Assembly (NCBI GenBank): GCA_950097015.1
Contig: CATNEN010000012.1
Coordinates: 3,658,001-3,722,000 of the forward strand
Length of the DNA: 64,000 nt
Reading direction: 5' to 3'
From: Macrostomum hystrix
Lineage: Eukaryota > Animalia > Platyhelminthes
Shown: positions 1-64,000 of the stretch, piece after piece
Layout of the letters: every line of letters begins with the position of its first letter
Position numbering within the stretch: position 1 is the first letter of the stretch
Made by a program: the position numbers and the translations under genes
Notes under the pieces: model-generated
The model's database searches: none
What the model saw: only the letters and a program-made list of their open reading frames with translations
What the model was told of the DNA's origin: nothing

Positions 1-205
1 ATCAGCTGAGATTTGAGACTGACTCAAACAATCCATCAGCTGAGATTTGAGACTGACTCAAACAATCCTATAGCTGAGATTTGAGACTGACTCAAACATT
101 CCTTTAGCTGAGATTTGAGACTGACTCAAACAATCCATCAGCTGAGATTTGAGACTGACTCAAACAATCCATCAGCTGAGATTTGAGACTGACTCAAACA
201 ATCCT
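1..205. repeat. Minisatellite, ~34-35 bp unit
   Basis: About 6 copies of ATCAGCTGAGATTTGAGACTGACTCAAACAATCC; runs off the window start. Confidence 0.95.
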
Positions 206-734
206 TAAACTAGGCTAATTAGAAAAAAATTATCAAGATTTAACGCAGCCTGATGGGATCATTCGCTAAAAATCCTTTCTATATGTAAACAAAGCTTTAC
301 TTATAAACAAACAACTCGTAGCGGACCGGATGCTGCTAACCTGGCTTGACAACAAGTTTATGTTCTGCTCTATAAGATTTACTTTTTTTAATTCGCCATT
401 ATGCATGCCTGCAAGTTGGTGTTCAAAAATGCATAAATAGTTAATGAAGTTCTTAGAGTAAAATAAAATTTAGATTTATTATTTTTTCGTGACTTGTTAA
501 TAATAAACAAGCTAAATGCATAGGATTGGATTTAGAATAATGGTACACAGAACTATTCAATGGATCGTTTAAATACTCGATCGGTGCAGGTGAACTCACT
601 GCTAATTTCAAATTGATGTCCATCTTGAATTGACTAACTTGGGTAGAAAGGCTATATTTGTTACCTTTGCGTGTATGATTATTACAGCTATAACACTTCT
701 ATTTTTAACGCATACTAAACCAAACCCTGTGGAT

Positions 735-1530
735 CCCATTGTTCACCACATGCAAATCCCATTTTTCACCCCATGCAAACCCCATTGTTCACCACATGCA
801 AATCCCATTTTTCACCCCATGCAAACCCCATTGTTCACCACATGCAAACCCCATTGTTCACCACATGTAAATCCCATTGTTCACAATTGCAAATCCCATT
901 GTTCACAATTGCAAATCCCATTGTTCACAATTGCAAATCCCATTGTTTACACATGCAAATCCCATTGTTTATACATGCAAATCCCATTGTTTACACATGC
1001 AAATCCCATTGTTCACAATTGCAAATCCCATTGTTCACAATTGCAAATCCCATTGTTCACAATTGCAAATCCCATTGTTTACACATGCAAATCCCATTGT
1101 TTATACATGCAAATCCCATTGTTTACACATGCAAATCCCATTGTTTACACATGCAAATCCCATTGTTTACACATGCAAACCTCATTGTTCACCCCATGCA
1201 GATCCCATTGTTCACCCCATGCAGATCCCATTGTTCACCACATGCAAACCCCATTGTTCACCACATGCAAACCCCATTGTTCACCACATGCAAACCCCAT
1301 TGTTCACCACATGCAAACCCCATTGTTTACACATGCAAATCCAATTGTTAACAAATGCAAATCCCATTGTTTACACATACAAACCCCATTGTTTACACAT
1401 GCAAATCCAATTGTTAACAAATGCAAATCCCATTGTTCACCACATGCAAACCCTATTGTTAACTTACACAAACCCTATTGTTCACCACGCGAAAATCCCA
1501 TTGTTACCACATGCAAATCCCATTGTTCAC
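735..1530. repeat. Minisatellite, ~21-22 bp unit
   Basis: CCCATTGTTCACCACATGCAAA(T/C) variants; the ORFs at 630-1682, 773-1351 and 877-1548 are repeat translations. Confidence 0.95.
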
Positions 1531-2794
1531 ACATCTGTACAACTCTAATTCTTACACACGTCTCACACAAGCAATTCCGAAATATAATTGAAGCTTTTCT
1601 ATTTCGCTGGCAGAATTGGCAGCGAATGCAGGCAAGGATTGGACTCAAAAGACAATTGCAGTTACGGAATGACTTGCTATAACTGCTCATTATCTTAGTT
1701 ATTGTATTTTAGTGGGGCCGCTAAGACTAATGTAAGTGTATATCCTTCACAAGTGAATTCTGAATTTGCCCGTTTTCGTGTCCGTGTGCTCGGAGGCAGA
1801 CACAGTCACGGCCGCCAGTGGAAATTTGAATTGAAAGTTGAAGAGAGAGAGAAAAAAAACGACACATTTTATAACTGTGCTCTCACAATGGAGTTTAGAA
1901 TTAACAGACAAGCAGATATACACATTTCACCCCTCCGCATAGTGAATTGGATTGGCACAGTAAACGGAGGGGATAAGCCAATTCGAGAATGCGTTAACTA
2001 CAGCTGTTTCTCTTTATTTTTTTAGCAATTTTCTAGCACTGACCACCAGCAGATTTTGAGCACAATACAACTAGAGGCTAACTGTGCCAATGAAGGGTGT
2101 CTCTACACGCCAAAAATGCTCAAGGGGTATTGGTCACCAGTTAAGCTTCTTTAAGTTGGAATTAAATATGGTTAATATCCCAACAGAAATGCTCTCTAGA
2201 GACGCACAATAGCTAAGCCTATTAAATACTTGCCGTTTCTTATTGCGTCCCTGGTGCAATTTACTAATTCATTGTCTAAAGTTATTCTGTTGTTGCTAAG
2301 CGAAGGTTGACTGGCTAAAGACGGAAAGTGGTCTGAGATACACCCCTGCATTGTATTCAGAGGCCTGTATGCGGCTTATAATGCTCAGAATATGGGGCAA
2401 TAAATGTTTGCTGCCTGTTTGAGCACAATGTCCGCTCAGCAACTGCGGGCTGGGCTGCTTCGCTACTGAGGAAGCGGCGGCAAACGGTCATAAAAATTGT
2501 TTACGAGGACCAGGCTAAAATGCTCAAAGACTTGTTATAAAATTTGAGCCCGAGGCTTTAAAACCCGTTCGAATTCGTGTTCCATACTGCCCAATGTCCA
2601 GGTGTCATCCGTAAGCCCGATATAGGTTGTGGCCATAGACATGAGGTTAGGTGCAGGGTTAGTCTGCTCAAGCAAATGCGTGGGTGGCACCAAAACTGTT
2701 TGGATCTATAGGAGATTAGATTGACTTTTCCGGTAATATCTGACAAGCCATTCTCAACCAATCGTTGACCCCACTCAATTTTCATGAGTTCTCT

Positions 2795-3160
2795 AATGAG
2801 ATTCGTCAGAATTCTCCAGTGAGATTCGTCAGAATTCTCCAGTGAGATTCGTCAGAATTCTCCAGTGAGATTCGTCAGAATTCTCCAGTGAGATTCGTCA
2901 GAATTTTGCAGTGAGATTCGTCAGAATTCTCCAGTGAGATTCGTCAGAATTCTGCAGTGAGATTCGTCAGAATTCTGCAGTGAGATTCGTCAGAATTGTC
3001 CAGTGAGATTCGTCAGAATTCTGCAGTGAGATTCGTCAGAATTCTCCAGTGAGATTCGTCAGAATTCTGCAGTGAGATTCGTCAGAATTCTGCAGTGAGA
3101 TTCGTCAGAATTCTCCAGTGAGATTCGTCAGAATTCTGCAGTGAGATTCGTCAGAATTAT
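2795..3160. repeat. Minisatellite, 23 bp unit
   Basis: GAGATTCGTCAGAATTCT(C/G)CAGT, about 16 copies. Confidence 0.95.
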
Positions 3161-3608
3161 CTTTTGAGCCAGAGTTTTAATTAAGCCGGTGGGACTGGCT
3201 GTATTGCCCTGAAACGCACGAACAACTGCCTGATTGTCAGCTCATTTAAGACCCTCAGGTGGGAAATCAGTTTTGCGTGGCGTTGAGGATTGCACACCAT
3301 CAGAGTGTGGGCTGAGGGTCTGAGTCGAGGATCAGTGCTCAAACTCTGCGCGCCCGCATGGAGGTCGAGTTGAGTGCGCCGCCCTCGGCCCACTTACACG
3401 GATGGGGGAAAACTGTGATGAAAGTGACAGTAAAGAATGGCCCAGCTCTCGCTCTGTGTCGACCATGCTCTTTCAGCGCTTGTCTGTTTTTTCTCGCGCG
3501 CCTAAAATTCTACTGATCCACTTCAAACGGCTTTGCCCCGTGCCGACTGCTGCCCGCTGGCGAGTGGCGACAGAGGAGCTCGCTGAGCCGTGACAAAGGC
3601 ACCGCGGA

Positions 3609-4360
<752 letters not shown>

Positions 4361-4996
4361 GCGTGGCGCATCATTTCGTCAGTCGCAGGCCAGTGCCCAC
4401 ACCAACTTAGCTGATCGTGCAGCGCTCAGTATTAACTCCGGATTGCCTTGCAGCTTAGATTGCTGCGGCAGGTCTGGCAGTCGCACAGGTGAGTAGCGCA
4501 GGTATTCTCGCCCAGCTGGACTATCGGGTTTCAATCCCATCAGAAGAAAGCGAGGCACGCAGCCTGGAATTCGTGCGGTCACGCCCACCAGGCTGCAATT
4601 GCTTCTTCTACTCAGCCCCGCTCGCTCCGCGGTCTTACCGATGGCGACGAGGTGGGAATTTCAGGAGGCTCGCGTTCGCCCTGTCAAAGGATTTGACGGG
4701 TTTGACAGAGCGGCATAGTGTGGAGCTTTTATTTAAGCCCCCCTCTTTAACGATGTCTGTTCGGGAGGTCGGTAAGGAACACTGGTATAAAGTAGGAGAG
4801 GTGGGCGTGGCTGCATGGGTGCGAAACAGCAGAAGTTTAAAGCGAGCATCGCCGAAATCTGAGCTCTGGATTCGGGCCTGCTGAGTCGATATACCGGCTG
4901 GAGTTGCTCGACGGGCTTGACACAGCGATGACAGTTCGGTGAGGGGCTTTCGCTGGCGAAAGTGAGGAATTAAGACCCGGCGCTATGTGCATTTGC

Positions 4997-4998
<2 letters not shown>

Positions 4999-5035
<37 letters not shown>

Positions 5036-5040
5036 TGTGT
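4999..5040. repeat. (GT)n microsatellite
   Basis: About 20 GT units. Confidence 0.9.
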
Positions 5041-6020
5041 TGTGCAGTTGCCACGCCACCCACTAATTAATTTTTGAGAGCTTCTAACATGCATGGAGCG
5101 ACTCCATAATTTAGCAAGTGTATAATCTACTCGGATAATTGCTCCCCCCTGATATCCCAGAGACACCGTATAATATGGTTCGCTGTTTGGAGCAACAGGT
5201 AGTTGTCAAGATATTCAACTCAATAACACACAAAATTCCCATCTTAAATTCCTAATTGGGTCCTCTGAAATCCATGTGAATTATAACCACGCATTTTATG
5301 CGAGCTTGCTAATATATATCTTTGCAGCGAGACGATCCCATAATGATAGAAAAATTCAGATTTACAGTGGAACGACTGCGTTACAACTTGGTTTCTTGGG
5401 TCAATTAAATACGATTGTGCTTTCTTACACATAACATTGACTTATATGAATAAATGTTAAATATTGAGTAGATGTGGGCTTCGATTGCAAAAAAAGCGGA
5501 TCGAGCTCATGGAATTTGGCTTCTTTGTTTACCAGCCACCTGCGACGACCAAATTATTTAGCCGTTCAGTTGTAGTGCTTAAGAATCAGATCAGTTTTAA
5601 ACTCGATTATAGCTCGATTGGGACATATTGCCAGCATTCCCACCATTTATTTTACGTATTTTACGTATAAACTTATCTAGCGGCATTTTTTTACTTTTTA
5701 AAACAAAACGAATATCTTTCGCTATGTAGGTAGCAGGCTTTGCGATTCCTAATAGCAGCTCACACAATGAAATTTTATTTTCTAAAGCATAATCTAGACT
5801 TCAGTTGTAAAGATATTAAATAAGTGCATCGGTCTACCTTTTAAATGACTAAACAGCATATTTTTTCATAACTGTCTTACAATATACCATTGTTCTCTTT
5901 TGCCTCCTGTAAGGCTGTAACGTTGTAAAACAGCGGCTTATAAAGTATACACCCATTACTATTAGTTCAGTTTGCTCAACATCCTACCAATACTTTTGTG
6001 TCAAAGTTAGGATTGGCACT

Positions 6021-9000
6021 ATGAATCCTTATTCTAGATCAAAGTGTCTTATGCTTCTAAAAGTTCTAGTTGCTTTAGCAACTCTCAAAACTAGCTATGC
6101 ATCAACTGAGTGTGTGAAACAGCAAACGGAAATTCAGAAAAAGCTCGGGGAAGAAGCTATCCGTTCGAAATTTGTTTCAGAAGTAAGTTCTAATCGATTT
6201 TCTCAGTCGTTGCTTTTGTATTTTTTCTTCAACGTAAACACTAACAGTCCACTCCGGTAACAAATGATCTGATTAAGAGTAGGACTACCAAGCCATTTTG
6301 CCGCCCGTTTTCATACCAAGGGAGAGGGAAAAATGCAGAAAAATCCTCCTTGAAACTTTTTGGCAGCGCCTGAATGCTAACAGCGTTGGGTGGTGACTGA
6401 TTGGTTGACTGACTAGACGATGGTGTACTGTGGTTGAGCTGCGACTAGTATTTTGGCTTGATCAGTGAAATTGGAGAAATTTGCGCCAAGGGTGTTCATA
6501 GTGTCCTATTTCCACCTTTTGTAGCCCTTGTTGAAGGTCTACCAAATGCGTCTAGATAAAGGTAGGTGACCACCGAAGATGGAGATGATGCAGGCACATT
6601 CGGGTGACATGCAGATAAATTTTGAAGGCCTGGCTAGGCCGCACTGAGGCGCAGTGCTAATTAGTGTAACCGGGTGTATAAAATACACTAGTGCTTATGG
6701 GAAAATGTAACCTTTGGTCAGAAACATTGAATATCTCTGAAGAGCAGGTGACTTAATTGTGGTTACAGAAGATGCACAAGTGTTTGCATTGTTCTGTTTG
6801 GGTGCAGCACAATTTTTTTGGGGAGGATTCCCCATTGGTAGTTCTACTAATAATTATCTCAAAGTGATCTAGTTATATGTGGCCTTTAATTAAAAAGCCA
6901 ACATGTAAAAGTTGTTTTCTGCTTTATTTTGATATTAAACTATTTTCTCATTTATTAGTCTGATTATTTATTGACTATTTTAATATACTTATACAGTATA
7001 CAATTATATATATTATAATGAAAGTAATAAGAAAGCACACATGTGTACTATGTATCCATATCCATATCTATTATTAAAAAAACTTCCTTTGCTGCCATCT
7101 ATTAAATAATGTGATTTACTAACTCATATGCATATAACTCAGAAATGCAACAGACCTAAGGCCAAGGGCTAATATAGGTTGGGACTCAACAGGTTCCTAA
7201 TGTAGCATTGAAATCTTTAGAACTCAAGTCCCCAACACCATACCAGGGAATTAAGATTTTCTATTGTAGGCAGTCTTAATTAGAGCATTTGTAATAAAAT
7301 CTACAAAACCTTTCTCCCAACAGGCTGAGGACTAGAAAGCCCCCACCACACCATGTGCAATGTGGCATTGGATTTTTTAAAGGGCTTTATTGTATGGGAA
7401 GTAAGTTTTCGAACCCTTATCTATATCCTGTAACTTCCTATAGTCATATCTGTAACATATCATATTACTGTCTTTAATAATCAAACTATTATAATATTGG
7501 AACTTAATATTTGAATAGCTAACTAACTACCTTGTAATAAAAAATGTACAATGTTGCTACTAAAATATTTGAGATGCTAGGCTGTGGCTTCAGTTAATAC
7601 ACCCTACCAAATTACAGGATGTGATAGTTCAATGAGCGTTTTCACTTATGTTTTTGTATTCTTGGGACTATATTTGTTTATCATTTGCAGAAAATAAAAT
7701 GCATATTATGAAACATTAAACTTTTATTACTTCTTTATTTTATAGTTCATTTTCACCAATGAGACCAAGCCAAAGCTTCTAATGACATGGGCAGGCAACC
7801 AGGTATGTCTTGCAAGCAAAGTTACAGTTCCGTGATTATAAAAAAAAGCTATGTACTGGTTTTTTTATAAATATAATCTAGTTTACATTCCTTTAACATC
7901 TTGCAGACACTCATCATGGTGACACTTCACACCCAAGGCATTCTCACGCGGGACTCTAGTGTCTATCGCAGCACTAATGATGGCAGAAGCTTTGTTGACA
8001 TCACCGCCAAGATTAGCGGCACTACTGGCAACTCCTCGCTGCTTGTCTCCCAGTCAAATGGCCTTCAAAGAAATCCGACTAAGCCTGATCGAATCTACCT
8101 GGCCTGCCACGATCCAGCCAGTATTGGCGGTGCTGCTGGCCTTCTTTATTACACCTTCGATGGCGGCGCCACCTGGCACAGGTCCAGCCCCGGCTTCCCT
8201 GTGCAGTCAGCTGAGATTCAGTTCCACATGGACAATCCTGATCAGCTGCTGGCACTCTCTGGCTCTAGACTCTATCTGTCTAATAATTCAGGCCAGAATT
8301 GGCAGCAGATTAAGGAGCGCGTCTTAAAGGTAACTCATTCTGATCCCTGTCCTTCAGGTTGATCTGGTCATTGCAATCCCTGTCCTTCAGGTTGATCTGG
8401 TCATTGCAATCCCTGTCCTTCAGGTTGATCTGGTCATTGCAATCCCTGTGCTTCAGGTTGATCTGGTCATTGCAATCCCTGTCCTTCAGGTTGATCTGGT
8501 CATTCTAATCCCTGTCCTTCAGGTTGATCTGGTCATTGTAATTCCTGTCCTTCAGGTTGATCTGGCCATTCTAATCCCTGTCCTTCAGGTTGATCTGGTC
8601 ATTCTAATCCCTGTCCTTCAGGTTGATCTGGTCATTGCAATCCCTGTCCTTCAGGTTGATCTGGTCATTGTAATTCCTGTCCTTCAGGTTGATCTGGTCA
8701 TTCCAATTTCTACCAATCTAATCCCAGTTGTGAATCCTTGCTTCCCAGGCCTCCTGGGGAGTCAGCGCTGGGGACAAGGACGCAATCTACGCCACCTACA
8801 GAGCTGAAGACGCATCCAGCAGCTTTTTGTCCCTGCTGCGCGACACCAAAATCGGCGGCGGCAGTTCGTCAGCCAATCGGCGCGTGGCGGGCAACAGCCT
8901 GGCGAAGTCTACGGATCTGGGCGCCAAATGGCTGCTCATTGCTGAGAAGATCTACTCGCATACTAACAAGGACGGCTTCTTGTTTATCTCCAAATCGGAT

Positions 9001-12000
9001 GACGATAGCAGTGACGCGCGGCATTTGGAGGTTCGGATAAGTTTTTTGCTTTTTTGGGCACTAAAATGCACTAAAATGGGTACCAGCATCAGCTGGGTTA
9101 GTTGACTGAACAGACTGAACAGCTGTACGCAGCCTTCAGATGCCCCTAGCAATAGCTGCCGCATAACAAAAAGTAATAATATTTGCTGGAGGGCAGTGGC
9201 ACATCATTTGGCAACACCTAGACCCGCAGCCAGCGAGGAGGCAATTCTGCCCATTTCGCTGACGCCTGAGCACACACGCACACAGATACCGTACGCAGGC
9301 ACACGCTCACACAGGTGTGTACATCTGCCCTGACTTTCTCATCGTCAGGCAGTGTACACTTCACGGTGCCTTGGAGGTTGGCCCTCAAGGGCGTAAATTG
9401 CACGACAAGCCCCCAAAGCCTTCTCTCCGCGGCTGCGCCCCAAATGAATGTGGCCTCGCCGCGGATCGAGCTCAGGCACCTTGGTGCGAGGGGCAAACGT
9501 GTTAACCGCTCTGTTACTCACTCTCCTAGCTGCAGCGTTATAACTTTACCTTAATTTCATCCCAATACCTGCCCAGGTGTCCACAGACTTTGGTAAGACA
9601 TTCAATCGCGCCCTGCTGCCCTCGGCCACACCGGACAGATATTTTGTCATCTTGGGCACCAGCGACGGTCTGGCCTTTGTTCATATGGCAGCCGGTAACT
9701 TCAGGGGCTACGGCACACTCTACACCTCCAATAGCCTTGGCCGGGTGTTTTCCAAGTCTCTGGAGCGTCACTTCTACCCGCCATTTGAGGCTAACAGCGA
9801 TTTCTACCAGGTTGAGTCCATGCGGGGCACCTTCGTAACCACCGTGCTGCACGAGGACTCCTCCATGCACACCGTCATCACGCACAACCGGGGCGCCGTC
9901 TGGAAGCATCTGGACAAGCCGGAGGGTGTGCCGTGTCCGATCACAGATTCCTGCCACCTGCAGGTGAGGAAGTTATTGCTGCGATGATGCCAATTCCAGA
10001 TCAGTTTTAGAAGTTTTTATTGACTTTTTTACTCCTATTATTTAATTTGAAGCTCGTCTTGACATTTGAAATCCCATATAAATAACAATTTAAAATCCCA
10101 AATGAGTTAAGATTTGAAATCCCATAGTAATTAAGATTTGGAATCCCATATCAAGATTTGAAATCCCATATCAAGATTTGAAATCCCATATCAAGATTTG
10201 AAATCCCATATCAAGATTTGAAATCCCATATCAAGATTTGAAATCCCATATCAAGATTTGAAATCCCATATCAAGATTTCAAATCCCATATCAAGATTTG
10301 AAATCCCATATCAAGATTTCAAATCCCATATCAAGATTTGAAATCCCATATCAAGATTTGAAATCCCATATCAAGATTTGAAATCCCATATTAAGATTTG
10401 AAATCCCTTACAAAGATTTGAAATCCCATACAAAGATTTGAAATCCCATATTGAGATTTGAAATCCCACATTGAGATTTGAAATCACATTTTTAGATAAA
10501 AATCCCATATTAAGATTTAAAGTCCTATATTTATATTTCAAATCCCAAATGAAAGATTTGAAATCCCATATCAAGATTTGAAATCCCATATCAAGATTTG
10601 AAATCCCATATTAAGATTTGAAATCCCTTACAAAGATTTGAAATCCCATATTGAGATTTGAAATCCCACATTGAGATTTGAAATCACATTTTTAGATAAA
10701 AATCCCATATTAAGATTTAAAGTCCTATATTTATATTTCAAATCCCAAATGAAAGATTTGAAATCCCATATCAAGATTTGAAATCCCATATCAAGATTTG
10801 AAATCCCATATTAAGATTTGAAATCCCTTACAAAGATTTGAAATCCCATACAAAAATTTGAAATCCCATATTGAGATTTGAAATCCCATATAATTCCCAT
10901 TTTGAAACCCCTATTTTAGGCTCCCGAAGCGCACACCCACATTACGGCTACAGTTAATGAATTATTAAACGCACATTGCAGGTTGCCTACCGTTACAGCC
11001 TCAAGCGAGGCGTACCCGCTGACCAGCCTAGGTCCGCGCCCAGCGCTGCCGGCCTGCTTGTAGTTCACGGCCACGTCGCGGCCAGCCTACAGTCCAGCCC
11101 TGCCGACGTGTTCGTCAGCAGCGACGGCGGCTATTCCTGGTACCGGGCCCTGACCGGGCCGCACATTGTCCAGATTGGCAACAATGGCAACTTTTTAGTG
11201 GCTGTTGAAAAGCCAATCAACGGCACATCGCCTCAGGTTGTGAAGTTCAGCACGGACGCTGGCAGATGTTGGCACAGTCACAAGTTCACCAACGAGAAGT
11301 ACACTTTCACCGGTCTGCTGACAGAGCCGGGACACAGGGCCCTCACCGTGGCTATCTGGGGCTTCGATAGCGACTCGCACCTCTGGCGGGTGGGTGTTGA
11401 AGGTCTACCACATGCTTTTGCGTGCTGCTTGCGTAGGCGGTGGTGGTCGGTTGACTCCTTGAAGATGGTGGTCAGTTGACCCTTCAAGATGGTGGTCAGT
11501 TGACCCCTTTAAGATGGTGGTCAGTTGACCCCTTCAAAATGGTGGTCAGTTGACCCCTTTAAGTTGGTGGTCAGTTTTGACCCTTCAAAATGGTGGTCAG
11601 TTGACCCCTTCAAGATGGTGGTCAGTTGACCCCTTCAAAATGGTGGTCAGTTGACCCCTTCAAGATGGTGGTCAGTGACCCTTCAAGATGGTGGTCAGTT
11701 GACCCCTTCAAGATGGTGGTCAGTTGACCCCTTCAAGATGGTGGTCAGTTGACCCCTTTAAGATGGTGGTCAGTTGACCCCTTCAAGATGGTGGTCAGTG
11801 ACCCTTCAAGATGGTGGTCAGTTGACCCCTTCAAGATGGTGGTCAGTTGACCCCTTCAAGATGGTGGTCAGTTGACCCTTCAAAATGGTGGTCAGTTGAC
11901 CCCTTCAAGATGGTGGTCAGTTGACCCCTTTAAGATGGTGGTCAGTTGACCCCTTCAAAATGGTGGTCAGTTGACCCCTTCAAAATGGTGGTCAGTTGAC

Positions 12001-15000
12001 CCCTTCAAAATGGTGGTCAGTTGACCCCTTCAAAATGGTGGTCAGTTGACCCCTTCAAAATGGTGGTCAGTTGACCCCTTTCGGATGACTTAACAATTTC
12101 TATAGAGTCGTTAAAAATTTTGATGGGCCACTAGATAGATCGAGTTTCAATGTGTTTAGAAAAATGGGTCAATGGATCCTTTTCAGGTAGATTATTGATG
12201 TGACAGGTGTCAGATGATATTAACTTCATATATCACATATTGATGTTTGTTTATTGATCACGGTAAAAATATAAAATATCAATTTGGCAGCATTAATCGT
12301 GACGAATTTTCCCCTACCGCTTTAGCATCAAGCGAGTATAATCTAAAAATACTATCTCTTACAGGTGAATAACAAGTTTTTGTATATCAGAAACTAGCGC
12401 CTAGAAGGCAGTAACAGAGGTCTGTACTTGAACTGTATATCCAGTTACCAGTTACTCAGTTATCTGAGCTGGCCATGTCTTGTATTAAGCTTTTACAGTT
12501 CTTATCTAGGCGCTAACACTGAATAAAGCAGACATTTTATTCTGAGTGAGTCATTGGGTTAGTGTACGGGTGTCGTTACTTATAAACAGTTATTTATAAT
12601 TATATGTATCTGTCGACTCTGAATTCGCGTTCTTGCCTAATGATAATAGTGCGCTATGTTCTTTCCTGCACTGTCTGCTGTTCTATTCTTCTCTGAATGT
12701 TCCTTCATGTTCTCTGCTCACATATTTCTCTGCCCGTTCCTTCCTTCTACCCTATCTCCTCTACCCCATCTCTTCTATACCATCTCCTCTACCCCATCTC
12801 CTCTGTACCATCTCCTCTACCCCATCTCCTCTATACCCCATCTCCTCTACCCCATCTCTTCTATACCATCTCCTCTACCCCATCTCCTCTATACCCCATC
12901 TCCTCTACGCCATCTCATCTACCCATCTCCTCCACCTCATTCCTTCTACCCCATCTCCTCTACCTCATCTTCTCCACCCCATCTCCTCTACACCTTTTCT
13001 CCTCCACCTCATTCCTTCTACCCTATCTCCTCCACATCATTCCTTCTACGCCATCTCCTCCACCTCATTCTTTCTACCCCATCTCCTCCACCTTATCCCT
13101 TCCACCTAATTCCTTCTACCCCATCTCCTCCACTCCATCTCCTCCACTCCATTTTCCCACCCATTCCTTCCACCCATCTCTCACCCCATTCCTTGTCCCT
13201 ATCTTATCTAGCATATTGTCTACTTCATCTGCAATCGTCAATGCCCCAGGTGTTCGTCATTGACCTCAGCGCTCTACTGGATCGTGCCTGCACTGATGCC
13301 GATTACGAATCGTGGCTAAGCAATGGCGATGTAAACTACGGCAACGCCAGTCACCAGGCGTGCGTGCTGGGCGCCAATGAGACCATCAAGCGACTCCGGC
13401 CCGAGAGCATGTGCTCAAGCAGCTACAGCTACACGCCCCAGGCCGCCTACTCGCCTTGCCTCTGCACCAAAGACGACTTTGAATGCGAGTACGGCTACAC
13501 CCGGCCGGTGAATAGCATGGACTGCAAGCCGGATCCGGATGTGCCAACGCCAAGGATCTGCGACGCTGACACCGTTACAGAGATCATCACCGAGGGCTAC
13601 AGAAAACTGCCTGGCAACCGTTGCGAGGGCGGCTTTAAACCCAAAGTTACTCAACAGGTGGGTTTTAGTTTACTGAAGTATTAAAGTTCATTTGCGAAAA
13701 AAGTAACTTCGTTTAACTATATAACAAAAACTTTTTTTTAAACTCAGTTAAAAAAGCATTTTCCGTTAAAAAAAACTAAAACTTCTGCTTACAAAAACTG
13801 AAACTCGTTTAAAAGTTTTTACAATAGAGGCGTTAGTCTTCATTAGTATTCGTTAGTATTCGTTTGAAATCGTTAGATTTCGTTATAAATCGTTAGATTT
13901 CGTTATAAAGCGTTAGATTTCGTTAGAACTCGTTAGATTTCGTTAGAAATCGTTAGATTTCGTTAGAAATCGTTAGATTTCGTTAGAAATCGTTAGATTT
14001 CGTTAGAAATCGTTAGATTTCGTTAGAAATCGTTAGATTTCGTTAGAAATCGTTAGATTCCATTAGATTTCGTTAGAAATCGTTATAAATTGTTAGATTT
14101 CGTCAGGCATTGTCAGTATTCGCAGGGATTGGACTTTTCAGTTTAAATAGTAACATTTTCCATTAAAAAATAGAAACTTTTCCGTTTGAGAAACTTGTGC
14201 TAAAAACTACTTTTTGTTTTATTTTTCCCCTTGATTCTCCACCCCCCCAGAAGGTGCTGAAATCTGCCAGGTGTCCCCAGCAAACTGAGGATCCCAGGAA
14301 GCGGGACAGTCAGCTGTTGATTGATGGCCTGAAGCAGCAGTATCAGCTGGCGGAGTCGGCCAAGGCTCAGCGCACAGTCGGCCTGCTGGTGCCGCTGGTC
14401 ATCACCGTGGCCATCCTGCTGTCCATTGTGCTCAGCCTGGTCGTGCTAGCCCGCCTTAGGGAGCGCCGCCGCCGCCGACTGGCCTTTCATTATTCGGCCG
14501 TGTCCGCCGCCGGCCGTCGGGCCGACGCGTATGGCGAAGAGGACGTCGAGTACCAGCCGGCTGATAGTATACTTCCGCGAGGCGGCGGCGGCGGGGCGCC
14601 GCAGCCCGGCTTCTACAGCGCTACGGGTGCTACTAAGAGGCCGCAGCAGCAGCAGCAGCAGCCGATTGCTGGTGCACGCAAGAACAAAGCCGATGATAAG
14701 CTGGCTCTGGTGGGCGAAGAGGATGATGAAGCTGTGAGCTGCTGCCTTTTCTTTTTCCGTTTTCTTTAGTGTTTTATCTCCCCTGTTATTCTCTTATCCT
14801 CTGCTTATTATGTCACCTGTTATTCTCTTATCCTCTGCTTATTATGTCACCTGTTATTCTCTTATCCTCTGTTTATTATGTCCCCTGTTATTCTCTTGTC
14901 TTCTGTTTATTATGTCACCTGTTATTCTCTGATCTTTTGTTTCTCATCTCACCTGTTATTCTCTTATCTTCTATTAATCATGTCACCTGTTATTCTCTTA

Positions 15001-16435
15001 TCTTCTATTAATCATGTCACCTGTTATTCTCTTATCTTCTATTAATCATGTCACCTGTTATTATCTTATCTTCTGTTTCTCATCTCACCTGTTATTATCT
15101 TATCTTCTGTTTCTCATCTCACCTGTTATTCTCTGATCTTTTGTTTCTCATCTCACCTGTTATTCTCTGATCTTCTGTTTCTCATCTCGCCTGTTATTCT
15201 CTGATCTTCTGTTTCTCATCTCACCTGTTATTCTCTGATCTTCTGTTTCTCATCTCGCCTGTTATTCTCTGATCTTCTGTTTCTCATCTCACCTGTTATT
15301 CTCTGATCTTTTGTTTCTCATCTCACCTGTTATTCTCTGATCTTTTGTTTCTCATATCACCTGTTATTCTCTGATCTTTTGTTTCTCATCTCGCCTGTTA
15401 TTCTCTGATCTTCTGTTTCTCATCTCACCTGTTGTTTGTGAAAAGTAGTCCTACTAATTTAGCCTTATCCTAGCAAGTTTTTGGAAGTATATTAGTCACT
15501 TTGCTGAGCCAAAAGTTCATTAATATGTATTTAAAGAGTCTATTCTGTTTAGATTACTTTTATGTTGTATGGGTATAAAAACAGTCTAGGTCGTTTAGAA
15601 TGGCAGTCAATTTTAATAGCAATTTGTCTATCTCGATCTCTTTAGAATGGCAACATTTCCTAATAGTGCCATCTTGTATACACCAGACCAGTTAGCGCCT
15701 ATTACATGCATTTGATGAGTCATCCTTGCTTGGCGAAATGAGTTTTCAATTCGGATTGTTTATTTGGCAGTATTCCAAACATCTTAGATTGTCACAGGTG
15801 CGTTAATCATAAACTAATTTTAAAATAACCATGTAAATTACTGAGTATACAGGCACAGAGGTTATATTTGCCATTGGCGCTTTCAAAAGACAAATGCAGC
15901 GTTTCTGGCGCTCGACTGCTTTCCAGCGCACTGAATCTGAACTTGTCACCCGGCACTTGCCAAATATATTTAGATCGGTCTGTGACTTAAAATGGCTTCC
16001 AAGACCCCCTACTTTATTTTCTCACCCTGCTGCAACACACACCACCTCATTTTCTTACCCTGCTGAAACACCCACCACCTCATTTTCTTACCCTGCTGAA
16101 ACACCCACCACCTCATTTTCTTACCCTGCTGAAACACCCACCACCTCATTTTCTCACCGTGCTGCAACACACACCACCTCGTTTTCTTACCCTGCTGAAA
16201 CACCCACCACCTCATTTTCTCACCCTGCTGCAACACCCACTACCTCATTTTCTCACCCTGCTGCAATATCCACCACCCCATTTTCTCTCCCTGTGGCTAC
16301 AACCCCATTTTTAACTGCAACGAAAATGAGAAAAGGCTACATTTTAAGGACGTCAAAATTTATTGTTTCTGAAAATGCATTTGCTTAAATTATTATCTAA
16401 TCTAGCTCTCCTATCATTTTCAGCCTCTCTACTAA
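6021..16435 (+). CDS. Sortilin-like VPS10-domain type I membrane receptor (spliced, ~870 aa)
   Basis: Exons read by eye with GT-AG ends: 6021-6182 (signal peptide), 7746-7802, 7907-8329, 8749-9030, 9577-9963, 10982-11389, 13250-13657, 14251-14733 and a probable last exon 16424-16435. Repeated Asp-boxes (STNDGRSF, TFDGGATW, STDLGAKW, STDFGKTF, SSDGGYSW, STDAGRCW), 10CC module (PCLCTKDDFECEYGY...GYRKLPGNRCEGG), TM helix (VGLLVPLVITVAILLSIVLSLVVLA) and acidic tail. The last exon is the least certain. Confidence 0.9.
8340..8702. repeat. Intronic minisatellite, 33 bp unit
   Basis: TCCCTGTCCTTCAGGTTGATCTGGTCATTGCAA, about 11 copies, in sortilin intron 3. Confidence 0.95.
9195..9521 (-). mobile_element. 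tRNA-derived SINE, family A (copy 1)
   Basis: Reverse complement shares blocks with 56860-57046 (GCGAAATGGGCAGAATTGCCTCCTCGCTGGCTGCGGGTCTAG; GTCAGGGCAGRTGTACACACCTGTGTG) and has an A/B-box-like head. Confidence 0.7.
10065..10890. repeat. Intronic minisatellite, 20 bp unit with higher-order duplication
   Basis: AAATCCCATATCAAGATTTG; an interrupted block (TTTTAGATAAAAATCCC...) recurs near 10490 and 10690. Confidence 0.95.
11445..12080. repeat. Intronic minisatellite, 25 bp unit
   Basis: GTTGACCCCTTCAAGATGGTGGTCA, about 25 copies. Confidence 0.95.
12740..13190. repeat. Degenerate pyrimidine-rich intronic repeat
   Basis: CCCCATCTCCTCTA-like units just upstream of the acceptor at 13249. Confidence 0.85.
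13850..14100. repeat. Intronic minisatellite, 20 bp unit
   Basis: CGTTAGATTTCGTTAGAAAT. Confidence 0.92.
14770..15432. repeat. Intronic minisatellite, ~34 bp unit
   Basis: CACCTGTTATTCTCTGATCTTCTGTTTCTCATCT and variants. Confidence 0.93.
16005..16285. repeat. Minisatellite, 33 bp unit
   Basis: CTCATTTTCTTACCCTGCTGAAACACCCACCAC, about 8 copies. Confidence 0.92.
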
Positions 16436-17539
16436 TAGTCTACACAAGCTGAACTGCATGCAAGCAAATTGGAATGATTGCATGGATGGATCAGTGATTT
16501 TGTAAACAATCGAAAACAGTTTTTTTTGCCTAATTTTCCAATCTGCCGGTTCATTAACTACAGCATGTTGCATACTTTTTCTTTGAGTTTCTATAATTTC
16601 CTTCTTCGGGATGAGGCCAGCTTATTCCAATATAAAGCAACTTCTTCAGCAACTCATCCATTAATTACATCCAATGCTAGGTCACGTTGATCTATATATA
16701 ATACGCTTCTTTGTCTAATATATTCATCGATCTCTGTAAGTTGTGTCATCGGATAGAGCGGAATATTCTGATGTGGATTTTCATGGCGATTGGTAAAATA
16801 TAAAAAATAATAATAATATGGTATTTCTACTGTTAATAAATGCCTCAGTCCAATAAACAGACCCTTATAAAGCTTAAAGTTGTTTATCTGTGCTTATCCA
16901 GTCAAATTATTTGCCTGTTGACTTTTGCCACAAATAATATCGTACTACCAGTAGTGTTGATACCATAACAATAACTACCATAACTTACCATAACTAGCAT
17001 TCAGTGTGTTGCTTTCTGAATTGCTGTAAGTGTTTTAATGTTTTAGTGTTTTAATTTGGTGTGTGTAAGTGAGTAAGCTTTTTTTAGTTTTCATTTTATT
17101 CTTTACTTTCTGGCTAATCTCATTTAAAGGACCCAATAATCGCATGACCTCATAAAATTTATTCGTGTTATTCCATTTTATTTCGTTATTTTTACCAAAT
17201 TCATCCGCTAAGTTTTTTTAAACGGTTTTCTAATTGGTTTAAATCATTACATGCACTAACTTCTCTTTTTATTATAACACGAATGATCCAATATCCTGCT
17301 CTTTGTCAGATTTTTCAAATCTACGAGTATTTACATTCATTTGCGATATGCTGCTTTCGCTCAGCTATTTAACATGGCAAATAAAACTAAACCCATGAGT
17401 AGAATGAGAAGTATAGCTGAATCACTATGCCAAATTTTACATCTATAAGATCAATTCTTTATGGCATCAGGGCATCATAGTTATACAACATGATAAAACT
17501 ATTTTGTAAACATAAAGTGTAAAGCATCCCATTTAGTGC

Positions 17540-17955
17540 CCACTACCCCATTCTCTCCCTTGCCTGCTTTTTCTCTTCTTTTTCCATAGTGCCAACCTCC
17601 CAATTTTCTCTTCTTTTTCCATAGTGCCAACCTCCCAATTTTCTCTTCTTTTTCCATAGTGCCAACCTTCCAATTTTCTCTTCTTTTTTCCATAGTGCCA
17701 ACCTCCCAATTTTCTCTTCTTTTTCCATAGTGCCAACCTCCCAACCTTTTTTCTTTGTTCCCACCACCCCATTTTTCTCCCTTGCCTGCTGCGCCCACCA
17801 CCTCGTTTTTTCTCCTTTGCCTGCTGCGCCCACCACCTCGTTTTTTCTCCTTTGCCTGCTGTGCCCACCACCCCAATTTTTCTCCCTTGCCTGCTGTGCC
17901 CACCACCCCATTTTTTCTCCCTTGCCTGCTGTGCCCACCACCTCATTTTCTCTCC
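17540..17955. repeat. Compound minisatellite (35 bp and ~36-37 bp units)
   Basis: TTTCCATAGTGCCAACCTCCCAATTTTCTCTTCTT followed by TTTTCTCCCTTGCCTGCTGTGCCCACCACCCC. Confidence 0.9.
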
Positions 17956-18741
17956 CTTTGATGCAAGCAAGTTACTCTTAGATCATCTTAAACTGACGAG
18001 CTCGTATTTTTTTCGCCTTGTACTTGTTTAAAACACTAAGGTACTCCAAAATATATAATATTTTGCTGCACTTAAACAATCAGTGGTATAATATAATACT
18101 GAGTGTGCCAAGTGATAAAACTACAACGCATAGGTTAAGGTGAGAATGCTTGTAATGTTACTGCTTCACTCTTGGATAGAAAAAATCTATAAGTGGATCA
18201 GTAAAAATTGGTATTGTAAAACAGGGATTCTACAAAACATGCCAGTATCTAGTACACATATGTTGTTAGCCGCTTCGCCTGCATGTTTCAAACGCGAAAT
18301 TCACAACTTCTCTACTATTAGTAGCAGTATTAGAAGCTGTCAATAAAATTTTTATTAAACTTGAAAATCGGTCACCGAGGCACCCTTCGTGAGCGCCAGC
18401 AGTTGCTGACTCACTCGGCGCCGGCCGCAGTCCTCGCCTGCGTCGCAGTCGCATCGGTCGGCATCGTCAGTTGTTGAATTGGTTGCGTGACGCCGACAAT
18501 GTTTTGTGACTCCGCCGCGCACCGCCGCCACAGCAACTGCGGCGGCGACGCTTCTGCGAGCATTTTTTTCGACAAAAATATCCATAATGTACAGATGTCA
18601 TTTTAAAAAAGAAAATAAAACTTCACATAAATCTCGGCAAATCTCTCCTTTCAATCCAAGCCAGAGGGCGTCATTAAACGAGAAACTTCTATAAACTGAG
18701 TAAATTTAAACAGAATCTCATCTTAAGAAAAGCCGGCACAA

Positions 18742-21700
18742 TTACCTGGCAGAATTCGTCGACCGTTTAAACAATGTCGGCAGCCGCAGACTCGGACCAC
18801 CGTGCTTTTGACCAGCAGTTCCAACTCCACTGGCTTCCAAAAGTTGCTGATGCTCCTGAAGGGGATCAGCTGGTGGCAGGCGGTACAGGTGGTGACTGCG
18901 ATGCCGGTGATGCGGAAGCCGATGACGCCGGCTGGTCTCGCCGGTGTGGTCTCGACGACCCGACTGTGACTCATCTGTGGCCGCCTCCGGCTGCTGCTGT
19001 GTGGCGTCCAGCTTTGAAAAGGGGAGTCGATTTTAAGTCGGTTAGTATTTGTCTTTTAACAATAAGCATTGAATGCAATTTGTTCGTATTGCGAAAATGC
19101 TGTGTAAAACTGTGCATATTACTTGTAGTAGACAAATAAATTCGTAACTTAGTAAACTTTAACTGAGAAGTATAGGTTCTTTACTACTAGTGCCAAAAAG
19201 AATTTTTTATGAAGGTTTTTAAAGGCGAGTCACGCAGAATTTCTCTAAAAAATGCGAAAATATGTTTTTTAAAATCAATCAGGATTCGAGCCGGTGTCAC
19301 CGCCACGCGACGACTGGCTACTGTCTTGGCCTCTAGGCTATTTCATAGATCAAGATAAACGTTAAGTTAAGGTCGATTTAAACCGCCATCCTACGACACA
19401 AAAAACACGAGATTTTTTTTACATTGTTTTTGACAATATACAGCAGAACAGACTCCTTTGAATATTAAAACACAACAACTGAAATTCCGCTAAAATTTCC
19501 GCTGAGGCTGAAATCTAAGGTTGAGTATAGCATAATTCCCCACACCTGCAATGTTAGGCCCATTTTTAGTCCCAGTTGTTATTATTAAAAAGCATGGCGC
19601 AATAATGAAATTGCGTTCCATTCCACCGCTCTACATCCAAGGTTAGAAGGGAAACTAAATAAACCATTACGTTTGTGTAGGACAGATCTATCAACGAATA
19701 ATCTGCATGTCAGTGTTACGTCTAGAAAAATTAAAAATAGAAAAATATTAAGTCTAAAAATGCACCAATAAATAATAATTAATACTTTTAAAATATTAAA
19801 TATCAAATAACGTGTCAAAGAACAATGGATAACAGAAGGAACAACATCTAATGGCTTTCCTGCCAGTGCCTACTTTAAGTAGAGTAAGGTATAATTAGTC
19901 CAATCAATACGTATCTTTTTACTAAAAAAGTACTTTCTAAGAGAAGAGCTGCAAAGAAACTAAAGAAACAGTGCGTATTATATTTTAAATAGTTAGTTTA
20001 CAAGAAAGGATAACCAAACTAGAACTTTTCAACATAAGGCCCCACATCACAAACAAAAACAACATTCCACTACGATAACTAGGTATCTCAAAAACGCAAT
20101 ACATTCATTTCGATAGATTGCAATGTGAATCTACGTATTCAGTAACTCTGGTTTCTCTTCATTCCACGCTTAAATCTTTCGCCTTTTACTAAAGATTTCC
20201 GTGGAGAGGTACATTCATTGAGTGTTCCTTGATTTGTGCAACCCCATTCCTAGAAGGGGGTACTTTTAAAGTACACCAGTAAGCTCCCTATAGTGCTCCT
20301 TGTTCATTCTCACCTGTTTTAGTTTTATTTTTGCAGTCTCTCTCTCCCCCTGTACTTGTAGTTTTAGTTTTATTCTAGCAGTCCCCCACCCCCTCCCTTG
20401 AGTGCGCACTTTGTGTGCCACCTGCCCCCTTTGCTTATTTTGTTTACCTTGCACCAGTGAGAAATCACGCCATATGGCTGCGAATCGCGCCACAACTTCA
20501 AAAAAACACGACGGCCGCCCCTCGCTCGAGCATCGGTACGGCCGCACCGAAGACGCCAGTCGCAAGCTGCAGCCGAAGGTCGCGACAGCGCTGATGTCGA
20601 CTCCGATGCCGGCCAGCGAGACCTCTGAACCGGCAACCAGCACCCAAGACCGCGGCTCGCTCAGCCCACCAGAAGGTCGGCTAGTGATAGTCGAGGACGA
20701 GTCTCAAGCAGTGACTGCGGCCCCCGAGACTGCGGACTCAAACGAGACGGCCGACAGAATGTCCGTCGATGAAGCCGAGGCAGCCGAGACGGCTGCTCAA
20801 CAGACTGAGGCTGCGGCAGCACCTGCGACAGCGCCAACAGCATCCGAGTCGGCTGCGAGTGCCCAGACGACAATTCCGAAGCCCACCGCTGCACAGTCAG
20901 ACGCCGACATCTCGCAGATCGTCTTCCCTGACGAGCCGGACTTCAGCGAGTGCCAGCAGACGACCTACGCGGGCGACTGCACCATCGTCTACGCGCCCTA
21001 CTTTCTTGGCGAGGTCGCTGACCAAATATACCAGCGCCTGATGGCAGACGTGCTCCCACTCGCCTTCCGTCATCGCCCGCACGAGCAGCGCCGTGTCTTC
21101 TGGATCGGCCCGGCGTACACCTACAGCGGGGTTGAGCTGAAGGAGAATCAAACCTGGCATCCAGTAATCGAAGACATTCGTGACTTCCTTTACGACGATG
21201 CTGGGCTCGAGGTCCCGAAGTTCAACTCCGTTCTGGTGAACTTCTACACCGAGCCGGAGGACCGGATTCCGTGGCATGCGGATGACGAGGAGGAGCTCGG
21301 CGACAAGCCGACCATCGCTACAGTGTCGTTCGGCGCTGAGCGAACTTTTATGTTGCGTCGACGTGACGGAAACGTCACGCATCGATTTCAGACGCTCCCG
21401 GGATCGCTGATCCTCATGGGAGGCAATTGTCAAAAGCGGCTGCAGCATCAGGTGCCTGCAGTTCGCACCCAGACCGGCGTCCGCATCTCACTGACGTTCC
21501 GCGTCACCAAGCCGGAGCTGCGGCGCAAGAGGGCGGCGACCGACGACCCAACCTACAGCCAGCCACTGGACTGCGGTCCCTTCGGCGACCGGCAAGGCAA
21601 CCCAGGCCAGCCCCAGGACCAGCAGGCAGAGCGCGGCGGCGGCGGTCAGCGCGGCGCACGTGGTCAGCGCGGCGGCGGCGGTCAGCAGCGAGGCAGCCGC

Positions 21701-24700
21701 GGTGGCGGCGGCGGCAGACAGCGAGGCACGCGAGGTGGCGGCGGCGGCCGAGGTGCGGCGGCTGGTGCGGCGGCAGCGTCGGCGACCGCGGTGACGGGTT
21801 CGTCGGCGGCGTCGGCGGCGGCGGCAGCGGCGGCTGCTTCAACGACCCAGGCTGCGACAGCGCGGCCCTATGCGCAGGTGGCTTCGGCCCGCGCTCCATT
21901 GCGAAGACCCCAGGCTGCCATTCCACCGGTGGTCTTTGAAGTGCACCGAAACGCGGCGGGCAAGCTGGTGGCCTTCATCACCTGGCTGCAGGCCAACTTT
22001 GCCGGCGATGCCCGTGCCGTCAACACAGCCGAAATGGCCAATCAGCCCGCCTACCTAGTATTCCCGGCCACTGAGCGGGATTACAACGTCTTCCTAGGCG
22101 GTGCTCTGCGTCAGGACAGCCTCCTCGGACACCGTGTCGAGCGTCGACCAGCACGATCACGGCCGCTGGACAACCGGACTGGCGCTGACAGAGTACGGCA
22201 GCAGCCACTGCTCACCTTTGTGGCGCTCGACGTGCCGTTTTCCTTCACGGAAGCCGAATTCGCCAGCATGCTCCGCGAGTCCCTGAAGCTCGACATCACG
22301 AGTGTGCATCGGATCCGTGCGCGAGCATCCGGGCAGGCCACCCGGTACATGCGCATCTTTACGAAGTCGAGAGCGACATTCGACCAGTGCCTTCGCGAAG
22401 GCATCTGCACTGACTTTCTGAAGTTCAGCTGCGAAGAGAGCCGCACCGACGAGCCGGTCCGCGCCCTGCAGTGCCAGCGCTGCCAGCAGTTCGGCCACCG
22501 TGCAGCTCAGTGCCAGGTGGAGCTGCGATGCCGAATCTGCGGCGGCTCGCATGCCTGGAAGGACTGCCAGCACGAAGGCCCGGCGACATGCTCCAACTGC
22601 GGTGGTCAGCACCGCACGACCAGCCGAGCCTGCACTGTTGCGCAGGAGGAGCACGCCAAGGCGACGAAGGCGGCAGCTGAGGCCAAAGCTGCTGCGGCGC
22701 GAGCTGCGGAAGCCGCGGCTACGGATGCTCCGCCTGCCTCGAGTGCGCCCGCCGACGTGTCCGACGCTTCGGACAGTGGCTGGCTGATGCGCCAAGGCCG
22801 CCGCAACGTGCCCGTCAATGCCGCCATCCGGCCGCTGTTCATCAGCAACGATGATGCCAGGAGCCGACCGGCTGCCGAGACTGTCAGCGCCAGGTGCACG
22901 AGCGCCAATGAGGCTGCACCCTCCCTGGACGCTGGCAGTGAGCCACAGCAGCAGCAGCAGACTGACTTGAAGCAGATGGTGAGCATGCTGTTGCCCCTGA
23001 TCACCCGCTCTCTGACCCAGGTGATTGTGCGGGCCCTGTCCAGGCCGCCTGGTGAGCTCCTCACAGTGGAATCGACCAGTAAAATGGTTGAGGACATTGT
23101 GCGGGCTGTCCTCCAGGACGTGTCTGGCATGGCCTCCACCGCCACCGTGGTCGTGGGCCCAGGCAGCTAAACCAGAAAACTGTAAATTCCTCAATTTAAA
23201 TGGGAACCCTATTACCCAGACAACGGGTCTGAAAATTATGCACCTCAACTGCAGAGGGTTTCACCCGAAAAGCAGAGAACTCACCCAATGGGTCATTAGT
23301 CAAGAGATAGACATTGCTCTCTTCTCTGAAACCATTCTCAAGAGTTCGCACACGGTCCAGATCCCTGGCTACTCCATCATCCGGTACGACACTCCGCAAG
23401 TCAGACGCGGCCTGCTCCTTGCTCACTCACCGCGCGTGAAACTCACAAATGTTCGCTTGCACTACGACAATGTGAACCATGAAGCCATCTCCTGCACCGT
23501 CAGCCTGTCTGACAACTCCCACGGTGCCGACTTTAATCTGGCTCTGGTGTACAGGTCTCCGGCACCTTACCACCTGAACCTGAACCTGCTCAAGAGCCTG
23601 GTCTCGCGCAGACGCAGTGTTCTCCTTGGCGACCTCAATGCCAGACACCGCTTCCTTGGCGGTGACAGCAGCAACAACAGGGCTGGCCATGAGCTGTACG
23701 ACTGGCTCTCTGAAGGTCTGGCCTCGCCCACCATCCTCAATCAAGTTGGCCAGTTCACCAGAATCGCCACCAAAAATGGCGTCACTTCCAGGAATGTCTT
23801 GGACCTCGGCCTGGCCACGGAGGACTTTCTGCCCTTTGTGCAGGACTTTGCAGTCGGTCCCGACCTGGACAGCGACCACCTGCCAATCATCCTCACCCTC
23901 AACATTCAGTCGGCAAAGTGGGCAGGTCCCGCTAAGCCGAAAAACTTTTCCAAAACCGACTGGGATCAGTTCAGGCTGAAGATCAGTGAAGCCCTTCTTC
24001 CTGACCAGCCGACTCGCCTATCGAGTGCTCAGCAAATCGACGCCGAGGTCGAGCTCATCACAAAGGCCATCCACACGGTCATTGAGTCGACTGTGCCAGA
24101 CTGTGGTGGCCGAAATGCTCTGCCCAAGCACATCCTTGAGCTGATTAGAGAGCGCCGACGACTCAGACGCCTCTTCAACAGCACCCGGGATGAAAACTTT
24201 AAAAGGCTGGCCAACCAAATGGCCAACAGGATCAAAAGGGAAATTACGTCCTTCCAGAGCGGCAAGCTCACCAAGCTGTGTGAGAATGTTGTCGAGAACA
24301 GCAAGAACAGCAAGGTCAAGAACTTCTGGCATGACACCAGGAAGCTGATGGGCAAGTTCAAGCCCAGCTCCATCCCAACCCTCACTTCGGGTCAAACCAG
24401 TGCGCACACTGATCTGGAGAAAGCGAACCTTCTCGCTGCCACTCTGGACTCAAAGATGCGCCCAGTCCCATCCACTTGCGAGCAGCTCAAACAGGAGGTG
24501 GCCGAAGTGGCCAAGTTCATCGCTTTCTATCCGATTCCGGCCGACATCAATGGCATAGCCACTCACCCGCTTGAAGCCGCATTCACTGTAGCCGACACAG
24601 TGTGGGAGCTTGAGCACCTCAAGCCTGATGGAGCACCCGGGCTGGATAAGATTCCCAATCGAGTGCTCAAACTCGGCCTTGAAGGCGTGGCGATCACCAG

Positions 24701-27700
24701 GATCACCAAACTCTTTAACGCCTGCTTCAGTCAAGGGATCTTCCCCAGCGCTTGGAAGAAAGCTGTGGTGACAATGATCCCGAAGCCTGACAAACCGCCA
24801 GACAATCCAAACTCGTACAGGCCAATCAGCCTGACCTCTTGCTTAGGCAAGGTGTTTGAGAAGCTGATTGCCAAGAGACTCTCCAAATACCTTGAGGACA
24901 AGAACATTCTTGGCGATGACCAATGCGCTTATCGCAAAGTCCACTCCACCTACGACAACCTGTGCCGACTGGTGCAGGACATGATGGTCGCAAAGTGCAA
25001 AGCAAAGAGGGCCGCTGCAGTCTTCCTTGATGTAGAGGCGGCCTTTGACTCTGCCTGGCACGACATGCTCAGGAGCCGCATGCTCAACGCTGGCTTTCCT
25101 TCAATGCTGACGCGCATCCTGTCTGACTACCTCAGGAACAGGTACATCCAGGTGCGAGTCAACAACTCGCTCAGTGAGCTGATCAGAATCCTAGCTGGCG
25201 TACCTCAGGGAGGCATCTTGAGTCCTCTCCTGTACCTGCTGTACGTCAGCACAATGCCGATTCCTGAGAATCCAAACGTGAAACGCAGTCAATTTGCTGA
25301 CGACATGGCCATCTGGGCCTCCGCAGACACCTTTGCTGGTCTGCGGACATGCCTCCAGAGCTACCTCAGACAAGTCTGGGAGTGGTGCGGAAAGCAAGGC
25401 ATCAGACTGAATGCCGACAAGAGCAAGGCCATCGCCTTCAACTACAAGCCGACAGCTCGCGCCGACTTGCGACCCAAACTGCAGCTGGGGCAGACGGTGG
25501 TCCCCTACTGTCAGGAAGTAAAATTTCTAGGTGTCCTCCTCGACGCCAATCTTTGCCTGAATAAACACGTCGACAACATGGCGAACACGTGCAGGGCCAT
25601 TGTCATGTCCCTGTGCCGCATCGCCAAGATCACCAAACTGAGCAGCGTCACTCTCAGAATGCTGTACAGGGCCTACGGTGAGAGCGCTCTCACCTACGGC
25701 GCCCCAATCTTGACTCTGATCTGCGTCACCAATCAGATCAAGCTACAAAAGATCCAGAACCTTGCTCTGCGAATCTGCTACGGTGTGCCTTCCTACCTGA
25801 GCACCGAGTACCTTCACAAAATGGCCGGCATGCCAATGCTCTCGGCCAGAGTCAAACAGCTCGGTGTGGCCTGGCTGCTCAAGATGAGAGCAGCTCGACT
25901 GCACGGCTTCCACATCGAGCCGGAGCTGCCTCGCGCTCCGGGCCGAGTCCCCATCCTCAATGTCCTGTGGGCTACCCTGAGGCGGGGACAAATCAACAGG
26001 CAGAACCGACTCCAAATCCAGGGTTGAGCAGTCTCTGACAACTATGGCCCTGAAAGAAAAACCAAAATGAAACTCAAATAGCTGCCTGAGCTCAAGAGGG
26101 CTGGTGAGCAGTGCTCAGCTGCTATGATATTATATTCTTTACGTTTTTCAAACTGATTAACGTGATTTTATTGCCTAAAAAGTACTTTTTGCTTTTGTTA
26201 TGTTGCTATTTGCTCATAAACTGCTAGCTCTTTACACACCAGAGTTTTTAATTCCCAAATAAATCCTTTCTTTTTACTTTTGCCTATTTTTATACGTAAT
26301 ATGTACCGCATTGCCTAGAAATGTTTTTAATTCGCATTTCATGGTTTAATTTACTATTTTTATTTTCTATTTTTGCTAACAAATATTCTAATTGCTTTTA
26401 ATTGCGCTCACAAATATCTTGCATGCATGCCTTTTAGATTTCCCTTTTTTATTAGATCCCTTCTTTGTGCGGGATTCCCTTTGTATATTTCTCCCCTTTT
26501 ATCTTCCAATGCGTGCCCAAATATTGCCAAATATTGAATTATTGTTTTATTGTTTTATTTTTATTTTCAATATTCGTATAATCCAGATCGAAACGCTTGT
26601 ATATTTTAAATAAATTTCGATTAAATATATTAAAAAATATAGCGGCAGAGTTCCTCGGAACTGACCCGCTCCCCAGTACTTCGGGGAATTCGTTTTAACA
26701 ACAAAGATTTCCGTGGAGAGGTACATTCATTGAGTGTTCCTTGATTTGTGCAACCCCATTCCTAGAAGGGGGTACTTTTAAAGTACACCAGTAAGCTCCC
26801 TATAGTGCTCCTTGTTCATTCTCACCTGTTTTAGTTTTATTTTTGCAGTCTCTCTCTCCCCCTGTACTTGTAGTTTTAGTTTTATTCTAGCAGTCCCCCA
26901 CCCCCTCCCTTGAGTGCGCACTTTGTGTGCCACCTGCCCCCTTTGCTTATTTTGTTTACCTTGCACCAGTGAGAAATCACGCCATATGGCTGCGAATCGC
27001 GCCACAACTTCAAAAAAACACGACGGCCGCCCCTCGCTCGAGCATCGGTACGGCCGCACCGAAGACGCCAGTCGCAAGCTGCAGCCGAAGGTCGCGACAG
27101 CGCTGATGTCGACTCCGATGCCGGCCAGCGAGACCTCTGAACCGGCAACCAGCACCCAAGACCGCGGCTCGCTCAGCCCACCAGAAGGTCGGCTAGTGAT
27201 AGTCGAGGACGAGTCTCAAGCAGTGACTGCGGCCCCCGAGACTGCGGACTCAAACGAGACGGCCGACAGAATGTCCGTCGATGAAGCCGAGGCAGCCGAG
27301 ACGGCTGCTCAACAGACTGAGGCTGCGGCAGCACCTGCGACAGCGCCAACAGCATCCGAGTCGGCTGCGAGTGCCCAGACGACAATTCCGAAGCCCACCG
27401 CTGCACAGTCAGACGCCGACATCTCGCAGATCGTCTTCCCTGACGAGCCGGACTTCAGCGAGTGCCAGCAGACGACCTACGCGGGCGACTGCACCATCGT
27501 CTACGCGCCCTACTTTCTTGGCGAGGTCGCTGACCAAATATACCAGCGCCTGATGGCAGACGTGCTCCCACTCGCCTTCCGTCATCGCCCGCACGAGCAG
27601 CGCCGTGTCTTCTGGATCGGCCCGGCGTACACCTACAGCGGGGTTGAGCTGAAGGAGAATCAAACCTGGCATCCAGTAATCGAAGACATTCGTGACTTCC

Positions 27701-30700
27701 TTTACGACGATGCTGGGCTCGAGGTCCCGAAGTTCAACTCCGTTCTGGTGAACTTCTACACCGAGCCGGAGGACCGGATTCCGTGGCATGCGGATGACGA
27801 GGAGGAGCTCGGCGACAAGCCGACCATCGCTACAGTGTCGTTCGGCGCTGAGCGAACTTTTATGTTGCGTCGACGTGACGGAAACGTCACGCATCGATTT
27901 CAGACGCTCCCGGGATCGCTGATCCTCATGGGAGGCAATTGTCAAAAGCGGCTGCAGCATCAGGTGCCTGCAGTTCGCACCCAGACCGGCGTCCGCATCT
28001 CACTGACGTTCCGCGTCACCAAGCCGGAGCTGCGGCGCAAGAGGGCGGCGACCGACGACCCAACCTACAGCCAGCCACTGGACTGCGGTCCCTTCGGCGA
28101 CCGGCAAGGCAACCCAGGCCAGCCCCAGGACCAGCAGGCAGAGCGCGGCGGCGGCGGTCAGCGCGGCGCACGTGGTCAGCGCGGCGGCGGCGGTCAGCAG
28201 CGAGGCAGCCGCGGTGGCGGCGGCGGCAGACAGCGAGGCACGCGAGGTGGCGGCGGCGGCCGAGGTGCGGCGGCTGGTGCGGCGGCAGCGTCGGCGACCG
28301 CGGTGACGGGTTCGTCGGCGGCGTCGGCGGCGGCGGCAGCGGCGGCTGCTTCAACGACCCAGGCTGCGACAGCGCGGCCCTATGCGCAGGTGGCTTCGGC
28401 CCGCGCTCCATTGCGAAGACCCCAGGCTGCCATTCCACCGGTGGTCTTTGAAGTGCACCGAAACGCGGCGGGCAAGCTGGTGGCCTTCATCACCTGGCTG
28501 CAGGCCAACTTTGCCGGCGATGCCCGTGCCGTCAACACAGCCGAAATGGCCAATCAGCCCGCCTACCTAGTATTCCCGGCCACTGAGCGGGATTACAACG
28601 TCTTCCTAGGCGGTGCTCTGCGTCAGGACAGCCTCCTCGGACACCGTGTCGAGCGTCGACCAGCACGATCACGGCCGCTGGACAACCGGACTGGCGCTGA
28701 CAGAGTACGGCAGCAGCCACTGCTCACCTTTGTGGCGCTCGACGTGCCGTTTTCCTTCACGGAAGCCGAATTCGCCAGCATGCTCCGCGAGTCCCTGAAG
28801 CTCGACATCACGAGTGTGCATCGGATCCGTGCGCGAGCATCCGGGCAGGCCACCCGGTACATGCGCATCTTTACGAAGTCGAGAGCGACATTCGACCAGT
28901 GCCTTCGCGAAGGCATCTGCACTGACTTTCTGAAGTTCAGCTGCGAAGAGAGCCGCACCGACGAGCCGGTCCGCGCCCTGCAGTGCCAGCGCTGCCAGCA
29001 GTTCGGCCACCGTGCAGCTCAGTGCCAGGTGGAGCTGCGATGCCGAATCTGCGGCGGCTCGCATGCCTGGAAGGACTGCCAGCACGAAGGCCCGGCGACA
29101 TGCTCCAACTGCGGTGGTCAGCACCGCACGACCAGCCGAGCCTGCACTGTTGCGCAGGAGGAGCACGCCAAGGCGACGAAGGCGGCAGCTGAGGCCAAAG
29201 CTGCTGCGGCGCGAGCTGCGGAAGCCGCGGCTACGGATGCTCCGCCTGCCTCGAGTGCGCCCGCCGACGTGTCCGACGCTTCGGACAGTGGCTGGCTGAT
29301 GCGCCAAGGCCGCCGCAACGTGCCCGTCAATGCCGCCATCCGGCCGCTGTTCATCAGCAACGATGATGCCAGGAGCCGACCGGCTGCCGAGACTGTCAGC
29401 GCCAGGTGCACGAGCGCCAATGAGGCTGCACCCTCCCTGGACGCTGGCAGTGAGCCACAGCAGCAGCAGCAGCAGACTGACTTGAAGCAGATGGTGAGCA
29501 TGCTGTTGCCCCTGATCACCCGCTCTCTGACCCAGGTGATTGTGCGGGCCCTGTCCAGGCCGCCTGGTGAGCTCCTCACAGTGGAATCGACCAGTAAAAT
29601 GGTTGAGGACATTGTGCGGGCTGTCCTCCAGGACGTGTCTGGCATGGCCTCCACCGCCACCGTGGTCGTGGGCCCAGGCAGCTAAACCAGAAAACTGTAA
29701 ATTCCTCAATTTAAATGGGAACCCTATTACCCAGACAACGGGTCTGAAAATTATGCACCTCAACTGCAGAGGGTTTCACCCGAAAAGCAGAGAACTCACC
29801 CAATGGGTCATTAGTCAAGAGATAGACATTGCTCTCTTCTCTGAAACCATTCTCAAGAGTTCGCACACGGTCCAGATCCCTGGCTACTCCATCATCCGGT
29901 ACGACACTCCGCAAGTCAGACGCGGCCTGCTCCTTGCTCACTCACCGCGCGTGAAACTCACAAATGTTCGCTTGCACTACGACAATGTGAACCATGAAGC
30001 CATCTCCTGCACCGTCAGCCTGTCTGACAACTCCCACGGTGCCGACTTTAATCTGGCTCTGGTGTACAGGTCTCCGGCACCTTACCACCTGAACCTGAAC
30101 CTGCTCAAGAGCCTGGTCTCGCGCAGACGCAGTGTTCTCCTTGGCGACCTCAATGCCAGACACCGCTTCCTTGGCGGTGACAGCAGCAACAACAGGGCTG
30201 GCCATGAGCTGTACGACTGGCTCTCTGAAGGTCTGGCCTCGCCCACCATCCTCAATCAAGTTGGCCAGTTCACCAGAATCGCCACCAAAAATGGCGTCAC
30301 TTCCAGGAATGTCTTGGACCTCGGCCTGGCCACGGAGGACTTTCTGCCCTTTGTGCAGGACTTTGCAGTCGGTCCCGACCTGGACAGCGACCACCTGCCA
30401 ATCATCCTCACCCTCAACATTCAGTCGGCAAAGTGGGCAGGTCCCGCTAAGCCGAAAAACTTTTCCAAAACCGACTGGGATCAGTTCAGGCTGAAGATCA
30501 GTGAAGCCCTTCTTCCTGACCAGCCGACTCGCCTATCGAGTGCTCAGCAAATCGACGCCGAGGTCGAGCTCATCACAAAGGCCATCCACACGGTCATTGA
30601 GTCGACTGTGCCAGACTGTGGTGGCCGAAATGCTCTGCCCAAGCACATCCTTGAGCTGATTAGAGAGCGCCGACGACTCAGACGCCTCTTCAACAGCACC

Positions 30701-33700
30701 CGGGATGAAAACTTTAAAAGGCTGGCCAACCAAATGGCCAACAGGATCAAAAGGGAAATTACGTCCTTCCAGAGCGGCAAGCTCACCAAGCTGTGTGAGA
30801 ATGTTGTCGAGAACAGCAAGAACAGCAAGGTCAAGAACTTCTGGCATGACACCAGGAAGCTGATGGGCAAGTTCAAGCCCAGCTCCATCCCAACCCTCAC
30901 TTCGGGTCAAACCAGTGCGCACACTGATCTGGAGAAAGCGAACCTTCTCGCTGCCACTCTGGACTCAAAGATGCGCCCAGTCCCATCCACTTGCGAGCAG
31001 CTCAAACAGGAGGTGGCCGAAGTGGCCAAGTTCATCGCTTTCTATCCGATTCCGGCCGACATCAATGGCATAGCCACTCACCCGCTTGAAGCCGCATTCA
31101 CTGTAGCCGACACAGTGTGGGAGCTTGAGCACCTCAAGCCTGATGGAGCACCCGGGCTGGATAAGATTCCCAATCGAGTGCTCAAACTCGGCCTTGAAGG
31201 CGTGGCGATCACCAGGATCACCAAACTCTTTAACGCCTGCTTCAGTCAAGGGATCTTCCCCAGCGCTTGGAAGAAAGCTGTGGTGACAATGATCCCGAAG
31301 CCTGACAAACCGCCAGACAATCCAAACTCGTACAGGCCAATCAGCCTGACCTCTTGCTTAGGCAAGGTGTTTGAGAAGCTGATTGCCAAGAGACTCTCCA
31401 AATACCTTGAGGACAAGAACATTCTTGGCGATGACCAATGCGCTTATCGCAAAGTCCACTCCACCTACGACAACCTGTGCCGACTGGTGCAGGACATGAT
31501 GGTCGCAAAGTGCAAAGCAAAGAGGGCCGCTGCAGTCTTCCTTGATGTAGAGGCGGCCTTTGACTCTGCCTGGCACGACATGCTCAGGAGCCGCATGCTC
31601 AACGCTGGCTTTCCTTCAATGCTGACGCGCATCCTGTCTGACTACCTCAGGAACAGGTACATCCAGGTGCGAGTCAACAACTCGCTCAGTGAGCTGATCA
31701 GAATCCTAGCTGGCGTACCTCAGGGAGGCATCTTGAGTCCTCTCCTGTACCTGCTGTACGTCAGCACAATGCCGATTCCTGAGAATCCAAACGTGAAACG
31801 CAGTCAATTTGCTGACGACATGGCCATCTGGGCCTCCGCAGACACCTTTGCTGGTCTGCGGACATGCCTCCAGAGCTACCTCAGACAAGTCTGGGAGTGG
31901 TGCGGAAAGCAAGGCATCAGACTGAATGCCGACAAGAGCAAGGCCATCGCCTTCAACTACAAGCCGACAGCTCGCGCCGACTTGCGACCCAAACTGCAGC
32001 TGGGGCAGACGGTGGTCCCCTACTGTCAGGAAGTAAAATTTCTAGGTGTCCTCCTCGACGCCAATCTTTGCCTGAATAAACACGTCGACAACATGGCGAA
32101 CACGTGCAGGGCCATTGTCATGTCCCTGTGCCGCATCGCCAAGATCACCAAACTGAGCAGCGTCACTCTCAGAATGCTGTACAGGGCCTACGGTGAGAGC
32201 GCTCTCACCTACGGCGCCCCAATCTTGACTCTGATCTGCGTCACCAATCAGATCAAGCTACAAAAGATCCAGAACCTTGCTCTGCGAATCTGCTACGGTG
32301 TGCCTTCCTACCTGAGCACCGAGTACCTTCACAAAATGGCCGGCATGCCAATGCTCTCGGCCAGAGTCAAACAGCTCGGTGTGGCCTGGCTGCTCAAGAT
32401 GAGAGCAGCTCGACTGCACGGCTTCCACATCGAGCCGGAGCTGCCTCGCGCTCCGGGCCGAGTCCCCATCCTCAATGTCCTGTGGGCTACCCTGAGGCGG
32501 GGACAAATCAACAGGCAGAACCGACTCCAAATCCAGGGTTGTGCAGTCTCTGACACCTATGGCCCTGAAAGAAAACCAAAATGAAACTCAAATAGCTGCC
32601 TGAGCTCAAGAGGGCTGGTGAGCAGTGCTCAGCTGCTATGATATTATATTCTTTACGTTTTCAAACTGATTAACGTGATTTTATTGCCTAAAAAGTACTT
32701 TTTGCTTTTGTTATGTTGCTATTTGCTCATAAACTGCTAGCTCTTTACACACCAGAGTTTTTAATTCCCAAATAAATCCTTTCTTTTTACTTTTGCCTAT
32801 TTTTATACGTAATATGTACCGCATTGCCTAGAAATGTTTTTAATTCGCATTTCATGGTTTAATTTACTATTTTTATTTTCTATTTTTGCTAACAAATATT
32901 CTAATTGCTTTTAATTGCGCTCACAAATATCTTGCATGCATGCCTTTTAGATTTCCCTTTTTTATTAGATCCCTTCTTTGTGCGGGATTCCCTTTGTATA
33001 TTTCTCCCCTTTTATCTTCCAATGCGTGCCCAAATATTGCCAAATATTGAATTATTGTTTTATTGTTTTATTTTTATTTTCAATATTCGTATAATCCAGA
33101 TCGAAACGCTTGTATATTTTAAATAAATTTCGATTAAATATATTAAAAAATATAGCGGCAGAGTTCCTCGGAACTGACCCGCTCCCCAGTACTTCGGGGA
33201 ATTCGTTTTAACAACAAAGATTTCCGTGGAGAGGTACATTCATTGAGTGTTCCTTGATTTGTGCAACCCCATTCCTAGAAGGGGGTACTTTTAAAGTACA
33301 CCAGTAAGCTCCCTATAGTGCTCCTTGTTCATTCTCACCTGTTTTAGTTTTATTTTTGCAGTCTCTCTCTCCCCCTGTACTTGTAGTTTTAGTTTTAGTT
33401 TTAGTCTAGCAGTCCCCCACCCCCTCCCTTGAGTGCGCACTTTGTGTGCCACCTGCCCCCTTTGCTTATTTTGTTTACCTTGCACCAGTGAGAAATCACG
33501 CCATATGGCTGCGAATCGCGCCACAACTTCAAAAAAACACGACGGCCGCCCCTCGCTCGAGCATCGGTACGGCCGCACCGAAGACGCCAGTCGCAAGCTG
33601 CAGCCGAAGGTCGCGACAGCGCTGATGTCGACTCCGACGCCGGCCAGCGAGACCTCAGAACCGGCCAACAGCGCCCAAGACCGCGGCTCGTTCAGCCCAC

Positions 33701-36700
33701 CAGAAGGTCGGCTTGTCATCGTCGAAGACGAGCCTCCAGCAGTGACTGCGGCCCCCGCGACTGCGGACTCAAACGAGACGGCCGACAGAATGTCCGTCGA
33801 TGAAGCCGAGGCAGCCGAGACGGCTGCTCAACAGACTGAGGCTGCGGCAGCACCTGCGCCAGCGCCAACAGCATCCGAGTCGGCTGCTATTGCCCAGACG
33901 ACAATTCCGAAGCCCACCGCTGCACAGTCAGACGCCGACATCTCGCAGATCGTCTTCCCTGACGAGCCGGACTTCAGCGAGTGCCAGCAGACGACCTACG
34001 CGGGCGACTGCACCATCGTCTACGCGCCCTACTTTCTTGGCGAGGTCGCTGACCAAATATACCAGCGCCTGATGGCAGACGTGCTCCCACTCGCCTTCCG
34101 TCATCGCCCGCACGAGCAGCGCCGTGTCTTCTGGATCGGCCCGGCGTACACCTACAGCGGGGTTGAGCTGAAGGAAAATCAAACCTGGCATCCAGTAATC
34201 GAAGACATTCGTGACTTCCTTTACGACGATGCTGGGCTCGAGGTCCCGAAGTTCAACTCCGTTCTGGTGAACTTCTACACCGAGCCGGAGGACCGGATTC
34301 CGTGGCATGCGGATGACGAGGAGGAGCTCGGCGACAAGCCGACCATCGCTACAGTGTCGTTCGGCGCTGAGCGAACTTTTATGTTGCGTCGACGTGACGG
34401 AAACGTCACGCATCGATTTCAGACGCTCCCGGGATCGCTGATCCTCATGGGAGGCAATTGTCAAAAGCGGCTGCAGCATCAGGTGCCTGCAGTTCGCACC
34501 CAGACCGGCGTCCGCATCTCACTGACGTTCCGCGTCACCAAGCCGGAGCTGCGGCGCAAGAGGGCGGCGACCGACGACCCAACCTACAGCCAGCCACTGG
34601 ACTGCGGTCCCTTCGGCGACCGGCAAGGCAACCCAGGCCAGCCCCAGGACCAGCAGGCAGAGCGCGGCGGCGGCGGTCAGCGCGGCGCACGTGGTCAGCG
34701 CGGCGGCGGCGGTCAGCAGCGAGGCAGCCGCGGTGGCGGCGGCGGCAGACAGCGAGGCACGCGAGGTGGCGGCGGCGGCCGAGGTGCGGCGGCTGGTGCG
34801 GCGGCAGCGTCGGCGACCGCGGTGACGGGTTCGTCGGCGGCGTCGGCGGCGGCGGCAGCGGCGGCTGCTTCAACGACCCAGGCTGCGACAGCGCGGCCCT
34901 ATGCGCAGGTGGCTTCGGCCCGCGCTCCATTGCGAAGACCCCAGGCTGCCATTCCACCGGTGGTCTTTGAAGTGCACCGAAACGCGGCGGGCAAGCTGGT
35001 GGCCTTCATCACCTGGCTGCAGGCCAACTTTGCCGGCGATGCCCGTGCCGTCAACACAGCCGAGATGGCCAATCAGCCCGCCTACCTAGTATTCCCGGCC
35101 ACTGAGCGGGATTACAACGTCTTCCTAGGCGGTGCTCTGCGTCAGGACAGCCTCCTCGGACACCGTGTCGAGCGTCGACCAGCACGATCACGGCCGCTGG
35201 ACAACCGGACTGGCGCTGACAGAGTACGGCAGCAGCCACTGCTCACCTTTGTGGCGCTCGACGTGCCGTTTTCCTTCACGGAAGCCGAATTCGCCAGCAT
35301 GCTCCGCGAGTCCCTGAAGCTCGACATCACGAGTGTGCATCGGATCCGTGCGCGAGCATCCGGGCAGGCCACCCGGTACATGCGCATCTTTACGAAGTCG
35401 AGAGCCACATTCGACCAGTGCCTTCGCGAAGGCATCTGCACTGACTTTCTGAAGTTCAGCTGCGAAGAGAGCCGCACCGACGAGCCGGTCCGCGCCCTGC
35501 AGTGCCAGCGCTGCCAGCAGTTCGGCCACCGTGCAGCTCAGTGCCAGGTGGAGCTGCGATGCCGAATCTGCGGCGGCTCGCATGCCTGGAAGGACTGCCA
35601 GCACGAAGGCCCGGCGACATGCTCCAACTGCGGTGGTCAGCACCGCACGACCAGCCGAGCCTGCACTGTTGCGCAGAAGGAGCACGCCAAGGCGACGAAG
35701 GCGGCAGCTGAGGCCAAAGCTGCTGCGGCGCGAGCTGCGGAAGCCGCGGCTACGGATGCTCCGCCTGCCTCGAGTGCGCCCGCCGACGTGTCCGACGCTT
35801 CGGACAGTGGCTGGCTGATGCGCCAAGGCCGCCGCAACGTGCCCGTCAATGCCGCCATCCGGCCGCTGTTCATCAGCAACGATGATGCCAGGAGCCGACC
35901 GGCTGCCGAGACTGTCAGCGCCAGGTGCACGAGCGCCAATGAGGCTGCACCCTCCCTGGATGCTGGCAGTGAGCCACAGCAGCAACAGCAGCAGCAGACT
36001 GACTTGAAGCAGATGGTGAGCATGCTGTTGCCCCTGATCACCCGCTCTCTGACCCAGGTGATTGTGCGGGCCCTGTCCAGACCGCCTGGTGAGCTCCTCA
36101 CAGTGGAATCGACCAGTAAAATGGTTGAGGACATTGTGCGGGCTGTCCTCCAGGACGTGTCTGGCATGGCCTCCACCGCCACCGTGGTCGTGGGCCCAGG
36201 CAGCTAAACCAGAAAACTGTAAATTCCTCAATTTAAATGGGAACCCTATTACCCAGACAACGGGTCTGAAAATTATGCACCTCAACTGCAGAGGGTTTCA
36301 CCCGAAAAGCAGAGAACTCACCCAATGGGTCATTAGTCAAGAGATAGACATTGCTCTCTTCTCTGAAACCATTCTCAAGAGTTCGCACACGGTCCAGATC
36401 CCTGGCTACTCCATCATCCGGTACGACACTCCGCATGTCAGACGCGGCTTGCTCCTTGCTCACTCACCGCGCGTGAAACTCACAAATGTTCGCTTGCACT
36501 ACGACAATGTGAACCATGAAGCCATCTCCTGCACCGTCAGCCTGTCTGACAACTCTCACGGTGCCGACTTTAATCTGGCTCTGGTGTACAGGTCTCCGGC
36601 ACCTTACCACCTGAACCTGAACCTGCTCAAGAGCCTGGTCTCGCGCAGACGCAGTGTTCTCCTTGGCGACCTCAATGCCAGACACCGCTTCCTTGGCGGT

Positions 36701-39700
36701 GACAGCAGCAACAACAGGGCTGGCCATGAGCTGTACGACTGGCTCTCTGAAGGTCTGGCCTCGCCCACCATCCTCAATCAAGTTGGCCAGTTCACCAGAA
36801 TCGCCACCAAGAATGGCGTCACTTCCAGGAATGTCTTGGACCTCGGCCTGGCCACGGAGGACTTTCTGCCCTTTGTGCAGGACTTTGCAGTCGGTCCCGA
36901 CCTGGACAGCGACCACCTGCCAATCATCCTCACCCTCAACATTCAGTCGGCAAAGTGGGCAGGTCCCGCTAAGCCGAAAAACTTTTCCAAAACCGACTGG
37001 GATCAGTTCAGGCTGAAGATCAGTGAAGCCCTTCTTCCTGACCAGCCGACTCGCCTATCGAGTGCTCAGCAAATCGACGCCGAGGTCGAGCTCATCACAA
37101 AGGCCATCCACACGGTCATTGAGTCGACTGTGCCAGACTGTGGTGGCCGAAATGCTCTGCCCAAGCACATCCTTGAGCTGATCAAAGAGCGCCGACGACT
37201 TAGACGCCTCTTCAACAGCACCTGGGATGAAAACTTTAAAAGGCTGGCCAACCAAATGGCCAACAGGATCAAAAGGGAAATCACTTCCTTCCAGAGCGGC
37301 AAGCTCACCAAGCTGTGTGAGAATGTTGTCGAGAACAGCAAGAACAGCAAGGTCAAGAACTTCTGGCATGACACCAGGAAGCTGATGGGCAAGTTCAAGC
37401 CCAGCTCCATTCCAACCCTCACTTCGGGTCAAACCAGTGCGCACACTGATCTGGAGAAAGCGAACCTTCTCGCTGCCACTCTGGACTCAAAGATGCGCCC
37501 AGTCCCATCCACTTGCGACCAGCTCAAACAGGAGGTGGCCGAAGTGGCCAAGTTCATCGCCTTCTATCCGATTCCGGCCGACATCAATGGCATAGCCACT
37601 CACCCGCTTGAAGCCGCATTCACTGTAGCCGACACAGTGTGGGAGCTTGAGCACCTCAAGCCTGATGGAGCACCTGGGCTGGACAAGATTCCCAATCGAG
37701 TGCTCAAACTCGGCCTTGAAGGCGTGGCGATCACCAGGATCACCAGACTCTTTAACGCCTGCTTCAGTCAAGGGATCTTCCCCAGCGCTTGGAAGAAAGC
37801 TGTGGTGACAATGATCCCGAAGCCTGACAAACCGCCAGACAATCCAAACTCGTACAGGCCAATCAGCCTGACCTCTTGCTTAGGCAAGGTGTTTGAGAAG
37901 CTGATTGCCAAGAGACTCTCCAAATTCCTTGAAGACAAGAACATTCTTGGCGATGACCAATGCGCTTATCGCAAAGTCCACTCCACCTACGACAACCTGT
38001 GCCGATTGGTGCAGGACATGATGGTCGCAAAGTGCAAAGCAAAGAGGGCCGCTGCAGTCTTCCTTGATGTAGAGGCTGCCTTTGACTCTGCCTGGCACGA
38101 CATGCTTAGGAGCCGCATGCTCAACGCTGGCCTTCCTTCGATGCTGATGCGCATCCTGTCTGACTACCTCAGGAACAGGTACATCCAGGTGCGAGTCAAC
38201 AACTCGCTCAGTGAGCTGATCAGAATCCTAGCTGGCGTACCTCAGGGAGGCATCTTGAGTCCTCTCCTGTACCTGCTGTACGTCAGCACAATGCCGATTC
38301 CTGAGAATCCAAACGTGAAACGCAGTCAATTTGCTGACGACATGGCCATCTGGGCCTCCGCAGACACCTTTGCTGGTCTGCGGACTTGCCTCCAGAGCTA
38401 CCTCAGACAAGTCTGGAAGTGGTGCGGAAAGCAAGGCATCAGACTGAATGCCGACAAGAGCAAGGCCATCGCCTTCAACTACAAGCCGACAGCTCGCGCC
38501 GACTTGCGACCCAAACTGCAGCTGGGACAGACGGAGGTCCCCTACTGTCAGGAAGTGAAATTTCTAGGTGTCCTCCTCGACGCCAATCTTTGCCTGAATA
38601 AACACGTCGACAACATGGCGAATACGTGCAGGGCCATTGTCATGTCCCTGTGCCGCATCGCCAAGATCACCAAACTGAGCAGCGTCACTCTCAGAATGCT
38701 GTACAGGGCCTACGGTGAGAGTGCTCTCACCTACGGCGCCCCAATCTTGACTCTGATCTGCGTAACCAATCAGATCAAGCTACAAAAGATCCAGAACCTT
38801 GCTCTGCGAATCTGCTACGGTGTGCCTTCCTACCTGAGCACCGAGTACCTTCACAAACTGGCCGGCATGCCAATGCTCTCGGCCAGAGTCAAACAGCTCG
38901 GTGTGGCCTGGCTGCTCAAGATGAGAGCAGCTCGGCTGCACGGCTTCCACATCGAGCCGGAGCTGCCTCGCGCTCCGGGCCGAGTTCCCATCCTCAATGT
39001 CCTGTGGGCTGCCCTGAGGCGGGGACAAATCAACAGGCAGAACCCACTCCCAATCCAGGGCTGAGCAGTCTCTGAGACCCATGGCCCTGAAAGTAAACTA
39101 AAATGAAATTTAAATAGCTGCCTGAGCTCAAGAGAGCTGGTGAGCTGTGCTCAGCTGCTCTGTCATTCCATTCATTACGCTCTTTGCCTACTGACTTAAT
39201 GTCTTTTATTGCCTATGAGTACTAATGGCTGTATTGTCACTTTTGCTCTTTATTCACGAACTGCTCGCTTTTTATATACCAGAGTTTTTAATTCCCAAAT
39301 AAATGCATTGTTTTTACTTCTGCTTATTTTTTCTACTTTAAATGTGCAGCATTGCCTAGAAATGTTTTTAAATTCGCATTTCATGTTTTCATTTACTACT
39401 TTTATCTTCTATATTTCTTTAACAAATATTCTAATTGCTTTCAATTGCGCTCACAAATATCTTGCATGCATGCCTTTTAGATTTCCCTTTTTTATTAGAT
39501 CCTTTCTTTGTGCGGGATTCCCCCGTATATTTCTCTCCAGTATTCCAAATTCGTGCCCAAATATAGCGAAATATTGAGCAGTTTTATTTTCTTACTTATG
39601 ACTTCTTTTTTAATATTCGCCTTATTAATCTAGATCAAATGGCGTGTAAATATGTTATTAAATTTGATTAAAAATATTTAACAACTGCGGCTGAGTTCGT

Positions 39701-42700
39701 CAGAACTGAACCGCGCCCCAGTCTTTTGGGGGATTTGTATTAACAACAAAGATTTCGGTGGAAATCCTGGGAAATTTCTGTTAAAGGAAATACCTCACAA
39801 TCTTATTTTTGGGGAATAAATTGGCCAACTAACTGAGAGCGATTGCAGCCGATATGTATCGAAAAATCTATTGCGCTCACCTTTACCAAGTGCTTAGCAA
39901 TCATTCGCCACCTGGGTAGCAGCAGGTGTCGCTGCAGAGTGAAAGCCAGAATGACCAATGGGAAGGCCAGGGCAGCGTAGGCCAGCTGCAGGAACTGCGC
40001 CAGGCAGTTCAGTGTCAGCAGCAGAAGCACGTGCAGCATCTGCAGGGTGGTGAAGGCTAGCAGGACGGCGCTGGGCACGTCCAGGTAGGACTTTGGCTGG
40101 CGATTCTTCTTTAACCGAAGCAGGTTAAATAGGCGATCAGTTAGCTGCAGATCAGACAGGGCTGATAGGCCCATGTAGAGAAACATACCTGGGCAGGTAG
40201 AGAATCGAGGATTGTAAATGTATTTGCTTTGCTATAAAAACAATGATTAGCTACTTCGTAATTAGTATTTGATTACACCTGCCCAAACTGAGCCACATGA
40301 GTTGCCGACAGATGTTCAGTCCATGGACTAGAGGGTCGCCACAGCCACCCTGAATTACCCCAGCTAATGCTGGCACCCATTTGCGAGTAACAGCTGGGTA
40401 AACTGAAGCAATGCAGAGTTAGGTGTCCCAATGAGATCAGGATTCGAATCCCCGACCTTAAAGTCGTGTATCCGACGCTCTAACCACTTTACTACAACCC
40501 TTCGCTCAACCAATGTTATAGATAAAACAAGCAATATTTAAATCAAGCTCGCTACTATGAGTAGGCAGTCCAGCTCACCGTCCATAGCGGCTAGGGGAAT
40601 GAGGCGCAGCAGGCTGGCAGCCAATACGGACGCGGCCAGCAGGGCTCCCACAGCCAGGCCGCTAGCCCGCTGCTCGGCCACGCCCAGGACCCGTCGCGGA
40701 CAGCCGGGAATGGGATTGGCCGGGTCCGACAGGGTCAGCACCCGGACGTGCGTGTGCGAGCGGACGGTGGCGGCGGTGACCAGCGGCCAGCCGAGCAGGC
40801 CATGCAGAGGCGGAGCCAGAGCGGCGATCAGCGCCAGGTTGAGGTGATGGCCGGTGGGTTTGGCCAGCCGCTTGCCTAGCCCGATGCCGCATAGGCCAGT
40901 CTCTGTGAATAACACAACTGCGGTGCAGGCCCCGATGAGCAGGGCGATGAGGTGCCCGGAGGCTCCGATGGCGGCCAGCTCGGCGGTGCTGGGAAGGCGA
41001 GGCGACAGGCCGGACAGAAGCTGGCCGAGATCGCCGCTGAGCTGGTTGAGGTGAGACGGCGTTCTTAGAAACCGCAGTTCAATAGAAGGCGAGATGGAAA
41101 TTGGGTGGAAAAAAGACAGGATGAGATTCAGATAAGACAGGATGAGATTCAGATAAGACAGGATGAGATTCAGATAACACAGGATGAGATTCAGATAACA
41201 CAGGATGAGATTCAGATAACACAGGATGAGATTCAGATAACACAGGATGAGATTCAGATAAGACAGGATGAGATTCAGATAAGACAGGATGAGATTCAGA
41301 TAACACAGGATGAGATTCAGATAACACAGGATGAGATTCAGATAACACAGGATGAGATTCAGATAACACAGGATGAGATTCAGATAACACAGGATGAGAT
41401 TCAGATAAGACAGGATGAGATTCAGATAAGACAGGATGAGATTCAGATAACACAGGATGAGATTCAGATAACACAGGATGAGATTCAGATAAGACAGGAT
41501 GAGATTCAAATAACACAGGATGAGATTCAGATAACACAGGATGAGATTCAGATAACGCAGGATGAGATTCAAATAACACAGGATGAGATTAAAATAACAC
41601 AGGATGAGATTCAGGTAGTTCAGGGTGAGATTCAGATAACACAGGATGAGATTCAGGTAGTTCAGGGTGAGATTCAGATAACACAGGATGAGATTCAGAT
41701 AACGCAGGATGAGATTCAGATAACGCAGAATGAGATTCAGATAAGACAGGATGAGATTCAGATAAGACAGGATGAGATTCAGATAACACAGGATGAGATT
41801 CAGATAACACAGGATGAGATTCAGATAAGACAGGATGAGATTCAGATAACACAGGATGAGATTCAGATAAGACAGGATGAGATTCAGATAAGACAGGATG
41901 AGATTCAAATAACACAGGATGAGATTCAGATAACACAGGATGAGATTCAGATAACGCAGGATGAGATTCAAATAACACAGGATGAGATTAAAATAACACA
42001 GGATGAGATTCAGATAAGACAGGATGAGATTCAAATAACACAGGATGAGATTCAGATAACACAGGATGAGATTCAGGTAGTTCAGGGTGAGATTCAGATA
42101 ACACAGGATGAGATTCAGGTAGTTCAGGGTGAGATTCAGATAACACAGGATGAGATTCAGATAACGCAGGATGAGATTCAGATAACGCAGGATGAGATTC
42201 AGATAACACAGAATGAGATTCAGATAAGACAGGATGAGATTCAGATAACACAGGATGAGATTCAAATAACACAGGATGAGATTCAGGTAGTTCAGGGTGA
42301 GATTCAGATAACACAGGATGAGATTCAGATAACGCAGGATGAGATTCAGATAACACAGAATGAGATTCAGATAATACAGGATGAGATTCAGATAAGACAG
42401 GATGAGATTTAGGTAGTTCAGGGTGAGATTCAGGTAGGTCAGGTTGAGGATTCAGATAGGACTTAGGTAGACCTTACCTGTAACGCGGCGAGGCTGTGAT
42501 GCCGCATGGCGGTGTTCGCCAGCAGGGTGATGACAGCAATGGCCAATGGCACGTTTAGTCCGGCGATAAGGTCCCGGGTTCGACGGCCCAGATAGTTGCC
42601 CCGCTTGAACTGCAGGATCCTCAGCGCCAGCAGCGCTGTCGCCAGCGTCAGGAAGGCGGCGCCGGCCGCGTCTCCGGCCAGCTGGGTGAACATTCGCACA

Positions 42701-45700
42701 GTTGGCCGCAGCAGGAAGAAGATGGCGACGAACAAGTTGAAGATCTCCTCAGTGGCTCGGGTGATGCGGCTGGCCAGTCCAGCGCCATTCAGCATCAAGA
42801 TGGCCAAGCCGCACAAGCCGGTGTACACGCAGCAGACCGGGCGGAAGGCGCGCCAGGCCAGGCCGAGTGAGCCCGACAGGGAGCTGATTGCCTGCGGGCC
42901 GGCAGGGATGGGACATTGCTGGGAGATGGTGTGACATTTGCTGGGAGATGGAGTGACATTTCTGGGAGATGGTGTGACATTTTTGGGAGATGGTGTGACA
43001 CTTCTGGGAGATGGTGTGACATTTGCTGGGAGATGGTGTGACAAAATTGTTAGTAATGTCAACGGGGTCGTTTCACAAACCCTAATTTTCACAACGTCGC
43101 AAGACACACATTTTCATAAGCCCTAAATTTCATAAACCCTAATTTTCACAACGTCGAAAAGCCGACACAGCCGCTCGTATGAAAGGATCTGGTTTAGACG
43201 TTGTGAAAATTAGGGTTTGTGAAAGCGACCCATGTCAACTTGATCCTGTCCTTCCTATTCAACTGGTCCATGACTGTCAAGAAAACTGAGAGAGACAGAC
43301 TCAATCGTCTAGCTGGCCTGCAGGTAGCTTATGGAGAGTAGCGAAGTCCAGTGAAAAGTGAGAGGGCATTGTGCCCTGAACTATTTATTTAACCATAGTT
43401 AAGTTGGACAGACTGGAGGGGGTTAGCGGTACGATAACAAAAGAGTGCGCGACTGAGGGTAGGAGAGGAGGCTAGAATGTGAGCGGCGGACCAATCAGAA
43501 AGGAGGAAAGGAAGAATGGATAGAGAATGAGAGATCAGCCGCACAGATAAACGAGAGAGAAAGAACTATATTGAACTGGACGATGTACTCGTAAACAAGA
43601 AAAGTGCAGAGAACGAAAGAGTGAATAGAGGACAGAAGGCAAAGACGAAAGCCGCGACAATGACCATTAACCCCACCTGCTCCATGATGAAGACTGGGCC
43701 AGTGACTCCAACAAGCATCATCGGTTGGCCGCCGCCGACTGCGAAAGCCAGCTGTCCAAACCCGCTTGCCAGCATGGTCCGACTGACTGTCAGCTCGCCA
43801 GCTGTCTCATTGTGCAGCATTGCGCCGAAGGACACGGCCGGCGCCAAGCACGTGAAGAACACGAACAACAGGCCGGTTACTATTGGCAACGCGTGACGCT
43901 TTGCGTCAGTCAGATCGCTGTAGTACCGTCGACGCAGTTGGGCTAGATCGTTAAGGAGGCCGGCAGTCGCCCGCCAGATAGGACAGCGGCGATGAAGGGG
44001 AACTGCGGGTTAATGTGCCATTTTCTAAATGAATAAACCATATCTTAAACGGTTTCTTATCATACCGTTTTAGCGGCCTACGCCTGCAGCCCAGCGCGCA
44101 CGCACAGATAGGAAGAAGGGAGATAGAAAATGGTGGGGTGGGGTTTGGCCAGAGGTAGGCCTGCAGCCCATCACGGACGCACAGACAAAAAAGAAGGGGG
44201 AGAGAAAATGGTGGGGTGGGGTTTAGACCAACGGCCCAGCGCGCACAGACAGCAGGGGAGAGAAAATGGTGGGGTAAGGTTTAAGCCAGGGGCCTACGCC
44301 TGCAGCCTATCCAAGGACCCCTGAATAGAAGCATCTGGACTGGAAGCTAAAAATCTGAGTCACATTTTATTTACCACTGGAGGCCACTGCTATGATATAG
44401 GAAATTTGGAAACGAGCAAGGGCTTTTGTGAAAAAAAAACTGGTTTGGGGGACCAACTAGGGGGTAAGAAAAACCGCAATGTACATTGAGAAACGAAGCC
44501 CCACGCGCAGTAGGAGGTGGGTTGCTTTTTGCCCTCCTTATGTACATTAGAAGGGAGAGAAAGAATAAGCTAGAATGTAGATGGACTTTAAGGCCTGACT
44601 AACGATAACTTGGCGTTTCTTTTTATTTCACAGTATATGATATTCCACTTTACACTAGAGTCCCAAAGCTCACATATCTACTTCTTTCAAGAGTCAAGAC
44701 TATCTACAAGTTAGTCTTGTAGATAATCTACATTTCTACTAATCTACTAATCTACATTTATCATATAATTTCGTCAAAGTAAAAAATCGAACAAGACACA
44801 GAAGTATTGCAAATTAATTTCAAATCCATATAGACGAATAGAAACAAAGAATTATACTTCTGCTTTCATCGACTCATCATACTATGCAATGGTCAATAAG
44901 TGCTCCGCATTTGGATGTAAGAGCGGCTACAAGCACAGCACAACGCCGGATTCGATCACATTCCATCGCTATCCACTGCACGAGGCAAGCTTGTTAGAAA
45001 GTGGATTAAAGCGAAGCGAATCCTCGGAAGGATTTTAAGCCAACAGAGCATTGGAGACTATGCTCGCTTCATTTCACATCGCAGGACTTTGTTCAAGTGA
45101 CAAAGGACAGCAATCCGACTCGGTGAAACTCTAAATGTGCAGGTCTTCTAGAAAGACCTTATCTGCAGCCTCAGGAAGTTCCTACAATCTTCCCGAATGC
45201 GCCTATTTATCTTTCTTCTCATGCGACTGTAGCACGCAGTACGAGCAAGGCATCGTCATTTTCGCGTCTTCAAAGCGACAATACTCGTCAGCAAAACCAA
45301 GAAGCCTGCTTTCTGTCCTCTGATTCACTCCTAGGCCGCTCCCTGCTAGACATCAAATTGCTTCTTGATTCTGAAGTCAGCAAGCCTACTAGGTTTTATG
45401 TGAGCAGTTGCAACGAGCATTTGTATATATATATGCTGGACGTAAGTCAGGGCTGTCAAATAGCTTGCTACATTCGGATAGCGTTGAACTACACTGTTTC
45501 CATCGGTATAAAAAACACAACAGTTGCTATGACTCAATTTTCCGATCTGATTGATGAAGATGGCTGTATGCCCTCTGTAAGTTGCATTCTTAATTTAATG
45601 TCACGATTGAAAAGCTTGAAGGAAGAGCTGGAGCCACTTTCGGATGAAAATTCTGTGACAAATGAGTTTAGAGAGCGACAACATCGTCAGTATTTAAACC

Positions 45701-48700
45701 TGGCTGAATCTAATCTAGAAAGTGCACTCGAGAGGCTGGATGACAGGTTGCTCGCATTCGTTCTGGAGCAGCTTCAGTTGAATCGAAGGGCTTCATCTAG
45801 GAGGATCTACTCCCAGGAACTGCTGATATTCAGCTACATGATTTACTCATCGAGCTCTGCTGCGTACAACATTCTCAGGCAACAAGTACTTTGCTTGCCA
45901 TCTGAACGGCAATTACAGCTGCTGTGCCGCTTATTTGACGAGTTGATGGATGATGAGCTATATTCTTCAATCATGTGTTCGACCTCCTGCACTGAAGGAC
46001 ATGACATTAAACTCGCAGTTCAGAAGTCTTTTTTTAACTGTCTGATGAAGAATCTGGTGAATGATTTGTCTACGGATGGAGGCGCTGGCCGAAGGAAGAG
46101 AAAAGTGGCAAAGCTGACTGGTGCGATAAGTCCAAAATGAACAAGACAATTAAGTGACAATTTCGTTTGCTGCCATGAATTTTGACTAATCAATCATTTT
46201 AAACTTAGCACGAAATGCCATCATTTGCACGAATAGTCATTTTTTATTTGCGTGATTTTTTAGAAGCCATTATCATGTCTTGCTTTTTCACATGAATGCC
46301 AATTCATTACTTTTTATGTATTTGATTTGCACCCAACCAGGACTGCGCAGGAAAGACCTGATAGATGGATCAGGTAGGTTGAGTAGATGGATCATTTTAT
46401 TCTTTTTGAAGTGCAAATTTTGTGTAAGTGTAGCTATTGTTTGGAATGAAATAAATGTTTTGTATGCTAATGCTATTAAATCACTTATCAGTGCAGGTTG
46501 TGACGTCCGTTCAATGGGTTTCAGAGAGCCAGAAATGAGAGAAAAGCAAAAGAAAAGCATAATATGGAGTGGCCTCCAGAGGTAAGGGGGGGGTTGGGGA
46601 GCTTCCAGTCCAGATGCTATTTATAGAAGTCCTTGCCTTACCCCACCTCATGCCAACCGGCAGTCCATGCGGACATGCGAGGCCTGCAAGTCATCCAATC
46701 AAATCCGAGCAAGGCACCTAACTCAGTTGAGGCCAAGATGAGAGCCAGTGGCACAGCCGCAGCTATTGTAGTCCCTGTTCATTCTATAGACTGGGGGAAT
46801 GCCACAGCCTCAAAAATCTGTTAATAGTTGTCCTGAAGCTAGGTACAGTTAGGTGTCTTATTAAAGGACGCTAATAGCTCCAGTGGAGTCCAATTAAGTA
46901 CAGCAACTAGAGAGACACAATACACTACTGACAAGAGTAGGAAAGTAAATACTTGGCTGTTAAAATCTTTCACTGTTGCAATTGCAATCGCTTACCAGCA
47001 ACCACCGCAGCTTCGGTCTGCGCCGACAGGCGCTGCCCTGCGCTACCGTTGTCGTGGTGTCCATGTTCGCTGTCCTCTTCCGTCGAACTCGACGCAGCCG
47101 CTGCGGCTTCCTCGAATCTGACCAGCTCCTCGATGGTGTCCATTGTCCAGGCGGTCGGCGAGGGCAGCACCACTGTGCCGTCCAGGCTGCGATGGAGTGC
47201 GGCCACGAGGTCCCTGCGGCACCTGGCCGAGTAGAGGCCGGCTCGGAACACTGAGTCCATGCTCAGGCAGGCGAACACGCGCCCGAGCTCGTAGGCGAGC
47301 ACTGGGTCCGGGTCTGTCGGCGATGGCGGCGGCGCCATGCAGAGCAGGACGAAGCGGACTCCGCGGCAGCAGTCGGAGAGGTCGGCGCAGGCCAGCGGGC
47401 GGGCCAGCCGGCAGAGGAGAAGGCGCGGGCGGGCGAGAGCGGGGTGGTGGCCGACCAGCACCAGGGCCACTTCAGCCGAGTCGGACAGGTAGAAATCGAT
47501 TCGATTGTGCTTGCTGCTGCGGAGACATGCGCCACCGGATGACTGGGTGGAGGTCTAGGGCGATAGGCGATAGAGATAGGGATATTTGAGATTGGGATAT
47601 TTGTGATTGGGTTATTTGAGATTGGGATATTTAAGATTGGGATACTTAAGATTTGGATATTTGAGTTTAGGATGTTTGAGATTGCGATTTTTCAAATTGG
47701 TGGCCTCACTCACCCGACGCTTGTAGCCAAATACCAGCTCGTTGTCGCCCACATGATGCACTCCGCATTTCAAGGCCTCTGCAATCACGACCGAATCGCT
47801 CTCGCTGTCGCCATCTTCGCTGTTGTTGTCGACGGATTCGTCGGCCAGCCACTCGGTAGCCGCATCGACAAACTCGTTGAAGGTGTCGACGCCGGTGGCG
47901 TCCAGACGGACGGATCCCAGCTCCAGCTGCCTACGGAAATGAATGATGGAGTGAAAGGACAAAGCGGACACGTGTGGCCTCGACCAGCGCTCGCCGCAGG
48001 CCTCTGAGCACTGCTCATAGCGAATCCAACGAGTGGTCTCCTCCCAGATGCGGACACAGCTGCGGTATTCAAACAGCTCCACGAAAGCCTGCGGGACAGT
48101 CAGGGTCGAATATTGTAGTCGAATGTGCCACCATCTCCTCCACCATCAACTTATTGACTCAGCCGTTTCAATAAAGAATCACATCAGCCACTTTTGTTAC
48201 TCACCACCCCAGTCACCGCGTTCAAATCAACAGGCAGCCACCCCATGACTCATCACCTCAGCCACCCCATGACTCATCACCTCAACCACCCCATGACTCA
48301 TCACATCAGCCACCGCATTACTCATCACCTCAACCACCCCATGACTCATCGCCTCAGCCACCTCAAGACTCATCGCCTCAGCCACCCCATGACTCATCGC
48401 CTCAGCCACCTCAAGACTCATCACCTCAGCCACCTCAAGACTCATCACCTCAGCCACCTCAAGACTCATCACCTCAGCCACGTCACCATCGTGGTTTTCG
48501 CATGCATCCCGCAGATGCTGCGAATCGGCTGAAGTCGCCAGCTCAGGAGGTTCTGTTCCCTTCTTCTCAGGGGGGATATCGCGGGCTAGGATCGCTCAAA
48601 TGTTTCCGTTGATGGCGGCGTCGGCGCTGACGGTGGCGTCGACAGCGGCTTGGCTGCCTGGATTTCCCCCCGTCCGCCGGCGTCTCTATCTCTGAGTGAC

Positions 48701-48730
48701 CTTCTTCTGACTTTAGGCCTGCTGCTGAAC
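18742..48730 (-). CDS. SLC4-family (band 3/bicarbonate/borate-type) anion transporter, spliced
   Basis: Minus-strand exons at ~48730-48487, ~48091-47714 (WEETTRWIRYEQ...WSRPHVSALSFHS), ~47520-46995, ~44006-43678 (FTCLAPAVSFG...GGQPMMLVGVTGP), ~42893-42478 (ITRATEEIFNLF), ~41065-40579 (TGHHLNL...VAEQRASG), 40188-39881 (GMFLYMG...FPLVIL...RHLLLP) and 19011-18742. The last exon starts with the expected LD after a TACTAAC branch point and a polypyrimidine AG. The N-terminal exon is unresolved, and the gene may splice further at 18744. Confidence 0.85.
19281..19340 (-). mobile_element. tRNA-like SINE head or tRNA pseudogene fragment
   Basis: Minus strand reads TAGCCTAGAGG (A-box-like) ... GGCTCGAATCC (B-box-like); no convincing cloverleaf. 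Confidence 0.4.
20143..20261 (+). ncRNA. U5: U5 spliceosomal snRNA (3' part supplied by the first retrotransposon copy)
   Basis: ACTCTGGTTTCTCTTCA-N9-TAAATCTTTCGCCTTTTACTAAAGATTTCCGTGGAGAGG matches the metazoan U5 5' domain, with invariant loop 1 GCCTTTTAC (20181-20189) and stem AAATCTTT/AAAGATTT. Also ACTC/GAGT closing stem, Sm-like GATTTGTG (20231-20238) and 3' hairpin ACCCC-ATTC-CTA-GAA-GGGGGT. Length ~119 nt. Confidence 0.93.
20474..23170 (+). CDS. LINE ORF1 copy 1: AlkB-like dioxygenase + RGG tract + RRM-like region + three zinc knuckles
   Basis: First ATG at 20474 (the track's 20402 start is a GTG). AlkB domain ~20978-21502: YTYSG, FNSVLVNFY, WHADDE, IATVSFG, LQHQVP, RISLTFR. Knuckles CQRCQQFGHRAAQC, CRICGGSHAWKDC, CSNCGGQHRTTSRAC. 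Confidence 0.92.
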   Translation: MAANRATTSKKHDGRPSLEHRYGRTEDASRKLQPKVATALMSTPMPASETSEPATSTQDRGSLSPPEGRLVIVEDESQAVTAAPETADSNETADRMSVDEAEAAETAAQQTEAAAAPATAPTASESAASAQTTIPKPTAAQSDADISQIVFPDEPDFSECQQTTYAGDCTIVYAPYFLGEVADQIYQRLMADVLPLAFRHRPHEQRRVFWIGPAYTYSGVELKENQTWHPVIEDIRDFLYDDAGLEVPKFNSVLVNFYTEPEDRIPWHADDEEELGDKPTIATVSFGAERTFMLRRRDGNVTHRFQTLPGSLILMGGNCQKRLQHQVPAVRTQTGVRISLTFRVTKPELRRKRAATDDPTYSQPLDCGPFGDRQGNPGQPQDQQAERGGGGQRGARGQRGGGGQQRGSRGGGGGRQRGTRGGGGGRGAAAGAAAASATAVTGSSAASAAAAAAAASTTQAATARPYAQVASARAPLRRPQAAIPPVVFEVHRNAAGKLVAFITWLQANFAGDARAVNTAEMANQPAYLVFPATERDYNVFLGGALRQDSLLGHRVERRPARSRPLDNRTGADRVRQQPLLTFVALDVPFSFTEAEFASMLRESLKLDITSVHRIRARASGQATRYMRIFTKSRATFDQCLREGICTDFLKFSCEESRTDEPVRALQCQRCQQFGHRAAQCQVELRCRICGGSHAWKDCQHEGPATCSNCGGQHRTTSRACTVAQEEHAKATKAAAEAKAAAARAAEAAATDAPPASSAPADVSDASDSGWLMRQGRRNVPVNAAIRPLFISNDDARSRPAAETVSARCTSANEAAPSLDAGSEPQQQQQTDLKQMVSMLLPLITRSLTQVIVRALSRPPGELLTVESTSKMVEDIVRAVLQDVSGMASTATVVVGPGS
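23238..26027 (+). CDS. LINE ORF2 copy 1: apurinic-like endonuclease + reverse transcriptase
   Basis: APE motifs HLNCRG, FSET, LLGDLNARH, LDLG, SDHLPI; RT motifs PGLDKIP, YRPISLTS, LDVEAAFD, PQGGILSP, FADD, FLG. The frame is open from 23025; first in-frame ATG is 23238. Confidence 0.95.
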   Translation: MHLNCRGFHPKSRELTQWVISQEIDIALFSETILKSSHTVQIPGYSIIRYDTPQVRRGLLLAHSPRVKLTNVRLHYDNVNHEAISCTVSLSDNSHGADFNLALVYRSPAPYHLNLNLLKSLVSRRRSVLLGDLNARHRFLGGDSSNNRAGHELYDWLSEGLASPTILNQVGQFTRIATKNGVTSRNVLDLGLATEDFLPFVQDFAVGPDLDSDHLPIILTLNIQSAKWAGPAKPKNFSKTDWDQFRLKISEALLPDQPTRLSSAQQIDAEVELITKAIHTVIESTVPDCGGRNALPKHILELIRERRRLRRLFNSTRDENFKRLANQMANRIKREITSFQSGKLTKLCENVVENSKNSKVKNFWHDTRKLMGKFKPSSIPTLTSGQTSAHTDLEKANLLAATLDSKMRPVPSTCEQLKQEVAEVAKFIAFYPIPADINGIATHPLEAAFTVADTVWELEHLKPDGAPGLDKIPNRVLKLGLEGVAITRITKLFNACFSQGIFPSAWKKAVVTMIPKPDKPPDNPNSYRPISLTSCLGKVFEKLIAKRLSKYLEDKNILGDDQCAYRKVHSTYDNLCRLVQDMMVAKCKAKRAAAVFLDVEAAFDSAWHDMLRSRMLNAGFPSMLTRILSDYLRNRYIQVRVNNSLSELIRILAGVPQGGILSPLLYLLYVSTMPIPENPNVKRSQFADDMAIWASADTFAGLRTCLQSYLRQVWEWCGKQGIRLNADKSKAIAFNYKPTARADLRPKLQLGQTVVPYCQEVKFLGVLLDANLCLNKHVDNMANTCRAIVMSLCRIAKITKLSSVTLRMLYRAYGESALTYGAPILTLICVTNQIKLQKIQNLALRICYGVPSYLSTEYLHKMAGMPMLSARVKQLGVAWLLKMRAARLHGFHIEPELPRAPGRVPILNVLWATLRRGQINRQNRLQIQG
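26703..26773 (+). ncRNA. U5 snRNA 3' segment at the head of copy 2 (no 5' half)
   Basis: Identical to 20191-20261. Confidence 0.85.
26986..29685 (+). CDS. LINE ORF1 copy 2 (AlkB + zinc knuckles)
   Basis: Same as copy 1 plus one extra Gln in the CAG tract. Confidence 0.92.
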   Translation: MAANRATTSKKHDGRPSLEHRYGRTEDASRKLQPKVATALMSTPMPASETSEPATSTQDRGSLSPPEGRLVIVEDESQAVTAAPETADSNETADRMSVDEAEAAETAAQQTEAAAAPATAPTASESAASAQTTIPKPTAAQSDADISQIVFPDEPDFSECQQTTYAGDCTIVYAPYFLGEVADQIYQRLMADVLPLAFRHRPHEQRRVFWIGPAYTYSGVELKENQTWHPVIEDIRDFLYDDAGLEVPKFNSVLVNFYTEPEDRIPWHADDEEELGDKPTIATVSFGAERTFMLRRRDGNVTHRFQTLPGSLILMGGNCQKRLQHQVPAVRTQTGVRISLTFRVTKPELRRKRAATDDPTYSQPLDCGPFGDRQGNPGQPQDQQAERGGGGQRGARGQRGGGGQQRGSRGGGGGRQRGTRGGGGGRGAAAGAAAASATAVTGSSAASAAAAAAAASTTQAATARPYAQVASARAPLRRPQAAIPPVVFEVHRNAAGKLVAFITWLQANFAGDARAVNTAEMANQPAYLVFPATERDYNVFLGGALRQDSLLGHRVERRPARSRPLDNRTGADRVRQQPLLTFVALDVPFSFTEAEFASMLRESLKLDITSVHRIRARASGQATRYMRIFTKSRATFDQCLREGICTDFLKFSCEESRTDEPVRALQCQRCQQFGHRAAQCQVELRCRICGGSHAWKDCQHEGPATCSNCGGQHRTTSRACTVAQEEHAKATKAAAEAKAAAARAAEAAATDAPPASSAPADVSDASDSGWLMRQGRRNVPVNAAIRPLFISNDDARSRPAAETVSARCTSANEAAPSLDAGSEPQQQQQQTDLKQMVSMLLPLITRSLTQVIVRALSRPPGELLTVESTSKMVEDIVRAVLQDVSGMASTATVVVGPGS
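29753..32584 (+). CDS. LINE ORF2 copy 2 (APE-RT)
   Basis: Intact; TGT replaces the TGA stop of copies 1 and 3, adding 14 aa. Confidence 0.95.
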   Translation: MHLNCRGFHPKSRELTQWVISQEIDIALFSETILKSSHTVQIPGYSIIRYDTPQVRRGLLLAHSPRVKLTNVRLHYDNVNHEAISCTVSLSDNSHGADFNLALVYRSPAPYHLNLNLLKSLVSRRRSVLLGDLNARHRFLGGDSSNNRAGHELYDWLSEGLASPTILNQVGQFTRIATKNGVTSRNVLDLGLATEDFLPFVQDFAVGPDLDSDHLPIILTLNIQSAKWAGPAKPKNFSKTDWDQFRLKISEALLPDQPTRLSSAQQIDAEVELITKAIHTVIESTVPDCGGRNALPKHILELIRERRRLRRLFNSTRDENFKRLANQMANRIKREITSFQSGKLTKLCENVVENSKNSKVKNFWHDTRKLMGKFKPSSIPTLTSGQTSAHTDLEKANLLAATLDSKMRPVPSTCEQLKQEVAEVAKFIAFYPIPADINGIATHPLEAAFTVADTVWELEHLKPDGAPGLDKIPNRVLKLGLEGVAITRITKLFNACFSQGIFPSAWKKAVVTMIPKPDKPPDNPNSYRPISLTSCLGKVFEKLIAKRLSKYLEDKNILGDDQCAYRKVHSTYDNLCRLVQDMMVAKCKAKRAAAVFLDVEAAFDSAWHDMLRSRMLNAGFPSMLTRILSDYLRNRYIQVRVNNSLSELIRILAGVPQGGILSPLLYLLYVSTMPIPENPNVKRSQFADDMAIWASADTFAGLRTCLQSYLRQVWEWCGKQGIRLNADKSKAIAFNYKPTARADLRPKLQLGQTVVPYCQEVKFLGVLLDANLCLNKHVDNMANTCRAIVMSLCRIAKITKLSSVTLRMLYRAYGESALTYGAPILTLICVTNQIKLQKIQNLALRICYGVPSYLSTEYLHKMAGMPMLSARVKQLGVAWLLKMRAARLHGFHIEPELPRAPGRVPILNVLWATLRRGQINRQNRLQIQGCAVSDTYGPERKPK
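33216..33286 (+). ncRNA. U5 snRNA 3' segment at the head of copy 3 (no 5' half)
   Basis: Identical to 20191-20261. Confidence 0.85.
33505..36207 (+). CDS. LINE ORF1 copy 3 (AlkB + zinc knuckles)
   Basis: Intact; AlkB domain identical in protein to copies 1 and 2; substitutions cluster in the N-terminal low-complexity region. Confidence 0.92.
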   Translation: MAANRATTSKKHDGRPSLEHRYGRTEDASRKLQPKVATALMSTPTPASETSEPANSAQDRGSFSPPEGRLVIVEDEPPAVTAAPATADSNETADRMSVDEAEAAETAAQQTEAAAAPAPAPTASESAAIAQTTIPKPTAAQSDADISQIVFPDEPDFSECQQTTYAGDCTIVYAPYFLGEVADQIYQRLMADVLPLAFRHRPHEQRRVFWIGPAYTYSGVELKENQTWHPVIEDIRDFLYDDAGLEVPKFNSVLVNFYTEPEDRIPWHADDEEELGDKPTIATVSFGAERTFMLRRRDGNVTHRFQTLPGSLILMGGNCQKRLQHQVPAVRTQTGVRISLTFRVTKPELRRKRAATDDPTYSQPLDCGPFGDRQGNPGQPQDQQAERGGGGQRGARGQRGGGGQQRGSRGGGGGRQRGTRGGGGGRGAAAGAAAASATAVTGSSAASAAAAAAAASTTQAATARPYAQVASARAPLRRPQAAIPPVVFEVHRNAAGKLVAFITWLQANFAGDARAVNTAEMANQPAYLVFPATERDYNVFLGGALRQDSLLGHRVERRPARSRPLDNRTGADRVRQQPLLTFVALDVPFSFTEAEFASMLRESLKLDITSVHRIRARASGQATRYMRIFTKSRATFDQCLREGICTDFLKFSCEESRTDEPVRALQCQRCQQFGHRAAQCQVELRCRICGGSHAWKDCQHEGPATCSNCGGQHRTTSRACTVAQKEHAKATKAAAEAKAAAARAAEAAATDAPPASSAPADVSDASDSGWLMRQGRRNVPVNAAIRPLFISNDDARSRPAAETVSARCTSANEAAPSLDAGSEPQQQQQQQTDLKQMVSMLLPLITRSLTQVIVRALSRPPGELLTVESTSKMVEDIVRAVLQDVSGMASTATVVVGPGS
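36275..39064 (+). CDS. LINE ORF2 copy 3 (APE-RT)
   Basis: Intact; roughly 14 amino-acid differences from copy 1, all catalytic motifs kept. Confidence 0.95.
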   Translation: MHLNCRGFHPKSRELTQWVISQEIDIALFSETILKSSHTVQIPGYSIIRYDTPHVRRGLLLAHSPRVKLTNVRLHYDNVNHEAISCTVSLSDNSHGADFNLALVYRSPAPYHLNLNLLKSLVSRRRSVLLGDLNARHRFLGGDSSNNRAGHELYDWLSEGLASPTILNQVGQFTRIATKNGVTSRNVLDLGLATEDFLPFVQDFAVGPDLDSDHLPIILTLNIQSAKWAGPAKPKNFSKTDWDQFRLKISEALLPDQPTRLSSAQQIDAEVELITKAIHTVIESTVPDCGGRNALPKHILELIKERRRLRRLFNSTWDENFKRLANQMANRIKREITSFQSGKLTKLCENVVENSKNSKVKNFWHDTRKLMGKFKPSSIPTLTSGQTSAHTDLEKANLLAATLDSKMRPVPSTCDQLKQEVAEVAKFIAFYPIPADINGIATHPLEAAFTVADTVWELEHLKPDGAPGLDKIPNRVLKLGLEGVAITRITRLFNACFSQGIFPSAWKKAVVTMIPKPDKPPDNPNSYRPISLTSCLGKVFEKLIAKRLSKFLEDKNILGDDQCAYRKVHSTYDNLCRLVQDMMVAKCKAKRAAAVFLDVEAAFDSAWHDMLRSRMLNAGLPSMLMRILSDYLRNRYIQVRVNNSLSELIRILAGVPQGGILSPLLYLLYVSTMPIPENPNVKRSQFADDMAIWASADTFAGLRTCLQSYLRQVWKWCGKQGIRLNADKSKAIAFNYKPTARADLRPKLQLGQTEVPYCQEVKFLGVLLDANLCLNKHVDNMANTCRAIVMSLCRIAKITKLSSVTLRMLYRAYGESALTYGAPILTLICVTNQIKLQKIQNLALRICYGVPSYLSTEYLHKLAGMPMLSARVKQLGVAWLLKMRAARLHGFHIEPELPRAPGRVPILNVLWAALRRGQINRQNPLPIQG
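39748..39812 (+). pseudogene. 3' flank: U5-like target remnant
   Basis: AAAGATTTCGGTGGA matches U5 AAAGATTTCCGTGGA at 14 of 15 bases, then diverges. Either a ~15-bp target-site duplication or an orphaned variant U5 3' half. Confidence 0.55.
40340..40497 (-). mobile_element. tRNA-derived SINE, family B (CORE-like), copy 1
   Basis: Minus-strand head GTAGTAAAGTGGTTAGAGC...GGATTCGAATCC; shares GCTGGGT(A/G)AACTGAAGCAATGCAGAGTTA with 57710-57850. Confidence 0.7.
41110..42430. repeat. Intronic minisatellite, 21 bp unit (~1.3 kb)
   Basis: CAGGATGAGATTCAGATAA(C/G)A; source of the spurious 435-aa and 575-aa ORFs. Confidence 0.97.
42910..43045. repeat. Intronic minisatellite, 21 bp unit
   Basis: CTGGGAGATGGTGTGACATTT, about 6 copies. 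Confidence 0.9.
43065..43231. mobile_element. MITE with ~34-bp TIRs and 8-9 bp TSD
   Basis: Left GGGTCGTTTCACAAACCCTAATTTTCACAACGTC; right GACGTTGTGAAAATTAGGGTTTGTGAAAGCGACCC; flanks ATGTCAAC(G) and ATGTCAAC(T). Confidence 0.85.
44312..46635 (+). mobile_element. Internally deleted THAP/P-element-like DNA transposon
   Basis: Imperfect TIRs starting CAAGG, with AGCATCTGGACTGGAAGCT and CTGGAGGCCACT inverted at both ends; no clear TSD; internal THAP and transposase fragments. Confidence 0.7.
44889..46140 (+). pseudogene. THAP domain and P-like transposase remnant
   Basis: MVNKCSAFGC...FHRYP, frameshift, KWIK...LCSLHF...EVPTIFP; then AYNILRQQVLCLPSERQL joined to a C-terminal segment (SFFNCLMKN...RKRKVAKL). 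No catalytic core seen. Confidence 0.75.
47570..47695. repeat. Intronic minisatellite, 15 bp unit
   Basis: GAGATTGGGATATTT variants. Confidence 0.85.
48235..48482. repeat. Intronic minisatellite, 24 bp unit
   Basis: CAGCCACCCCATGACTCATCACCT variants. Confidence 0.92.
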
Positions 48731-48829
48731 GATGGGAGGGCACATTGAAGTTCGAAACGAGATACAAACGAAATCGTAAAAACGAGATAAGAAACAAAGA
48801 AAGAAAATTTTAGAAATAAAATATTTAGA

Positions 48830-49050
48830 AGCGTTTGACTTGTTTGAGAAGCGTTTGAGTAGTTTGAGAAGCTTTTGGAGTCATTAGAGAAGCATTGAGT
48901 CGTTTGAGAAGCATTGAGTCGTTTGAGAAGCGTTTGAGTCGTTTGAGAAGTTTTTGGAGTCATTAGAGAAGCATTGAGTCCTTTGAAAAACGTTTTGAGT
49001 CATAGGCATTGAATTGTTTGAGCCGTTTGAGAATCGTTTTGAGTCATAGA
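48830..49050. repeat. Degenerate tandem repeat
   Basis: GAGTCGTTTGAGAAGC variants. Confidence 0.8.
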
Positions 49051-49769
49051 GAAGTTTTTAAGCTGTAAATATATCGTATTTAGACTTTTCTAAAATGCCG
49101 CTTATCTCAGTAGCCTTTCACACGTTAGTGAGAGAAAATATTAAAAATATCGCTAAATATCGAGAACTTACTTGACAAATTGTAATTCTGAATTTTCAAC
49201 ATCCCGATAGTTCGAGACAAGGGGATTTGAAAGCTAAGATAGAGAATGATATTGAGTTGATGCTCACCCGATGCTCTGCTATCCTTGGCTCTGCTCTCGG
49301 TCCCAGCGGTGTTCGAACAGCTCTGTAATAGAGAATAAGTTTTCAAACCCGAGCTAGAAGCCTAGAGCCCGGTTGGTGAATTTTCACTGTGGCCAGAATG
49401 GGTACAGAATAGACAAATTTGTCGCATGGCCATACTGCAGTGCGGCTACAAACTTGTAGGACAGGTCGGACATTTCTAGGCGCGATAGTTAAGAACGAAA
49501 AATAACAAACCAATGTGCTAGTTAAAGTTTGTCTATGCATTCTTGGAATATCGAACAATGATGCCCTTTATTTACATGGAAAGTTCCACTATGCCTAAAG
49601 TACATAGTGCTTAGTTTGTGATTCTCAATATGCCAAACTCAAGGCCAAATTAAAAATATATAAAAGTAACAAAACAGAACTTCCATACAACGCACTGAAA
49701 TATCACCAGCATTTTTTCGTGATCCGCAATTAGTTCCATTCCATTTCTGTATACTATATAGTCCATAAC

Positions 49770-50195
49770 AGACACCTCCCTCCAATTCCAGTCCACTCCA
49801 GACACCTCCCTCCCTTTCCAGTCCATGTCAGACTCCTCCCTCCCCTTTAAGTCCATTCCAGACACCTCCTTCCCCTTCCAGTCCATGCCAGACACCTCCC
49901 TCCCCTTACAGTCCATGCCAGACACCTCCCTCCCCTTACAGTCCATGCCAGACACCTCCGTCCACTTCCAGTCCATGTCAGACTCCTCCCTCCCCTTTAA
50001 GTCCATTCCAGACACCTCCTTCCCCTTACAGTCCATGATAGACACCTCCCTCCACTTCCAGTCCATGCCAGACACCTCCCTCCACTTCCAGTCCATGCCA
50101 GACACCTCCCTCCACTTCCAGTCCATGCCAGACACCTCCCTCCACTTCCAGTCCATGCCAGACACCTCCCTCCACTTCCAGTCCATTCCAGACAC
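49770..50195. repeat. Minisatellite, 30 bp unit
   Basis: CAGTCCATGCCAGACACCTCCCTCCACTTC. Confidence 0.93.
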
Positions 50196-53100
50196 ATCCT
50201 TCTCCTTGCAGTAAGTTTTATTCCAGATCCACAGTAATTTTAGTAGCCTTACACTGATGCAACGATCGTCCTTTCTCGATTAGTTCCACATTCTTTTTTG
50301 GGCTTAATCTGTCTGCAATTTCCGTGACGACCGAAGTCGAAGGATGCGGTCGAGGAAATTCTCTACATCGTCTATCTGCAGATTTTCGAATGGGATTTAT
50401 GACAAAACTCATTCAGCTATTCATTCTAATTACAGACTTAATTGCTGATGAAGATCGCGGGCGGAACTCTAGCCAATGTCAAGCATCAATGCAACTGATG
50501 ATAGTTACAAACTTTATTCTCCATAGGAGTTCGTTGGTTCCCATAAACTCATTAGTCCAGTGTCCGCTATTTATATTTGCAAGGGATCAATAAGCTACTG
50601 AAATATGAGCTCGGTACCTCGTATGAACAATAGGAGAGTTGATTGAGTGAGTCCTACTAATGATGGATTCTTACCGTTGTCCTCTTCTCGACCTGGTCTC
50701 CGGGTCTCTTCGCTGAGCTGCCTTACCGGCGGTCCGAGATGGCTGTGGGCTGAAAAGTCCGATCAGATGGTTCCGCGGTTGCAGCTGACGCTGGAGCGGA
50801 CGATTCAAAGACGATGGGACAGTTAAAGAGGCTGGTGGATGATGACATAGTTGACTTCCGGTTGGCTGAAGGTGCGAAGTTTGGATTTTTTATTTTTAAA
50901 GAAGTGACGAAATAATCGGATCGATATTTTACGATAAACTAACAACAATGATCTTATTAAAAACAAATCGGTAAAAATTGTGTTGATTGTTATGTAATTT
51001 TACGACAATATAAAAATAATATAGAAGTGACTTGGTCATTTGTTTGCATTTATTTCAGTTTCAATGAACATATTTAATTGAACACATTATAGTAGACCAG
51101 TGAAGCGATGTTTAAATGGAGGAGGAGGGGCTAACACACAGAAGCATAGACTGTGAGAAGTTACGTAACTAATGTTTAGAAGTTTTTTACCCCCCCCTGA
51201 CGATTGACACGTGATTAAATGAAAGTACGAAGTGGTCAGACTAATTTTCGTCTAAAAAAACGATGCATAGGAGAGGCTGATCGACTTTTAAAGTAGAAAC
51301 TTTTAAAGTGTGTTCTGACGGTTTTTTGGATGCGTCTCATGATCCTATTTCTGCCTCATCTAAAGGAATGGGTCAATTATTTCATCAGATACTGCTGCAA
51401 CTGCTTGACGCATGTCCCTGCTACAAAATGACACCTCAGACAAACAAATTAGCCTAGTACTTTTTTAGATATTCTCATTTAAAGTGTACTTTCTCTTCGG
51501 TCAATGGGATTATTTAATAATAAATCAAAGCGTAGATAAACAAAACATAATATATAGCAGGCTGAAGTTTTACTATAGTGCAGTACATTTAATCTATTTC
51601 AGAAGTACTACTGTCTTGACGATCACGCATTGAAGAAGCGTGATGTGAATGTTGTTTCTAGGAAATGACTGCGAATAAAATATTCAATAATCGAGGATAA
51701 TTATAAATTTGCGTAGTACGCTCATAACATGTTTAAACATTAACTCACGCAAATTGTGTTGCACATAGTGTAATAAAATGAATGTCCTAGCTGGAGCGTG
51801 AGGAATTTAAAGCTAGCGACTATTCACTATTCACCGGGGTCGGTGTCCTACCAATCGTTTCAATAGCAGCAGGGAAATCTGGAATTAAATAGCGTTAGAG
51901 ACTGTGGTAGCGAAGCGGAATAGATAAGCGATGAGACCCGAGTGTCGTCCTCCGGCCCGGCGAAACGAATAGGGATTGATTTGAATCTCGTTTACTTGCT
52001 GAACTTGATTTAAAAGTTACACTGACAGAATGAGGATGTTCACACGGAAATAAACTATAGCGCGCTCACAGTGAAAAGCAAGTTTGGTCTAACAATTTGG
52101 ATATAACAATTTTACTTAAACTGGCCAAATCCGCGCCCTACTCTTCCCGAGAGGCTCCGGTTGTCTCTGCTTTCAGCGCTGCCCCGACAGATCCTATCGG
52201 TTGGCACTCCTTATGCGTGACGGCGGAGTCTCCAAAGAGAGCACGTACTGACTTCGACAACAAGCGCCTATCTAGACCACCCTTGTCAGCGGCGCACTCT
52301 CAAGACGCGTAGCGCCGAAAGCTACCTAACTGAACAAGCGGAGCGTGGTCGGGCGGGGAGAGACAAAACAAAGTGGACTAGTTTGCACGTGCTTCTCACA
52401 GTGTGAGGCGAATTGCAGAGAACGATAAAAGTCACTGCAAAAACACGCTTCCTTTTACAGAGTCATGTTAACCCCAAATTAGGTCGATCGGCGAGGTGGA
52501 TGCCTGACTGTAGCTTGAGCCAAGGTGACAAATCACAGTAGACTTGCGACCGCCGTTCTGAGCCCCGGGGTAGCTTCTTGCCGAGGGTCGACAGGTAGTG
52601 AGGCCGGGTCGCTCGCTGATTGGCCGGGACTGTAGCCCAGGGGTAGCGCTCGCGGGGTGGTGGGCGTCCGTTCCCCCGACTGGTCCGGCCCGGCTTGGCG
52701 TGGGTGACTTTTAGCAAAAAACACGTGTCTAAAAATAAGTATTGAATAATAACACGGGAGATAGAATGGCAAACAAGCTGACACTACAATAGTCTGCACT
52801 TGTAATTTACAATGCAGTTTTATATTTAATTGTTGAGGATTTTTCTCCCCGTAGAAGCAGCAAACTGAAATAATAATTTTCATCTTGATACCAAATGAAA
52901 TAAATATTTTAAGACTATAAAAACCGTGCGCATAAAAGTAAATATCTGATAAAAAATTGAAAGCTGATAATCAGAAGTAGAGAAGTTTTATACTCAAATA
53001 AAAAAGAAAAAACTAAACCAGAAAAATGACATACATGTGCGAACGGGGGGCGCAGGGTAAATAAAATTCGGCGTAATATCCTCACAGTCTACTGTTAGTA

Positions 53101-53409
53101 GGCTGTGCTGTATTTTGTGCTATAATTGAGCGCCGTAAAAATCCTAGCAGCAGCTCCGCTCGCCACGCTGCCCCTCCTGACCATGTACTTTTCATACGTA
53201 TGTTTCATTCTGTGATAGACATGCCATATGTATTAAGCGGCAGTCACTTGTTAAATAAAAAGTATTGAACATGCTCATGTTAATTTTCTATTCGTCACCG
53301 CTATAAATGGTTTACGAATACGTCCATTCTAGTCTCATTAAATTCTTTTGACGCAGCTAAAGGTACAAATTTATTATTAAGTTCAGAGCGAAAATTAGTC
53401 CACATTTTG

Positions 53410-53815
53410 TCCCTGTCATGCCACCTCCGCCAGTCGTCCCTGCCATGCCACCTCCGCCAGTTGTCCCTGCCATGCCACCTCCGCCAGTCGTCCCTGCCAT
53501 GCCACCTCCGCCAGTTGTCCCTGCCATGCCACCTCCGCCAGTTGTCCCTGCCATGCCACCTCCGCCAGTTGTCCCTGCCATGCCACCTCCGCCAGTTGTC
53601 CCTGCCATGCCACCTCCGCCAGTTGTCCCTGCCATGCAACCTGTGCCAGTCGTCCCTGCCATGCCACCTCCGCCAGTCGTCCCTGCCATGCCATCTGCGC
53701 CAGTCGTCCCTGTCATGCCACCTGTGCCAGTCGTCCCTGTCATGCCACCTGTGCCAGTCGTCCCTGTCATGCCACCTGTGCCAGTCGTCCCTGTCATGCC
53801 ACCTCCGCCAGTCGA
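53410..53815. repeat. Minisatellite, 27 bp unit
   Basis: GCCACCTCCGCCAGTTGTCCCTGCCAT. Confidence 0.95.
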
Positions 53816-55622
53816 CCATGTCGTCCCGTAACCGGCTGACTGGTTTGCTGGAAAAATTGGAAACTATACACGACTATTTGTATGTGCAAGGTTTACTGTC
53901 AAATTACATGTTTACATACACATGTACATCAATGTAGAGAATAGAGATCCAGTGGGATAGAATATAGATGTATATGGAATGAGGTACATGACATTTGAGA
54001 TTGTAAACGAGATGAAGCAAAGATTCTTAATGAGCGGAAATTGTAATTGTACTAATTGTAGACTGTACAGATTATGAGATTACGACCTGCTCATGAGAAT
54101 ATATTCCCATTTCTTATTGAATACATTATATTCATGTATTTTTTGTTTTTTTGTTCGACTATAAGATGCGATGGTGCTGAAATACAGTATACACAATTTT
54201 AAAAACAGGCTAAATTGTATATCCAAAAGACATTGCAAATTCATAGTACTAGTACTCGTAGTAGGCAGTACAGATATTTAAAAGCCACTTATCTTTCCTG
54301 TTACGCCGGCAGCCTTGTCATATAGGAGCACTCGGTCGCATCTCTACCGAGTTTAATCCTCCTCAGTCATTTCGCTCATTTTCGCTCAAGTTTGAGGAAA
54401 AGTAAGTGAGGAACAGGTTGGGGTGAGAGAGAGGGACAGACAAGACAGATTGTAACTAAAAATTAAAACTGTCACAATGAAACCGCAAAAATAGAACTTG
54501 CACCACACTGAAAATTGCGACGCGCCTGCCGCATATCTTCAGCGCAGAGCACCCTCGGCTTTAATTGCCAAATTATTTCGACAATTGACTTGACTTTACT
54601 GGTTCAATTTTTGTCCTTTATCAAGACACTTAATAAAAATAATAATTGACACTAGACCCAAGGGCCAGTGCAGGTGTTGTGTCAGGCACACTAGCAGGTG
54701 GGGACTGCACACCTATTGTACTCCCCGGCTCTCTCGGACACCGGTTGACAGCCGCGTGTCAGCAATGGAATTTATTTTTCCAAACATATCGGCAGCATCC
54801 AAACCCCACAGAATTGCCGCACAGAACTGCTTTATTCCACGCCAGACACTTGACAGCTCTATATTGCTTCATTTTACCCTGCAGCTGTAAAATGGTGACC
54901 AGCATTGGCTGGGGTTATTAAAGTTGGGCGTGGCGTGCTGCTCAGTCCATGGACTGAAGAGCCTTCAGATGCGCCGCGCAATAGCTGCGGCTGTGTCGTC
55001 GTCTGCACATATACCCAGATACTTTTGTCTGTCTATAAATGTACATCTCTACATGTGGCATATATCGTAAATCAAAAATGTGCTTTCCATCTCAGCTGGA
55101 GGACTTCAGCTGCGTAGACTCTGCCTGCATATTTGGCCGTGCAGCGCCACCTCTCTTCACTGTCTCTTAACTCAGGTGACAACTCAGGTACTGTTAGATT
55201 ATTCAACTCATATGTATGGACGTTCAACTAATTCGCTCTCCTTCGCTTCGACAACCTGCCTGTCCTCTTCAAATATAACTAGAAACTTCGTGACTGCAGA
55301 AAATGCTTCAAAATTTAGAAATTTTCAGAACGACAGGAGGTTAGGGGAGCGTGAAGTTACGCTAAAGCTTTAGTTATATGCCAGATCAAACTGCACGGCC
55401 TATAGACAGTGGGAAGGCTCATCGCGCGCCCATTGGTTAGTTTTGAAAAATCCTCTAACCCACTAACAGATAGCTACGAGAAGCTACGATATCTACAAGA
55501 CTGACAAGCAGGAGTTCGATGGCCGTGTTTAGAGAAGAAGAGAGGCCCAGAAGTGTCCAGGTTGGAGGGCAGTCGGCAAGTCAAGGCGATGGAGACGGAA
55601 GAAGATTTTAGTGGGGTAGAAT

Positions 55623-55934
55623 TTGACGACTTCTACCTTCTGCTATTACTGCTATCCCACGGAAAGGCATGCTAATCTATCGGATTCAGCGAAAAGCTGC
55701 ATCGAGGTATTCGTCGAACAGATGTCAACAATGAACAGATTTGGCCAACAAAGTATTAGCTACAACATTCATGCACTTCTTCATTTCGACCAGTTTGTTA
55801 GAAGGCTAGGTAACTTGAATAATTTTAGTACATTTCTATTTGAAAGCTATCTGGGAGCCATCAAGAGAAGGGTCAAAGTGACCAGGCATGTCGCTGCTCA
55901 TTCAGTTTGTCAAGTACTACAAGTACGAAATTAG
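55623..55934 (+). pseudogene. CACTA/Mirage-like transposase fragment
   Basis: SYNIHALLHF...RLGNL...STFLFESYLGAIK resembles the YNxHxLxH...GPL...FxFE..LG.LK motif of CMC-group transposases. Confidence 0.65.
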
Positions 55935-56239
55935 GCAATTAGGCATGTTAAAGGTGAAATAATATTTTTCTGCAACCGCAAGTCACGTGTACTACACGAA
56001 AAGAAAAAAAACCGAAAAAGTGATGTTAATAAAACCCTACGCCCGGGCGGCGTTTGGGCGTACAGCGGGGGCGTATAGGAAAATCACCTGCGCCCCAAAA
56101 AGCTGTCCCACCGGGGGGCTTGTAGTCGTCGCAGCCGTTGCAGAGGGTCTGCTGCTGCTGCCTGAGCCACTTCTCGATAGCGCGGGTAATCATGGACCTC
56201 GGCACCGGGAGCCGGATCACCCGATGGCCGTTTCCAGGA

Positions 56240-56470
56240 CTGTCACCACCTTGGCGAGCTGATTCACGAGCTCGTTGCCAAGCATGTTTCTGTGGCCCGG
56301 GGTCCAGATCAGGTTGACCCTGTTGACAACCGCTAGGGTTTGCATGCTGTTGAAGCACTCTGCCACCGCCTTGATGGCGGCTTGACTGTCGGAGTACATG
56401 TAAATAGACTGATTGCAGATATTCGCCTCAATGAGATGCTTAGCCTGAAATACCGAGGTGTTCTCACCAA
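56240..56470 (-). pseudogene. Non-LTR retrotransposon RNase H fragment
   Basis: TSVFQA...[13 protein letters not shown]...LIWTPGH..MLGNE..NQLAK; unrelated to the U5 element, which lacks RNase H. Confidence 0.75.
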
Positions 56471-56859
56471 GATGCAGGCTCTCCTGAAGCTGCCAAGAAA
56501 CCGGAAGGACACCTTCCCGCTAAACTCAAAATTTTCCGAACAATTGTAGGCTGACTGGGCTGTCCCCGATATTGTAAATTGAAACCGTACGGCCGCACAT
56601 ACTCGTACTTGTACGGAGAGAGCTTAGCTCAATGGATGAAATGCGCATTATTGACAATCTTGACATGAAAAATAAAATCTTCGTCGAAAGAACAATCACG
56701 TTACTCAGATTAATGTACAGATGATAGAGTCTTGATAAACTGTGAAAATCAAATCAAACTGTGAAAATCTTCCCTACTGTGAAGTAGGGAAACAAGGACT
56801 TGAAAATCTGTATCTTAGTAGAAAGTTATTGTATACAAAGTTTGGGATCATTTTGGGGG

Positions 56860-57046
56860 GTCAGTGGCAGAGCGATCTAACGCGTTTGCCTCTCGTGCCA
56901 AGGTCCCTGAGCTCGATTCCGCGGTGAAACACCTGTGTCAGGGCAGGTGTACACACCTGTGTGCGCGTGTGCTCTGGAGTTAGCGAAATGGGCAGAATTG
57001 CCTCCTCGCTGGCTGCGGGTCTAGTGTCACCAAATGATGTTCCATT
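56860..57046 (+). mobile_element. tRNA-derived SINE, family A (copy 2, shorter internally)
   Basis: TGGCAGAGCG (A-box) ... GAGCTCGATTCC (B-box-like); homologous to 9195-9521. Confidence 0.7.
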
Positions 57047-57177
57047 TGACCACAGCCCTCCTGCAATTATTTTTTTTATTAGAATCATTAACCACGAAAA
57101 TCATTCAACTCTAAATTTTGTGACCTTGTTACACATTCCAGCTGCTTTTCCCATAATTGAATTTGATTTTCATCCAG

Positions 57178-58090
57178 TCACCACCGAGTGAACTCATCGC
57201 CGTGCAGCAGTTCGTGACTCCGCCGGTAGGTCAGCAGCCGCTCCTCCATCGGAGCTGTTCGACCTCCGCGGCCGCCTCCGCCGGTAGCGCCGCCGATTCC
57301 GCCGCCACCGCCTCTGGCAATGAGCCGACTGCGGGCGTAGCTGTCGAACAATGTAGTCGGCACCAGCCGGGTCTCGGAGTCGCCGGCGCCGCCGACCTTC
57401 ACCATTCGCGACACCAGCTGAAGCCAACGTCGCCTGATCCGGTGCGCACGATAGGCGCGCTGAACCTTCACGGCCGCGGCCTCAAGCTCGTGGACTCGGC
57501 GCCGACCAGCTTTCTGACAATGGAATGGGGATCAGATGGATGCTGCTGACCTAATAGCCAGCTAAGCCGATAGTTTGAGCTCAGTGCTGAGAGCTTCGGA
57601 CTAAGTAAACTAGAGGTCCGGAGTTCGAGTCTTAGCCTACTTAAATTAATAATAGTGAATTGATTGCACCAGTTGTGTAAGGCTGTTCAGTCCGTGGTCT
57701 GGGGGGACGTCACACCCACCGTCAATTATCCTATCTAATGCTGGTACCCGTCTAATAGCTGGGTGAACTGAAGCAATGCAGAGTTAAGTGTCTTGCTGAA
57801 GGACACAATTTTTTCTAGTGGATTCGGGAATCGAACCCCCGACCCTGTCGCACCTTCAGGTCGTTGCCAATGAGGTAGGCCCTGACTGTGCCAGTTTCAG
57901 CCGCAGTGGCGGCTGCAGTTGGCGCCGACTCCTGATAGATCTCCTGCAGCCGGTCCTCGCTGTTGACAGTGTCGGCCACCTGGTCCTTGAAGCTGTCCAA
58001 GTACTGGGCGTACTCGCGCAGGCCGGCGGCTTCTGTTTCGCACATTCCAGCCAATCGGTCGCGGTCAAATTGGCGTCCGTTGGTTGCCAT
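57178..58090 (-). CDS. Small IQ-motif protein (two coding exons, ~190 aa)
   Basis: Exon 58090-57854 (MATNGRQ...GNDLK) spliced in phase 0 to 57513-57178 (KAGRRRVHELEAAAVKVQRAYRAHRIRRRW, an IQ motif). Possible 5' exon with a donor near 59325. Confidence 0.55.
57575..57640 (+). mobile_element. tRNA-like SINE head or tRNA pseudogene
   Basis: GAGCTCAGTGCTGAGAGC ... GGAGTTCGAGTC. Confidence 0.4.
57710..57850 (-). mobile_element. tRNA-derived SINE, family B (copy 2)
   Basis: Minus strand GGGTTCGATTCCC...GTGTCCTTCAGCAAGACACTTAACTCTGCATTGCTTCAGTTCACCCAGCT, CORE-like. Confidence 0.7.
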
Positions 58091-58224
58091 GGTGACGGGC
58101 CTGAGAGCCTTTCGGCCGGATGGGGCGAAGTTTTAGAAGCACCTTCAATGAGCTTTCTGCTCTTAAAGAGGCCTGTGTCACGACTAACTGAAGGAGAGGG
58201 CAATCATCAACTGTGATGAGTGGT

Positions 58225-59210
58225 CCAATGTAACGATTAGTCTGGGAGAAGACAACCACCAATGTAATGATTGTTCTGGGAGAGGACAATGACCAATGTA
58301 CCGATTGGTCTGGGAGAGGACAATGACCAATGTACCGATTGGTCTGGGAGAGGACAATGACCAATGTACCGATTGGTCTGGGAGAGGACAATGACCAATG
58401 TACCGATTGGTCTGGGAGAGGACAATGACCAATGTAACGATTAGTCTGGGAGAGGACAATGACCAATGTACCGATTGGTCTGGGAGAGGACAATGACCAA
58501 TGTACCGATTGGTCTGGGAGAGGACAATGACCAATGTACCGATTGGTCTGGGAGAGGACAATGACCAATGTACCGATTGATCTGGGAGAGGACAATGACC
58601 AATGTACCGATTGGTCTGGGAGAGGACAATGACCAATGTACCGATTGATCTGGGAGAGGACAATGACCAATGTACCGATTGGTCTGGGAGAGGACAATGA
58701 CCAATGTACCGATTGGTCTGGGAGAGGACAATGACCAATGTACCGATTGGTCTGGGAGAGGACAATCATCATGTACCGATTGGTCTGGGAGAGGACAATG
58801 ACCAATGTACCGATTGGTCTGGGAGAGGACAATGACCAATGTACCGATTGATCTGGGAGAGGACAATGACCAATGTACCGATTGGTCTGGGAGAGGACAA
58901 TGACCAATGTACCGATTGGTCTGGGAGAGGACAATCATCATGTACCGATTGGTCTGGGAGAGGACAATGACCAATGTACCGATTGGTCTGGGAGAGGACA
59001 ATGACCAATGTACCGATTGGTCTGGGAGAGGACAATCATCATGTACCGATTGATCTGGGAGAGGACAATGACCAATGTACCTATTGGTCTGGGAGAGGAC
59101 AATGACCAATGTACCGATTGGTCTGGGAGAGGACAATCATCATGTACCGATTGGTCTGGGAGAGGACAATGACCAATGTACCGATTGGTCTGGGAGAGGA
59201 CAAAGACCAT
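58225..59210. repeat. Minisatellite, 34 bp unit with internal inverted repeat
   Basis: CTGGGAGAGGACAATGACCAATGTACCGATTGGT; each unit contains GACCAAT-N6-ATTGGTC. Confidence 0.96.
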
Positions 59211-59874
59211 TACAGGAATTTCCTAAATAGGGTTTGACAGTTTATACTGGTAAATAGCTGTACACAATATTTCCATTCTAGTCGGATTGCTAGACTAAGA
59301 AATAAACAAAGTGGACAACTCACCTCTCTGGTTCACTGAAGTCTTGCAACAAGTCGCTCACACAAACACTCAGTCACAAAAGGTCCAATGTCCATATTTC
59401 TAGCATTTGCGAGAGCATTTGCGGGGGCCAGAGCGAGAAAGCAGGTTGAGGTTTTTGAGTTGAGTTGGTCATTGTGCCTTGTGCACACAAAAGACTACTT
59501 TAATTGGAAAGGACTGTACTCAATATTGTACTCAAATTGTGAATGCACCGCGCAGTATAATATTCTTCAAATGCTTCTCTCTTTCGATTTCTGACCATTA
59601 AAGATGGAGAAGCAAATATATCAAAAAACATACTGACCATACTACTAAACGAGTGAGTTAGTAGCACAACATGTATAGAATACTTGTATTTTTTCCCGAG
59701 AGAAACTAACTGACCAATCAGAAGCATGCTGTGATTTAGTTGTCAGTGGCAAAGCACTGGATATATAGGCCCCCAAAAACACTAACAAGACTGACGAACA
59801 TTATCTTAATGCTTTAAAAGAAAAGAGCTATCGCTTAAAGTTTTTAGCAAGCTGGTAAGTCAAGGTGAATAAAA

Positions 59875-60055
59875 TAAACAGTAAACTGTAAACAGTAAAC
59901 TGTAAACAGTAAACTGTAAACAGTAAACTGTAAACAGTAAACTGTAAACAGTAAACTGTAAACAGTAAACTGTAAACAGTAAACTGTAAACAGTAAACTG
60001 TAAACTGTAAACTGTAAACTGTAAACTGTAAAATTGTAAACAGTAAACTGTAAAA
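59875..60055. repeat. Tandem repeat, 14/7 bp unit
   Basis: GTAAACTGTAAACA, just upstream of the TH start codon. Confidence 0.93.
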
Positions 60056-60100
60056 TTTAAACTACGAGCTGTAATTTCTGTAAAATGTAGAAGCTTCACG

Positions 60101-63100
60101 ATGACCAGCACCAACTGCAGCAACAGCGGCAAGGTCACTGGCGGTGGGGGCAGCATTGAATCGAAAAGGCGACTGCGGTATCAGAAGAGCTACAGTGTGG
60201 AAATTCAGGTTTCATAATTTTGAAATGATTTTGAAATGAAATGATACTTCTATGATTCTTAGCTCGCTCAATAGCCCCAATTCACCCCCGACGATCAAAC
60301 ACACAGTCCCACAATCCCAAACACATTCTCAGAATCGCAAGCACATTCCCAGCATCGAAAAGACATTGCAAGCATCCAAAACACATTCCCAGCATCGCAA
60401 AGACATTGCAAGCATCCCAAACATATTCCCAGCATCTCAAACACATTCCCAGCATCTCAAACACATTCTCAACATCCCAAACACATTCCCAACATATCAA
60501 ACACATTCCCTGCACTTCAAACACATTCCCAGCATCTCAAACACATTCCCAGCATCTCAAACACATTCCCAGCACTTCAAACACATTCCCAGTATCGCAA
60601 ATACATTCCCAACATCTCAAACACATTCCCATAATATTCCCCGAACACTATGCCGCCAGAAACACGACGAGCGCCGCGACAGCCTGATCGCAGATGCGTT
60701 CAAAGAGGCACGCATCAACGAGGAGGTGGCCCGCAGTCTGGAGCGGGAGGAGCAGGAGGCCTCCGTGCTGCTCAGCATGAAGCGATACGCTACGGTGGTG
60801 AAGGCCAGTCTCCAGCCAGGAGCTGGCGTGTCCATGGCAGTGCGCGAGCTGCTGCTGCACACTGAGGTAAGGGATGGGGATGGAGGAGGGAGAAGGATGT
60901 TTCTGATCGATTTCAGTCAGCTCTGTAAATGTGTCAGTTCTGTGAATGTGTCAGTTCCGTGAATGTGTCAGTTCTGTGAATGTATCAGTTCTGTGAATGT
61001 GTCAGTTCTGTGAATGTGTCAGTTCCGTGAATGTATCAGTTCTGTGAATGTGTCAGTTCCGTGAATGTTTTAGTTCAGTGAATTTGTCAGTTCTGTGAAT
61101 GTTTCAGTTCTGTGAATGTGTCAGCTATGTGAATGTGTCAGTTCTGAGAATGTGTCAGTTCTGTGAATGTGTCAGTCAGTTCTGTGAATGTGTCAGCTCC
61201 GTGAATGTGTCAGTTCTGTGAATGTGTCAGTCAGTTCTGTGAATGTGTCAGTCAGCTCTGTGAATGTGTCAGTCAGTTCTGTGAATGTGTCAGTCAGCTC
61301 TGTGAATGTGTCAGTCAGCTCTGTGAATGTGTCAGTTCTGTGAATGTGTCAGTCAGCTCTGTGAATGTGTCAGTCAGTTCTGTGAATGTGTCAGTCAGTT
61401 CTGTGAATGTGTTAGTCAGCTCTGTGAATGGGCCAGTCAGTTCTGTGAATGTGTTAGTCAGCTCTGTGAATGTGTCAGTCAGCTCTGTGAATGTGTCAGC
61501 TCCGTGAATGCTTCAGTTCTGTGAATGTGTCAGCTCCGTGAATGCTTCAGTTCTGTGAATGTGTCAGCTCCGTGAATGTGTCAGTTCTGTGAATGTGTCA
61601 GTCAGTTCTGTGAATGTGTCAGTCAGCTCTGTGAATGTGTCAGTCAGTTCTGTGAATGTGTCAGTCAGCTCTGTGAATGTGTCAGTCAGCTCTGTGAATG
61701 TGTCAGTTCTGTGAATGTGTCAGTCAGTTCTGTGAATGTGTTAGTCAGCTCTGTGAATGTGTCAGTCAGCTCTGTGAATGTGTCAGTCAGTTCTGTGAAT
61801 GTGTTAGTCAGCCCTGTGAATGTGTCAGTCAGCTCTATGAATGGGTCAGTCAGCTCTGTGAATGTGTCAGTCAGTTCTGTGAATGTGTCAGTCAGCTCTG
61901 TGAATGTGTCAGTCAGCTCTGTGAATGTGTCAGGCAGTTCTGTGAATGTGTCAGGCAGTTCTGTGAATGTGTCAGGCAGTTCTGTGAATGTGTTAGTCAG
62001 TTCTGTGAATGTGTCAGTCAGTTCTATGAATGTGTTAGTCAGCTCTGTGAATGGGCCAGTCAGTTCTGTGAATGTGTTAGTCAGTTCTGTGAATGTGTCA
62101 GTCAGTTCTGTGAATGTGTCAGTCAGCTCTGTGAATGTGTCAGTCAGTTCTGTGAATGTGTCAGTCAGCTCTGTGAATGTGTTAGTCAGCTCTGTGAATG
62201 GGCCAGTCAGTTCTGTGAATGTGTTAGTCAGCTCTGTGAATGGGCCAGTCAGTTCTGTGAATGTGTTAGTCAGCTCTGTGAATGTGTCAGTCAGTTCTGT
62301 GAATGTGTCAGTCAGTTCTGTGAATGTGTTAGTCAGCTCTGTGAATGTGTCAGTCAGCTCTGTGAATGTGTCAGTCAGCTCTGTGAATGTGTCAGTCAGT
62401 TCTGTGAATGTGTCAGTCAGTTCTGTGAATGTGTCAGTCAGTTCTGTGAATGTGTCAGTGTGGGGATGTCAACTGTGGGATGTGGGCTGTTAGTGTGTCA
62501 GTATAGTGAGATCCTTACTTGAGCAATTTTCTTTGCAATGCGAAACGCACTTGAAGCCGCAGGCAGCAGCTAAGCAGTTATTTTTAGTCTTCACTGAGAA
62601 TCTCAGTTTGACAGAAAAAAATAAAATATCGGACCAGCTCAGTCGGCCTCAATCAATCGCAGTTCTCAGACTGCATGACTCGGGCATTGAAATGGAGAGT
62701 TTCACTTTGCAGCAGGAATCGGACCAGTGATGGAACACGAGCTCAGAGTCTGCTTACCGGATGTGGCGGGCGGATGAGGCAAAAGGAGGACAATAAGCTG
62801 CTGGGTTAGATATCAGGGAATCGCTTGGGGTCCCGCTGAAAGGAAGTTTGCGCACTCAGTAAGGAACTCCAGGTCAATTCTTCTCCATTGCTTATTTGGC
62901 AAAGAGGAAACCGGGTGCCAAACTTACTGTTTGGGGCGGCCTTCGCGATGGAGTTTGCATGCACCGTTTTTTTTACTCCAACGGGACGGAAAGCTGTTCT
63001 GGTCCCGGATACCAGCCGAGATGGGGTTCTCAGGTTGGGTCCCTTAAGAATTTCAGTCCACCTGCGTGTCGCCAAGGTGGGCGATTTCTACGAAATCTAG

Positions 63101-63711
63101 CCTTTGAAGGAAGCCAACAAAAAGGAAACACGAAACTTAAATTTACTGTTACAATGGCTTTGAAAAGAAACAGACGGAGAAAAGGGACCCCCGCGCACTG
63201 TAGATTTCAGGCGGAAGAAGCGACCCTTCTCAAGAATGACAGTTCTCAATAACGATCCTTTTCAAGAGTGAAGCTTCTCAAGAGTGACCCTTCTCAAGAG
63301 TGACCCTTCTCAAGAGTGACCCTTCTCAAGAGTGACCCTTCTCAAGAGTGACCCTTCTCAAGAGTGACCCTTCTCAAGAGTGAAGCTTCTCAAGAGTGAC
63401 CCTTCTCAAGAGTGAAGCTTCTCAAGAGTGACCCTTCTCAAGAGTGACCCTTCTCAAGAGTGACCCTTCTCAAGAGTGACCCTTCTCAAGAGTGACACTT
63501 GTCAAAATTAAGAATCGGATCCTGACCACAATGCAACAGCTTCAGGCAGTGGAGCTGGTGCACATGGAGTGCCGCGGCTCGGCCTCTACCATAGACATCC
63601 TGCTGGTCACCAAGTGCACGGAGGCCGGCTACGAGGCGCTGGTTCGAGCCCTCTCCGGCCTGCCACAGGTAGTCTCAGTACTGCAGGAGAACAAAGACTC
63701 TGCTAAACCAG
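60101..63711 (+). CDS. TH: Tyrosine hydroxylase-like aromatic amino acid hydroxylase, 5' exons (continues past window)
   Basis: Exons 60101-60208, 60660-60866 and 63513-63711. YQKSYSVE and RRDSLIADAFKE match invertebrate TH N-terminal motifs (KSYSIE; RRxSLxxDA), followed by an ACT-like regulatory domain (VHMECRGS...IDILLV). The catalytic domain is outside the window. Confidence 0.75.
60300..60630. repeat. Intronic minisatellite, 21 bp unit
   Basis: AACACATTCCCAGCATCTCAA variants. Confidence 0.92.
60925..62460. repeat. Intronic minisatellite, 21/17 bp units (~1.5 kb)
   Basis: TCAGTCAG(T/C)TCTGTGAATGTG. Confidence 0.97.
63225..63495. repeat. Intronic minisatellite, 16 bp unit
   Basis: TGACCCTTCTCAAGAG, ending next to the acceptor at 63512. 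Confidence 0.95.
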
Positions 63712-63789
63712 GTGAGCGATTAGACCTACGAATCCTCAGCAAGAAATAAGTAAGTAGATGAAGCAGCTAACCTTGATCCCAAGACTGTA

Positions 63790-64000
63790 AAACCCCCATT
63801 CTATAAAATCACAGTCTATAAAGTCACCAGTCCTTAAGATCCCAGTCTATAAGATCCCAGTCTATAAAATCCCAGTCTATAAGATCCCAGTCTATAAGAT
63901 CCCAGTCTATAAGATCCCAGTCTATAAGATCCCAGTCTATAAGATCCCAGTCTATAAGATCCCAGTCTATAAGATCCCAGTCTATAAAATCCCAGTCTAT
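63790..64000. repeat. Intronic minisatellite, 15 bp unit
   Basis: CCCAGTCTATAAGAT; runs off the window end. Confidence 0.95.

What the first reader, a model, noticed from the sequence alone, without database searches (positions are those of the whole stretch)
20978..21502. Intact-looking AlkB (ALKBH2/3-like) dioxygenase domain inside LINE ORF1
Seen: ORF1 of all three copies (20978-21502, 27490-28014, 34009-34533) contains YTYSG, FNSVLVNFY, H-A-D (21275-21283), IATVSFG, a distal H (LQHQVP) and R-x5-R (RISLTFR). It is in frame with the zinc knuckles, intronless, and identical in protein across copies although copy 3 differs elsewhere. Known: these are the Fe(II) ligands (HxD...H) and 2-oxoglutarate-binding arginines of the AlkB family; ALKBH2/3 remove m1A and m3C, marks that block reverse transcriptase; some plant RNA viruses fuse AlkB to their replicase. 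Inference: the element packages its own RNA/ssDNA demethylase to repair its template or erase host methyl marks. This is an unusual ORF1 cargo.
Basis: partly seen in the sequence, partly recalled or inferred. Interest (0 to 1): 0.9.

Follow-up and report, generated by a model that had tools for sequence, protein, structure and literature searches.

The report
LINE ORF1 protein carrying AlkB dioxygenase
A jumping gene (LINE) that sits in U5 snRNA genes of a Macrostomum-type flatworm has a complete, selectively maintained AlkB/ALKBH3-type nucleic-acid demethylase built into its RNA-binding ORF1 protein, suggesting that methyl damage or methyl marks on RNA or single-stranded DNA limit its copying.

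Summary
All three tandem copies encode one uninterrupted ORF1 of 898-900 aa. It holds an AlkB domain (Pfam PF13532, E 1.1e-22; human ALKBH3, E 1.4e-24), an RGG linker, two RRM-like folds and three CCHC knuckles. An APE+RT ORF2 follows.

The AlphaFold model (pLDDT 93) superposes on ALKBH3 at TM 0.80-0.85. The HxD...H iron triad, the NxxxxNxY motif and the RxxxxxR motif are all present.

Identity among the three copies proves little, because they are young. The real evidence for function is comparative:
- Against the Macrostomum lignano sister family (77% nt identity), dN/dS of the AlkB domain is 0.12-0.13. That is as low as ORF2 (0.10) and well below the ORF1 termini (0.30-0.42).
- The same AlkB-ORF1 architecture persists in relatives whose ORF2 is only 39-56% identical.
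- All retroelement AlkBs form one clade (support 99/98). The donor is unresolved.

Enzyme activity, substrate and benefit are inferred, not shown. The most likely role is in-cis removal of m1A/m3C-type lesions, which block reverse transcriptase, from the element's RNA or cDNA.

I found no description of this in the searchable literature. The nearest precedents are plant-virus AlkB and an orchid Gypsy AlkB. This scan had already noted AlkB-ORF1 LINEs on other DNA of the same genome (s1-084969, s1-084965).

The parts
20143..20261 (+). Complete U5 spliceosomal snRNA gene directly upstream of the first LINE copy. Its 3' part (from 20191) is the segment repeated at every copy junction.
   Evidence: Rfam RF00020, 82.4 bits, model positions 1-117 of 117. 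Junction alignment. Sequence.
20191..26702 (+). LINE copy 1. The repeat unit is the U5 3' part, then 5'UTR, ORF1, ORF2, and a 3'UTR ending ...TTAACAAC.
   Evidence: Direct repeats with period 6512-6522. Junction alignment. Three-copy alignment.
20474..23170 (+). ORF1 of copy 1, 898 aa. Order of parts: disordered N-terminus, AlkB, RGG linker, two RRM-like folds, three CCHC knuckles, C-terminal helical region.
   Evidence: Translation. Motif coordinates. Pfam. AF2 and Foldseek tandem-RRM hits for the middle part.
20954..21520 (+). AlkB/ALKBH3-type Fe(II)/2-oxoglutarate dioxygenase domain, copy 1. H268-x-D270 lies at 21275-21283, the distal H325 at 21446-21448, and R337/R343 within 21482-21502.
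   Evidence: Pfam E 1.1e-22. PDB ALKBH3 E 1.4e-24. AF2 pLDDT 93.4. Foldseek TM 0.80-0.85 to ALKBH3. All 17 invariant columns of a 40-sequence alignment kept.
21635..21754 (+). Gly/Arg-rich (RGG-type) low-complexity linker between the AlkB domain and the RRM-like domains.
   Evidence: Regular-expression match on the translation. Variable in length and composition among relatives.
21926..22444 (+). Two RRM-like (beta-alpha-beta-beta-alpha-beta) domains of ORF1.
   Evidence: AF2 model of 21881-22660, mean pLDDT 75, two beta-alpha-beta-beta-alpha-beta units. Foldseek best hits are tandem-RRM proteins, E 1e-6. Conserved blocks across 7 ORF1s.
22472..22633 (+). Three CCHC zinc knuckles of ORF1.
   Evidence: Pattern matches CQRCQQFGHRAAQC, CRICGGSHAWKDC and CSNCGGQHRTTSRAC. 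Pfam zf-CCHC E 0.009, below the cut-off.
23238..26027 (+). ORF2 of copy 1 from its first ATG, an AP-endonuclease plus reverse transcriptase. The frame is open from 23025 and is +1 relative to ORF1.
   Evidence: Pfam RVT_1 E 1.9e-34, Exo_endo_phos_2 E 4.8e-11, Exo_endo_phos E 2.2e-5. First ATG located.
27490..28014 (+). AlkB domain core of copy 2, nucleotide-identical to copy 1.
34009..34533 (+). AlkB domain core of copy 3, with one synonymous difference from copies 1 and 2.
26703..33221 (+). LINE copy 2. It differs from copy 1 by 2 substitutions and a few indels. Its ORF2 stop is mutated, so ORF2 reads 14 codons further.
33222..39747 (+). LINE copy 3, a different subfamily. Its 3'UTR is about 15% diverged and its ORF1 N-terminus is diverged, but the ORF1 core is nearly identical. 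It is followed by only 15 nt of U5-like sequence (39748-39762).

Best explanation
The window holds three head-to-tail copies of an active-looking APE-type LINE. The element lives in U5 snRNA genes of a Macrostomum-type flatworm.

Its ORF1 protein is a standard RNA-chaperone ORF1 (two RRM-like domains plus three CCHC knuckles). An ancestor added an N-terminal ALKBH3-type Fe(II)/2-oxoglutarate dioxygenase and an RGG linker.

Proposed mechanism: ORF1p coats the RNA that encoded it, which concentrates many AlkB domains on the LINE ribonucleoprotein. There the domain oxidatively removes N1-methyladenine, N3-methylcytosine and similar lesions. These arise only on single-stranded nucleic acid and stall or mislead reverse transcriptase. 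Possible substrates are the RNA template, the exposed first-strand cDNA, and single-stranded target DNA. The gain would be a higher yield of full-length, correct copies. That matters for an element restricted to a handful of target genes.

Shown: the domain, its predicted fold, all catalytic and cofactor residues, purifying selection as strong as on the RT, a single origin, and long retention across diverged retroelement families.

Inferred: catalytic activity, substrate, action in cis, and the benefit to retrotransposition.
For: Domain identity:
- Pfam PF13532 E 1.1e-22.
- The PDB sequence search returns only ALKBH3 (1.4e-24) and ALKBH2 (1e-17).
- AF2 pLDDT 93.4, pTM 0.90. Foldseek top hits are human ALKBH3 bound to ssDNA/3mC, TM 0.80-0.85.

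Catalytic integrity:
- All 17 invariant columns of a 40-sequence AlkB alignment are kept, including R46, N96, Y98, H108, D110, H165, R177 and R183 in domain numbering.
- NxxxxNxY, HxD, the distal H and RxxxxxR are present in all 12 retroelement AlkBs examined.

Selection. Window against three (near-identical) M. lignano copies gives dN/dS of 0.12-0.13 for AlkB, 0.10 for ORF2, 0.14 for RRM+CCHC, 0.30-0.34 for the N-terminus and 0.42 for the C-terminus, at dS about 0.8-1.0.

Long retention. The same AlkB-then-RRM-then-CCHC ORF1 followed by APE/RT occurs in relatives with ORF2 identity of about 80% (L005/L007), 56% (L014), 41% (L001) and 39% (L004).

Single origin. Retroelement AlkBs form one clade, SH-aLRT 97 and UFBoot/SH-aLRT 99/98.

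LINE context:
- ORF2 has APE and RT. ORF1 has tandem RRM-like folds and knuckles.
- ORFs are intact in all three copies.
- Copy 3 belongs to another subfamily, so it inserted at this site independently.

Precedent. Plant-virus AlkB domains repair m1A/m3C and prefer RNA (PMC2553587).

Weak hint of transcription. Four runs of the same organism, returned when RNA runs were asked for (library kind only guessed), hold 63-78% of the ORF1 31-mers.
Against: - There is no biochemical or genetic evidence of activity, substrate or effect on retrotransposition.
- The dN/dS rests on essentially one pairwise comparison, since the M. lignano copies are near-identical to each other, and dS is close to saturation.
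- The family has a loop 5 residues shorter than other retroelement AlkBs (more against cellular AlkBs), between the long N-terminal helix and the conserved Arg of the substrate-recognition part. Its effect is unknown.
- Most LINEs manage without such a domain, so the selective problem it solves in these animals is unexplained.
Confidence: 0.6

Rival explanations
1. Epitranscriptomic counter-defence. The AlkB domain erases methyl marks that the host installs for regulation (m6A, or regulatory m1A) from the LINE RNA. This would let the RNA escape reader-mediated decay, sequestration or chromatin silencing. It would not be repairing chemical damage.
For: An orchid Ty3/Gypsy lineage carries an AlkB protein with in-vitro m6A demethylase activity (PMC9289625). 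m6A writers and erasers modulate L1 retrotransposition in human cells (PMC7873242, abstract seen). The catalytic residues are intact here.
Against: The domain is of the ALKBH2/3 repair type. It is not the m6A-demethylase type that the orchid-Gypsy paper describes. At E<=0.001 the PDB sequence search returns only ALKBH3 and ALKBH2. The 50 best Foldseek hits are ALKBH3, ALKBH2, ALKBH6, E. coli AlkB, ALKBH8 and Ofd2, with no ALKBH5 or FTO. No m6A activity was tested.
Confidence: 0.2
2. DNA-side repair. The domain acts on single-stranded target DNA or first-strand cDNA during target-primed reverse transcription. It would remove 3-methylcytosine, for example the off-target product of the host DNMT1/DNMT3, which Macrostomum retains together with ALKB2.
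For: The best structural matches are ALKBH3 bound to ssDNA and to 3mC-containing ssDNA. A review states that M. lignano keeps DNMT1, DNMT3 and ALKB2, and that DNMTs generate 3mC (PMC9246332).
Against: ORF1p is built as an RNA-binding protein (RGG, RRM-like folds, knuckles), which favours RNA as the first substrate. Nothing shows that ORF1p stays at the integration site. This reading overlaps the best explanation rather than excluding it.
Confidence: 0.12
3. Non-catalytic or passenger domain. The AlkB fold serves only as an extra nucleic-acid-binding or oligomerisation module, or it is a neutral hitch-hiker captured from a host mRNA.
For: No activity has been shown. LINE ORF1 proteins tolerate many different N-terminal additions.
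Against: Iron ligands and 2OG-binding residues are invariant in all 12 retroelement AlkBs, although overall identity falls to 33-48%. dN/dS of 0.12-0.13 equals that of the RT. The domain is retained in lineages whose ORF2 is only 39-56% identical.
Confidence: 0.06
4. Not part of the element. The AlkB stretch is a host gene or exon that merely abuts the LINE, or an assembly chimera.
For: None found.
Against: There is one uninterrupted 898-aa frame from the ATG through AlkB to the knuckles, in three copies. The same fusion appears in the M. lignano genome assembly and in independent Logan assemblies. The host-type ALKBH3-like gene of M. lignano has its AlkB-coding part split over two blocks about 2.4 kb apart, so it evidently contains an intron, and it is only about 45% identical.
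Confidence: 0.02

Closest known systems
Human ALKBH3 (PDB 2IUW, 8JNK, 8JNR, 9NCZ) and ALKBH2
   Same: Same fold and subfamily. Sequence E 1.4e-24, about 32% identity, TM 0.80-0.85. Identical Fe(II) triad HxD...H, NxY and RxxxxxR 2OG-binding residues.
   Different: ALKBH3 is a stand-alone cellular enzyme of about 286 aa encoded by an intron-containing gene. Here the domain is an intronless module inside a 898-aa retrotransposon ORF1, with a shorter loop in the N-terminal substrate-recognition part. Its activity is untested.
AlkB domains of plant RNA viruses (Flexiviridae and others; van den Born et al. 2008, PMC2553587; Bratlie & Drablos 2005, PMC544882)
   Same: A selfish RNA-based replicator has built an AlkB repair dioxygenase into one of its own proteins. 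The viral enzymes remove m1A/m3C and prefer RNA, and they are proposed to keep the genomic RNA copyable. This is the best functional analogue.
   Different: In the viruses the domain sits in the replicase polyprotein of plant RNA viruses. Here it sits in the RNA-coating ORF1 protein of an animal LINE that copies RNA into DNA. I did not test whether the two are specifically related.
AlkB-carrying Ty3/Gypsy LTR retrotransposons of Phalaenopsis orchids (PMC9289625)
   Same: A retrotransposon lineage acquired an AlkB-family dioxygenase.
   Different: That case is an LTR element in plants, with a separate extra ORF. Its domain is close to AlkB proteins with m6A RNA demethylase activity, and m6A demethylation was shown in vitro. 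Here it is a non-LTR element in a flatworm, the domain is fused into ORF1, and it is ALKBH2/3-type.
LINE ORF1 proteins with an accessory enzymatic domain (esterase ORF1p of CR1/L2-type elements, PMC3905857)
   Same: The first ORF of a LINE carries an enzyme-like accessory domain beside its nucleic-acid-binding parts.
   Different: That domain is a lipid-directed esterase fold, not a nucleic-acid dioxygenase. I found no AlkB-type ORF1 in the searched literature.
snRNA-gene-specific LINEs Keno and Utopia (U2 snRNA; PMC4640811)
   Same: These are LINEs confined to a low-copy snRNA gene family, sometimes in tandem inside the target.
   Different: The target here is U5, not U2. That 2015 paper lists only U2, U1 and U6 as snRNA targets. 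Utopia uses a restriction-like endonuclease, and that paper does not mention any AlkB domain.

Membership tests
AlkB family, ALKBH2/3-type Fe(II)/2-oxoglutarate dioxygenases | Significant match to the family profile (Pfam PF13532, 2OG-FeII_Oxy_2) above the curated threshold | tested here: met
   81.6 bits against a cut-off of 31.2, E 1.1e-22, profile positions 49-194 of 194.
AlkB family, ALKBH2/3-type Fe(II)/2-oxoglutarate dioxygenases | Double-stranded beta-helix (jelly-roll) core with the N-terminal substrate-recognition extension, superposable on solved AlkB structures | tested here: met
   AF2 pLDDT 93.4, pTM 0.90. Foldseek finds ALKBH3 at TM 0.80-0.85, ALKBH2 at 0.77-0.83 and E. coli AlkB at about 0.7. 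This is a predicted model, not a solved structure.
AlkB family, ALKBH2/3-type Fe(II)/2-oxoglutarate dioxygenases | Fe(II) facial triad HxD...H | tested here: met
   H268, D270 and H325 of ORF1 align with the triad of ALKBH3. They are invariant in 40 AlkBs and in 12 retroelement AlkBs.
AlkB family, ALKBH2/3-type Fe(II)/2-oxoglutarate dioxygenases | 2-oxoglutarate-binding residues (N-x-Y before the HxD; R-x5-R at the C-terminal strand) | tested here: met
   N256, Y258, R337 and R343 are invariant.
AlkB family, ALKBH2/3-type Fe(II)/2-oxoglutarate dioxygenases | Oxidative demethylation of m1A/m3C in DNA or RNA | not testable with these tools
   Needs enzyme assays or alkB complementation.
APE-type non-LTR retrotransposon (LINE) with an RRM+CCHC ORF1 | ORF2 with AP-endonuclease and reverse transcriptase domains | tested here: met
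   RVT_1 E 1.9e-34, Exo_endo_phos_2 E 4.8e-11, Exo_endo_phos E 2.2e-5.
APE-type non-LTR retrotransposon (LINE) with an RRM+CCHC ORF1 | ORF1 with RRM-type fold(s) and CCHC knuckles upstream of ORF2 | tested here: met
   Three CCHC patterns. Two beta-alpha-beta-beta-alpha-beta units with tandem-RRM Foldseek hits, E 1e-6, from a model of moderate confidence (pLDDT 75). Pfam zf-CCHC alone is below its cut-off.
APE-type non-LTR retrotransposon (LINE) with an RRM+CCHC ORF1 | Multiple copies with defined ends, and related families elsewhere | tested here: met
   Three copies with the same ends, one of them from another subfamily. Tandem relatives lie next to U5 in M. lignano.
APE-type non-LTR retrotransposon (LINE) with an RRM+CCHC ORF1 | Placement of the RT in a named clade (Jockey, R1, CR1, I, ...) by phylogeny with reference elements | not tested
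   No reference RT set (Repbase) was available. Only indirect hints exist: Exo_endo_phos_2, no RNase H or other domain detected in ORF2, and a distant relative's ORF1 with PRE_C2HC.
m6A-eraser type AlkB (ALKBH5/FTO, or the m6A-demethylase-type AlkB proteins that the orchid Gypsy domain resembles) | Closest sequence or structure relatives are m6A demethylases | tested here: not met
   Only ALKBH3 and ALKBH2 pass E<=0.001 in the PDB sequence search. No ALKBH5 or FTO appears among the 50 best fold matches.

The most novel reading that the evidence does not exclude
One clade of AlkB domains has spread among unrelated classes of reverse-transcribing elements in flatworm-like genomes. It is found in several deeply diverged APE-type LINE families. 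In L003/L016 it also sits in the upstream ORF of a Penelope-like (RT + GIY-YIG) element.

That would mean base methylation of single-stranded RNA or DNA is a general, strong barrier to reverse transcription in these animals. The methylation could be chemical damage or a host-imposed mark. Retroelements would then repeatedly pay to carry their own eraser, making this a previously unrecognised axis of host-retroelement conflict.
Probability: 0.3. Interest if true: 0.85.

Novelty: new variant of a known kind. Interest (0 to 1): 0.72.

Why it matters
LINE ORF1 proteins are known as RNA chaperones. Apart from the esterase of CR1/L2-type elements, few enzymatic accessory domains have been described in them. 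A conserved nucleic-acid dealkylase in ORF1 would be the first sign that a non-LTR retrotransposon repairs or de-marks its own template.

It makes an open question testable: do methylated bases in RNA or single-stranded DNA (m1A, m3C) limit target-primed reverse transcription in vivo? It also parallels the AlkB domains of plant RNA viruses and of an orchid Gypsy element. Three very different RNA-based replicators would then have converged on the same solution.

Macrostomum lignano is a laboratory model with transgenesis (PMC5730564), and it carries the sister family. A compact ALKBH3-type domain that works while tethered to an RNA-coating protein might also be useful for reverse-transcription-based methods.

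Tried and rejected
- Whole-ORF1 word-index search. It returned one irrelevant hit (a Scenedesmus endoglucanase-AlkB protein), because low-complexity words swamped the candidate list. The exhaustive domain search replaced it.
- Exact look-up of the window's ORF1. It is not on record, so I could not link the window to particular runs.
- Read laying on 20143-26100.
- Donor of the domain. I asked whether the LINE clade is sister to the host ALKBH3-like gene (P0020) or to animal ALKBH3. In the 136-row tree the two lie in the same weakly supported group (support 84). In the careful 43-row tree the backbone is a polytomy. Capture from host ALKBH3 is therefore plausible but not shown, and I do not claim it.
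- dN/dS within the window. This was rejected as uninformative, because there is only one synonymous difference in AlkB.
- Organism of the Logan runs carrying the deeper relatives. A literature search for the run ids found nothing. A notebook search by sequence was blank. Their taxa remain unknown.
- Rfam scan of the relatives' contigs. Only the M. lignano loci show U5. No small-RNA gene was detected on the other contigs, so a general link between AlkB cargo and small-RNA-gene targeting is not established here.
- RT clade assignment. This was not possible without reference elements.
Full report
**What is in the sequence**

Window 20191-39747 consists of three head-to-tail copies, with a period of 6512-6522 nt, of a two-ORF retroelement. 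The array begins directly after a complete U5 snRNA gene at 20143-20261 (Rfam RF00020, 82.4 bits, full length).

Each copy junction repeats the 3' part of U5, from AAAGATTTCCGTGGAGAGG onwards. So the repeated unit is the U5 3' part, then 5'UTR, ORF1, ORF2 and 3'UTR. After copy 3 only 15 U5-like bases follow.

ORF1 runs from the ATG at 20474 to 23170 (898 aa). ORF2 is open from 23025, with its first ATG at 23238, and ends at 26027. Pfam finds RVT_1 (E 1.9e-34) and two AP-endonuclease models in ORF2, and 2OG-FeII_Oxy_2 (PF13532, E 1.1e-22, 81.6 bits against a 31.2 cut-off) in ORF1.

**Check of the observation**

The AlkB stretch is in the same uninterrupted frame as three CCHC knuckles at 22472-22633. 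It is identical in copies 1 and 2, and copy 3 differs by one synonymous base.

The copies are very young, though. Copies 1 and 2 differ at 2 positions. Copy 3 differs at 188 positions, mostly in the 3'UTR (about 15%) and the ORF1 N-terminus, while the ORF1 core differs at only 5 positions. Identity among the copies therefore says nothing about selection. It does show that copy 3 belongs to another subfamily, so it arrived at the same site independently.

**Is it really an AlkB?**

- A PDB sequence search at E<=0.001 returns only ALKBH3 (E 1.4e-24) and ALKBH2 (about 1e-17). The alignment puts H-A-D on ALKBH3's H-S-D, LQHQVP on WQHRVP and RISLTFR on RVNLTFR.
- In a 40-sequence alignment with diverse AlkBs, the window keeps all 17 invariant columns. 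These include the conserved Arg, N-x-Y, HxD, the distal His and R-x5-R.
- An AlphaFold2 model of 20954-21520 has mean pLDDT 93.4 and pTM 0.90.
- Its best PDB matches are human ALKBH3, including complexes with ssDNA and 3mC (TM 0.80-0.85), followed by ALKBH2. ALKBH6, E. coli AlkB, ALKBH8 and Ofd2 score lower. No ALKBH5 or FTO appears in the top 50.
- The family has a loop 5 residues shorter than other retroelement AlkBs (more against cellular AlkBs), between the long N-terminal helix and the conserved Arg.

**The rest of ORF1**

After the AlkB domain comes a Gly/Arg (RGG-type) tract at 21635-21754. Next is a region whose AF2 model (pLDDT 75) shows two beta-alpha-beta-beta-alpha-beta units. Its best fold matches are tandem-RRM proteins (E 1e-6). 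Three CCHC knuckles follow, then a C-terminal helical region. ORF1p is therefore an ordinary RRM-plus-knuckle LINE ORF1 with an AlkB module added at its N-terminal side.

**Relatives**

An exhaustive HMMER search of 1.84 billion representatives gave these best hits:
- Macrostomum lignano proteins at 81-85% identity.
- A set of long proteins of 757-962 aa from Logan assemblies at 36-48% identity.

The M. lignano loci L005 and L007 hold the sister family. They are 77.5% identical at nucleotide level over 5.1 kb, also arranged in tandem, and also adjoin U5. L007 has a full U5 at 9666-9781, immediately upstream of the LINE. L005 has the first 64 nt of U5.

The same ORF1 architecture, followed by an APE/RT ORF2, occurs in three further contigs:

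| Contig | ORF2 identity to the window | AlkB identity to the window |
|---|---|---|
| L014 | 56% | 63% |
| L001 | 41% | about 35-39% |
| L004 | 39% | about 40-45% |

All 12 retroelement AlkBs examined keep NxxxxNxY, HxD, the distal His and RxxxxxR. The organisms behind the Logan runs could not be determined.

**Selection**

A Nei-Gojobori comparison of the window with the M. lignano copies gives these values:

| Region | dN/dS |
|---|---|
| AlkB | 0.12-0.13 |
| ORF2 | 0.10 |
| RRM + CCHC | 0.14 |
| ORF1 N-terminus | 0.30-0.34 |
| ORF1 C-terminus | 0.42 |

dS is about 0.8-1.0. The AlkB domain is thus as constrained as the reverse transcriptase.

There are two caveats. The three M. lignano copies are nearly identical to each other, so this is effectively one comparison. 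And dS is high.

**Origin**

The retroelement AlkBs form one well-supported clade: SH-aLRT 97 among 136 sequences, and UFBoot/SH-aLRT 99/98 in a careful 43-sequence tree. This indicates a single acquisition.

The sister group is unresolved. An intron-containing M. lignano ALKBH3-like gene is a plausible donor type, but this is not shown. That gene is P0020, about 45% identical, with its AlkB-coding part split over two blocks about 2.4 kb apart in L006. M. lignano also has several other ALKBH3-like paralogues with long extensions of unknown nature.

**How it probably works**

ALKBH3-type enzymes and the AlkB domains of plant RNA viruses remove N1-methyladenine and N3-methylcytosine from single-stranded DNA and RNA. 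The viral ones prefer RNA and are thought to keep the genome copyable (PMC2553587). From general knowledge, these lesions form on unpaired bases and stall reverse transcriptases.

I infer that ORF1p coats its own RNA and so places many AlkB domains on the RNP. There they would clean the template, and possibly the exposed cDNA or target strand, before or during target-primed reverse transcription. That raises the yield of full-length copies, which is valuable for an element restricted to a few U5 genes.

I rate an m6A-eraser or counter-defence role lower, because the domain is not of the m6A-demethylase type. A role against DNMT-generated 3mC is possible, since Macrostomum keeps DNMT1/3 and ALKB2 (PMC9246332). 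A non-catalytic role is unlikely given the invariant catalytic residues. None of this has been tested experimentally.

**Comparison with what is known**

AlkB capture is known for plant RNA viruses (PMC2553587, PMC544882) and for one orchid Ty3/Gypsy lineage whose AlkB protein demethylates m6A in vitro (PMC9289625). LINE ORF1 proteins with an enzymatic accessory domain are known for the esterase type (PMC3905857).

Searches combining AlkB with non-LTR, ORF1, retrotransposon, Macrostomum, zinc knuckle, the Pfam name or Penelope-like found no description of an AlkB domain in a LINE ORF1. Repbase reports and subscription journals were not searchable. I therefore class it as a new variant of a known kind.

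The same scan had already noted, and twice followed up, AlkB-ORF1 LINEs on other pieces of this genome (s1-084969, s1-084965). One of those was described as lying next to the spliced-leader gene. The present family is a different one, tied to U5.

**Verdict**

The domain is real, complete, under purifying selection and anciently retained. Its activity and its role in retrotransposition remain to be shown.

Noticed in passing
window 20143-20261, 26703-26773, 33222-33292, 39748-39762; L007 9666-9781; L005 9059-9122: The LINE is tied to U5 snRNA genes. A full U5 precedes copy 1, and every copy starts with the U5 3' part, so U5 5' part plus element rebuilds a whole U5. Only 15 U5-like bases follow copy 3. 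The M. lignano sister family is likewise tandem and adjoins U5. A 2015 survey lists only U2, U1 and U6 as snRNA targets of transposons (PMC4640811). This is the subject of another note (s1-300405).
   Followed up: partly
L003 2120-5158 and 5266-7398; L016 3134-4843 and 4951-7083: An AlkB domain of the same clade as the LINE AlkBs sits in a 1012-aa proline-rich ORF without knuckles. That ORF lies directly upstream of a 710-aa ORF with weak RVT_1 and GIY-YIG hits and Atlas neighbours of the DUF8422/HTH_animal/RVT_1/GIY-YIG type. By my own knowledge, RT plus GIY-YIG marks a Penelope-like element. It was seen in two runs, with contigs 99.99% identical. The AlkB cargo may therefore exist in two retroelement classes.
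   Followed up: partly
window 33222-39747 versus 20191-26702: Copy 3 is a mosaic relative to copies 1 and 2. Its 3'UTR is about 15% diverged and there are 17 differences in the first 400 nt of ORF1, but only 5 differences in the next 2 kb (AlkB to knuckles) and about 1.5% in ORF2. This suggests recombination or template switching between subfamilies, or very uneven constraint.
   Followed up: partly
window 32539-32584 (end of copy 2 ORF2): In copy 2 the last base of the ORF2 stop codon is changed (A to T at the position equivalent to 26027). ORF2 therefore runs 14 codons further (1014 against 1000 aa).
   Followed up: no
window 3465-4400, 10113-10972, 14658-15535, 40966-42500, 49700-50299, 53326-53908, 58123-59277, 61125-62500: The window is crowded with short-period satellite arrays, with periods of 8, 20, 34, 21, 30, 27, 34 and 21 nt. 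These flank the GC-rich LINE array (about 55-66% GC over its ORFs, against about 40-45% around it).
   Followed up: no
M. lignano proteins P0077, P0211, P0212, P0173 (no window coordinates): M. lignano encodes several further ALKBH3-like proteins of 469 to 1309 aa, in which no Pfam family other than the AlkB domain was found. They lie outside the retroelement clade. It is unclear whether they are host genes or cargo of other mobile elements.
   Followed up: partly
window 21635-21754: A 40-residue RGG/RG tract links the AlkB domain to the RRM-like domains. In other families the linker is equally long but is Gln- or Ser-rich instead, so only its disorder seems conserved.
   Followed up: no

What the first reader, a model, noticed from the sequence alone, without database searches (positions are those of the whole stretch)
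20143..39762. U5 snRNA-targeting LINE that carries the 3' part of U5 and rebuilds its own target gene
Seen: all three AAC tails (ending 26702, 33215, 39747) are joined to AAAGATTTC(C/G)GTGGA, the U5 sequence right after loop 1. All three copies begin with the same 71-nt U5 3' segment (stem partner, Sm-like site, terminal hairpin). The leftmost copy fuses seamlessly to a U5 5' half and gives a full-length U5 (20143-20261). Known: sequence-specific non-LTR elements target rDNA (R1, R2), spliced-leader genes (NeSL, CRE/SLACS) and U2 snRNA (Keno, Utopia), and normally disrupt the copy they enter. Inference: this element nicks at CCTTTTACT|AAAGA and replaces the displaced 3' part with its own, so U5 stays intact, the target is regenerated, and the element could be transcribed by read-through from the U5 promoter. 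I do not recall a U5-specific, target-restoring Jockey/I-like family, but I cannot search.
Basis: partly seen in the sequence, partly recalled or inferred. Interest (0 to 1): 0.95.

Follow-up and report, generated by a model that had tools for sequence, protein, structure and literature searches.

The report
LINE that rebuilds U5 snRNA genes
A flatworm jumping gene (a LINE) cuts U5 spliceosomal RNA genes at one fixed spot, brings its own replacement for the displaced half of U5, and appears to be read from the U5 promoter. Three of the four promoter-bearing U5 genes in this genome are rebuilt this way, and Macrostomum lignano has the same arrangement.

Summary

**What is there.** Window 20143-20261 is a full-length U5 (Rfam, 82.4 bits). 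It heads three tandem 6.5-kb LINE copies, each joined tail-to-U5 loop 1.

**Correction 1: the mobile RNA carries the whole U5, not only its 3' part.**
- Four full-length copies lie outside U5 genes. Three have mapped 12-17 bp target-site duplications (TSDs).
- All four start at U5 +1 to +9, so the template RNA starts at the U5 transcription start.

**Correction 2: targeting is a strong preference, not absolute.**
- 12 of 16 full-length copies sit in three U5 genes that share a promoter-like motif.
- About 18-20 truncated copies lie at loose (A)CT|AAA or TT|AAA sites.

**Genome-wide count.** There are 8 intact U5 cores, and 7 are fused to the element.

**Proof of mechanism from Macrostomum lignano** (element about 77% identical in DNA):
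- the same arrays;
- a truncated copy in U5 flanked by a 14-bp TSD;
- one array followed by the displaced host-type U5 3' half.

**Not shown.** I could get no RNA data. Whether the rebuilt genes make working U5 is unknown.

**Literature.** One Tx1 family is catalogued as U5-targeting. I found no report of a target-regenerating LINE driven by an snRNA promoter.

The parts
20068..20083 (+). Promoter-like (PSE-like) motif CACTACGATAACTAGG, about 75 nt upstream of U5 +1
   Evidence: It sits at the same offset upstream of all three arrays, with a related motif 2 nt away in the free U5 gene. The 1.5-kb flanks are otherwise unrelated. The core TACGAAAAC lies at -74 in M. lignano. It is absent from the four off-target copies. 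Its promoter role is inferred, not shown.
20143..20261 (+). Complete U5 snRNA sequence; inferred +1 is the A at 20144. It is a chimera of the host 5' part and the element's 3' part.
   Evidence: Rfam RF00020, 82.4 bits, model positions 1-117. The TSD-flanked copy on C25 starts at AACTCTGG.
20143..20191 (+). U5 5' half up to loop 1. At this locus it comes from the host gene, but it is also part of the mobile RNA.
   Evidence: It is present in all off-target full-length copies.
20192..20205 (+). The 14 nt after the nick. This is the segment duplicated on insertion (TSD), so it is host-derived in the first head.
   Evidence: A 14-bp TSD of this segment flanks a truncated copy in M. lignano L062. 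Off-target TSDs in this genome are 12-17 bp, mostly 14.
20192..26702 (+). LINE copy 1: U5 3' half 20192-20261, 5' UTR 20262-20473, ORF1 20474-23170, ORF2 23238-26027, 3' UTR 26028-26702
   Evidence: ORFs. Pfam finds a 2OG-FeII_Oxy_2 (AlkB-like) domain in ORF1, and APE endonuclease plus RVT_1 domains in ORF2. CCHC knuckles are visible in the ORF1 alignment.
26642..26702 (+). 3' UTR end: hairpin 26642-26669, hairpin 26671-26686, tail AATTCGTTTTAACAAC
   Evidence: RNAalifold on 10 tails from several subfamilies; the stem of the first hairpin shows compensatory changes.
26703..33215 (+). LINE copy 2: ORF1 26986-29685, ORF2 29753-32584
   Evidence: 99.97% identical to copy 1; both ORFs open.
33216..39747 (+). 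LINE copy 3: ORF1 33505-36207, ORF2 36275-39064. It is a mosaic.
   Evidence: 96-100% identical to copy 1 over the first 5.6 kb and 78-91% over the last 900 nt.
39748..39762 (+). 15-nt stub of the U5 sequence 3' of the nick (1 mismatch), then unrelated DNA
   Evidence: Its length equals the TSD length. The rest of the host U5 3' half is missing.

Best explanation
This is an APE-type LINE that lives in U5 snRNA genes. ORF1 carries an AlkB-like domain and CCHC knuckles, and ORF2 carries the endonuclease and reverse transcriptase. Resident copies lie directly behind a complete U5 sequence under the host U5 promoter. RNA polymerase II starts at U5 +1, and transcripts that read past the U5 3' end carry the whole U5 as leader, followed by both ORFs and a structured 3' UTR. 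The endonuclease nicks the bottom strand at (A)CT|AAA, strongly preferring ACT|AAAG in U5 loop 1, and the top strand about 14 nt downstream. After target-primed reverse transcription, the free top-strand end (U5 5' half plus the 14 nt) can anneal to the U5 complement at the end of the cDNA. The new copy is then joined seamlessly: host promoter and 5' part, element-supplied 3' part, element body and tail, then the displaced old 3' half. The U5 coding sequence and the target site are both regenerated. Repeated hits on any head build head-to-tail arrays. Copies that land elsewhere keep the U5 leader but have no promoter. Shown: the anatomy, the junctions, the TSDs, the displaced host half and conservation in two species. 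Inferred: promoter use, the annealing step, and any function of the rebuilt U5.
For: Anatomy in the window. Genome census: 8 intact U5 cores, 7 fused to the element. There are 17 U5 3' halves, of which 16 are element heads and 1 is the free gene. All 16 heads are preceded either by the U5 5' half (7) or by a tail (9). The three arrays (C12, C1, C29) share only a 16-nt motif at a fixed offset, related to one in the free U5 gene and to TACGAAAAC at -74 in M. lignano. Off-target full-length copies have TSDs of 12 nt (C25), 17 nt (C3) and 12-14 nt (C2). They start at U5 +1, +8/9 and +5/6; the old C38 copy starts at about +5. Truncated off-target copies have 14-bp TSDs at (A)CT|AAA or TT|AAA. The C29 array interleaves two subfamilies, with head identity to copy 2 of 86, 98, 86, 97, 97 and 86%. 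That implies several independent hits. The U5 head is 110/110 identical between subfamilies whose 5' UTR is about 88% and whose ORF1 is about 91% identical. M. lignano (NIVC01 = Mlig_3_7, PMC5730564) shows an array of 4 copies with the same junction. It also shows a 577-nt truncated copy in U5 with a 14-bp TSD and a displaced host-type U5 3' half after the last tail of L063. That host-type half differs from this genome's free U5 gene at only a few positions. ORF2 is 82.5% identical in protein against about 77% in DNA between the species.
Against: In this genome no array is followed by a host-type U5 3' half. The window keeps only a 15-nt stub, and I could not read the ends of the C1 and C29 arrays. 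The promoter-like motif was not found upstream of the U1, U2 or U4 hits at one mismatch or fewer, so its role rests on U5 loci alone. About two thirds of independent 3' ends are off-target, and the nick motif is short, so the source of the U5 preference is unknown. The four off-target full-length copies have not been hit in their own U5 heads. The M. lignano element's U5 3' half differs strongly from the host type, so the rebuilt gene may not be a working U5.
Confidence: 0.78

Rival explanations
1. There is no endonuclease targeting of U5. U5 is only a captured 5' leader. Tail|loop-1 junctions arise when reverse transcriptase stalls in the U5 hairpin loop and jumps to the 3' end of a second element RNA, so whole arrays are laid down in one event.
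For: The jump would use the same AAA microhomology seen at all 3' junctions. Mosaic copies with a head of one subfamily and a tail of another exist.
Against: M. lignano L062 has a 5'-truncated copy in U5 flanked by a 14-bp TSD, the signature of endonuclease-initiated insertion. L063 keeps the displaced host 3' half. All four off-target full-length copies lack any tail|loop-1 junction, although 9 of 16 heads in the genome are junction-type; the chance of that is about 0.04. Arrays occur only at loci with the promoter-like motif.
Confidence: 0.1
2. One ancestral insertion next to a U5 gene was spread and expanded by segmental duplication, unequal crossing-over and gene conversion, with no continuing U5-directed integration.
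For: Copies 1 and 2 differ at only 2 of 6.5 kb. Copy 3 is homogenised over 5.6 kb yet keeps an old 3' end, so conversion or unequal exchange clearly acts within arrays.
Against: The upstream 1.5 kb of the three loci is unrelated apart from the 16-nt motif. Two subfamilies are interleaved in the C29 array. M. lignano has at least two unrelated occupied loci, a fresh TSD-flanked insertion and a displaced host half.
Confidence: 0.06
3. The U5 head is added anew at each retrotransposition, by template switching to U5 snRNA or by RNA ligation, as in mammalian U6/L1 chimeras.
For: snRNA/LINE chimeras of that kind are documented (PMC4476161, PMC6789731).
Against: The junction between the U5 3' end and the 5' UTR is the same in all 16 heads and in both subfamilies. 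The element's U5 3' half differs from the only free U5 gene, and in M. lignano it differs strongly from the host type. Array heads lie under promoter-like motifs.
Confidence: 0.02
4. The integration mechanism is as in the best explanation, but the rebuilt U5 genes make no working U5. The leader serves only the element, for example for the homology-guided 5' junction, Sm binding, capping or nuclear import, and the host depends on its free gene or genes.
For: One free promoter-bearing U5 gene exists. The host-type 3' half is nearly identical between the two species, whereas the M. lignano element's 3' half is very different. That is not how a fully constrained U5 should evolve.
Against: The part of U5 not needed for the 5' junction (nt 65-118) is also identical between subfamilies A and B. 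Both species' element heads keep a single-stranded Sm-like site and a terminal hairpin. Only 1 of 4 promoter-bearing U5 genes in the assembly is element-free.
Confidence: 0.4

Closest known systems
snRNA-gene-specific non-LTR retrotransposons: Keno and Utopia (U2), and a Tx1 family listed with target 'U5 snRNA' (PMC4640811; PMC4494074, Fig. 3 legend)
   Same: A LINE with a fixed 3' junction inside a spliceosomal snRNA gene. It forms occasional tandem insertions, varies in strength of specificity, and has off-target copies at look-alike sites.
   Different: Those elements leave disrupted target genes; Utopia-flanked U2 genes, for example, lack their first 38 bp. This element carries the whole target gene as its leader and regenerates it. 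Its ORF1 has an AlkB-like domain and CCHC knuckles. Utopia uses a restriction-like endonuclease. Clade relations to Tx1 and Keno were not tested.
R2 and R1 of rDNA (co-transcription with the host gene; the 5' junction is helped by host sequence on the RNA)
   Same: It depends on the host gene's promoter. The RNA carries host-gene sequence at its 5' end that can guide the 5' junction. It persists for a long time in a small multigene family, and the 3' UTR is structured.
   Different: R2 and R1 inactivate the 28S copy they enter, and R2 frees itself with a ribozyme. Here the host gene is restored, no known ribozyme family scored in the window, and the promoter is a Pol II snRNA type. These R2/R1 facts are from my own knowledge.
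SLACS, CZAR and CRE of trypanosomatid spliced-leader RNA genes
   Same: A site-specific LINE inside a small Sm-class RNA gene. From memory, not verified here, SLACS transcription starts at +1 of the interrupted SL gene.
   Different: Those elements split the SL gene and do not supply a replacement. They use a restriction-like endonuclease.
Phages and integrative elements that integrate into tRNA or tmRNA genes and carry a replacement 3' end
   Same: The functional logic is the same: the mobile element brings a copy of the displaced 3' part, so the target gene stays complete and the site is regenerated.
   Different: They are prokaryotic and use a DNA recombinase with no RNA intermediate. They are unrelated in descent.
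SINEU (SINEs with U1- or U2-derived heads, PMC4494074) and U6/L1 chimeric retrocopies (PMC4476161, PMC6789731)
   Same: An snRNA sequence sits at the 5' end of a retrotransposed unit.
   Different: SINEU elements are non-autonomous, and their heads are not shown to rebuild genes. U6/L1 chimeras are one-off dead copies with variable junctions. Here the head is heritable, has a constant junction, and belongs to an autonomous LINE.

Membership tests
APE-type non-LTR retrotransposon (LINE) | ORF2 with an apurinic-like endonuclease followed by a reverse transcriptase | tested here: met
   Pfam Exo_endo_phos/Exo_endo_phos_2 and RVT_1 in all three copies. The RT matches L1 ORF2p and R2 structures.
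APE-type non-LTR retrotransposon (LINE) | Target-site duplications and frequent 5' truncation | tested here: met
   TSDs of 12-17 bp at eight off-target sites and a 14-bp TSD in U5 in M. lignano.
Sequence-specific LINE (target: U5 snRNA gene) | The 3' junction falls at one fixed nucleotide of the target in independent insertions | tested here: met
   10 junctions in this genome with several subfamily combinations, and at least 8 in three M. lignano loci.
Sequence-specific LINE (target: U5 snRNA gene) | Most copies lie in the target | tested here: inconclusive
   12 of 16 full-length copies are in the target, but only about one third of independent 3' ends are. Against 17 target sites in 220 Mb this is a very large enrichment, but specificity is not strict.
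Sequence-specific LINE (target: U5 snRNA gene) | The target gene copy is disrupted by the insertion (usual for R1, R2, Keno and Utopia) | tested here: not met
   A complete U5 scoring 82.4 bits is regenerated at the head of each array.
Tx1 clade (the clade with the catalogued U5-targeting family) | RT phylogeny places the element within Tx1/L1 | not testable with these tools
   No reference LINE set is available. Database relatives carry no clade names.
R2-like co-transcribed element | Transcription from the host gene's promoter | tested here: inconclusive
   Indirect only: off-target copies start at U5 +1 to +9. I obtained no RNA reads.
R2-like co-transcribed element | A self-cleaving ribozyme at the 5' end | tested here: not met
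   Only U5 reached an Rfam gathering score in the window. The retrocopies keep the whole U5 leader.
snRNA/LINE chimeric retropseudogene | Variable junction between the snRNA 3' end and a truncated LINE, with no inheritance of the chimera | tested here: not met
   The junction is constant in all 16 heads and both subfamilies, and it is conserved in M. lignano.

The most novel reading that the evidence does not exclude
The LINE has in effect taken over the U5 gene family of macrostomid flatworms. Most U5 snRNA would then be made from element-rebuilt genes whose Sm site and 3' hairpin are element-encoded. The LINE's own mRNA would be the read-through product of the same Pol II snRNA promoter, possibly gaining an Sm core and a trimethylguanosine cap, which trans-splicing flatworms can translate. 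Host and element would be locked together, since removing the element would remove most U5 genes.
Probability: 0.3. Interest if true: 0.92.

Novelty: new variant of a known kind. Interest (0 to 1): 0.82.

Why it matters
Site-specific LINEs are usually thought to survive by sacrificing spare copies of a multicopy gene. snRNA genes were judged poor targets because there are few of them (PMC4640811). This element shows another solution. It carries the target gene, restores it on entry, and uses its promoter, as tRNA-integrating phages do in bacteria.

It offers a natural example of scarless, RNA-mediated, promoter-trapping insertion into a defined site. That is relevant to LINE-based targeted gene delivery. 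It also raises a testable question: can part of an essential spliceosomal RNA be supplied by a transposon?

The system is open to experiment, because M. lignano is a transgenic laboratory model (PMC5730564).

Tried and rejected
**RNA evidence.**
- The look-up of sequencing runs gave five contig-only runs, none on record as RNA.
Later patterns lie beside them, and U5 comparisons were done only in local scripts.

**Array ends.**
- The downstream ends of the C1 and C29 arrays (about C1:13520001-13526004 and C29:3895001-3902586) were therefore not read.
- I did not try to read them through pattern output.

**Checking the promoter-like motif on other snRNA genes.**
- None of the 24 pattern hits lies upstream of the U1, U2 or U4 hits, and the reversed control gave 26 hits.

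**Other dead ends.**
- The 3'-box-like similarity after U5 (AAAGTRCA at the same offset in the element and the free gene) is not significant, p about 0.47.
- The sequence beyond the 15-nt stub has no similarity to the host U5 3' half or its flank.
- The word-based search with full ORF1 found nothing. The exhaustive search did find relatives.
- An exact look-up of ORF1 found no contig.
- A more distant AlkB-ORF1 LINE (33% identity, L059) has no U5 core upstream. The 56% relative (L057) lacks its 5' end.
- Clade assignment failed for lack of named references.
- The SLACS promoter precedent could not be verified in the papers I opened.


Full report
**Observation**

- Rfam finds one family above threshold in the window: a complete U5 at 20143-20261 (82.4 bits, model positions 1-117).
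- Three head-to-tail repeats with a 6512-6522 nt period follow it.
- The tails end at 26702, 33215 and 39747. Each is joined to the U5 sequence just 3' of loop 1.
- Each copy has two open reading frames. ORF1 (898-900 aa from its first ATG) has an AlkB-like 2OG-Fe(II) oxygenase domain, with CCHC knuckles visible in the alignment. ORF2 has an APE endonuclease and a reverse transcriptase.
- The 3' UTR ends in two hairpins, with compensatory changes among subfamilies, and then AATTCGTTTTAACAAC.

**Genome census**

The window is C12:3658001-3722000 of a 220-Mb, 42-contig assembly.
Seven are fused to this element and one is free (C1:23711081-23711196).
- All 16 heads are preceded either by the U5 5' half (7) or by an element tail (9).
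- All nine exact tail|loop-1 junctions lie in three arrays: C12 (this window), C1 near 13.53-13.54 Mb, and C29 at 3.90-3.935 Mb.

**The arrays sit in real U5 genes**

- The 1.5 kb upstream of the three arrays and of the free gene is unrelated, except for one motif, CACTACGA(A/T)AA(C/T)TAG. In all three arrays it lies at the same offset, about 75 nt before U5 +1. The free gene has a related ACTAAAATTAGG 2 nt away.
- The four element-headed U5 copies outside the arrays lack the motif.
- I could not confirm the motif upstream of U1, U2 or U4 genes. Calling it a proximal promoter element is therefore an inference. It is strengthened by TACGAAAAC at -74 in M. lignano.

**The mobile RNA contains the whole U5**

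Four full-length copies lie at non-U5 sites.
- C25 has a 12-bp TSD and begins exactly at AACTCTGG.
- C3 is 99.4% identical to copy 1. It has a 17-bp TSD and begins at about U5 +8/9.
- C2 has a 12-14 bp TSD and begins at +5/6.
- The old C38 copy begins at about +5.

Only the first head of an array contains those nucleotides. The templates were therefore transcribed from the U5 start site of a resident copy. This is the best available evidence for use of the U5 promoter, but it is indirect.

**Target choice**

- Truncated off-target copies have 14-bp TSDs. Their pre-insertion sites read CTTACT|AAAC, GAACT|AAAC, GGACT|AAAC, CTCTT|AAAG and TTT|AAT. The full-length off-target copies add TTTT|AAAG, TTTT|AAAT and CTT|AAGG.
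- The nick motif is thus short, and U5 loop 1 (TTACT|AAAG) fits it.
- I count about 18-20 independent off-target 3' ends against 10 at U5. With only 17 U5 sites in 220 Mb, that is an enrichment of roughly a thousandfold over what a six-base motif would give.
- The C29 array interleaves two subfamilies, with head identity to copy 2 of 86, 98, 86, 97, 97 and 86% counted from the promoter. Several independent hits are needed to explain that. Gene conversion also acts: copies 1 and 2 differ at 2 sites, and copy 3 is a mosaic with an old 3' end.

**Sister-species proof**

An exhaustive search with ORF1 found fragments at 67-73% identity. They are Macrostomum lignano proteins on assembly NIVC01, which is Mlig_3_7 (PMC5730564). 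The element there is about 77% identical in DNA, and ORF2 is 82.5% identical in protein.
- NIVC01002892.1 has the promoter-like motif, a full U5 and four tandem copies with the same tail|loop-1 junction. It ends in a 95-nt head stub.
- NIVC01002030.1 has, in order: the U5 5' half, 14 nt, 6-8 nt of filler, a 577-nt 5'-truncated copy, its tail, the same 14 nt again, and a full copy. This is a textbook target-primed insertion with a 14-bp TSD at loop 1.
- NIVC01003829.1 has two copies. The last tail is followed by a U5 3' half of a different, host type, then by host flank. That host-type half differs at only a few positions from the free U5 gene of this genome, and it is unlike the M. lignano element's own 3' half.

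These three loci show directly that the element enters host U5 genes at loop 1 and supplies a replacement 3' part.

**Mechanism, and what is inferred**

The bottom-strand nick, the top-strand cut 14 nt downstream, and the seamless junction together suggest the following. The freed top-strand end (U5 5' half plus 14 nt) anneals to the U5 complement at the 3' end of the cDNA and primes second-strand synthesis. This step is inferred.

The U5 leader is 110/110 identical between subfamilies whose neighbouring UTR and ORF1 are about 88% and 91% identical. The identity includes the Sm-site and hairpin part, which the junction does not need. Both species' heads keep a U5-like fold. This points to constraint, but it does not show that mature U5 is made from the rebuilt genes.

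**Unexplained**

- In this genome no array is followed by a host-type 3' half.
- The window keeps only a 15-nt stub, which equals the TSD length, and then unrelated DNA. A break at the top-strand cleavage site during an abortive insertion, repaired with loss of the right side, would fit. This is speculation.

**Comparison with the literature**

- Known snRNA-targeting transposons include Keno and Utopia (U2) and Dada (U1, U6) (PMC4640811, PMC3706591).
- A Tx1 family is labelled as U5-targeting in a figure legend (PMC4494074).
- I found no paper that combines Macrostomum, U5 snRNA and retrotransposons. I also found none describing a LINE that regenerates its target.
- The nearest analogues in function are R2 co-transcription, SLACS in spliced-leader genes (recalled from memory), and bacterial elements that restore the tRNA gene they enter.

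**Limits**

From then on I worked beside them, and no RNA evidence was obtained.
- The organism is taken to be a Macrostomum flatworm. That rests on the element's nearest relatives and on earlier notes of this scan. I did not identify the species.
- The LINE clade is unresolved.

Noticed in passing
window 20978-21502 (and the same part of copies 2 and 3): ORF1 carries an AlkB-like 2OG-Fe(II) oxygenase domain (Pfam E 1e-22). The domain is kept in M. lignano, in a 56%-identical relative (L057), and in more distant LINE ORF1s at 29-38% identity (P0044-P0047). The only retrotransposon precedent my search found was in orchid Ty3/Gypsy elements (PMC9289625).
   Followed up: partly
window 33216-39747: Copy 3 is 96-100% identical to copy 1 over 5.6 kb but only 78-91% identical over the last 900 nt. 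Either an old 3' end was kept while the rest was homogenised, or the copy is a recombinant between subfamilies.
   Followed up: partly
window 39748-39762: Only 15 nt of U5 follow the last tail, which equals the TSD length. The rest of the host 3' half is gone, and no orphan host-type half exists anywhere in the assembly.
   Followed up: partly
window 20320-20345; L058 9880-9900: The 5' UTR has a pyrimidine run ending in TTGCAG|TC in subfamily A and in M. lignano. It looks like a splice or trans-splice acceptor between U5 and ORF1. Subfamily B lacks the AG there, so it may mean nothing.
   Followed up: no
G000:C17:38711, C42:44182, C42:74830, C38:32264834: Near-perfect copies of the promoter-like motif lie in the rDNA-U1 contigs and at one other site. 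In two cases the motif is 6518 nt from a U1 gene, in repeats that are longer than usual. I did not see what follows them.
   Followed up: no
L063 12235-12300 (M. lignano): About 50 nt past the displaced host U5 half there is a decayed second unit. It looks like a short tail remnant (TTTTAACAAT) followed by a degraded U5 3' half, and may be a relic of an older insertion.
   Followed up: no
window 26025-26027 versus 32540-32584: In copy 2 the ORF2 stop codon of copies 1 and 3 is a Cys codon, which extends ORF2 by 14 aa.
   Followed up: no
window 3465-4400, 10113-10970, 14658-15535, 40966-42500, 49700-50300, 53326-53900, 58123-59277, 61125-62500: The window is crowded with minisatellites of 8, 20, 21, 27, 30 and 34 bp units. 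Host exons nearby include a sortilin C-terminal domain (12656-13681, + strand) and a bicarbonate-transporter domain (42463-43104, - strand). An ORF at 45358-46137 has a weak P-element transposase HTH match.
   Followed up: no
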